This document shows, piece after piece, positions 1 through 31,806 of a DNA stretch of 31,806 bases. The translations under genes were made by a program, and so were the position numbers. The notes below the pieces were generated by a model. That model saw only the letters and a program-made list of their open reading frames with translations, made no database searches and was not told where the DNA came from. The DNA is taken from positions 1-31,806 of IMG/VR virus record IMGVR_UViG_3300032225_001850; one strand, 5' to 3'. This DNA comes from a virus (Duplodnaviria; Caudoviricetes). The first letter of the stretch is position 1, and each line of letters starts with the position of its first letter.

Positions 1-39
1 AAATCCAGCCAATAATGATGTAACATTACTATTGCCATA
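1..39. repeat. 39-bp exact direct repeat shared with 4051-4089
   Basis: aaatccagccaataatgatgtaacattactattgccata occurs at 1-39 and at 4051-4089; both encode YGNSNVTSLLAGF on the minus strand. Confidence 0.95.
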
Positions 40-321
40 CGCATTGACAATACTGTTGGCATTGATATTGGTTAATAAACTACCATTGCCAATAATGTAG
101 GCACCTGTGACATTGCCGGTAGCACTTAAGGTGGCACCCTGTATTACACCAGTGGCTGTAATGTTACCAGAAGTGATATTGCCAGCACCGCCATTGACAA
201 AGGTCTGTAGGTTAGCGGCTGTAACTGTGTAGTTTACATTGTTTAATACAATTGGGATAATTGTTGAGGCTGTAATATTACCTATTGTAGGCAATTGTCC
301 AAATGATACTGTTGCTGTCAT
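1..321 (-). CDS. Tail fibre-like protein, 5' part (runs off the window edge)
   Basis: Not in the ORF track. ATG at 321 with AAGGA upstream. Reads MTATVSFGQLPTIGNITASTIIPIV...SATGNVTGAYIIGNGSLLTN...YGNSNVTSLLAGF, the same repeat vocabulary as the 1462-aa fibre. Confidence 0.8.
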   Translation of the reverse strand, partial: MTATVSFGQLPTIGNITASTIIPIVLNNVNYTVTAANLQTFVNGGAGNITSGNITATGVIQGATLSATGNVTGAYIIGNGSLLTNINANSIVNAYGNSNVTSLLAGF

Positions 322-330
322 GTCTTTTCC

Positions 331-486
331 TTAAGGTGATTGAACGGCCAACTGAATGCCGCCTTCTGTAACTAAAAATACTAGTTGCGGCAAATTAGTA
401 TCTGTGGTAAAAAATGTTGGCACAGCAAATACATCACCAATGATAATTTGCCCACCTATCTTTACATTTCCGCCAATTTCAATCAT
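331..486 (-). CDS. Small tail-associated hypothetical protein (51 aa, MIEIGGNVKIGG...)
   Basis: ATG at 486 overlaps the upstream stop (ATGA) and the ORF tiles between its neighbours. Confidence 0.65.
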   Translation of the reverse strand: MIEIGGNVKIGGQIIIGDVFAVPTFFTTDTNLPQLVFLVTEGGIQLAVQSP

Positions 487-665
487 GATATTAGTTGGGC
501 CTGTGCTTCTTCGCAACTGTCATACCAGGTCCAACCTTCTACTGGATAGGTATATTGGGTATGTTCATCTCGTAGCAATACCACGCCCGATGGCAATTGA
601 ACCAGGTCTGGTCCATATTCCAATTCATTGTTTTCATTAACTGAATAAAATCCGTCTGTGCTCAT
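483..665 (-). CDS. Small acidic protein following the repeat adhesin (possible fibre-assembly partner)
   Basis: 60-aa ORF starting 4 nt after the upstream stop, in the same operon. Function inferred from position only. Confidence 0.7.
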   Translation of the reverse strand: MSTDGFYSVNENNELEYGPDLVQLPSGVVLLRDEHTQYTYPVEGWTWYDSCEEAQAQLIS

Positions 666-668
666 ATG

Positions 669-2672
669 TTATCCTGAAGTTGTCCAACCTTTTAGCAAGG
701 GTAAACTGGTATCCAATGTTCTAAATACCACAGAACTTGATCCTGATATAGCGGCTGGTGTGCTTAATGTCACTGAGGTATTGCCCACAAAACTGCTGAC
801 AAATCTTGGATAGAACATGGTGGTGGCACCTGTGGTGGTAACGGCTGTTACTGAACCACCCGAAGTGTTACTACATTGAAAAGTATCTGTGGCGGCATTG
901 ATTACATAATAGGGCTGTCTTGCTATATTACCCACATTGGTGCCGGCAAAACTTACCAAGGTGCCATTGGACAGTCCGTGTGCTGTGGCTGTGACCAAGT
1001 TGCCTGAGATGGCTGTGCTACAAGCAACACCACTCATGATGTTGGTTCCGGTCACACACATGCCTACTGCAATGTTTGAAGTATCAGCCAAGGTCAATAA
1101 TGTGCTACCGGCTGTGCTGGTGGCTGTCTTTGTGTAAGCAGTGGTCACGCCCGGGTTGGCTGTAAGTGTTATAGTCAAACTTGATGTTCGTGGTGTCAAC
1201 ACTGTAAATATGTTGCCAATGGCCGCCTGACTAAGTCTAGCCTGTGGCAAAGCAAATGCCGCATTGATTGAGGTAATTGGAATTTCTACCATGCTGGTGC
1301 AGTTCAAAAAGGTTGAACCAAAATTGGTTACATTGGCTGTGTTGTAAGCAGGAATCGTGACAATGCCATTACAACCTGAAAACATACCGCTCATGTTGGT
1401 CACTTTGCTAGTGTCCATTGTGGGTGCCACTGTCAGGGCTGTGCAACTTGCAAACATACTGGACATATTCAAACAGTTGCCAGTGGCACTGATATTGCCC
1501 ACAGAGGCCATGGCAGAGCAACCACTAAACATACTGGTTGCATCTGTGACCAAAGCCATGTTTGCTCCTGGGCCTTGTTGCAATGAAATACAGCCGTTGA
1601 ACATACTGCCTGCTGAGGTCAGGGCTGGTGTAGTCAAATTGGCCACATACTGCAAATTGGTGCAACTGTTGAACATTTGAAATGCTGATGTCACATTGCT
1701 CATGTTGCTGTTTATGAACTTTTTGATTCCAGTGCCGTTGAACATGTTGTCTGTATTGGTCACAAGAGACATGTCAAGTGTATCTGGAAATGTTCTGAGA
1801 TTTCTATTTCCGTTGAACATATTGTTCATTGTGCCTGAGGGTTTGGCATTGCCTGGAAAAACTAATCCATCATTCAAGTTACAAGTAAAAAATCCTTGTG
1901 TTCCAGCAATGGACGCTGTGTTCAAGGTCATACTGGGCATGACTGCTAGACTTTTACAGTTACGAAATTGTGCTGACAAGTTTGGTAATGATACTATACC
2001 ACTGATATTCTGCAAAGAATAACAGTTGTCAAAGAATTTTCCACCACTTGGTGCAGACTGACCAAGAGGAAAATCTGCTTGAGCCATTGAATAAAAATCT
2101 CTAAAACCATCACTTACAGTTCCCAGACCCCAGGCCAGATGTTGTATCGCACCACCAGCACTCTTAACTGAACCTTCACCATTGGTAAATGTAGTCATGT
2201 TTGGAGCATTGCCATACAATTCTATAATGGGTGCATAGTTGGCTATGCTTGATGGAAGCGATGGGTTGATCAAAAACAAACTCACTGAGGTAATATTTTG
2301 ACCACTTTGTGGAGTAATGGTCAAGATGGCTGTCTTAAATCCCTGGCTGGTCACTGGACCTAGGCCACTACTGCTGTAGTCGTATATTTTGCTGGCCGTG
2401 GCACCTGATGCAAAGTTAGCAGAAGTTCCATCACCCCAATCCACTGTGTAGGCACCAGAAATTTGGATACTCATAGCGGCACTGTTGGCCGCAGATCTTA
2501 CAGCAATCAAGCACTGTATTTTTTGTGTTCCGCTAACGATTGGATCTAGTGCAGGCCAATCACTGGGTCTGATCCAAAATGGTGTAGTAAACCCGCCTGG
2601 ATTGCGTTGGTTGTTGGCACTGATTCTACTCAGCGACTGACCACTAGCGGTTCCGGCAAATCTTACACTCAT
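669..2672 (-). CDS. DUF285/BspA-like leucine-rich-repeat protein, putative receptor-binding tail protein
   Basis: About 23-aa repeats (DTSKVTNMSGMFSGC, NVTSAFQMFNSCTNL, NCLNMSSMFASCTAL), an N-terminal PKD-like YTVDWGDGT motif and a C-terminal beta-rich TATAHGLSNG...YYVINAATDTFQ module. Confidence 0.8.
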   Translation of the reverse strand: MSVRFAGTASGQSLSRISANNQRNPGGFTTPFWIRPSDWPALDPIVSGTQKIQCLIAVRSAANSAAMSIQISGAYTVDWGDGTSANFASGATASKIYDYSSSGLGPVTSQGFKTAILTITPQSGQNITSVSLFLINPSLPSSIANYAPIIELYGNAPNMTTFTNGEGSVKSAGGAIQHLAWGLGTVSDGFRDFYSMAQADFPLGQSAPSGGKFFDNCYSLQNISGIVSLPNLSAQFRNCKSLAVMPSMTLNTASIAGTQGFFTCNLNDGLVFPGNAKPSGTMNNMFNGNRNLRTFPDTLDMSLVTNTDNMFNGTGIKKFINSNMSNVTSAFQMFNSCTNLQYVANLTTPALTSAGSMFNGCISLQQGPGANMALVTDATSMFSGCSAMASVGNISATGNCLNMSSMFASCTALTVAPTMDTSKVTNMSGMFSGCNGIVTIPAYNTANVTNFGSTFLNCTSMVEIPITSINAAFALPQARLSQAAIGNIFTVLTPRTSSLTITLTANPGVTTAYTKTATSTAGSTLLTLADTSNIAVGMCVTGTNIMSGVACSTAISGNLVTATAHGLSNGTLVSFAGTNVGNIARQPYYVINAATDTFQCSNTSGGSVTAVTTTGATTMFYPRFVSSFVGNTSVTLSTPAAISGSSSVVFRTLDTSLPLLKGWTTSG

Positions 2673-2995
2673 GCTATTTCTGTGCCAAACAGGTTAAAAC
2701 TCACATTGGCTGTGCCAGAATATATGGTCACAACATCTGTGGCGGCAAGACTTATGCCTAAGGTCAAAAACACACTGTCATTGGCCTGTAGCACACTGTC
2801 ATACACAATATATTGATTGGTGGCCAAGGTAGCACCTGCTGGTCTAATGGCCACACGATAAGTTGTGCTTGCACCTTGATTACATGCAGTCAAAGTAGAA
2901 CATACTGTGCTGGTTGAGGCTGGCACTGTGTATAATGTTGTTGCTGTTGTTGCACTTGGGATTGATTGTCCCAAAACCTTGTATGTTGTTGCCAT
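2669..2995 (-). CDS. Small beta-rich tail fibre adaptor-like protein
   Basis: 108 aa (MATTYKVLGQ...TTLYTVPAST...SFNLFGTEIA) directly after the fibre gene, with an ATGA overlap into the repeat protein. Confidence 0.75.
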   Translation of the reverse strand: MATTYKVLGQSIPSATTATTLYTVPASTSTVCSTLTACNQGASTTYRVAIRPAGATLATNQYIVYDSVLQANDSVFLTLGISLAATDVVTIYSGTANVSFNLFGTEIA

Positions 2996-3000
2996 TTATC

Positions 3001-6000
3001 TTATGCTCCCATTAGTAAGAATGTTTGTTCAAATCCGCTTGATCCACCACCTGAGGCAGTTGATGCTATAGTTATTGACTTGGCTGTGGCATTGCCTAAA
3101 ATAGTTACATTGGTGCCTGCAACAAAAGTCAATGTGTCTGTGCCACTGGTGGCAACAATACTGGTGCCATTTGCACTCATTGTTGCAAAACTGTTGCTAC
3201 CAGATCCTGTAATACCTGTTAATTGTGATCCATTACCAATAAAATAACTAGCTGAAATATTGGCGGTGGTTGCTACAATACCTGTTCCCGCAGGAATTAA
3301 ATTGATATTGCCATTGGTGGCTGTTGATTGTAAGTCAAGGTTACCGCTTTGGTCAACTATGACTCCACTGATGATTAAATTGCCGCCAGTAATGTTACCA
3401 GTGGCACTGACAGCACCTGATGTGTTTACCGCTGTTAGGATACCAACACTAGTAATGTTTGGTTGTGCGTTAGTGGTGACTGTGCCAGCTGTGGTTGCTG
3501 ATGTAGCTGTGGTAGCACTGCCTGCCGAGGTGGCATAGGTGGCATTGGCCACTGTGCCTATCACATTGGCACCTGTTAAACTGCTTAGAGCCGCACCGTT
3601 ACCACTGTGGCTACCAATAAGGATGCCTGCGGTAATGTTGCCTGTGGTGCTGATTGCGTTTGAACCAAATGCGGCTAATAAACTAGTAACATTGGCATTG
3701 CTATAACTTGTTGTAATGCCTGTAAGTTGACTACCATTACCAAAGATATATGATCCTGTGATATTGCCTGTGGCTGAAACATTGCCCACTGTGGTAATGT
3801 TGCCAAGCAGTTGATTTAGATTGGTGTTAAAATTAACATTGCCATATGGCACACCATATCCCAGGACCACATTGCCCTGAGTAGCCGCTAATGGCCATAT
3901 GTTTGTGTCGCCGCTTATTGCACCTACTTGTATACTACCATTGTTGGTAAAACTATTAGCATATACAGCGTTATTGACCACTGTCAAACTGCCATTGGCT
4001 ATGATATTTCCACCTGAAATATTGCCTGTGGTTGATATGGTATTGGATCCAAATCCAGCCAATAATGATGTAACATTACTATTGCCATAGTTTGCTGGTA
4101 AACCTGTAAGTTGACTGCCATTACCAATAAAATAACTGGCTGTGATATTGCCACTGCTTGATAAACTGGTCAGCGTTCCTATACTGGTTATATTTGGCTG
4201 TGCCGCTGTGGTCACTGTGCCAGCAAATGTCGATGCGTTTGCGTTTAATGCGTAGGTGGCATTGGCCACAGTGCCTGTAACATTAGCACCTGCAACACTA
4301 TTGGCTGTGTTAGCGTAGTTGGCTTGTGCTACACTACCTGTTACATTTGATCCGCTTACACTGTTGGCAATATTGGCATAATTGGCCTGTGCCACATTGT
4401 TTACACTTATGCCTGTTAATTGACTGCCATTACCAACATAATATCCAGCTGAGATATTACCTGTGGTGCTGATTGTGTTACTACCAAAATTAGCCAACAG
4501 TGAAGTTACATTGGCATTTGAATATGAAGCTGGTAAACCAGTTATTTGACTACCATTACCAAATAGGTAAGCACCTGTAATATTACCTGTTGTGCTGATA
4601 TTACCACTACTGGTTATACTAGTAAGCGTGCCTACACTAGTAATGTTAGGCTGAGCCGCTGTGGTCACTGTGCCTGCTGTGGTAGCACTTCCGGCCGATG
4701 TGGCATAGGTAGCATTGGCTACAGTTCCAGAAACATTAGCACCCGCAACACTATTGGCTGTGTTGGCATAATCAGCTTGTGCTACAGATCCTGTTACATT
4801 TGAACCGCTAACACTGTTGGCAATATTGGCATAATTGGCTTGTGCTACACTACTTGTAACTGATCCTGCTGTGATCGCATAAGTGGCATTGGCCACTGTG
4901 CCTACAACATTGGAACCAGCGACTGAATTGGCCGTATTGGCATAATTGGCTTGTGCTACACTACCCGACACATTTGATCCACTTACACTATTGGCTATGT
5001 TGGCATAGTTGGCCTGTGCGGCATTGGTAGTTGAACTAGCACTGCCTGCTGTGGTAGCATAGGTAGCATTGGCCACGGTTCCTACAACATTGGCACCTGT
5101 TATACTTGACAAGGTTGAACCATTGCCAATATGATATGCGGCTGTTACATTGCCTGCAAATTGCCCTGTTTGGCCATAAATGCCTGCCCAATAATTACTT
5201 GGGCCACCTAGACTTGCTACAGCATTTGAACTTGGAGTAATACCAATGTTACTTTGCCAACTTGTAGTTAAATTATTATACCGCCAAGTAGCAATAGGAG
5301 TGCCACCACCTGCGTCTAAACCTGCACCATCCACATTGGCACCAGTGCTTTGATTGTTGGCAACAGTAATGTTTTTGTCATTGGTTGTAATGACATTTGA
5401 ATTAATTGTTGTTGTAGTGCCTTGAACTGTCAAGTTACCTGTAATAACTTGATCGCCATACACAGTAACACCTGTTGATGTAATATCATCGCTAAACAGG
5501 TTGCCAGTTACACTTAAATTTCCAGTGCTAGTGATGTTACCACCTGTTATGTCACCCGATGTAATAATTGTTCCAGTAGTGCTTTGACCACTGGTAATAA
5601 CTGGACTACCGCCTACTGTTAAGGCATTACCTGTTGTGGCAATGGCTGTGCCACCCAGATACAAGGTGGCATTGCTAAGATATAGGTCTTTGAATCTATT
5701 GGTAGTATTACCTAAACTATAAACAGCATTGCCACTTGGTATAATGTTGCCAGCATTGGTGCCCGAAGCCAAAAATGTGGTTACATTACTATTGGCATAG
5801 GTAGCTGGTAAGCCAGTCAACTGACTGCCATTACCAAATAGATAAGCACCGGTTATATTACCGGTTGTGCTGATATTACCAGTAGAAGTTATGCTGGTCA
5901 GCGTGCCTACTGAGGTAATGTTAGGTTGTGCCGCTGTGGTTACAGTTGCGGCTGTTGTTGCTGAGGTGGCTGTGCCTGCTGAGGTGGCATAGGTGGCATT

Positions 6001-7389
6001 GGCCACAGTGCCTGTTATATTGGCACCAGTCAAGCTGGTCAATCGACTGCCATTGCCAACAAAATAACCAGCAGTAATATTTCCTGTGGTGCTGATTGTG
6101 TTTGAACCATATGACGCTAGTAGCGAAGTTACATTGGCATTTGAATATGTTGCAGGTAGGCCTGTAAGTTGTGACCCATTACCAAAGATATAAGCACCTG
6201 TTATGTTTCCAGTAGCACTAACCGCACCAGGAGTGTAAATACCAGATGTAGCAAACACAGCCACATTACTGGTTCCGGCAACGCCAACCGTGATATTACC
6301 ACTGGCCACTGGTATGTTAACATTACTGGTTCCATTGGCAATGTATTGTGTAGCACCAGCAGAAACATTGGTTAATAAACTACCATCACCAGAAAAATAA
6401 TTAGCTGTGATATAATTGGCACCAACGATGTTGCCCTGTGCATCAGTGGTTTGCAACAGTTTGGCATAGATTGTTCCTGCCGCAGAAACTGTGCTGGGAT
6501 TAAGGGCACCAGAATAGGTGCTTAAGGTTAGGTTACGACCATCGCCTGATAGATATGCGGCACTTAGGTTACCAGCGGCCGTAATATTACCTGTGGTGCT
6601 TAATGAAGTGGCAGTGATGTTGCCAGTTATTGATATATTGCCACCTATCACTGCACCACCAGCGGCACTGACTATTCCGGCTGTGTTGATGTTGCCACCA
6701 CGCACATTGCCCGTAGCACTTACAACACCTGTTACATATTCGCCTGTGGTTGATACAACTACAACATTACTAACTCCACCAATTGAAATATTAGCGTTAC
6801 CGCCTGAACTACCAATATTGGCTTCGCTGGTGCCGTTGTAAATTTTACTAGAACTATATCCAGTTGCATAAAAAATATTGGCCAATAAGTAGTTGCCAGA
6901 AATATTGCCTGTAGCGGCAATATTGCCTGTGGTGCTTTGTCCACTAGTTGTAAACACAGTGACATTGCTGACACCATTGATAGTAACAGCCAAATTGCCA
7001 TTGGGTGTGCCAATGTTGGCTTCGCTATTGCCATTAAAAATCTTATCAGGATGAAATCCTGTGGCATTGGCCACATTACCCAATATGTAATTGCCTGTAA
7101 TGTTACCTGTGGCACTAACTTCGCCACCTGTATAAATGTTATCACCGGTTATATTACCATTGGCATTAACTTGTCCATTGGTGTTTAAGTTACCACCTGT
7201 AATGTTACCAACAGCACTTATTGTGCCGCCAGCTACGATGTTACCAAGAACACTTAAGTTTTGATCCGTTGGTATTGTTGGTTGGCCTTGACTATACAAA
7301 CCTGTGTTGTTGTTTGGCCTTACTACTTGATTAGTCGTAGGTGTAGCACTGTATAGACTAGTATTATTGGTTGGTGGCACAATTGGCAT
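3001..7389 (-). CDS. Long tail fibre protein with internal repeats (1462 aa)
   Basis: Rich in G/N/T/S/A with recurrent motifs SATGNITG, GNGSQLTG, GTVANATYATSAG, AQPNITSVGTLTS and AQANYANIANSV. Follows the head-tail adaptor. Confidence 0.85.
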   Translation of the reverse strand: MPIVPPTNNTSLYSATPTTNQVVRPNNNTGLYSQGQPTIPTDQNLSVLGNIVAGGTISAVGNITGGNLNTNGQVNANGNITGDNIYTGGEVSATGNITGNYILGNVANATGFHPDKIFNGNSEANIGTPNGNLAVTINGVSNVTVFTTSGQSTTGNIAATGNISGNYLLANIFYATGYSSSKIYNGTSEANIGSSGGNANISIGGVSNVVVVSTTGEYVTGVVSATGNVRGGNINTAGIVSAAGGAVIGGNISITGNITATSLSTTGNITAAGNLSAAYLSGDGRNLTLSTYSGALNPSTVSAAGTIYAKLLQTTDAQGNIVGANYITANYFSGDGSLLTNVSAGATQYIANGTSNVNIPVASGNITVGVAGTSNVAVFATSGIYTPGAVSATGNITGAYIFGNGSQLTGLPATYSNANVTSLLASYGSNTISTTGNITAGYFVGNGSRLTSLTGANITGTVANATYATSAGTATSATTAATVTTAAQPNITSVGTLTSITSTGNISTTGNITGAYLFGNGSQLTGLPATYANSNVTTFLASGTNAGNIIPSGNAVYSLGNTTNRFKDLYLSNATLYLGGTAIATTGNALTVGGSPVITSGQSTTGTIITSGDITGGNITSTGNLSVTGNLFSDDITSTGVTVYGDQVITGNLTVQGTTTTINSNVITTNDKNITVANNQSTGANVDGAGLDAGGGTPIATWRYNNLTTSWQSNIGITPSSNAVASLGGPSNYWAGIYGQTGQFAGNVTAAYHIGNGSTLSSITGANVVGTVANATYATTAGSASSTTNAAQANYANIANSVSGSNVSGSVAQANYANTANSVAGSNVVGTVANATYAITAGSVTSSVAQANYANIANSVSGSNVTGSVAQADYANTANSVAGANVSGTVANATYATSAGSATTAGTVTTAAQPNITSVGTLTSITSSGNISTTGNITGAYLFGNGSQITGLPASYSNANVTSLLANFGSNTISTTGNISAGYYVGNGSQLTGISVNNVAQANYANIANSVSGSNVTGSVAQANYANTANSVAGANVTGTVANATYALNANASTFAGTVTTAAQPNITSIGTLTSLSSSGNITASYFIGNGSQLTGLPANYGNSNVTSLLAGFGSNTISTTGNISGGNIIANGSLTVVNNAVYANSFTNNGSIQVGAISGDTNIWPLAATQGNVVLGYGVPYGNVNFNTNLNQLLGNITTVGNVSATGNITGSYIFGNGSQLTGITTSYSNANVTSLLAAFGSNAISTTGNITAGILIGSHSGNGAALSSLTGANVIGTVANATYATSAGSATTATSATTAGTVTTNAQPNITSVGILTAVNTSGAVSATGNITGGNLIISGVIVDQSGNLDLQSTATNGNINLIPAGTGIVATTANISASYFIGNGSQLTGITGSGSNSFATMSANGTSIVATSGTDTLTFVAGTNVTILGNATAKSITIASTASGGGSSGFEQTFLLMGA

Positions 7390-7401
7390 TAAATTCGTTC
7401 C

Positions 7402-8391
7402 TTACTTGATTGAGTATTGACGATCACGGCGTGGTTGCCATACACTGATCAATCTTGTATTACCACCAGACCACTTGGCTAAATTGTTTTGATTTTCTAC
7501 AGTTTGCCAAGCATTGTCAAATTTGGTCTTATACATTGCGGCATCTTCTGGACTGTGTCGTTTCACATAGTATTCATGTAGAGCACCATAGATATAACCT
7601 TCTGGCCAGGTCTGTAACACAGGATTGGTTTGAACTACCGTCGGAGTGGGAGATTCATCTATTACATTAGTAATGGATCCCAATACTGGTGTGTTTATGC
7701 CATTTATTTCAACTTGCAGACTTGATGAGCTAAGAATTTCAGTTACCACTGCGGTATTTTCATATCCTAAACTACCTACATTATCTGTAGCTGTGATAAA
7801 ATCACCTACTGTAATACCAGTGGTTGTGGTCATGCCATTAATATTAACTGACCAAGGGCCTGTTCCAGCAATGGTGTTGACATTACCTACGGTTGAAATA
7901 ATGTTATCTGTGTAAACAGGTGTAAACAACAAGGTCCAAGCCTTGTAGTAATACATGTTCAACACAGCACCTTCAGCCAGGTAAGGTAGGAATTGATAAT
8001 TTTCACCTACTTCACTAAACTTGCCGCGGATAACCGCCGGCACATTCACAGGACTCAAATACAATTGAGCAATAAGTCCCTGCGTGATAATATCTCTATC
8101 ACCGATACGATCATACACTACCCAAGGACCTGTGTTGTTTGGTGCACCATTTTGTCCTTGTAAAAAAAACAAGATAGGCTTGTTCATATCAGATGGAATA
8201 GGCATCAATTGGTTGGCACCTACAGTTCCAAATGTTTCGTATGGATTGGTTCTCAGTGCCGGTAACTCAATGTTACGCATAGCCAATTCAGCTTGGAATA
8301 TGCACTGTTTGATTTCGTTATCGTCGTCTGATCCAGTAAAATCCTTGAGATAAGTTACCAGTGAATCTGCATCTGGTATAATATAGGCCAT
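7402..8391 (-). CDS. Head-tail adaptor / connector protein
   Basis: Matches the pattern of podovirus adaptors (I..AE....R, P.D, YY..., TNPVLQTWPEGYIYGAL) and lies downstream of the capsid gene. Confidence 0.7.
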   Translation of the reverse strand: MAYIIPDADSLVTYLKDFTGSDDDNEIKQCIFQAELAMRNIELPALRTNPYETFGTVGANQLMPIPSDMNKPILFFLQGQNGAPNNTGPWVVYDRIGDRDIITQGLIAQLYLSPVNVPAVIRGKFSEVGENYQFLPYLAEGAVLNMYYYKAWTLLFTPVYTDNIISTVGNVNTIAGTGPWSVNINGMTTTTGITVGDFITATDNVGSLGYENTAVVTEILSSSSLQVEINGINTPVLGSITNVIDESPTPTVVQTNPVLQTWPEGYIYGALHEYYVKRHSPEDAAMYKTKFDNAWQTVENQNNLAKWSGGNTRLISVWQPRRDRQYSIK

Positions 8392-8976
8392 TTAATTTCC
8401 TTTGAAAAATTTTGCTTCGCCCATTTTCGCTGGATAAGGAACATCCACAGGTATGGGCAACTTGCCACCTGGATAAGTTATAAACGCTGGATATTCTCTT
8501 TGCACTACACGATAGAACTGTGCTTTGAGTGTTTTGTCGTGTTTGATGATACCCCATGGCATACCACCAAAATAATCATCACTTATACGGATAGCGATTA
8601 CATCTGGTAAATCCATCCATTTCCAACCAAGTTTACCATCCGGCATCAAGGGTGCCAAGGGATCCGGAATACCTGCTTCTGCATCTCGACGATATTCCTG
8701 TGCTCTTTGGCGGATTTTATCCACATTGAACTGTTCTCTTGTGATGTAAAACTTGCCATCTTTACGACCAGTAGTAATCAAAATGTTTTTGCTACCGTTC
8801 CAATCAGTTCGGGTCCAATCACCTTTCATTGAATTATACAATTTGTCGTTTTGCAACAACTTATCTGCCAGACCATTGTGATTGGTAATCATACCACCCG
8901 CGTCTTGGCGGAGATAATCTATGTTATGGTCTACATCATCGGTGTCTATGTAATTTGAATTAGGATTTGGGTTCAT
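8392..8976 (-). CDS. Hypothetical virion-associated protein (194 aa)
   Basis: Clean ORF abutting the adaptor gene, with TAAATA 5 nt before its ATG. Confidence 0.8.
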   Translation of the reverse strand: MNPNPNSNYIDTDDVDHNIDYLRQDAGGMITNHNGLADKLLQNDKLYNSMKGDWTRTDWNGSKNILITTGRKDGKFYITREQFNVDKIRQRAQEYRRDAEAGIPDPLAPLMPDGKLGWKWMDLPDVIAIRISDDYFGGMPWGIIKHDKTLKAQFYRVVQREYPAFITYPGGKLPIPVDVPYPAKMGEAKFFKGN

Positions 8977-8981
8977 AGCAT

Positions 8982-8987
8982 TATTTA
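8982..8987 (-). promoter_or_regulatory. TAAATA late-type promoter (leaderless)
   Basis: agcTAAATAatgctATG. Confidence 0.7.
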
Positions 8988-9005
8988 GCTTGGACTCTAA
9001 AAGGC

Positions 9006-9034
9006 TTGCGAACTAGACGGATTTAGTGTATACT
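9006..9034 (+). promoter_or_regulatory. sigma70-type promoter
   Basis: TTGCGA-17 nt-TATACT, 6 nt before the ATG at 9041. Confidence 0.75.
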
Positions 9035-9040
9035 AGTTTT

Positions 9041-9268
9041 ATGAAATCACTTGCTATGCTTTTGCTGTTGGTTGGTTGTGCCACCCAGACTGTGCCAGTA
9101 GCCACGCCAAACTTGGCCGGGATTGAACCTGACTGTCGTTATGCTTCATATCAAATGGGCCTGTTAGAAAAAGGTCTGATGACCGCTTCTGCTGATTCAG
9201 ACAACTATAGACAGATCAAAAACAAGATATGGAGTTTGCGAAGCACCTGTAGTGCTTACAGGTCATAA
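9041..9268 (+). CDS. Small lipoprotein (moron-like)
   Basis: MKSLAMLLLLVG-C signal peptide with lipobox. Has its own promoter and terminator and lies opposite to the structural operon. Confidence 0.8.
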   Translation: MKSLAMLLLLVGCATQTVPVATPNLAGIEPDCRYASYQMGLLEKGLMTASADSDNYRQIKNKIWSLRSTCSAYRS

Positions 9269-9292
9269 AAAAGCCCACCGAAGTGGGCTTTT
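9267..9292. terminator. Bidirectional rho-independent terminator
   Basis: AAAAAAGCCCAC-CGAA-GTGGGCTTTT between the convergent capsid and lipoprotein genes. Confidence 0.9.
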
Positions 9293-9312
9293 CTAATTCA
9301 ATACTAATAAAA

Positions 9313-10515
9313 TTAGTATGTGTTAGCGGCTCGTTTAACCAAGGCACTAGGACGCGGTGCTGAAGGTGAGTTAGAACCATTAGATGTAGTGATTTGATTT
9401 AACATCGCTACGCCTGCTGGGTTACGCACCACAAGGCAACCTTCCATAATGAATTGATCTAAACTAGCGTCAGCATTACTGAACACTTCCTGGTTAGGAC
9501 CTAAATCACGCAGGCTTCCCCACTGAAGGACCTCCTCATTTAAGAAGTAGATACTGTTGCTTACACCACTTTGATCCATGATCCAACTATCAAAAATTTC
9601 ATATGTGTAGTTGAAATCGCCTTCATAAGTCTGAATGGTATCGCCACGCTCGACATTACGACGGTTGATGTTGGTATTACTTGTGCCAATCAAGTCACTG
9701 ATGTTTGTGCGGAGACTTGTTGGAGCAACCATTGTGCGAACTTTTGCGTTGTAACGCTGTTCAGCTGTAGTTACCAATTGCTTGTAGGTAATTGGACTGA
9801 ACGCTTGGTTCGTAAATGTGCCTGTGTAGAACTGTGTTCCATTGGCATTGATATACAAGTTACCAGCACTTTCTGTTGCCACATCGCTTGATGTGCTGTT
9901 GGTCCAGGTGCTGATGTTAGCAACATTACCACTTGTTGTGTTGAAACTTTGTGTGCCAGCATAACTGCTCAATGAACCCATACGACGACCAGATTTACTT
10001 GGTGTTGTATTTGCCCAATATGTGCCACTGGCACCTTGAGGAGTTGTGTCGCCTGTTCCAGCTTGGCCAGCATACTGTGTGCCAACTTGGTCGTTACGAA
10101 CCAATTGCTGTTCCACATCAAACATCATTTCAATCAGCTGTTTTACCTCCTGATAACTTTGCGGGTCCCCTCCAGACTGCATAACAGCACGAGCTGTGCC
10201 AGTAGCGGCGATCGTGGTTGTGAAAATCTGTGTGTAGTTAGCCAAGTTGTAACGCTGATTGTTTTCTGCATTGTCACTGTTGACAGCGGCACCTTCTTGC
10301 CAGGCTTGGATAGCAGGCAAACGATAGATGTCGTTGGTCCACAAAGGAGCTGTAGAATTAACTTTACGCTTCTTTGTCATACACATGTTCAAAACAGGTG
10401 TGTCATCTTTAACACGATTGGATACATCTAAGTCTAAGTCTTTGACAACGATATCTGTGGAATAACCATTCGTATTCAGACCGTTACCAATTGACGATGT
10501 TGATATTGTGCTCAT
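9313..10515 (-). CDS. Major capsid protein (DUF5309/SU10-like, HK97 fold)
   Basis: 400 aa with DTP.L.M, W..D, EG, NYTQIF, RRMG.L and YEGDF motifs. Follows the scaffold and ends at a strong terminator. Confidence 0.9.
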   Translation of the reverse strand: MSTISTSSIGNGLNTNGYSTDIVVKDLDLDVSNRVKDDTPVLNMCMTKKRKVNSTAPLWTNDIYRLPAIQAWQEGAAVNSDNAENNQRYNLANYTQIFTTTIAATGTARAVMQSGGDPQSYQEVKQLIEMMFDVEQQLVRNDQVGTQYAGQAGTGDTTPQGASGTYWANTTPSKSGRRMGSLSSYAGTQSFNTTSGNVANISTWTNSTSSDVATESAGNLYINANGTQFYTGTFTNQAFSPITYKQLVTTAEQRYNAKVRTMVAPTSLRTNISDLIGTSNTNINRRNVERGDTIQTYEGDFNYTYEIFDSWIMDQSGVSNSIYFLNEEVLQWGSLRDLGPNQEVFSNADASLDQFIMEGCLVVRNPAGVAMLNQITTSNGSNSPSAPRPSALVKRAANTY

Positions 10516-10541
10516 TATATTTTCCTTAAATTAAGCTATTT

Positions 10542-11732
10542 TCAACGACCTGTTCTGGTCGCCCTAAGTTTACTTAGTTGGGCCATTAACAGATTGTCTG
10601 CGGCTTTTTTGTCGCCGCCCTTGGCTTGTTCACGAAGTCGACTAATATTGTCTTCTTGGCCGCGGGTATTAGCACTGGATGGATTGCCGCTACGCTTGGT
10701 CAGGGCGGCAATACTGTTGCCAGCCTGTTTGGTAGTGGGTCTATCTCTATATTTGAGGCCGTCTCTGATCAAACCAAACAAGGTTTCATCTGCAGAGATT
10801 AGGTCAATATTCTTAATACCAGGAACTAGTTCGTCCGAACTTTGTTTCCAAGTTTTACCAAGCTTCTCACGCAATTCATTGAACACATATTCGTTTTTCA
10901 ACTCTTTATCTGTGAATGACTTGCGGTTCTTTTCTAAAACTTGTTGCACTTGTTGGCTACGCACCCGTTTGAATTCATCAATGTTGGGTTTGAGTGTATT
11001 AATCGTTTCACTTTGTTGTTGTATGTAACGCTCATTCTGTTGCATACTGGCTTGGATACGGGCCTTTTGGGCTGGATCCGTAGTTTGTGCCAATTGTTGT
11101 TGAAAAGTTGATTGATACCCTTGAGTCTTGATAATCTCATCGTAGGCTCGTTGTAGCTGTGGTTGGACTGTAAATTCCATTGCCAGTGTAAGACCTTCTT
11201 GTTGTGCTCGTTGTTCTTTGAGATATTCATCAAACTCGGCACGCTCGATCTTTAACTGTCTTGCTTCTTCGTGTATCGCACCACCTTGTCCTAGGATACT
11301 GGCCGCTCTCTTGGCATCAATGATCATTTCTTTACCGTTGCGAACAAACTTAAACTTGGCGTTAGGGTTTGTGTCTGCAAATTCAATAAAATCAATTAAG
11401 TCATCTTGCGTAGATTCCGTATCTGGTGATTCGCTTACCGGTTCTTCTGCAGATTCAGCAGATTCTTCCTGGGGCTCCTCGGATTCGTAGAGGTCAATAT
11501 TCGCGTCGTTAGGCGATGTGATTTTTGGTTCGCTGGGATCCACAGGGGATTCAACATTTGCCTCAGTTGATTCACCTGTTGTAGCGGATTCAGAGGCACG
11601 CATTAGGTTACGCTGTGTGGTTTCCCGCATAGCGGCCATCTTGGCAAAGATACCTTGGTCTGATTCTGGTGCTACCGTTGTATCATTGGCCGTGCTCTCG
11701 GGAGCATTAGGCTTGATAAGTTGTTCTGACAT
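10542..11732 (-). CDS. Capsid scaffolding protein
   Basis: Acidic disordered N-terminus, Q/E-rich coiled coil and basic C-terminus, immediately upstream of the capsid gene. Confidence 0.8.
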   Translation of the reverse strand: MSEQLIKPNAPESTANDTTVAPESDQGIFAKMAAMRETTQRNLMRASESATTGESTEANVESPVDPSEPKITSPNDANIDLYESEEPQEESAESAEEPVSESPDTESTQDDLIDFIEFADTNPNAKFKFVRNGKEMIIDAKRAASILGQGGAIHEEARQLKIERAEFDEYLKEQRAQQEGLTLAMEFTVQPQLQRAYDEIIKTQGYQSTFQQQLAQTTDPAQKARIQASMQQNERYIQQQSETINTLKPNIDEFKRVRSQQVQQVLEKNRKSFTDKELKNEYVFNELREKLGKTWKQSSDELVPGIKNIDLISADETLFGLIRDGLKYRDRPTTKQAGNSIAALTKRSGNPSSANTRGQEDNISRLREQAKGGDKKAADNLLMAQLSKLRATRTGR

Positions 11733-12090
11733 TTAAGTCTTCCTTTTGTGTTGAGACGGGCCCAGCTTGCTGGGTTACCACCTTGTTTTTCATATGCACT
11801 GCCCTATGCAATGACTGAATGAAACCTTCTATGCCGGCCAATTGATTGCTCAATGCGATACGGTGGTTGTTGTCCTGTTCCGTATGGCCGGTTATGCCTG
11901 TTAATGCATCTGCTAGTTCAAATTTGAACTGGTGCACAAACAAGGCCAAATCTCTATTTTTCAATAATGCTTCTGCATTACTGCCTTGTGCTTTGACCGA
12001 GTCCAATTGACTGGGTCTCATGGTCTTTATACTATTCAAAGTCACAGTCAAACGACTGTTGAATGCGTCTATGGCTTCGTTGCTAATCAT
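11707..12090 (-). CDS. Hypothetical helical protein between portal and scaffold
   Basis: 127 aa, TAATG overlap with the portal stop. Confidence 0.8.
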   Translation of the reverse strand: MISNEAIDAFNSRLTVTLNSIKTMRPSQLDSVKAQGSNAEALLKNRDLALFVHQFKFELADALTGITGHTEQDNNHRIALSNQLAGIEGFIQSLHRAVHMKNKVVTQQAGPVSTQKEDLNVRTTYQA

Positions 12091-14363
12091 TAGTTGTAAA
12101 CTTTCGGATCACCTTGTGCCTGGCTCATATAGTCCAGTTGTTTTTCTGCACTTGTGCCATCAATGTTACTTAATACTTCTTGAGTCTTGGCATCATTTAA
12201 CTTGGCACTACTGATATCTTTTTGTTCTGTTGGGCTTGGTTGACGGCTCTTGGCGGCTTCCTGTGCCTGTTGGATCATCTGTAGCACTTCTTCGTCTGTA
12301 GGCAAGTAACTGTTGCAATCTTTGATACCTAGTGTGTATAGAATCTCTGCATAGGGCTTTTTGACCTTGGTAAACATTTCTGGAGTCATTGTGCCAGCGG
12401 CAACCATGGTTTGTGTGGTTTGATACAGGCCAGTTTGTGCTTGAATAATAGCCTGTTGGCGTGCCACACGGTTTTCTTCGCTCAACATACCTAACGCCAA
12501 TTCAATATGGATCTGTTTACGCTCACAGAAGTTCATATCATCCCAAGCCTGGTAGTCCAGGAACACAGGTTTCTTTTCTGGATGAAACATCTGTGCCAAT
12601 TTACGCACACCATAGTCATCGCCATACTGTATCAAGGTTCTCCATACCAACCAAATGGCTTCTTTGAGTCCATCTGCTGAGTTACGCACACAGTTATCCT
12701 GTATGATTTGATTTGGGCCCAAGGCCATTGCTAATTTTTCGCCTGAATTGCCTGCACTCATTACTTCTGGATTGAATACATCGCCTGGCTGTGTCATACC
12801 AATAAGTGCCTGTGTGTCCTGTTGCATACGAGTCATTGCGTTGTCAATAAAAGCCAAATTACCACTGGGTCCTGGCATTGAATACACATCAGTTGCCGGA
12901 TCAAACTTGGCATCCAAAACAAATATGGCACATTCACCATCTTGCAACATTTCAAAATCGACCTTGTCAGGTTTGACACCCAAGCGAGGTGTAGCACTTT
13001 GAAGTCCCAACATGATTTCTGCACGACTTGCGGCTGTGCAATACTCTTGTATGGATATCACTGATTCGGCCACACTCATACCGTAGAAATTGCCTGGTAG
13101 GGGTTTTGGACACATATTGGCCACAGGAACAAATTCTACTTCTTTGGCACTGAGGATGTAACTACCTGAGAATACTATTTCGCACAGTTCCATTTCACCA
13201 TCACCATCAATGTCATACTTGTCCCAAACTGTTAGAATAGTAACTTGACGCGAATCAGGATCTGCACCTACACCCGAATTTATAGGCATACCTTGCACAG
13301 GCACACTGTCTCTGGCATGGATGGCCAGGTTGTTGAGCACTGAGCCTGCTTGGTAAGCACCGTTTTGATTGTATTCAGCAAATTCACGGAACTCCTCCAA
13401 ATGATCATTGAGATCTGGATACAAGTGAACAGCTTCTTGGATACTCATGGGATCATAGAATCCGCAAAACACTTGGTCTTTCATTTCTTGCACAGTGGGA
13501 TCACAGATCCAATAGTGTTGTGCAATGTTACGGAATTTGATTTTCAAACTGTAGCCAGTCAGTTTATATTTGGCACTATAAATTGTGTTACGATTGATAC
13601 TGGCTGTGATTTCATCTTCAGCTGATTCCAATTCCATATTGCCAGGCTCTTCATCTTCGGCGTCAGGATTGTTTAATTTGGCTTCAGCATTGCTAAGGCG
13701 TGTGCGTAGGTTTTCTTCGTGTTGTGCTCCTGGCAAGCCCTGTGCAAATTCAACAGTTTCTCGGGCCACTTGTTCCAGGTCCACACGCACACGACGACGG
13801 CTTTGGCGTAAGGGTGTAAGTCCACCATCTATGGCCTGTTGTTCAAAGGCCTTGAGTTGGTCCGCTGTGCCTTGTGTTTCTACATAACGCACAATCTGTT
13901 CACGCTGTGGTAACACCATAAGCATACCGTTCTTGTGCATAGCGGCATCCATGATCCAACGCTGTAGAATAAAATGCGGATCGTTTTCTTCGTTTATAAT
14001 CCTACTAACCATTTCAGTGGACTGACGAGCGGCCACATCATCTGCGTCAGTGTCTTCCACAAATTCAAAATTAATTTCACCATTAGGAGCAAGTCCTTTA
14101 TTGATAACTGCGGTCACATAGTCTACCGCAGGTTTGACCACAGGGTGTATGTAATCAATGCCATTTACCGGAGCTGTAGAGTCTACCACTGGCAACATCA
14201 AATAATGATAATCGCTGGCTCTGTTTACAGCATTTTTGGTTCCTAGATAACGCAGGAAGCTGGCACATTTGGTATCCAACTGACCTTTCAGTTTAACAAA
14301 CCTTGCCATTTGAGCATTGGTTGTGTTTAGTTGGCTAATGACCCGATTGCGAATATTCAACAT
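12090..14363 (-). CDS. Portal protein (P22/SU10-like)
   Basis: 757 aa after TerL, with YDIDGDGEMEL, P.P..FYGMSVAE and a Q-rich C-terminal helix. Confidence 0.9.
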   Translation of the reverse strand: MLNIRNRVISQLNTTNAQMARFVKLKGQLDTKCASFLRYLGTKNAVNRASDYHYLMLPVVDSTAPVNGIDYIHPVVKPAVDYVTAVINKGLAPNGEINFEFVEDTDADDVAARQSTEMVSRIINEENDPHFILQRWIMDAAMHKNGMLMVLPQREQIVRYVETQGTADQLKAFEQQAIDGGLTPLRQSRRRVRVDLEQVARETVEFAQGLPGAQHEENLRTRLSNAEAKLNNPDAEDEEPGNMELESAEDEITASINRNTIYSAKYKLTGYSLKIKFRNIAQHYWICDPTVQEMKDQVFCGFYDPMSIQEAVHLYPDLNDHLEEFREFAEYNQNGAYQAGSVLNNLAIHARDSVPVQGMPINSGVGADPDSRQVTILTVWDKYDIDGDGEMELCEIVFSGSYILSAKEVEFVPVANMCPKPLPGNFYGMSVAESVISIQEYCTAASRAEIMLGLQSATPRLGVKPDKVDFEMLQDGECAIFVLDAKFDPATDVYSMPGPSGNLAFIDNAMTRMQQDTQALIGMTQPGDVFNPEVMSAGNSGEKLAMALGPNQIIQDNCVRNSADGLKEAIWLVWRTLIQYGDDYGVRKLAQMFHPEKKPVFLDYQAWDDMNFCERKQIHIELALGMLSEENRVARQQAIIQAQTGLYQTTQTMVAAGTMTPEMFTKVKKPYAEILYTLGIKDCNSYLPTDEEVLQMIQQAQEAAKSRQPSPTEQKDISSAKLNDAKTQEVLSNIDGTSAEKQLDYMSQAQGDPKVYN

Positions 14364-14387
14364 GTATAAGAGACCTTTATGATAGTG

Positions 14388-14393
14388 TATTTA
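14388..14393 (-). promoter_or_regulatory. TAAATA late-type promoter for the portal-capsid operon
   Basis: tacTAAATAcac in the 44-nt TerL-portal gap, followed by an AAAGG ribosome-binding site. Confidence 0.7.
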
Positions 14394-14407
14394 GTAAGGC
14401 CGGATGA

Positions 14408-16015
14408 TCAGCTGGGATTGTAAGTCTTTTTCCACTCGCTTGATTTGGGTTCAGGACGCACAATGCGATCACGATAACTGGCTAGTCGTTGTTGTGGTGT
14501 GCGGTTGTCCCATGGTTCTGCAATGTCATTTAGGCAACCCAACAAGGCGTAGCGGGCCGAGTCTATGGTATCATCAGGATCACTGAAACGACCCTGTGGA
14601 TCCACATAGTAATTTTGTGCTTCGCGTAGGAAGTCCACACAGTTTTCGTTTATGTGTAGGGTGCCGGCTTCCAGCATTTGCCGCATGACATTGATGCCAT
14701 AGGCCTTGTGATTGGTAGTCCTGCCTTGATCATCTGGTGGATTCATTATGGGCTTGGGCCACACATTCAATTCATACTGTTCGAATAATTCTCTTATGCT
14801 GAGAGCACTCATGGTATAGCGGCCCGCTGTGCCACCATCAGGCGGTAGCACAATGGGTGTGCCAAACACTTCAGGACGCATGAGATGACTGATGTAATTG
14901 GTAGGATTGGCTTCTTCTATACCCGACACACAGATCTGACGGTGTAACCAAGCTTCACGCTCTTGCGGATTCCAATACATCAAGCTAATCACAGTTCTGT
15001 CATTTACCAAGCCCAGGTCAAGTGCTATGATCCTGTAGATGTTGTTCATGCTACGGAAGTCGTAATCGCCAGTCCTGTAGGTAGGCCAAGAGCGTATTTG
15101 AAACACAGCTCCTTGACCCATGACGGGCTTGCCAGCGATGCGGGCCTCTCTTTCGTGCGGCAAGTAATCGCGTTCTAGTTGAGCTCTTGTGCTTTTGAGT
15201 AGAAACGGTTCGCCCCAAGGATCGTATTCTGGAACATCGTCCCAAGCGACTCTTATGAAATCGTAACCCTCTTCTCTGTTCCAGAATTTTGATACTAATC
15301 CGTTGAGTCCTTTGAGTGGTGTAAAACTACAAAGGATCTGTCCTTGTGTAGTAGCAGTCCGCGTAACAATTTCACTGAAAAAGTCATCTGGTGGTTGTTC
15401 GTCAAAAACGGCCAGGTTGAGTTTGAATCCTTGCATTTGCCTAACCTCTTGAGTATAGTTAGCAAAAATAAGGTAGCTCTTACCGCCAGACTTGTGACGG
15501 ATCTCAACGCCCATACAATTAGAGCCATCGTTACGCATAGTGTCCAGAATAATGCAATCACGGGGGATAGCACCAGTTCCAATAGCATCGCGGATCTTGA
15601 CATCTTGTGTTCCTAACAGTTCATTCTGTAGCACCATTGCGACCTGGCTCCAACCTTCGCCAGCCACCATGGCTGTAATGGGCTTATCAAACCTATGACC
15701 ACGCCACCAATCAGGATACTGACCAGTAAGATGGCAAGCTGTTTCATAACAGGTTGATACCGTTTTGCCAATACGATTCGCCGCAAGTATTCCTCTGCGA
15801 TCAGAATGAGCCGTTTCAAAAAATCTCCTTTGGTGTTCAAATGGTCTGAAGTATTTAAGTTGATTATACTGCATGTCATCACTAATGGCAATGGCCATGT
15901 CCTGGAACTTGAGTCTGGTATCAGAATCAACGCAGGCAAGATCCGCTGGAGTAAGACCGTGTTGGTCCAGGCTCCAACGCACCGCACGACGCATAAGCAC
16001 GCCTGAATCCAGCAT
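14408..16015 (-). CDS. terL: Terminase large subunit
   Basis: Walker A AANRIGKT, Walker B LAVFDEQP, coupling motif SFTPLKG, nuclease motifs ALDLG and DDTIDSARY. Confidence 0.95.
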   Translation of the reverse strand: MLDSGVLMRRAVRWSLDQHGLTPADLACVDSDTRLKFQDMAIAISDDMQYNQLKYFRPFEHQRRFFETAHSDRRGILAANRIGKTVSTCYETACHLTGQYPDWWRGHRFDKPITAMVAGEGWSQVAMVLQNELLGTQDVKIRDAIGTGAIPRDCIILDTMRNDGSNCMGVEIRHKSGGKSYLIFANYTQEVRQMQGFKLNLAVFDEQPPDDFFSEIVTRTATTQGQILCSFTPLKGLNGLVSKFWNREEGYDFIRVAWDDVPEYDPWGEPFLLKSTRAQLERDYLPHEREARIAGKPVMGQGAVFQIRSWPTYRTGDYDFRSMNNIYRIIALDLGLVNDRTVISLMYWNPQEREAWLHRQICVSGIEEANPTNYISHLMRPEVFGTPIVLPPDGGTAGRYTMSALSIRELFEQYELNVWPKPIMNPPDDQGRTTNHKAYGINVMRQMLEAGTLHINENCVDFLREAQNYYVDPQGRFSDPDDTIDSARYALLGCLNDIAEPWDNRTPQQRLASYRDRIVRPEPKSSEWKKTYNPS

Positions 16016-16296
16016 TAGTCCTGCCTTAGGTCACAATGTATATCATAAATGGCATTGAGAGCACGGGCCAGATAGCATATTTCACCGGCTGACAATTCCA
16101 CAGCCGAATCCTTGCGTAGACCATGTTGCAGGCGTTCTGCAATGAGTCGCATTATGTGCTCGCACTGCCCAGGGAACTTTTCTTGAAAGGCCTCGCGATA
16201 CACTGCGTTGACCTTTTGCATTATTTTAGTTTCATCAGCACGACGAGCTTCAATGGCTTGATTGATTACACCATCACGGGCCGCAGGATTATTCAC
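16015..16296 (-). CDS. Hypothetical protein (93 aa) coupled to terL
   Basis: TAATG overlap with terL, and overlaps the upstream gene end. Confidence 0.75.
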   Translation of the reverse strand: MNNPAARDGVINQAIEARRADETKIMQKVNAVYREAFQEKFPGQCEHIMRLIAERLQHGLRKDSAVELSAGEICYLARALNAIYDIHCDLRQD

Positions 16297-17071
16297 TGGC
16301 TGTGTCCCATGGATTGTTCAGGCCTGCACCTTCACTGACAGCATAGTCACGATCAATCCAAACAGCCCATTGATCACTCTTGTTCACAGGCATTTTCTGC
16401 ATGATGCTTTTGAGATTACGACCAATTGGAGTCAAGGTGCCGTCCTTGCGAACTACCACTTGCTCGCCTGTGCGGGGGTCAACCCATTTGAGGATTTCAG
16501 GACGCATACGACCAAACTTGTCAATCTTTTCACCGTGCGGACGGATGTCTACTGGACCTGTGATCTCATAGCTGATCATACCTTTTTGATACTTGCGGAA
16601 CACACAGTCTACCTTGCGGCCTGTGTTGAGATACTCTGGATCACTGTGCGGAATAGTTCTGCACACAAAGGCATTTTGCAATTGATCTGCCGCAGGCAAG
16701 CTGGGATCACGGGCTGGCACAGGGCGTAGTTCTTCTTGCGGAACCATTTCAGTGCGATCCACATAAGGATTGTCACCGCCCAGGAATTCTGGACCGACGG
16801 TGCGGCCATTAAGAGCATCCATTGCGATCTGATACTTTAACTTGTTGGCACGGCCTTTGAGATTCAACACAATGCCCTTTTGGTCATACACAAAGCGTTC
16901 TAGTTCTTTGGCAGTAGGGAAGTCGGTCATGAGACCTTCCAGATCAAATTCTACTTGATACTGTTCTACTGCGGGTTGGACCAATGGTGGTGTCACCACA
17001 GGTTCCTGTGCTGAAAAGGCAGGTTCATCTGCCCATGGGTTTGATTCGGGGGTTGAGGTTTTCTTAACCAT
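16289..17071 (-). CDS. Hypothetical protein (260 aa)
   Basis: Long ORF with an AAGGA ribosome-binding site and TAAATA at 17141-17146. Confidence 0.85.
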   Translation of the reverse strand: MVKKTSTPESNPWADEPAFSAQEPVVTPPLVQPAVEQYQVEFDLEGLMTDFPTAKELERFVYDQKGIVLNLKGRANKLKYQIAMDALNGRTVGPEFLGGDNPYVDRTEMVPQEELRPVPARDPSLPAADQLQNAFVCRTIPHSDPEYLNTGRKVDCVFRKYQKGMISYEITGPVDIRPHGEKIDKFGRMRPEILKWVDPRTGEQVVVRKDGTLTPIGRNLKSIMQKMPVNKSDQWAVWIDRDYAVSEGAGLNNPWDTASE

Positions 17072-17140
17072 TTGAGTTTTTCCTTTGCTTGTCTACTCTA
17101 TACTTCAAACTCCTAACAGGAGTAACTGCTTGTATACTGC

Positions 17141-17146
17141 TATTTA
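17141..17146 (-). promoter_or_regulatory. TAAATA late-type promoter
   Basis: cacTAAATAgca. The leader contains an ACTCCT-GTT-AGGAGT hairpin. Confidence 0.65.
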
Positions 17147-17485
17147 GTGACGCTGACCGGCCATCAGGCTATTGGTCAAGGCCTGCATGTTGACCGGTGT
17201 CGATGCACCTGTTGTATTACGATAAGGCATGGGCTGGCTTTGCATTGTCATTATGCCACGAGCCTGTGCCTGTGCTGGCAAGGGCATGAAAAAACTCTGA
17301 TAAGGAGTCATGGCACCACCATGCGACATGGGATGGATCTGTTGACTGCTCATCTGAGGATTAACAAAATCCATACGAGCCTGTTGAGCTGGTGTCACGG
17401 GTGCGGCCTGTTGGCCTGGTCTGGGCATTTGAAATCCCTGTGGCACAGGGGGCTGTGCGGGCAGGTTGCCAAAGGCCATACTCAT
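17144..17485 (-). CDS. Low-complexity Q/P/M-rich protein
   Basis: 113 aa, tiles within the operon. Confidence 0.7.
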   Translation of the reverse strand: MSMAFGNLPAQPPVPQGFQMPRPGQQAAPVTPAQQARMDFVNPQMSSQQIHPMSHGGAMTPYQSFFMPLPAQAQARGIMTMQSQPMPYRNTTGASTPVNMQALTNSLMAGQRH

Positions 17486-17486
17486 A

Positions 17487-17789
17487 TCAGCGTGTTATCT
17501 TGCCTGGAGCTTTGGTTCGCACATTATACTTTGTGCCACCGGCTGTGGGATTGCGTTTAGGACCTGTGTCAGCGTGTAGGCCTTCAACATCCATTTCGAT
17601 ATGTGGCTTCATACCATCACCACGAGCTGTGAGTGCGTTCATGACCATGTCGGCCAATTCTGTTCTCCATGGACCTGACTTTTCTTTAATGAAGTCAGCC
17701 CGCTTGGTGCCGTCCGAAAAGCCATTGCCCACACGAGGACCTTGCTTTTGGTTGATGCTCTTGCTTTGTGGATTCTTTGTAGTTGCCAT
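17487..17789 (-). CDS. Small basic protein
   Basis: 100 aa, TAATG overlap with the upstream ORF. Confidence 0.75.
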   Translation of the reverse strand: MATTKNPQSKSINQKQGPRVGNGFSDGTKRADFIKEKSGPWRTELADMVMNALTARGDGMKPHIEMDVEGLHADTGPKRNPTAGGTKYNVRTKAPGKITR

Positions 17790-18190
17790 TATTGACTATT
17801 CCCTTTGGTTGGACCACGGCCGGCATTGATCATATCAAAGTTGCCCTTGTAGTTTTCTGTTGCACTAGGAGCAAAGCTACGAGTGCCGCCTGGTGTGCGT
17901 TCTTGCTTGCCAAAGTTGATTGAATCACTTGGGCCCATATGCTTCTTGAAGTCAGGCACTGCACTATACACAGGACCTTTCTTACCAGAGATGGTGCCAT
18001 TGTTGCCAACTGTTGGACCGCGTCCATAGTTGCCACCGGCCTTGCCACCGTGTTGGTTGCCTGAGTATTTGGTATTGGTAGTCTTGATACGGCTGTCATT
18101 GTCCATACCTGATGACTGTAATTTACGATCACCCATTTGATCAATGTTGGTAGCACTGCGGGTAACAGTTTTCATATTTTCTGGTTTCAT
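17789..18190 (-). CDS. G/K/N-rich disordered protein
   Basis: 133 aa, AAGGA ribosome-binding site, duplicated GRGPT.GN motif. Confidence 0.75.
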   Translation of the reverse strand: MKPENMKTVTRSATNIDQMGDRKLQSSGMDNDSRIKTTNTKYSGNQHGGKAGGNYGRGPTVGNNGTISGKKGPVYSAVPDFKKHMGPSDSINFGKQERTPGGTRSFAPSATENYKGNFDMINAGRGPTKGNSQ

Positions 18191-18192
18191 TC

Positions 18193-18474
18193 TTATTTTC
18201 CTTTTAGTGCTGGTGCACGGGCGGCGGTTACTACTGGATGATAAGCGGTTTGCTTACCTGTGCTTACTGTATTGCTTTCATAGGCTGAACCCATTTCGGC
18301 AATGTGACTACTGTGACTGGCTGGATAACGCACACCGCCACCGTGTTGTTTCATTTCTTTAATGCGGGCATTGCCACGGTCCAACATCTCTTCCCAATTG
18401 GTATCATTCTTCATACGCTCGGGCTTGGGTGCAGACTTGGTCACTGGTTTGACCTGTGTCATCTTGAGTTTCAT
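18193..18474 (-). CDS. Small basic protein
   Basis: 93 aa, ATGA overlap with the upstream ORF. Confidence 0.7.
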   Translation of the reverse strand: MKLKMTQVKPVTKSAPKPERMKNDTNWEEMLDRGNARIKEMKQHGGGVRYPASHSSHIAEMGSAYESNTVSTGKQTAYHPVVTAARAPALKGK

Positions 18475-18617
18475 TTTTTCTTAGAACCTTTACGGGCCGC
18501 ACTACGCTTTTCACTGTAGGCAATGGCCACTGCCTGCTTGGGTGGCTTGCCTGCGGCTATTTCTTTGCTGACATTCTTTTGGAATGCTTTTTTGCTGGTT
18601 GATTTAATTAGGGGCAT
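18471..18617 (-). CDS. Small basic phage protein (48 aa, MPLIKSTSKKAF...GKPPKQAVAIAYS)
   Basis: Not in the ORF track. The KQAVAIA motif is common in small phage proteins near terminase genes; TAAATA lies 5 nt upstream. Confidence 0.8.
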   Translation of the reverse strand: MPLIKSTSKKAFQKNVSKEIAAGKPPKQAVAIAYSEKRSAARKGSKKK

Positions 18618-18621
18618 ATTA

Positions 18622-18981
18622 TTATTTAGCTTTGTCAGACAAACTGGCCAGTTTAGCTATGGCTTCTTGGAACACCGCGGCCTTGGCCTCAGCGTCGGAC
18701 TCGGTGGTCACAGTGGTCACTTCTGAGCGGTCCGCCACCAGCTTGCCCAGCAAGATCTTTTCATAATCTCTTACGCCGGCATGGTCCGCACGGTTGATGG
18801 CACTGGCATAACTGATGGCCACCTGTTCAGCAAAGGTTCGGCCTGTGTGGTGTTCAACCTGTTCAAGCAGATCTTCAAGAGTCAGCTTGGTGGTCGAACC
18901 CTTGGGACGGCCCGCACCGGGTCTGGCACCGCCTCGGGTGGGTGCTTTGACTCGATAACGATTGGATTCAGCTTGTTTCAT
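18622..18981 (-). CDS. Probable terminase small subunit
   Basis: N-terminal RGGARPGAGRPKGS motif typical of many TerS proteins, helical body, first gene of the packaging region. Confidence 0.65.
   Translation of the reverse strand: MKQAESNRYRVKAPTRGGARPGAGRPKGSTTKLTLEDLLEQVEHHTGRTFAEQVAISYASAINRADHAGVRDYEKILLGKLVADRSEVTTVTTESDAEAKAAVFQEAIAKLASLSDKAK
18623..18628 (-). promoter_or_regulatory. TAAATA late-type promoter (leaderless)
   Basis: agcTAAATAataatATG. Confidence 0.7.
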
Positions 18982-18987
18982 ATTAGA

Positions 18988-18993
18988 TATTTA
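18988..18993 (-). promoter_or_regulatory. TAAATA late-type promoter (leaderless)
   Basis: tcaTAAATAtctaatATG. Confidence 0.7.
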
Positions 18994-19040
18994 TGAAAAG
19001 GATTCCGTGAGCCGTGTGAACTGCTGTGTTTTTGACGCTT

Positions 19041-19139
19041 TTATCCCGGTGGTTGACGGATAGGAATAGGACTGGGGTTAGGCACAGTTTTTCTGTTGGG
19101 CATACGGACGGGCCCTGGACCGTTGGTAAATTGATTCAT
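19041..19139 (-). CDS. 32-aa proline-rich peptide
   Basis: MNQFTNGPGPVRMPNRKTVPNPSPIPIRQPPG, with a GGAG ribosome-binding site and TAAATA at 19162-19167. Confidence 0.55.
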   Translation of the reverse strand: MNQFTNGPGPVRMPNRKTVPNPSPIPIRQPPG

Positions 19140-19240
19140 TGTTTTCTCCAGATTGGATAACTATTTAACTATGCCACCTGTAAAAAAGAATTATCGCAAA
19201 TTTCGTAGCACCGTTTGGTGGTATCGCAAAGGCTCCTGGG

Positions 19241-19411
19241 CTATACTGGGTCAGCGTGACTACGCTTGGCCGCTTCAAGCTGACGAATTCGTTCGTGCCT
19301 GGCCTGCTCTTTTGCAAAGGCGTCTAGAATCATCAACTCCGCATCCATTGCACCCAGACGCTCATATAGGCCACGCATATGGATCTGAAGTTTGAGCTGT
19401 TCAAAGTTCAT
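19241..19411 (-). CDS. 56-aa helical hypothetical protein
   Basis: Not in the ORF track. MNFEQLKLQIHMRGLYERLG..., AAGGA ribosome-binding site, overlaps the end of the upstream early gene. Confidence 0.65.
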   Translation of the reverse strand: MNFEQLKLQIHMRGLYERLGAMDAELMILDAFAKEQARHERIRQLEAAKRSHADPV

Positions 19412-19637
19412 GGATTCTTAATTCCTTTTCTGGTGCATCGTTAAACAGCACTTCACAACCCTTTTTGACCAGTTTTAGTTCCAAATTTGGGTGGTGCATT
19501 TTATCATTGGCCAAATCCTCTCGTGCTGATTCTTCTGTGTCGTATTCAGCATAGGGTTGCCAGCCCTTGCTTAAGATTTTACCAGTGGTTTTGTGTTTTC
19601 TTTCTGTCCAATAATATGCTTGGTAATAATAGTCCAT
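19401..19637 (-). CDS. Early hypothetical protein (78 aa)
   Basis: Has its own sigma70-type promoter and an AAAGGA ribosome-binding site. Confidence 0.8.
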   Translation of the reverse strand: MDYYYQAYYWTERKHKTTGKILSKGWQPYAEYDTEESAREDLANDKMHHPNLELKLVKKGCEVLFNDAPEKELRIHEL

Positions 19638-19666
19638 CTGCTATTCCTTTTTGTTTAACAGTTTAT

Positions 19667-19695
19667 AGTATACACTTACGACGCCAACAAGTCAA
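19667..19695 (-). promoter_or_regulatory. sigma70-type early promoter 1
   Basis: TTGACT-17-TATACT. Confidence 0.85.
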
Positions 19696-19713
19696 TTGTT
19701 TTTGCCAAGTTCA

Positions 19714-19914
19714 TTATAGATCCTCAAATTCCGCATCGCGATCTATTTCTTCACCATCTGGGCCATAGATATTGGCATCTTCAAGATAGTCGTAGTCCGA
19801 AATGGGCTGTAGGGCTTGATGGATTTGTTTGCTGGCTAGTTCTTCTGCCCAGTAAGCTGATTCAGCTTCTACTTGAATTTCTACTGCAACATAACTTCTA
19901 ACTGTGTATTTCAT
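19714..19914 (-). CDS. Small acidic early protein (VEAES..AEE motif, DpnD/PcfM-like)
   Basis: GGAGG ribosome-binding site and ATGA overlap. Confidence 0.75.
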   Translation of the reverse strand: MKYTVRSYVAVEIQVEAESAYWAEELASKQIHQALQPISDYDYLEDANIYGPDGEEIDRDAEFEDL

Positions 19915-20129
19915 TCTACTGCCTCCACTGGGTTGTCATTTTGATCATAAAATTCTGGCACATCATCACTCTTGATACGGTTTGTGTTGTAATCCAACCA
20001 GTGTTGATCCAGTTCATAGTTGGATTCTTGCTCCCATAACAGCTCGCGAGCTTGTTCAGCTGTGTCTGCTTCTATCACAAACTGTTGCTTGATCACAAAG
20101 GTTTTCCAACCAGTAAATGTATGTTTCAT
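19911..20129 (-). CDS. Small acidic early protein (IEADTAEQA motif), probable paralogue of the next gene
   Basis: GGAGG ribosome-binding site and ATGA overlap. Confidence 0.75.
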   Translation of the reverse strand: MKHTFTGWKTFVIKQQFVIEADTAEQARELLWEQESNYELDQHWLDYNTNRIKSDDVPEFYDQNDNPVEAVE

Positions 20130-20335
20130 TTGACTGCCTCCAATTTTAGGGTTCGTAATTCTGTGCGAAGCTTGTCCAAGATAGGTTGTATCTGCTCAGC
20201 CAACTCAGGTATATCACGCTGGGCCGCACGGCACTGCTGGATATGTAATTTCTTAAGTTCTATGGGCGACATCAATTGTATATGATTGATCACTTGATCC
20301 CATTCTTTACGGCTAAAACGATCTCCACGCTTCAT
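20126..20335 (-). CDS. Early hypothetical protein (69 aa)
   Basis: AGGAGG ribosome-binding site and ATGA overlap. Confidence 0.75.
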   Translation of the reverse strand: MKRGDRFSRKEWDQVINHIQLMSPIELKKLHIQQCRAAQRDIPELAEQIQPILDKLRTELRTLKLEAVK

Positions 20336-20625
20336 GCGGCTACCTCCTGGCTGGCCTGATAATAAACAGCATCTACTACAGGACCCTGGGTCAGCACGGT
20401 AATCACCGCGTGAGCACCATTAGCACCTGGTTCGTCTGCTACGATAAACACCACTCGTTCTTCTGGGCAATACCAGCTCTGAACCACCTGGCCTAGTCTA
20501 TGGTCCCAGTAGGTGCGGTGATGGCGGAATGCACCTTTAATATTCATAATCTGTCCTGTTCGAGGTCTAATGCCTAGTCTAGCTTGCACACGATCTAGGG
20601 CATGGTTAGTAAATGCTATGTTCAT
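20332..20625 (-). CDS. Small protein with a T.HA..R motif (DUF4258/RelE-BrnT-like fold candidate)
   Basis: N-terminal FTNHALDRVQAR and C-terminal AVITVLT; AAGGAG ribosome-binding site. Confidence 0.65.
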   Translation of the reverse strand: MNIAFTNHALDRVQARLGIRPRTGQIMNIKGAFRHHRTYWDHRLGQVVQSWYCPEERVVFIVADEPGANGAHAVITVLTQGPVVDAVYYQASQEVAA

Positions 20626-20655
20626 ATGGTGGCTCCTTTGCTATACTGTAATGCT

Positions 20656-20684
20656 AGTATAACGCAGGAGTCATTTCGGGTCAA
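20656..20684 (-). promoter_or_regulatory. sigma70-type early promoter 2
   Basis: TTGACC-17-TATACT. Confidence 0.85.
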
Positions 20685-20707
20685 TCTGGGCCGATCAAGT
20701 GTGGCTT

Positions 20708-21301
20708 TTACGCCACACCTTCAGTGCCTTGTGCTTGTCTAGCCACAGCATCCTGGGCGATACGCAGGAATTCTGCGGCCACTCGTGTGCTGTCGGTCTG
20801 GATCATTTCCCCGGAGGTCATGACCATATAGACCATGTGTCCTGCGTGATTACCCGCACTCCAGCTGGAATCTACTGCTATGATCCTGAAGCGTTCGCCC
20901 TGCTGGGTAGTCTCTACTTCTGCTGGACGGCCTGTGACGCGAACACACTGGGCACCCTTGTTGATTTCTCCAGCCATTTCTGCCAGCTGGGCAGGTGTAA
21001 ACCTAAAAGTGGCATAGTAGCCTGACTTCTGCTGGGGAGCCAGATGATCGCGGCCTTCTTGGTCCATGATGTCCACAGTGGCATTAACTTCTACATAGGT
21101 CTGGCCTGCCATGTCGTAGCCTCTACAGCCCATGGACTTGCTGATTTCTGCCACCAGTTCGGTGACTGAAAACCAGTAATGGTTCAGACCTTCGGCACTG
21201 TTAAGGCCAGCATCTGGCTTGTAGCCCTTTAAGTCACTGGCTACTACCTTGGCTTTCTTGGATTTCTTTACCACTCTACCATTTTCTACGCGATAAGTCA
21301 T
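20708..21301 (-). CDS. Early hypothetical protein (197 aa)
   Basis: Own promoter and GAAAGGT ribosome-binding site. Confidence 0.85.
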   Translation of the reverse strand: MTYRVENGRVVKKSKKAKVVASDLKGYKPDAGLNSAEGLNHYWFSVTELVAEISKSMGCRGYDMAGQTYVEVNATVDIMDQEGRDHLAPQQKSGYYATFRFTPAQLAEMAGEINKGAQCVRVTGRPAEVETTQQGERFRIIAVDSSWSAGNHAGHMVYMVMTSGEMIQTDSTRVAAEFLRIAQDAVARQAQGTEGVA

Positions 21302-21337
21302 CTTGTGCTACCTTTCTTTGCTTGTTTAACAGTCTAT

Positions 21338-21366
21338 AGTATACTAAATGGGCCAATTTGTGTCAA
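21338..21366 (-). promoter_or_regulatory. sigma70-type early promoter 3
   Basis: TTGACA-17-TATACT. Confidence 0.9.
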
Positions 21367-21392
21367 TTGGCCCGTGTTGCGTTTACGCCACA

Positions 21393-21611
21393 CTATTCTA
21401 CTGCCTCCAAATAGTCTTTGGCAACAGTCGTGATACGATGTGTTTTGAACTCATCATCAGATAAGTTTTTCACAGCCCAGGCTTGTGCTTCTAGGATGGT
21501 TGGGAAAAAGTAAGTGCCTTCTTGAAATGCATCCAAACAGTCCAGGCATTCGTTATGCTCGTTATACCAGGTTAAGTTGTAACAGTCTTTGAACTTTTTC
21601 AATGTATTCAT
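21393..21611 (-). CDS. Early hypothetical protein (72 aa, MNTLKKFKDC...)
   Basis: Start moved to 21611, after the GAAAGGT ribosome-binding site and downstream of promoter 4. Confidence 0.75.
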   Translation of the reverse strand: MNTLKKFKDCYNLTWYNEHNECLDCLDAFQEGTYFFPTILEAQAWAVKNLSDDEFKTHRITTVAKDYLEAVE

Positions 21612-21645
21612 TTTGCTACCTTTCTCGACTTGTTTAAGTTTTATT

Positions 21646-21674
21646 AGTATAGCAAATGGGGCATTTTGTGTCAA
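21646..21674 (-). promoter_or_regulatory. sigma70-type early promoter 4
   Basis: TTGACA-17-TATACT, with a spacer very similar to promoter 3. Confidence 0.9.
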
Positions 21675-21715
21675 ACTCTGGCTGTTGTTTTTTCACAACA
21701 CTTAAATACTTGTAT

Positions 21716-21997
21716 ATGGTTGTCGTCAATTTACAACAGTTGGGTCCTGTAGCACCGTTCTTTGTGAACCGTGCCAACTTGGCCATTGTAAAAGAGACCG
21801 CTGATGAAATACTTGCGGACACTCCTGAGGATGTAATGGATGAAATTTTAGATGAATGGGAAACCGGCTTGACTTGGCGTGCCACAGAAGCAGAACCTGT
21901 GACGGATGATTGGTATTTGCGGGCCTTGTTGTTGGTATGTTGTCGTGGACTTAGAGGTGAAATTGCTCCGCAATTCTACTGGTTTGGCGATGCTTGA
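21716..21997 (+). CDS. Hypothetical acidic protein (93 aa)
   Basis: ATG 7 nt after TAAATA (21703-21708), with no Shine-Dalgarno sequence. Confidence 0.7.
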   Translation: MVVVNLQQLGPVAPFFVNRANLAIVKETADEILADTPEDVMDEILDEWETGLTWRATEAEPVTDDWYLRALLLVCCRGLRGEIAPQFYWFGDA

Positions 21998-22009
21998 CTA
22001 AATACTTGC

Positions 22010-22178
22010 GTAGGGGCCTTGGCTCGTAGGTATCCTAAACAGTGGATACTGAACTGCGTGGTCATAACGCTATCCTTTTTTTCCATAGCCCCTACACCCG
22101 CCTTTCTGTTTAAGTCTCCAACTTTCAATAAAACGGCAAACCAAACCCCCTAGTTATTAAGCCATCTAGGGGGTTTTT
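22010..22178 (+). ncRNA. Candidate small structured RNA
   Basis: Begins 5 nt after TAAATA (21999-22004). GTAGGGGC/GCCCCTAC encloses two hairpins and the segment ends in a terminator. No ORF. Confidence 0.5.
22143..22178 (+). terminator. Rho-independent terminator
   Basis: AAACCCCCTAG-12 nt-CTAGGGGGTTTTT. Confidence 0.8.
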
Positions 22179-22213
22179 CTTTAGGTTATTTTGTTTGCGT
22201 GGTAAATACTTGT

Positions 22214-22624
22214 GGAGATGTATCATACAGAAAGGTTGGCACGCCGAATACTAATTGTGCTGGAGAATCTTGTGGAGCATACTGAGGCCTCGCACAGCAT
22301 CCAATTCGCCGGTATCTGTCCGGTGGCTTTTACGCACTACTGAAGAGTAGCCTGAAAGAATAGTCCTACTAGTTGAGAACCCTGACGAATGGATGACGAT
22401 TTGCGTGATCGGAATGGTTAGAAGATTACTATTGCTATGAGAACAAACAGCCACTGAGATGTTCTCTTAAAAGTCACGGCAGGTCTGGGTAAGCGTTGAG
22501 CCCAAGCAATACTTCGAATACTTGATAAACACCTGCTGGTAACGACAGAGCAACTCACTCGTCAAAGATATGCCACTACTTCGGATAGTGGCACTCTGAT
22601 CAATCTATCTGTCAAATGATCTCT
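22214..22624 (+). ncRNA. Candidate large structured RNA (~410 nt), family not recognised
   Basis: TAAATA at 22203-22208. The 5' and 3' ends pair (22227-22238 with 22601-22612), and there are several internal helices and a C-UUCG-G loop. No credible ORF. Confidence 0.6.
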
Positions 22625-22705
22625 AAGTAATAAAAAGAACGCATTGAGCTACGAAGTTGCTCAATAGATCTCGTTAGAGATCTCTAAATGTGCTAATATA
22701 ATGCT

Positions 22706-22882
22706 ATGAGATACAACGAATATGAATTAACCAAGATGCCTTATGGCCGGTATAAGGGTTATTTCCTTAAGGATTTACCAGAGGATTACCTACGATGGTG
22801 TGTGAGTAATTTCACTGACACAGGTATGGCCACCATGTTTGCTGTAGAACTACAACGCAGACATCCTGAATTGAGAAGATAA
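22706..22882 (+). CDS. DUF3820-like small protein (exonuclease X C-terminal-like, 58 aa)
   Basis: Not in the ORF track. Contains the MPYGRYKG..LKDLPEDYLRW signature. Confidence 0.8.
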   Translation: MRYNEYELTKMPYGRYKGYFLKDLPEDYLRWCVSNFTDTGMATMFAVELQRRHPELRR

Positions 22883-22938
22883 ATTGCCGTAAATAAATCT
22901 CTGTGGTAAATAAAAGCATAGATTAGAAAGGACATGCA

Positions 22939-23334
22939 ATGAGCGATCAATACATATTGGTAGACTGTCAAGAAAGCATTAGCCATCTCAATGGCGGACG
23001 CTTTTGGCGTATGGTGTTTGTGAGTCTAGCAGATGGCACACAACATGAAATGACAGTGGATCCGGCCTACACCAATTTCAAACGATCAGGATGGAATCAC
23101 ATAGTGGCTGATCCCTATCCTTATGGTGTTTATACAGGCCTTAAACGCACCAAAAAAACAACCAAACGAGGTATTCCTGTGGTATCAGCAGATGGCAAGG
23201 CACGCTTGATCTATCGCTGTGAGAACGATGAGGAACTGGCTCGCTTGGTTGAAGCCAATGAGCGATCATTTGAAACTGAAACTGTGTTTGGACAACTATT
23301 TGAAGCGGGGACCAACTATGGTAAGACCACATAA
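22939..23334 (+). CDS. Hypothetical protein (131 aa)
   Basis: AAAGGA ribosome-binding site; tandem TAAATA at 22890 and 22907. Confidence 0.8.
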   Translation: MSDQYILVDCQESISHLNGGRFWRMVFVSLADGTQHEMTVDPAYTNFKRSGWNHIVADPYPYGVYTGLKRTKKTTKRGIPVVSADGKARLIYRCENDEELARLVEANERSFETETVFGQLFEAGTNYGKTT

Positions 23335-23692
23335 GAGACCTGCGGCAAAAGGACCGCGACCACAGATATGGAAGATAGGACCAGACCCTGTGCTACATCA
23401 ACAATGGAAGGTGTGGGGACAACAAAAAAACCAAGCACAGTGGCGTGGTGAACAATGGGATTTATCCTTTGATGACTGGCGTGAACTATGGGGTGACCTA
23501 TGGCACAATCGTGGTCGTGAGCGTGGTGATTACTGTATGACTCGTAGAGATTGGTCAACACCTTGGACACGAGACAATGCGGTTGTGATCACCCGTATTG
23601 AACACGCCAAGATGCAGGGTGCGGCCATGAGTGCCGGATGGCGTAGTGTAGCACAAAAAAAGAAAAGGACCCGTTTGGGATTGGACCAATGA
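23318..23692 (+). CDS. HNH-like (His-Me finger) nuclease relative
   Basis: RGEQWDLSFDDW..LW...RGR..GDYCMTR.D...PW..DN pattern. Start set at 23318. Confidence 0.65.
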   Translation: MVRPHKRPAAKGPRPQIWKIGPDPVLHQQWKVWGQQKNQAQWRGEQWDLSFDDWRELWGDLWHNRGRERGDYCMTRRDWSTPWTRDNAVVITRIEHAKMQGAAMSAGWRSVAQKKKRTRLGLDQ

Positions 23693-24273
23693 AAATAGTC
23701 AAAAACATAGATTTAGCTAAGTATGCACACACAGTGGCTGACCCTTGGCGTTGGGCTCCGGCCGCAGGCACAGACGCACAGGACATTACAGACATGGCTC
23801 TTGTGGATTTTGGTAAGGAGACAGACCAAATCTTTACCAATGATCCTATTGAATATCAACGCAACATCATGATGGCCACTGTGAACCAATTTTACAATCC
23901 CAAGATGGAATTGCTAAGTGTGGCTCGCAATCCTGCCACAGGTAGCCTGTTGGCCTATACCTGGGCTGTGCGAAACCAATATGCTCCTTGGTCAAAGGAA
24001 GAAATGGTCAGTATCAAAATAGCACATATTGATCAACAACTCAGTGCCAGAAACAGGATATTCCTGTGTGCCCAAATGATCCGTATGTGGGAAGTGTGGG
24101 CTCAGGCCTGCGATATAAAAGTTATCTTTAGTAGCACAGTGCGTGGCGAACAAGATACCTTTCTAGAACTACACCGTGCGGCAGGCTACACCGTGCGTGG
24201 TAGTAGTTGCTACAAGCGATTGAGCACTACTACATTTGAAATTGACAAACCCGTAATTATAACAAGGATATAA
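23689..24273 (+). CDS. GNAT-fold acetyltransferase-like protein
   Basis: Beta-alpha pattern LLSVAR..GSLLAY, AHID, WAQACDIKVI, and LH.AAGY near the C-terminus. Confidence 0.6.
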   Translation: MKIVKNIDLAKYAHTVADPWRWAPAAGTDAQDITDMALVDFGKETDQIFTNDPIEYQRNIMMATVNQFYNPKMELLSVARNPATGSLLAYTWAVRNQYAPWSKEEMVSIKIAHIDQQLSARNRIFLCAQMIRMWEVWAQACDIKVIFSSTVRGEQDTFLELHRAAGYTVRGSSCYKRLSTTTFEIDKPVIITRI

Positions 24274-24274
24274 T

Positions 24275-24529
24275 ATGATACAAGCAACAGGAACAAGACT
24301 GATAATAACCAAACAAGAACAAGACCTAACCACCAGCACAGGCATTGTGTTGAAACACACAGATGAATATCCTCGTGCTAGGGTTGCCAGTGTAGGACCT
24401 CGAATTGATATTGATGTGGTAGTAGGACAAGAGATCCTAGTTGATTGGTCGCGTGTGGGCCGTTTTGAACACGACAAACAGGAATACTTTGTGGTGGATC
24501 AAAGCAATGTGATGGGTGCGTTTGATTAA
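24275..24529 (+). CDS. groES: GroES-like co-chaperonin
   Basis: 84 aa with a TTSTGIVL mobile loop, VASVGP, V.VGQ and a terminal NVMG motif. Confidence 0.85.
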   Translation: MIQATGTRLIITKQEQDLTTSTGIVLKHTDEYPRARVASVGPRIDIDVVVGQEILVDWSRVGRFEHDKQEYFVVDQSNVMGAFD

Positions 24530-24534
24530 ATACT

Positions 24535-24599
24535 AGGTCAACGGCACACGAGGGTCAAGCCCTGAGCTGATAATTTTTGCCGTTTCTCGTCAGCGACCT
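24535..24599 (+). ncRNA. Candidate compact pseudoknotted RNA
   Basis: Follows TAAATA (24527-24532). Pairings AGGTC/GACCT, AACGGCA/TGCCGTT, AGGG/CCCT and GCTGA/TCAGC. Confidence 0.4.
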
Positions 24600-24630
24600 T
24601 ATTCCAAAGAGGTTTTTGCAGGGTCAAGCC

Positions 24631-24897
24631 TCACTTGACAGCGTAATGTATCACTATGCCCAACAGGGTCACTATAATGAATCCTGACCACTTGAGATAA
24701 GTGGCCTGGGTTGAAGTGGTAATACGATTTACTGATGTTTTGATTTCTGCTACCAATTGAGTCAGTTCGGCCAGGCGGCCATCAACTTCATCAAATTTGG
24801 CAATTAACTGCCCATAGCGTTCAGCACATAGATCCACATGCAGGTCCAGACTGGCCTTTTCAGCAGGTATATTGCTGATCACAGACAATTCGCTCAT
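24631..24897 (-). CDS. Coiled-coil protein with C-terminal transmembrane helix (possible holin-like)
   Basis: SLDLHVDLCAERY, a coiled coil and WSGFIIVTLLGIVIHY; ATGA overlap with dps. Confidence 0.7.
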   Translation of the reverse strand: MSELSVISNIPAEKASLDLHVDLCAERYGQLIAKFDEVDGRLAELTQLVAEIKTSVNRITTSTQATYLKWSGFIIVTLLGIVIHYAVK

Positions 24898-25325
24898 TCC
24901 AGTGTGACTCGCAACATCCAAAGACTCTTTTCAATGTCCAAGGCTTGATCTTGTGCATAGTTGGCTATTTCGTCCAGACCTTCTGCGTCGGCTGTGGCAA
25001 TAAGATCTTTGAAGTCACCCAATAGGCCTTCTAAATCTTCTTCAACTTGTGACAACAAGGAATCGGCTGTGCCTTCAATAGGACCTTTGGGCATGAAGCT
25101 CATATCAACTACTTCTGAAATATCGCATGGCATGTATTCATCCAAACTGCGTAGCAATTCACCAATGCGGTCAATTTGATCTTGACGGCGTGTGTAGATG
25201 CCTTCTAGCAGTTTATGGTCACTGCGAAAATTTCTCCCCGTAATATTTACATGAGCACAATGCGACCTGAAGTAGGCCACAAAATTGTCTCTAAATAATT
25301 GTGTTAGTTTTTCTGTTGTGTTCAT
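24894..25325 (-). CDS. dps: Dps/ferritin-like protein
   Basis: H.NITG.NF...H..L and D.IGE ferroxidase-type motifs, C-terminal EK.LWML. Confidence 0.85.
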   Translation of the reverse strand: MNTTEKLTQLFRDNFVAYFRSHCAHVNITGRNFRSDHKLLEGIYTRRQDQIDRIGELLRSLDEYMPCDISEVVDMSFMPKGPIEGTADSLLSQVEEDLEGLLGDFKDLIATADAEGLDEIANYAQDQALDIEKSLWMLRVTLE

Positions 25326-26311
25326 ATGGTTCCTGGGGCAACGGGTTGTAGGGCTTTCTGTGCGGCTTTGCGTTTAATTAGTGCATCTATGTCGCGTTGG
25401 CTACCATTCTGCAACACAGCGGCTTCCTGATCTGGCGTAACAGGAGCACCGTAAGTGGGTGTCATATTACGGAATGCTTTTTGTGCGTTTTGTCCTTGAC
25501 CTTCAGCTAGTCGTTGACCCAACTGCGAATCTTGTGCGTATTGTGCGGCATCATAGGCATTGAGTGCAAGTCCAGCTGGTCCAGCCACTTTGCCTACAGC
25601 ACGAGCAACAGGCCCCATTACCTTACCAATTTGTGCAAAACGACCTGGCACCTTGCCTGCATACTGTTCTGCGGCCGCGGCCAATCCGGGATTGGCCTTT
25701 AGTGCGGCACGACCTTCTTCTGATGCCAACCAAGCATTAACGCCGTTGTTGCCACCAGTTTTATACAGTTCACTTAACTTTGGTGCTAGATCAGGAGCGG
25801 CCTTTTGCATGGATCTAAAATCAGGAACGCTTTCTGGATATGGTTTACCTGTTACAGGACTCACAATCAAATTGCTTTGGCTTACACCTTTACTGACATT
25901 AGACGCTGTTTGTTTGGCGGCACCATACATATCTTTGATTGTTTCAAATCCTTTGGCTGTGCCAAACACAGGAGGCATACCACCGTGCATTAGCACAGCA
26001 TCAGCAAGGCCACCAACTGGATTGGCCTTGTAGCCTTGTATTACACCTTTACCTACTTCCATAAATGGTGACACTGCTTGTTTGACAGCCGTTGAGCTAA
26101 TACCAGTTGGACCTGGCACAGCAAATTGCGGAGCAACAGGGCCTTGCGGTTCTGGTGTAGAGCTAATTGGTGTTTCGGTTTTGGCCAAAAACTCCACTGG
26201 ATCAAATTTGGATTCAGCGGCCTTGGGTTGTTCTACAGGTGCGGCCGCAGGTGCGGCTTCCTTTTTGGGCTCTGTGGTTTCAGCTAGAAATTCTGCTGGA
26301 TCAAAAGCCAT
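25322..26311 (-). CDS. Putative internal virion/ejection protein (329 aa)
   Basis: Rich in A/G/P with a duplicated FDP.EFLA motif, coupled to the upstream ejection gene. Confidence 0.7.
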   Translation of the reverse strand: MAFDPAEFLAETTEPKKEAAPAAAPVEQPKAAESKFDPVEFLAKTETPISSTPEPQGPVAPQFAVPGPTGISSTAVKQAVSPFMEVGKGVIQGYKANPVGGLADAVLMHGGMPPVFGTAKGFETIKDMYGAAKQTASNVSKGVSQSNLIVSPVTGKPYPESVPDFRSMQKAAPDLAPKLSELYKTGGNNGVNAWLASEEGRAALKANPGLAAAAEQYAGKVPGRFAQIGKVMGPVARAVGKVAGPAGLALNAYDAAQYAQDSQLGQRLAEGQGQNAQKAFRNMTPTYGAPVTPDQEAAVLQNGSQRDIDALIKRKAAQKALQPVAPGTI

Positions 26312-28707
26312 TATTCACCAATTCCTAATTTTTTCAACACATCTGGTGCCAGCGGATCATTTGGATGAGCCTTGACCCATTCATATGCTTCTTTGTTTTT
26401 CTTGACATCGTCGCCCAACATATACTTGACTTCGGGTTCTTTACCTGCAAGTATGCGTTGACGGTTGACACCTTTCTTGACTGTGTCCTCAAGTATCTTG
26501 GCATTACGGCGGAATTCTTCTTCGCTGATACCAGGATCACTTAGAGCGGCACGGGCCTGTGTGGCCGCTTGTCCTTCTTTGTCACTGATGGCACCTGCAC
26601 CACGCAACTGTGCAAACGCATCTAGGAACTCTTGTCCCATCAATTGCTTGTATTTGCTCTGCCAATCTCTTGCGGCTGTGCCAGGCAATTGTAGTATGCC
26701 AGTGATGCCAGGAACACCCACATTGGTTTCAAAACCTTTGTGTTTGACTACATCAGTAATGGTTGTAAGGATGTTGTCAGCCTGTGCTTGATACTGTGGC
26801 AAGGCCAATTTGGTTTTGGCATTGCCTTCGGCAATGTCATTGGCTTCTTTTTGCCAAGTGGCCAAGCGTGCCTTGTAAGCACTGTATGGTTCATTTGGTC
26901 CTTGCACTGGAGCACCACCTGCGGTAGGTTGTGTGCTGAGTGTAGGAGTAGCTCCTGGGGCTGTTTGTGTTTGTGCAACTGGTGCGGCAGGATTAACTGG
27001 ACCGCCCTGTGCTGGTGCTGTGGCAACACCAGGTTGAACTGCACCTGGAGCAACTGCACCACCTGTGGGAGCAACTGCTCCGCCCTGTGTTGGTGTGGCT
27101 ACAGCGGCACCAGCTCTACCTGGCAATGGTGCTTGTTGCACACCTGTTTCAGCGGCTTGTTTACCTTGTTGTCCAGCACCTGATCTAGCATAGGCCGCGG
27201 CGGCCTGTTGTTCAATTGGACCAGCTGTAGACATCTTGACCAATTTGTTTTGTTCTTCTGGACTTGCGGTGCGTCCTGTATTGGCTTCTACAAAACGGCC
27301 ACCATATGGAGTCTTGACATAACTGAAGCGAGCACCTGATGGATTCATTGGGTCATAATATACTTCAGCTGTGGTTTCTGTTTTGCTACTGCCAACACCA
27401 CTGGCGGCAAATTTGGCCAATGCATCACTGGATAATTTTGTGCCTTTTTCGTCGTAACCATCTATGGCCAAACCATTACCATCATAATTGATAACGGCAC
27501 GCTCACCACCAGGTCCTACTGTAGGAACCCACTTGTTGTCAGCTCCTAATTTTTGTTGTTCTTGTTTGGCCAAATCATTTAGACCAAAGCGTTGGAATAG
27601 ATAGGCCTTGATGTAACTGCCTTCATCTCCTTGTTTTTTGATCAATCTAGCTAGATCATTTGTGTTGCCTGATTGCACAGCTTTGTCTATATCTGTGGTA
27701 GCTTTGATTGCGGCACGCTCAGAAGTCAATTGTTTATAGTGTTGATCAGCGGCGGCTTTACGAATGTATTCTGGAGCTGTTGTATCTCTACTTAATTCAT
27801 ACATTGCGGCTGGATCTCGTTGTGCAGATAGGAATTTGTCTTCGTAGTTTGGATTTGCGGCAGGAGCGGCCAAACTTGTTTTTTGCATGGTTGGCTGTCC
27901 GGGAGCTACACTGCCCATACGGCTTTCAGCAATTTGACGCAATTTGGCTTCACCGCCATTGGCGGCCGCGGCTTCTGGACTTAGATATCCTGAATCTAAA
28001 TATTTCTTAGCACCACTGGCACCCAACAGGTGACTTAATCTTAAATTACTTTCGTTTGGTTCAACACCTTGTGCTTTAAGTTGATTGGCGTAGACACCGC
28101 GTAGAGTTTCATTGGCCTGACCTTGTTCTTCTGGAGTTAAACTTGTAATAGGACGATTGGCAAAAGCAGGATTAGCCGCTTGTATATCTCGGTATGCAGG
28201 AGCGGTAATACCATAAGTGCCATAAGCACTACTCTTGGCAGGATTGTGATAACCAATGTTGGGATTAGCACCAGACTCTTGTCCAGCGATGTATTGATTA
28301 TAGCCCGTGGGCTGTGCCGGAGCTGAAACAGTTTGAGCCACAGGTGGTGCCACAGGAGCAACAGGTTGGTGTGCTACCGCAGGGCCAGCTGAATTGGCCA
28401 GGTTCATATATTGATTTGGTTGTGTTTGTGGCACAGGTGCGGCGGCAGGTTTTGGTGCAACTGGAGCAGGGATCTGCGTAGTTACATTGTGTTCTTGACT
28501 GCCATCTGGATAATGATTAACTGTTTGCGTTTTGATAGGTGTTGCGGCTTCTTTGGCCAAACGCTTTTTCTTTTCTTCTTCAGTTTCTGCACCAGGGAAC
28601 GCATCATTAAAACGACCATTTACATAACCCATAGGATCTGTAAAAGGCTGTGTGGCCTGATCCATACGATTCTGAAAATAAGTTCCTACTAAGTCTTCAA
28701 ATGCCAT
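26311..28707 (-). CDS. Ejection/internal virion protein with lytic transglycosylase-like domain
   Basis: IAGQESG, SSAYGTYGI and SHLLGASGA motifs; helical C-terminus with LRGAGAISDKE. Confidence 0.75.
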   Translation of the reverse strand: MAFEDLVGTYFQNRMDQATQPFTDPMGYVNGRFNDAFPGAETEEEKKKRLAKEAATPIKTQTVNHYPDGSQEHNVTTQIPAPVAPKPAAAPVPQTQPNQYMNLANSAGPAVAHQPVAPVAPPVAQTVSAPAQPTGYNQYIAGQESGANPNIGYHNPAKSSAYGTYGITAPAYRDIQAANPAFANRPITSLTPEEQGQANETLRGVYANQLKAQGVEPNESNLRLSHLLGASGAKKYLDSGYLSPEAAAANGGEAKLRQIAESRMGSVAPGQPTMQKTSLAAPAANPNYEDKFLSAQRDPAAMYELSRDTTAPEYIRKAAADQHYKQLTSERAAIKATTDIDKAVQSGNTNDLARLIKKQGDEGSYIKAYLFQRFGLNDLAKQEQQKLGADNKWVPTVGPGGERAVINYDGNGLAIDGYDEKGTKLSSDALAKFAASGVGSSKTETTAEVYYDPMNPSGARFSYVKTPYGGRFVEANTGRTASPEEQNKLVKMSTAGPIEQQAAAAYARSGAGQQGKQAAETGVQQAPLPGRAGAAVATPTQGGAVAPTGGAVAPGAVQPGVATAPAQGGPVNPAAPVAQTQTAPGATPTLSTQPTAGGAPVQGPNEPYSAYKARLATWQKEANDIAEGNAKTKLALPQYQAQADNILTTITDVVKHKGFETNVGVPGITGILQLPGTAARDWQSKYKQLMGQEFLDAFAQLRGAGAISDKEGQAATQARAALSDPGISEEEFRRNAKILEDTVKKGVNRQRILAGKEPEVKYMLGDDVKKNKEAYEWVKAHPNDPLAPDVLKKLGIGE

Positions 28708-28715
28708 AATAGTCC

Positions 28716-29450
28716 TTAGATCTTAATACCAAATTGATTGCTATTTTGGTTTTGTGTAGTAGTGGATCCTTGTGTGCCAGCAAAGTTTGGACTATAACTT
28801 GCACTTGGTGTTCCAAACAGCACACTTGCGTATTGATTATACAATTGCTGTGGTGCCATTGCGGCTGTGAGTTGATTTGCACCAGCGGCTTGTGCACCTG
28901 ATAATCCGGTTTGACCAAGTCCTGCCAAGGTGCTTCCTGCTTGATACTGTTGTGCGGCCATATCTCTTAGGACGCCTGCGGCGGCCGCTTGTTGTTGTGC
29001 CTGTGCGGCACCAGCGGTTTGCCTTTGTGCTAGAGCACTACGAGCACTACCCAATTGTCCTGCACCACCAAACGCGGCCTGTTGACCAGCGATGTTTTGT
29101 GCATATTGTGCCTGTGCAGGCATCAAGGCCGCATTCATTTGGGCCTTTTGATATTCAGGACTTGACAAATTTTGGAGTGCATTGATACCACTAGTCAAGG
29201 CTGATTCACCTGTGCTACCCAACACATTCTGTGCTTGATTGGCAGTGCCAGCATAATTTTGTGCGGCATTGGTTACACCTGGAGCAGATTGATTGTATAA
29301 ATTGGTAGCACCGCCTACCGCTGTGGCATAGCTTGGAGCAATCTGACTGGTAAACAGGCCAGTCTGTGCCGCAATCATTGCGTTTTGTTGTGGGCTTAAT
29401 GATGGTAAGGTTGTGCTTGTTCCACCGCCGCTTGATTTTCCGAAACTCAT
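28716..29450 (-). CDS. Ejection (pilot) protein, P22 gp7-like
   Basis: MSFGKSSGGGTST N-terminus, rich in A/Q/G, GGAGQLGSARS motif; TAAATA at 29470-29475. Confidence 0.7.
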   Translation of the reverse strand: MSFGKSSGGGTSTTLPSLSPQQNAMIAAQTGLFTSQIAPSYATAVGGATNLYNQSAPGVTNAAQNYAGTANQAQNVLGSTGESALTSGINALQNLSSPEYQKAQMNAALMPAQAQYAQNIAGQQAAFGGAGQLGSARSALAQRQTAGAAQAQQQAAAAGVLRDMAAQQYQAGSTLAGLGQTGLSGAQAAGANQLTAAMAPQQLYNQYASVLFGTPSASYSPNFAGTQGSTTTQNQNSNQFGIKI

Positions 29451-29510
29451 TATCTGACTCCTATTGTAGTATTTAGTTGTTGGGTATTATAGCCGGGCTT
29501 ATACATTAGA

Positions 29511-31451
29511 TTATCCCGGATTGAGGGCGTTGGCCGCCGCTGTTAATTGTGCTGATAATTCATCTGGACTTATACTAGTCAATTGATTTGCTGGTGTAAA
29601 TCCTGAATTGTTTACTGTGGGCAACTGTGCTGGTTGTGCCACATAGTTTAGACTGGCTCCCAACTGTTGTGTAGGACTTTGGCCTAGAGCCATTTGTGCG
29701 TTGGTTCCTGGTTGAAATGCTCCTGCGTATCCGGCCACAGGCGGAGGTGCGGTATTCAAATGATTTATACCTGTGTAACGATCTTGTTCTAAAATTGGTT
29801 GTGGATTAAATGTGCCTCCAAAGGCCGCTTGTGATTGTGGATTTGGATAGCCTAGTTCTTCTGGTGTAATTAGGCGACCAAGATTTACAGCATTTGGATT
29901 GCCATATGGTGTAGCGGGTGCCCCATAGGTGTTATTATTATAATTTTCTAAACCAGCAATGCCGGTTGGGCCCGCTACATATCCGTGTTGACCCCAATAG
30001 TATTGATCTGTTCCTGGTGCTTGTGGACCATAGAAACTGCTAGGTTCTATCATACCTGGGTTTTCACCTGGATTAACTAGACCACTACTGTTGTAGGTAG
30101 GAATAGGCATCCACTGTTGATGTGGTATGGTCATGTCTGGCATTTTAGGACCTAAACCTAACATTTGCAATATAGCAGGAGCAAAATAACCTGCGGCTAC
30201 ACCAGCGGCAAGATCTGCGGCACTAAAACCACCCGCGGACAATTCGGCGGCTTGCTCTGCGGTTAAACCCAATTCTGTCAACATTGCATCGGCATTTTCT
30301 GCACCTAATTGCTGACCCAACTGATATTGTGCGTTGTCAGCGTAACCCAGGTTGCTGGCCTTTTCCCATTCAGCGGCATTTTCATAACCGCCTAATTGAC
30401 CTTCGCTGAAGTTGCTGGCATTGGTATAACCTAGGTCAGTGGCCTGTTGGAATTCAGCGGCATTCTCAAAGTTGCCCAGCGTGCCTGCGGCATAGTCTTG
30501 AGCATTGGTATAGCCTAGGTTGGTGGCCATATCATACTGTGTAGCATTAGTAAACCCATTGGTCATTGCTGTGTTGTAGGTATTGGCGTCAGTGAATCCT
30601 TTGCTTAGAGCTTCATTAAATGTGCCAGGATCTGAAAAACCACCATTGGTCATTACTGAATTGTATTCAGCCGCATTGGCAAAACCTGCATTGCTACCAG
30701 CGGTGTATTCAGCCGCATTGGTATAACCTAAATTGCTAGCGGCATTGTATTCGGCCGCGTTGGCAAAACCTGCATCTGTAGCGGCCTGGAATGTGCCAGC
30801 GTCAGTAAATCCTAAACCAGTGGCTGTGTTGTATTCAGCCGCATTGGTAAATCCGTTTAAGGTTGCATTGGCATATTCTGCACCATTGGTAAATCCTGCT
30901 GAAGTAGCATTGGCATATTCTGTAGCATTGGTAAACCCTTGACTCAAAGCTGTGTCATAAGCAGAGGTGCTGGTAAATCCTGCTTCTGTGGCGGCATTAC
31001 TAACACCGCTGGCCACTTCACTAGCATTGTATCCTGCGTTGCTTAATTGTTGTGTTGTAAGTGTGCCTTCTTCAGCACTGGCCAAAAGTTCTGGATCATA
31101 GATACCATAGGCCATAAGTGCCGCGGCACCAATGGTAGCCCACCCTCCTGGAATAGTGTCGTGAACAAAATGATCCACATCTGCCAAAGCACCACCAATT
31201 ACCTGTGGCACTTGTTCTACAACATGTTCAATTGGTTGCAATACTGTTTGATCAACAGTGGCCAATACATCACCTACGCCACCAACCACATCATTAACCA
31301 CATCACCAACGCCTTCGACTACATCTTCAACCCAACTAATTGGACCACCACCGCCACCACCTTCCAAGGTCATACCTGCCTTAAATGGCCCGCGTCCACC
31401 TCTAGGACTAAAAGCCCTGATTGGTAACATTGAATCTAATGTATATCTCAT
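29511..31451 (-). CDS. Virion protein with ~15-aa tandem repeats (putative ejection protein)
   Basis: Start moved to 31451 (ATGA overlap). Contains LEGGGGG, G(F/Y)xNAxEY repeats and two hydrophobic segments. Confidence 0.75.
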   Translation of the reverse strand: MRYTLDSMLPIRAFSPRGGRGPFKAGMTLEGGGGGGPISWVEDVVEGVGDVVNDVVGGVGDVLATVDQTVLQPIEHVVEQVPQVIGGALADVDHFVHDTIPGGWATIGAAALMAYGIYDPELLASAEEGTLTTQQLSNAGYNASEVASGVSNAATEAGFTSTSAYDTALSQGFTNATEYANATSAGFTNGAEYANATLNGFTNAAEYNTATGLGFTDAGTFQAATDAGFANAAEYNAASNLGYTNAAEYTAGSNAGFANAAEYNSVMTNGGFSDPGTFNEALSKGFTDANTYNTAMTNGFTNATQYDMATNLGYTNAQDYAAGTLGNFENAAEFQQATDLGYTNASNFSEGQLGGYENAAEWEKASNLGYADNAQYQLGQQLGAENADAMLTELGLTAEQAAELSAGGFSAADLAAGVAAGYFAPAILQMLGLGPKMPDMTIPHQQWMPIPTYNSSGLVNPGENPGMIEPSSFYGPQAPGTDQYYWGQHGYVAGPTGIAGLENYNNNTYGAPATPYGNPNAVNLGRLITPEELGYPNPQSQAAFGGTFNPQPILEQDRYTGINHLNTAPPPVAGYAGAFQPGTNAQMALGQSPTQQLGASLNYVAQPAQLPTVNNSGFTPANQLTSISPDELSAQLTAAANALNPG

Positions 31452-31806
31452 AATTGACCTTCTACGATAGCGTATTTTTCTTGTAATCCAATGCAACGCC
31501 AAAGCCTTGCAACACTGGGTCTTGAAGCACCTTGAACTCTTGCGGCTCCACGAGCCTTCAACAGGTCAAAAAACTTGCCGCTGGTTTCTTTATTGGTCAC
31601 CAAACGACCACTTAAGGCAGGTATGTAAGCAACTATATCTCTAGGATACTGTTGGAATATCACAGTGGCCACGCCAGTAATACGATCCTTTTCTTCTGCA
31701 ATATACACTGACCAAGCACCGGACTTGGTAGCATTGTATACATCTACAATGGTGTAATCATTGCATTTGCTTTTGATCAAAACTTGATTTAACATTGGGC
31801 CAATGG
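31448..31806 (-). CDS. GNAT-like virion assembly protein (P22 gp14-like position), probably 5'-truncated
   Basis: The frame is open to the window edge. GA..VQG..R.SVARLW...G pattern; precedes the ejection genes. Confidence 0.65.
   Translation of the reverse strand, partial: IGPMLNQVLIKSKCNDYTIVDVYNATKSGAWSVYIAEEKDRITGVATVIFQQYPRDIVAYIPALSGRLVTNKETSGKFFDLLKARGAARVQGASRPSVARLWRCIGLQEKYAIVEGQL

Follow-up and report, generated by a model that had tools for sequence, protein, structure and literature searches.

TAAATA boxes before virion genes in a freshwater podovirus that may rely on the late sigma factor of a co-infecting jumbo phage

The stretch of DNA analysed (the window; 31,806 nt of IMG/VR virus record IMGVR_UViG_3300032225_001850) belongs to a freshwater podovirus of approximately 36 kb which encodes its own particle genes (Table 1). 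Capsid, portal, and terminase genes were located in the window, and the full virion gene set was present in closed relatives. The sequence-only reading had placed tail genes in the segment absent from the window, and synteny with the closed relative G001 confirmed this. Functional analysis of the 43 ORFs using PHROGs and Pfam revealed no gp55-like or other sigma factor, RNA or DNA polymerase, primase, helicase, integrase, or repressor, as that reading had stated. No endolysin could be recognised in the window, no integrase was matched in the window or relatives, and a pattern search of GTDB gave no close integrated relative. A GroES search in IMG/VR returned no result. None of the sequencing runs listed as carrying the sequence was of RNA, and the one run that carries it in full may be its source. 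The 260-aa core protein was also found in an outgroup free of the TAAATA motif, the 119-aa gene had weak terminase-small-subunit matches in relatives, and the OB-fold prediction for the 197-aa ORF was weak (best E 3e-3).

Table 1. Genes, TAAATA boxes, and other features of the window.
Coordinates	Strand	Feature	Evidence or context
3001..7389	-	Long repetitive tail-fibre-like protein	Resembles one jumbo phage protein in part, in low-complexity sequence
8982..8987	-	TAAATA	5 nt before ATG of conserved 194-aa gene after capsid gene; predicted leaderless late promoter; motif ≤60 nt upstream in 22/27 cluster members
9313..10515	-	Major capsid protein, SU10 type	PF17236, E 1.5e-32
12090..14363	-	Portal, SU10 type	PF23899, E 4e-48
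14388..14393	-	TAAATA	Precedes portal gene; 23/28 cluster members
14408..16015	-	Terminase large subunit	PHROGs and Pfam matches
16289..17071	-	260-aa core protein	Small helical N-domain and beta domain predicted
17141..17146	-	TAAATA	Approximately 70 nt before conserved 260-aa gene upstream of terminase; TAA doubles as stop codon of preceding gene; motif ≤60 nt upstream in 12/27 cluster members
18623..18628	-	TAAATA	5 nt before 48-aa basic gene; 19/21 cluster members
18988..18993	-	TAAATA	6 nt before 119-aa gene; 20/25 cluster members
19162..19167	-	TAAATA	Early/virion block boundary; precedes short ORF with Shine-Dalgarno site
19667..21674	-	Early block	Four sigma-70 promoters and small genome-specific genes; co-oriented with virion genes
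20708..21301	-	197-aa early protein	SSB-like OB-fold predicted; largely beta, not of sigma type
21703..21708	+	TAAATA	Lies 7 nt before 94-aa gene (relative G001: 5 nt)
21999..22004	+	TAAATA	Precedes non-coding DNA that ends in hairpin with T-run
22203..22208	+	TAAATA	Directly 5' of structured non-coding element
22230..22690	+	Conserved non-coding element	Covarying stems; predicted RNA; approximately 470 nt
22890..22912	+	Two TAAATA copies	Before 131-aa gene
23689..24273	+	GNAT-like core protein	
24275..24529	+	GroES-like co-chaperonin	PHROGs and Pfam
24527..24532	+	TAAATA	TAA is the GroES stop codon; no plus-strand gene behind
24894..25325	-	Dps/ferritin-like protein	Core within TAAATA clade
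29470..29475	-	TAAATA	Before 244-aa gene heading predicted injected-protein block; 22/26 cluster members

All 13 TAAATA sites listed by the sequence-only reading could be located at the positions and on the strands it gave. No gene follows in sense at 24527, where a promoter is doubtful, and the copy at 18623 shares sequence with the 3' end of the 119-aa gene, in its last codons. A genome-wide excess of the hexamer was ruled out, as the total in the window was at chance (20 compared to 19.7 ± 4.4 in shuffles). Nevertheless, the positional enrichment that had been proposed as a check was present, with 7 of the 20 copies lying in sense ≤40 nt from a curated start (binomial p 6e-7); with automatic ORF calls in place of curated ones, 4/20 copies were upstream (p 1.6e-3). 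TAAATA was the third-ranked hexamer for upstream position, behind two Shine-Dalgarno words, and the remaining 14 hexamers with this base composition scored 0–3 in the same test.

Comparison with related genomes revealed upstream enrichment of TAAATA in all 25 related IMG/VR podoviruses of 27–40 kb (p 3.6e-4 to 3e-16), in which the enriched copies sit before orthologous virion genes. At least five internal sites were held at fixed genes across divergent genomes. When family loci were pooled, 208 of 489 copies were upstream, compared to 2/56 and 15/321 in the control sets. The outgroup MW202484, which has an ordinary early module (SSB, ERF, RusA, and Cro) and also a lysin, showed 0/17 TAAATA upstream. 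An artefact of AT-rich intergenic DNA was rejected by the same-composition hexamers and the control sets, and a stop-codon artefact was rejected family-wide, the TAA being the upstream stop in 18 of the 208 upstream sites. The spacing from TAAATA to the start codon had a sharp leaderless peak at 5 nt (60 sites) and a second mode at 17–27 nt; a 5-nt distance to ATG is consistent with a predicted gp55-type start approximately 6 nt downstream of TAAATA. A -35-like word preceded only 11 of 225 TAAATA sites, in agreement with the earlier reading of boxes without a -35 element. Thus, the arrangement of a gp55-read late promoter, a TAAATA core at about -10, without a -35 box and before virion genes, could be seen in the family.

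A gp55-type sigma factor that might read these boxes was sought among the ORFs by profile search, as had been suggested, and was not found in the window or in 24 relatives, closed genomes included. The phrog_234 profile matched 0/25 small genomes against 8/9 large contigs, Sigma70_r2 matched 0/22 genomes, and tblastn with jumbo gp55 gave no match in any small genome. None of the early genes was common to the whole family. Structure prediction covered two unknown window proteins (260 aa and 197 aa), neither of which was sigma-like; others of ≤130 aa could hide an activator. The 260-aa core protein was rejected as a candidate activator after a fold search gave no clear match (best Z 4.2) and one homologue in BFVD, which is not evidence of a novel fold.

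The claim that replication genes are absent agreed with the window in so far as no polymerase, primase, or helicase was recognised there, but not with its SSB-like gene (a weak fold match) or with 6 of the 25 relatives, which carried PrimPol and helicase. Four more relatives encoded a candidate replication protein of approximately 360 aa, which had no Pfam or PDB match, and no replication genes were recognised in four of five DTR-classed relatives. Because of the six relatives with PrimPol and helicase and the four with the candidate protein, dependence for replication cannot be generalised to the family; what is consistently lacking across the family is the late sigma factor.

Searches with nhmmer profiles revealed homologues of the structured non-coding element in large gp55-encoding phage contigs and in an unrelated, siphovirus-like lineage of small phages that showed the same traits. 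Covariation analysis found two-sided changes in 22 of 25 pairs, compared to 12.9 in shuffled alignments (0/500 shuffles), while single-sequence folding was not significant (z -1.06 and -0.55). The 5' part of the element was distantly related to the Rfam motif Polynucleobacter-1 (RF01718) through its homologues: against a cut-off of 37 bits, jumbo copies scored 69.8–89.1 and the relative G003 36.1, and the window copy gave no match to this motif. No blastn match to the element was obtained in cultured phages. This orphan Rfam motif can now be located in jumbo phages, within their gp55-gp47-gp46 region, and it belongs to a longer element that passes between phages. A role as jumbo replication origin was rejected, with no clean GC-skew switch at the element in G036 or G040.

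The element was found in phages of 349 and 356 kb, and among its carriers above 50 kb, 12 of 13 encoded phrog_12791, a gp55-type sigma, compared to 0/7 small carriers. The element-bearing jumbo phages were enriched in TAAATA (73 against 3.2 expected and 82 against 6.7 expected). Large phages that share the motif and encode a gp55-type sigma, a class which the sequence-only reading had proposed to look for, could be identified. Moreover, a small gene present in 11 of 26 family genomes, the window not among them, had cultured homologues only in phages of 284–490 kb (15/15 records), all of the PA5oct/Atu_ph07 type. The candidate helper looks like a member of the PA5oct/Atu_ph07/CBB-type jumbo group. 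In themselves, the shared genes and elements are a sign of a common host or gene pool rather than of dependence.

Taken together, the genomic evidence favours, with some reservation, a podovirus that has TAAATA before its virion genes, encodes no detectable late sigma, and depends on a co-infecting jumbo phage for a gp55-type late sigma to transcribe them. Such a phage likely multiplies well only in cells that are also infected by the giant phage. The host sigma-70 polymerase would initially transcribe a handful of small early genes. After synthesis of the jumbo late sigma, host polymerase would start at the TAAATA boxes, many of them giving rise to leaderless mRNAs. Replication, for which the window holds no polymerase, primase, or helicase, and lysis, for which it holds no endolysin, would draw on helper or host enzymes, and the shared RNA element could, speculatively, serve helper-coupled replication or regulation. 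The earlier proposal of a helper-dependent phage is supported in part, by the enrichment, the lack of a -35 box and of a sigma, and a plausible class of helper; its extension to replication would not apply to the family as a whole. T4 late promoters are read by gp55/gp33 coupled to the gp45 clamp. Clamp coupling should not be assumed for the helper, since gp33 and gp45 homologues were not detected in jumbo phage CBB (PMC5259590).

The phage might instead be self-sufficient, completing its cycle by means of sigma-70 read-through and the replication enzymes of its host, with TAAATA giving only a boost under jumbo takeover, which we consider unlikely. The early genes have the canonical TTGACN-17-TATACT promoters described earlier, with four minus-strand matches (21674, 21366, 20684, and 19695). 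These point into the co-oriented virion block. From 19695 to 16900 the minus strand showed no terminator-like site, so read-through could supply the late genes. The SSB-like gene of the window and the primase and helicase of some relatives agree with such self-sufficiency. So does the abundance of the family (a terminase relative in 593 stretches), which is hard to square with strict co-infection unless cells carry the helper persistently. Against a self-sufficient phage stand the relatives G006, G008, and G021, which had no strict sigma-70 match at all, the internal TAAATA sites kept at fixed genes, and the recognition of an endolysin in one relative only.

Many small ORFs without annotation, together with core 119-aa and GNAT-like proteins without assigned function, leave room for an autonomous phage whose own unrecognised factor directs host polymerase to TAAATA, the likeness to jumbo phages being convergence or old capture. 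This is rather improbable: the factor must be common to all 26 genomes, yet the early genes vary, and the core unknowns either are preceded by TAAATA or recur in the outgroup without the motif. The two folded candidates did not resemble sigma factors, and the unrelated small-phage lineage would need a separate factor. A sigma of the host bacterium could also read TAAATA, small and jumbo phages sharing the signal without mutual dependence; a common host would explain the shared genes and RNA element. This account is very improbable, as the early promoters are textbook sigma-70, the jumbo phages carry their own gp55-type gene, and gp55 profiles matched none of 14 control bacterial genomes.

If reliance on a jumbo late sigma is true, common lake podoviruses that have been counted as ordinary phages would be jumbo-phage parasites hooked via the late sigma, in parallel with the hold of virophages on giant viruses. 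It could help explain why the group is uncultured, and TAAATA without gp55 would provide a genomic signature for such parasites. A wider and more tentative idea, which we doubt at present, is a widespread, polyphyletic guild of 'bacterial virophages', small freshwater phages of at least two unrelated virion types which make their own particles but are obligate parasites of jumbo late transcription, and in which some lineages may have swapped replication genes for a jumbo-captured RNA element that couples them to helper replication. A search of largely open-access literature returned no direct account of the phage group or the mechanism.

The gp55-dependent late promoters of T4 (PMC7892883) and CBB (PMC5259590) likewise have a lone TAAATA core without a -35 box before structural genes; the core in the window phage is preceded by a purine, then C or A, instead of TA. 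Unlike T4-like and jumbo phages with their own late programme, the window phage lacks gp55. The Polynucleobacter-1 RNA was described as 141 nt (PMC2864571), compared to approximately 470 nt for the conserved phage element. P4, PICI, cf-PICI, PLE, and the jumbo satellite I55, whose helper is a jumbo phage, exploit helper phages (PMC12772148; PMC10690885) and have PrimPol-helicase modules, as do some family relatives. However, these satellites integrate and take virion parts or packaging from others, whereas the window phage carries no integrase gene and has capsid, portal, terminase, and tail genes of its own.

The sequence-only reading had regarded the phage as the reverse of P4, PICI, and PLE; its own virion set and lack of integrase agree with that, but such logic has already been shown for the Streptomyces satellites MiniFlayer and MulchRoom, and virion-encoding satellites are already known. 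These encode encapsidation machinery, as the window phage does, lack key replication genes and primases, and depend on a virulent helper; MiniFlayer resembles a podovirus and is apparently non-integrating (PMC10690885). Their dependence was demonstrated in culture; the report on them does not contain the word 'promoter' and so gives no description of helper late-sigma use (PMC10690885). The window phage carries the complete virion set of a podovirus, and the helper proposed for it is a jumbo phage. The virophages Sputnik, Mavirus, and Guarani encode their own virion and place genes behind the late promoter of their helper; they are thought to use giant virus transcription machinery, and some retain their own replication enzymes (PMC6723459). 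Virophages differ in their eukaryotic hosts, unrelated virions, and cytoplasmic factories, and the likeness is analogy, not homology; an own virion combined with a helper-type late promoter is common to both, late promoters shared with the helper being the pattern known from virophages.

The 31.8-kb linear virus record has an estimated completeness of 89%, and comparison with a closed relative (G001) agreed with the sequence-only reading that its missing part probably holds tail genes. Analysis of 43 window ORFs using PHROGs and Pfam revealed SU10-type capsid and portal proteins, terminase, GroES, Dps and a QSregVF_b protein; as that reading had proposed, no sigma factor, polymerase, primase, helicase or integrase was present among them, and these searches likewise found no endolysin. 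All 13 TAAATA sites that it named, a predicted T4-late-like promoter core, could be recovered. The motif occurred 20 times in the window against 19.7 +/- 4.4 expected by chance, while its supposed positional enrichment was evident: 7 of the 20 copies lay in sense, <=40 nt from a curated start (p 6e-7), and only two Shine-Dalgarno words ranked above it by upstream position. Sigma-70 promoters had also been claimed for the early genes, and four such sites would drive the small early block.

A terminase search of IMG/VR gave 593 related stretches, and 25 relatives of 27-40 kb were compared (one just to base 40,000 of 40,471). In all 25, TAAATA was enriched upstream (p 3.6e-4 to 3e-16), and the genes concerned were orthologous. 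In the pooled family loci the motif lay upstream in 208/489 cases, a count with overlapping halves and some copies entered twice, compared to 6-12% for four hexamers of the same composition, 2/56 in GTDB prophage loci and 15/321 in unrelated viral loci. The outgroup MW202484, whose virion genes are common to the family, had 0/17; it is annotated with SSB, ERF, RusA, Cro and a chitinase-type lysin, the last matching two jumbo phages only. The distance from TAAATA to ATG showed a main peak at 5 nt (60 sites) and a second mode at 17-27 nt, and a -35-like word preceded 11 of 225 sites. Such spacing and the rarity of -35-like words are what a lone -10 promoter would show if it produced both leaderless and leadered mRNAs. 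The TAAATA arrangement is a real, conserved feature.

Features of the window and related genomes
Feature	Coordinates (strand)	Observation
Window, three TAAATA sites	17141, 18623, 24527	Run into a stop codon or the end of a gene; no gene behind 24527
Window, 64-nt direct repeat	21303-21366, 21611-21674	78%; spans two early sigma-70 promoter + leader units; 23-nt part found again at 19651
Window, virion-block protein	29511-31451 (-)	Many ~13 aa tandem repeats, G[FY][TA]NAAE[YF] type
Window, 667-aa tail-region protein	669-2672 (-)	DUF285 repeats; candidate receptor-binding protein
Window, lone antisense 75-aa ORF	9041-9268 (+)	Lipoprotein-like N-terminus; between capsid and 194-aa genes; no counterpart in 25 relatives
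Window, structured element	22230-22690 (+)	Non-coding; better conserved than neighbours (84% over 731 nt in relative G007)
Jumbo phage G036 (C1), two element copies	74430-74860, 292990-293490	One after gp55 region; second among late genes, nearer small-phage type
Relative (locus L178), ~360-aa protein	5507-6613 (-)	YDI and LEHDG motifs invariant
Portal gene		TAAATA upstream in 23/28 cluster members
194-aa gene		TAAATA upstream in 22/27 cluster members
244-aa gene		TAAATA upstream in 22/26 cluster members
119-aa gene		TAAATA upstream in 20/25 cluster members
48-aa gene		TAAATA upstream in 19/21 cluster members

As to the proposed absence of replication genes, no polymerase, primase or helicase was recognised in the window, which does have a weakly SSB-like early protein; as a family rule the absence failed, since clustering placed a PrimPol adjoining a helicase (DUF5906, VapE or DUF3987) in 6/25 relatives. 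In these genomes (G008, G009, G013, G017, G019 and G021) the three helicases are interchangeable within one phage family. The accessory-protein scan covered 140 of 193 representatives, selected after removing proteins <70 aa, >640 aa or of low complexity. The ~360-aa protein, present in four further relatives (L178, G002, G014 and G024), had no Pfam or PDB match; its motifs resemble those of family A polymerases, so that it may be a small primase-polymerase of family A-like type. Neither system is present in four of the five relatives classed as DTR, and an M15 endolysin was seen in one relative. Because some relatives possess PrimPol and helicase or the ~360-aa protein, the constant lack in the family is the late sigma, not replication.

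The structured element, a predicted RNA, connects small and jumbo phages. A profile from six small-phage copies detected a homologue (E 1.9e-22) in a 349-kb phage that also encodes a jumbo late sigma, and an exact 19-mer was found in 120 stretches. Among 20 element contigs tested, phrog_12791 (jumbo late sigma) occurred in 12/13 above 50 kb and 0/7 small ones. In jumbo phage G040, gp55 is followed by two genes that resemble gp47 and gp46 in sequence, a phrog_447 gene and the element. In an alignment of 25 diverse copies, pairing holds for 95.8% of cells (74.3% shuffled) and 22/25 pairs change on both sides (12.9 shuffled; 0/500), with slid controls at 26-51%; these statistics lean favourable because the structure came from the tested alignment and the copies were picked by a shared word. 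With the element, Rfam Polynucleobacter-1 lengthens to about 470 nt. Against a cut-off of 37, jumbo copies scored 69.8-89.1 bits and that of relative G003 36.1, and the window copy gave no match. One hairpin is swapped for a different, longer one in the window and G022. Element (6) and PrimPol/~360-aa gene (10) never occurred together in 24 near-complete family genomes (Fisher p 0.024, on related, non-independent genomes, 8 with neither).

Six element-carrying small phages with unrelated virion genes (G038, G055-G059; L615-L616, L621-L630) form a second, siphovirus-like lineage of 24-37 kb; the members scanned have an HK97 capsid, a 414-aa terminase and a distal tail protein. Their TAAATA enrichment was weaker (p 5e-5 to 0.047), and no gp55-type sigma was found in the six. 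A ~90-aa gene, present in 11/26 family genomes and absent from the window, had cultured homologues in 15 records, all of 284-490 kb (PA5oct group, Atu_ph07, Phosso, SCTP-2). In IMG/VR its homologues lie on contigs of 290-543 kb, and phrog_12791 is present in 5/5. Two fully read jumbo phages held 73 and 82 TAAATA copies against 3.2 and 6.7 expected. Accessory genes of G004, G011, G024 and G053 (phrog_3704 protein, AAA ATPase, superoxide dismutase) were 36-53% identical to genes of the two jumbo phages.

Of the readings weighed, late transcription that depends on a helper is the most probable. The gp55 profile phrog_234 matched 0/25 small genomes and 8/9 large contigs, Sigma70_r2 matched 0/22, and a tblastn search started from two gp55 proteins of jumbo phages gave no match in small genomes. 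An unrecognised self-encoded activator ranks below the helper reading and appears improbable: early genes vary between family genomes, core unknowns lie behind TAAATA or are common to the motif-free outgroup, and the 260-aa core protein gave no sigma-like match. Fold prediction, which among the unknown window proteins covered those of 260 and 197 aa, suggested that the 197-aa early protein is mostly beta and weakly SSB-like (pLDDT 87; best E 3e-3). The 194-aa plus-strand protein is GNAT-like. Reading of the motif by a host sigma, also placed below the helper, appears very improbable.

Against helper dependence, the early promoters face the virion block and no terminator-like site was seen to separate the two, so a facultative life may be considered, albeit as an unlikely one. 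Under helper dependence, which we infer to be the probable course at every functional step, host sigma-70 would read the early genes and the virion genes would wait for the gp55-type sigma of a jumbo phage, while the window phage would in addition borrow replication and lysis functions. A GTDB search turned up no close integrated relative; the helper might be met by co-entry or as a persistent helper.

MiniFlayer and MulchRoom are already known as phages that encode encapsidation genes of their own and lack replication genes (PMC10690885). In the literature searched, of limited coverage, no report of a bacteriophage parasitising a late sigma was found. CBB carries a sigma similar to gp55 and has the late motif ATAAATA, with gp33 and gp45 not detected (PMC5259590), PA5oct depends on the host polymerase (PMC7318152), and I55, a jumbo-phage satellite, integrates (PMC12772148). 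Virophages bear the late promoter of their helper (PMC6723459).

Follow-up and report, generated by a model that had tools for sequence, protein, structure and literature searches.

The question raised by this locus is what is encoded by a ~410-nt element that lies in a gap without genes, close to the divergence of leftward and rightward genes in a small tailed phage, and what its product may do. Large ornate RNAs of bacteria and phages are rare and nearly all of them are without a function, and the ~410-nt RNA predicted here comes with a mechanism that is open to direct test. The window, by which we mean the whole stretch of DNA that was analysed (31,806 nt), is the entire 31.8-kb record of a small tailed aquatic phage, 89% complete, whose gene content includes an SU10-type capsid and portal, terminase, GroES and Dps; relatives of its terminase are abundant among viral contigs. 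No replication genes were recognised among the ORFs of the window, many of which have no family, and a search with a 260-aa ORF returned no match. A divergent 197-aa ORF (20708-21301) was set aside, its sole match being OB-fold-like in the Atlas and of low confidence (pLDDT 0.40); it was absent from all fetched loci.

Folded as a single sequence, the window RNA is no better than its shuffles (z = -0.69; 20/100 shuffles equally good), and the evidence was therefore drawn from homologues. After removal of duplicates, 127 distinct homologues were collected, consisting of 93 members of subtype A and 34 of subtype B, which have a common 5' domain and different 3' domains; about a dozen of the type-A entries are fragments or carry another 5' domain. 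Motif scans yielded 45 true loci out of 52, the other 7 being dropped as chance matches, and a scan with the 3' motif gave 65 loci; metagenome loci were true in 54/54 cases and bacterial-genome loci in 5/6, five copies were found in loci fetched via neighbouring proteins, and one locus (L138) was dropped before the counts. In 401 genomes of one alphaproteobacterial family, BLAST found 7 matches, one of which was the query's own. No match came from an exact 19-base viral scan, and no real match either from BLAST of the window RNA with type-A, type-B and RF01718-type homologues against cultured-phage records or from a plasmid search for the element; the DNA contigs of four sequencing runs held only partial homologues.

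Covariation was assessed against a tree-based null made in imitation of R-scape, which is not R-scape itself. Members that were truncated or had an alternative 5' domain were left out (16 ids in the first set, 14 in the second), and near-identical or gappy rows were removed (58 to 55 and 82 to 74, respectively). At E<=0.05, covariation was found for 22 column pairs of the 74 full-length type-A sequences, 21 being Watson-Crick pairs and one an identity pair; the pairs 22436/22505 and 22476-78/22494-96 exceed every null value. An independent alignment of 42 sequences of the 5' domain had 93% of cells paired, compared with 23-45% with slid partners, and both-side changes in 23/26 pairs. G-U pairs outnumber A-C pairs by 140:16 on the plus strand, which is therefore taken as the folded strand, as the preliminary description had proposed. 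Its view of the element as a highly structured, pseudoknotted non-coding RNA is thus borne out at the level of prediction, with a fold that differs in its details, and the homologues argue that a conserved family of plus-strand, multiply pseudoknotted non-coding RNAs is real. The predicted features are collected in Table 1.

Table 1. Predicted features of the locus in window coordinates; paired cells were counted over 74 type-A sequences.
Feature	Position	Strand	Basis or remark
TAAATA, predicted T4-late-type promoter element	22203..22208	+	Upstream enrichment in homologues; seen before window ORFs
Predicted ~410-nt structured RNA, subtype A	22213..22624	+	Homologues and covariation; both ends inferred, transcript may continue
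Pseudoknot, 5' leader 22227-22231 with loop of hairpin P4 22315-22319	22227..22319	+	
5' domain, probable remote Polynucleobacter-1 relative	22232..22419	+	P2-P5 and pseudoknot
P2	22236-42/22257-63	+	504/518 cells paired
P3	22262-64/22300-02	+	216/222 cells paired
P4	22306-12/22320-26	+	346/425 cells paired; covarying local hairpin
P5	22330-36/22402-08	+	500/518 cells paired
5' domain pseudoknot	22350-52/22416-18	+	221/222 cells paired
3' domain, type A	22430..22593	+	Covariation and per-helix counts
3' domain pseudoknot	22430-36/22505-11	+	258/518 cells paired; outer pairs poorly aligned
Hairpin GAGAAC/GTTCTC	22439-44/22461-66	+	434/442 cells paired; strongest covariation
Loop pairing	22450-56/22586-92	+	342/368 cells paired; competes with terminal hairpin 22571-22593
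Pseudoknot, 3' domain, type A	22476-78/22494-96	+	
Helix GCAGGT/ACCTGC	22479-84/22531-36	+	410/441 cells paired
Direct repeat R1	22551..22566	+	CTC 22558-60, core GTCAAA 22561-66; identity covariation with R2
Direct repeat R2	22601..22616	+	TCT 22608-10, core GTCAAA 22611-16; 50 nt past R1
A-rich tract and two abutting hairpins (22642-22664, 22665-22682) without U-tract	22625..22682	+	

Every pairing listed in the preliminary description is present in the window where it had been placed, including the helix between the two ends, which pairs at 11/12 positions. Conservation divides these pairings. The hairpin GAGAAC/GTTCTC and the helix GCAGGT/ACCTGC are kept throughout the type-A sequences, and the strands of the terminal hairpin can pair in 50/50 parsed members by a permissive test, its column count (231/549 cells) being lowered by misalignment. 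The end-to-end helix is not conserved (39/328 and 160/404 cells paired); without an alignment, true partners were equal to mismatched ones at -5.47 kcal/mol (n = 56), compared with -13.5 for the window alone, and this helix is confined to close relatives of the window. The helix TGACGA/TCGTCA falls inside an insertion missing from most members, and the proposed pseudoknot AGCCACTG/CGGTGGCT is paired in 213/442 cells and is not conserved, CGGTGG forming the 3' strand of the covarying hairpin P4 instead. Four other pseudoknots are conserved. The one between the 5' leader and the P4 loop ranks weakly in the covariation (E = 44 for column pair 22228/22315), and its true partner beats mismatched ones in 41/56 members, with means of -5.5 and -3.6 kcal/mol. 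Because strand 22586-92 pairs both with the loop at 22450-56 and within the terminal hairpin, two alternative folds or an intermolecular contact are possible.

The identity of the RNA was approached through known families. ARAGORN gave no match, in agreement with the earlier opinion that it is neither tRNA nor tmRNA, and Rfam scans were blank over the element, whether the whole window was scanned (E<=1) or the element by itself (E<=10); motifs of RNase P, tmRNA, introns and small ribozymes were likewise without an Rfam or ARAGORN match, and the Rfam models of group I, group II and small ribozymes had none at E<=10. Likenesses to group I and group II introns, lariat-capping and HEARO RNAs, RNase P and c-di-AMP riboswitches were considered and discarded, since the Rfam scans were blank and the element's covarying helices are different. 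No description of the full-length RNA was found in the papers searched; the supplementary candidates of PMC10690425, up to 151 nt long, may include fragments of it. The element had been called undescribed, which holds as far as Rfam matches are concerned and needs qualifying because the orphan Polynucleobacter-1 motif (RF01718) is probably a distant relation of its 5' domain, to judge from hairpin order and weak profile matches.

Polynucleobacter-1 was reported with 16 representatives and tabulated as possibly cis-regulatory (Weinberg et al., 2010; PMC2864571); beyond that paper, full-text searches for its name or accession returned unrelated genome papers only. Two homologues have weak RF01718 matches exactly on the 5' domain (24.3 and 16 bits), and the best A/B homologue, L452, reaches 25.8 bits (E 9e-4), the gathering threshold being 37 bits. 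The window has no match to RF01718 at E<=10 and scores -0.8 bits with a profile built from RF01718-type members. With this profile, 11/127 A/B domains score above 5 bits and reversed controls 0/127, whereas the reverse search gave 0/49; L140 and L452 bridge the groups, L140 scoring with both profiles (19.7 and 12.7 bits). Being below every threshold, the window RNA is probably a relative and not a member of RF01718. In both, the 5' domain runs through three hairpins into a multistem, in identical order and with similar linker motifs. True RF01718 members extend ~250 nt past the 141-nt Rfam model into an unmodelled region of parallel 3' architecture that has R1/R2 repeats and the tail, as in the ~410-nt element, and one of them (L449) also has the type-B 3' motif. 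They differ in setting: the RF01718 members fetched from phages sit behind a GIY-YIG gene without an upstream TAAATA (0/45), whereas the A/B RNAs are free-standing, and the two kinds co-occur in one genome at separate places. The predicted element and its A/B homologues probably form new free-standing subtypes of a Polynucleobacter-1 superfamily. Even if the RNA does not act as a primer, as proposed below, the 141-nt Rfam orphan would then correspond to the first third of RNAs of ~410 nt that are rich in pseudoknots and fall into at least three subtypes, and this family is a good target for structure determination.

The carriers comprise phages of 32-37 kb, giant phages of 214-354 kb and small integrase islands. 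The giant-phage records have one match per genome in 5/5 cases. Subtypes A and B have no fixed partner gene, no gene family being found near more than 18/127 loci, and the genes downstream have no relationship to one another and frequently face the other way. No polymerase, primase, helicase, initiator or sigma gene was recognised in 73 ORFs of two complete carrier phages, among whose many ORFs without an assigned family a divergent initiator could hide, and no replication gene was recognised in four bacterial islands that carry the RNA. Among ten relatives fetched via the terminase, all incomplete, the RNA was found in 1/10; three genomes that span the syntenic slot (G576, 93% complete, G577 and G580) have neither RNA nor tail nor a recognisable replication gene. 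Different large non-coding elements occupy the same slot or its vicinity in L476 (1676-2277, +) and L473 (5415-5809, -); they end in the same kind of tail hairpins and have no match in Rfam or to the profiles of types A, B and C (RF01718-type).

Several single loci deserve mention. The type-A 3' domain is joined to differing 5' domains in L155, L164, L172, L173, L180 and L185 and also in L192, L195, L197, L199 and L206, which suggests modular domain swapping. L301, in which an intact 5' domain is followed by unrelated coding sequence in place of the 3' domain, is apparently a broken copy. In four small alphaproteobacterial islands (L322, L324, L326, L327), each RNA copy has (GA)TAAATA upstream, and each island combines some, though not necessarily all, of the following parts: the RNA, an integrase, a short tyrosine recombinase, DUF6626 and DUF6641. 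These islands are candidate satellites of T4-like phages. The 354-kb phage G004 (L216, L222, L223, L328, L214) carries a permuted tmRNA, ~48 tRNAs, GOLLD, an RF01718-type RNA and a type-A RNA. Rfam Atu_At1 gave 49.2 and 41.1 bits, below its 60-bit threshold, in two small-phage relatives (L135:235-339 and L126:269-378).

Three features around the folded core bear on function. The first is the TAAATA at the 5' end, a putative promoter element of T4 late type, which is also found directly 5' of several ORF starts in the window. The word is not enriched over the window as a whole (20 found, 19.7 expected). Within 150 nt upstream of the RNA, it occurs at 33/90 type-A loci (background 9.7) and 20/33 type-B loci (background 4.7). 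Many other genes of the window phage have TAAATA upstream as well, and no sigma factor gene was recognised in this phage. In many homologues (e.g., L300 and L206), AGGC(A/T) words recur in the 5' leader, ahead of the conserved core, at about threefold over background (75 vs 25.7 in type A, 35 vs 10 in type B); the leader of the window's own RNA has no AGGC repeat.

The second feature is the pair of direct repeats R1 and R2, whose spacing across members is 47-71 nt and whose cores, of which there are about 19 different ones, change together between lineages. A repeat of at least 5 nt is present in 61/93 type-A, 4/34 type-B and 49/49 RF01718-type members and in 1/267 chimeric controls, and by eye several bacterial type-B copies have a looser form of it. 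Searches of the RNA and of its 600-nt flanks found no Watson-Crick partner of R1/R2 beyond chance level. Since the cores differ between the two family members of one genome in 3/3 giant phages (G002, G003, G004), a genome-wide protein dictating the repeat sequence was rejected, and a partner in cis, for instance the template strand, is indicated instead. R1 and R2 differ systematically (CTC vs TCT), which leaves ~6-9 nt of contiguous pairing.

The third feature is the downstream tail, a candidate single-strand loading signal for a primosome or helicase. It is not a terminator, a U-tract being found behind the element in 7/96 cases, and A+T at the downstream tract is 0.71 compared with 0.58. 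The strict tail motif, which was defined with a ColE1-type site in mind, occurs on the RNA-sense and antisense strands in 16/61 and 0/61 type-A loci and in 42/49 and 3/49 RF01718-type loci, with a background of 0.2 or less; the copy in the window is a variant and does not pass it. In ColE1, a string that fits this pattern lies on the RNA II strand, ~135 nt beyond the origin, given the positions assumed for the origin and the primosome site. Directly behind the tail, a 58-aa ORF (22706-22882, +) resembles the C-terminal part of DNA polymerase III epsilon/ExoX-type proteins, and its family is near the RNA in 14/127 loci, mostly just 3' of it.

Among the three guesses made earlier, an undescribed large RNA, a ribozyme and a replication primer, no ribozyme core was recognised and the primer fits the anatomy best. 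We favour, tentatively and at somewhat less than an even chance, the reading that the ~410-nt RNA is a replication pre-primer of an R-loop origin resembling those of ColE1 RNA II and T4. The RNA would be transcribed from the TAAATA promoter with the late sigma factor of a co-infecting T4-like phage and would fold during its synthesis; R1 in the RNA would pair with the template strand at R2 and nucleate a hybrid, so that, towards its 3' end, the RNA re-pairs with its template as a persistent R-loop. The 3' end would come from RNase H or from polymerase release, host or helper-phage enzymes would likely start DNA synthesis at this single site, and the hairpins on the displaced strand would load a primosome or helicase. 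Dependence on a T4-like helper is suggested by the small carriers, which have TAAATA-type promoters and no recognised sigma or replication genes.

The parallel with ColE1 and with T4 oriF/oriG speaks for this reading. ColE1 replication starts from a non-coding RNA with a promoter ~550 bp upstream that forms a persistent hybrid and needs no initiator protein (PMC5043065), an rG tract of this RNA must contact a template dC tract (PMC4412123), and primer extension exposes a primosome assembly signal (PMC3167613); T4 oriF and oriG consist of a promoter and an A/T-rich downstream unwinding element (PMC4412123). Like ColE1, the element has a long folded non-coding RNA with a repeated tract towards its 3' end, no recognised initiator gene, no terminator and, downstream on the RNA-sense strand, a motif of similar kind. 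It differs from ColE1 in having no sequence similarity (profiles A, B and C had no match on NC_001371), repeats that vary between lineages where the ColE1 sequence has two visible G-tracts, no sigma-70-type promoter for an antisense RNA I inside it, and a habitat of phages and islands. With T4 oriF/oriG it shares a promoter followed by an A/T-rich stretch and the setting of T4-like phage systems. Unlike the element, T4 R-loop origins use middle promoters, and we know of no conserved folded RNA at oriF or oriG.

The primer reading is further favoured by the identity covariation of R1 and R2 without a Watson-Crick partner, by the near confinement of the tail motif to the RNA-sense strand, by the rarity of U-tracts, by the lack of recognised replication genes in carriers, window and islands, and by the single match in each giant-phage record. 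In 4/5 small phages, these four sharing their orientation by descent, the strand-specific component of the skew measured at four-fold sites favours G on the RNA-sense strand, which counts for the primer as well. Skew evidence is nevertheless mixed and also weighs against it: the component is opposite in G578, where the RNA is co-directional with the structural genes, and near zero or slightly opposite in two giant phages, and in G003 and G004 the skew does not switch at the element. Further points against a primer are the relatives in which the slot is covered but both the RNA and a recognisable replication gene are missing, the RNA's presence in 1/10 relatives, the short pairing left by the CTC/TCT mismatch and the scarcity of repeats in type B, the failure of the window's tail under a motif definition coloured by ColE1, and the odd timing of a late-type promoter for an origin. 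Giant phages moreover carry two family members, and their RF01718-type member goes together with a nuclease gene.

If the RNA is a primer, priming by structured RNA would be a property of phages and satellites as well as of ColE1 plasmids, and there would be an explanation for small phages that lack replication genes. The wider proposal, which we advance with slightly more reserve than the primer itself, is a superfamily of RNA-only replication origins in giant T4-like phages, small phages lacking replication genes and integrase islands, in which repeats re-grip the template, a helper's late sigma switches satellites on and no initiator protein is involved; in that case the orphan Polynucleobacter-1 motif would gain a function.

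An alternative, which we consider unlikely although it is the strongest of the others, is a free-standing ornate RNA like GOLLD (RF02032) or ROOL (RF03087), that is, a released late transcript that oligomerises through its loops or is catalytic and has no role at the DNA. Both are large ornate phage RNAs, which form RNA-only cages through kissing loops (PMC12286853), and the element resembles them in size, in its four to five pseudoknots and A-rich linkers, in a loop with two alternative partners, and in its variable neighbours and patchy presence among relatives. GOLLD and ROOL are often neighbours of tRNA arrays. Against such a role for the element, no tRNA was found in 44/44 loci scanned, the tRNA arrays of G003 and G004 are ~45 and 145 kb from it, a terminator is lacking (U-tract in 7/96), and the identity-covarying repeats and strand-specific tail are left unexplained; the catalytic version also faces the blank search for group I, group II and small-ribozyme models at E<=10. 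GOLLD itself scores 193-199 bits at a separate tRNA-linked locus in G003, G004 and G005 and not at the element, its 3' domain model has no match in the window, and ROOL has no match in five genomes, in a search in which no positive control scored either; full Rfam scans were blank too.

It is improbable that a nuclease or recombinase uses the RNA as its partner or as a target cassette (cf. HEARO and omega RNAs), with R1/R2 as cut or exchange sites and subtypes A and B borrowing the enzyme in trans. RF01718-type RNAs do lie directly behind a SegE-like GIY-YIG gene in 43/49 loci, with a gp46-like gene nearby in 37, and a small tyrosine recombinase adjoins 5/9 bacterial copies with scanned neighbours, but the type-A/B loci have no such constant neighbour, repeat cores differ between two elements of one genome, and no variable guide segment was found, the variable 5' leader pairing internally. 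Least probable, by a little, is a regulatory RNA, which would act in cis as the leader of the gene behind it or serve as a decoy of a host protein via the leader AGGC repeats: the tabulation of Polynucleobacter-1 as possibly cis-regulatory (PMC2864571), the switch-like alternatives of loop and terminal hairpin and the upstream AGGC(A/T) enrichment are set against unrelated, often oppositely oriented downstream genes, the lack of a terminator or expression platform and a window leader without the repeat.

The neighbourhood of the element holds a second TAAATA-led non-coding unit (21999-22182, +), possibly a separate ~170-nt RNA, with an outer stem at ~22010-22092 that encloses inner hairpins and an end formed by a terminator-like hairpin (22143-22176) and a U-tract. 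The unit is kept in L002, L081 and L082 with compensatory-looking changes, and it is the predicted insulator of the large RNA against read-through. Farther to the left, two near-consensus sigma-70 promoters (11/12) point leftward on the minus strand at 21674-21646 and 21366-21338.
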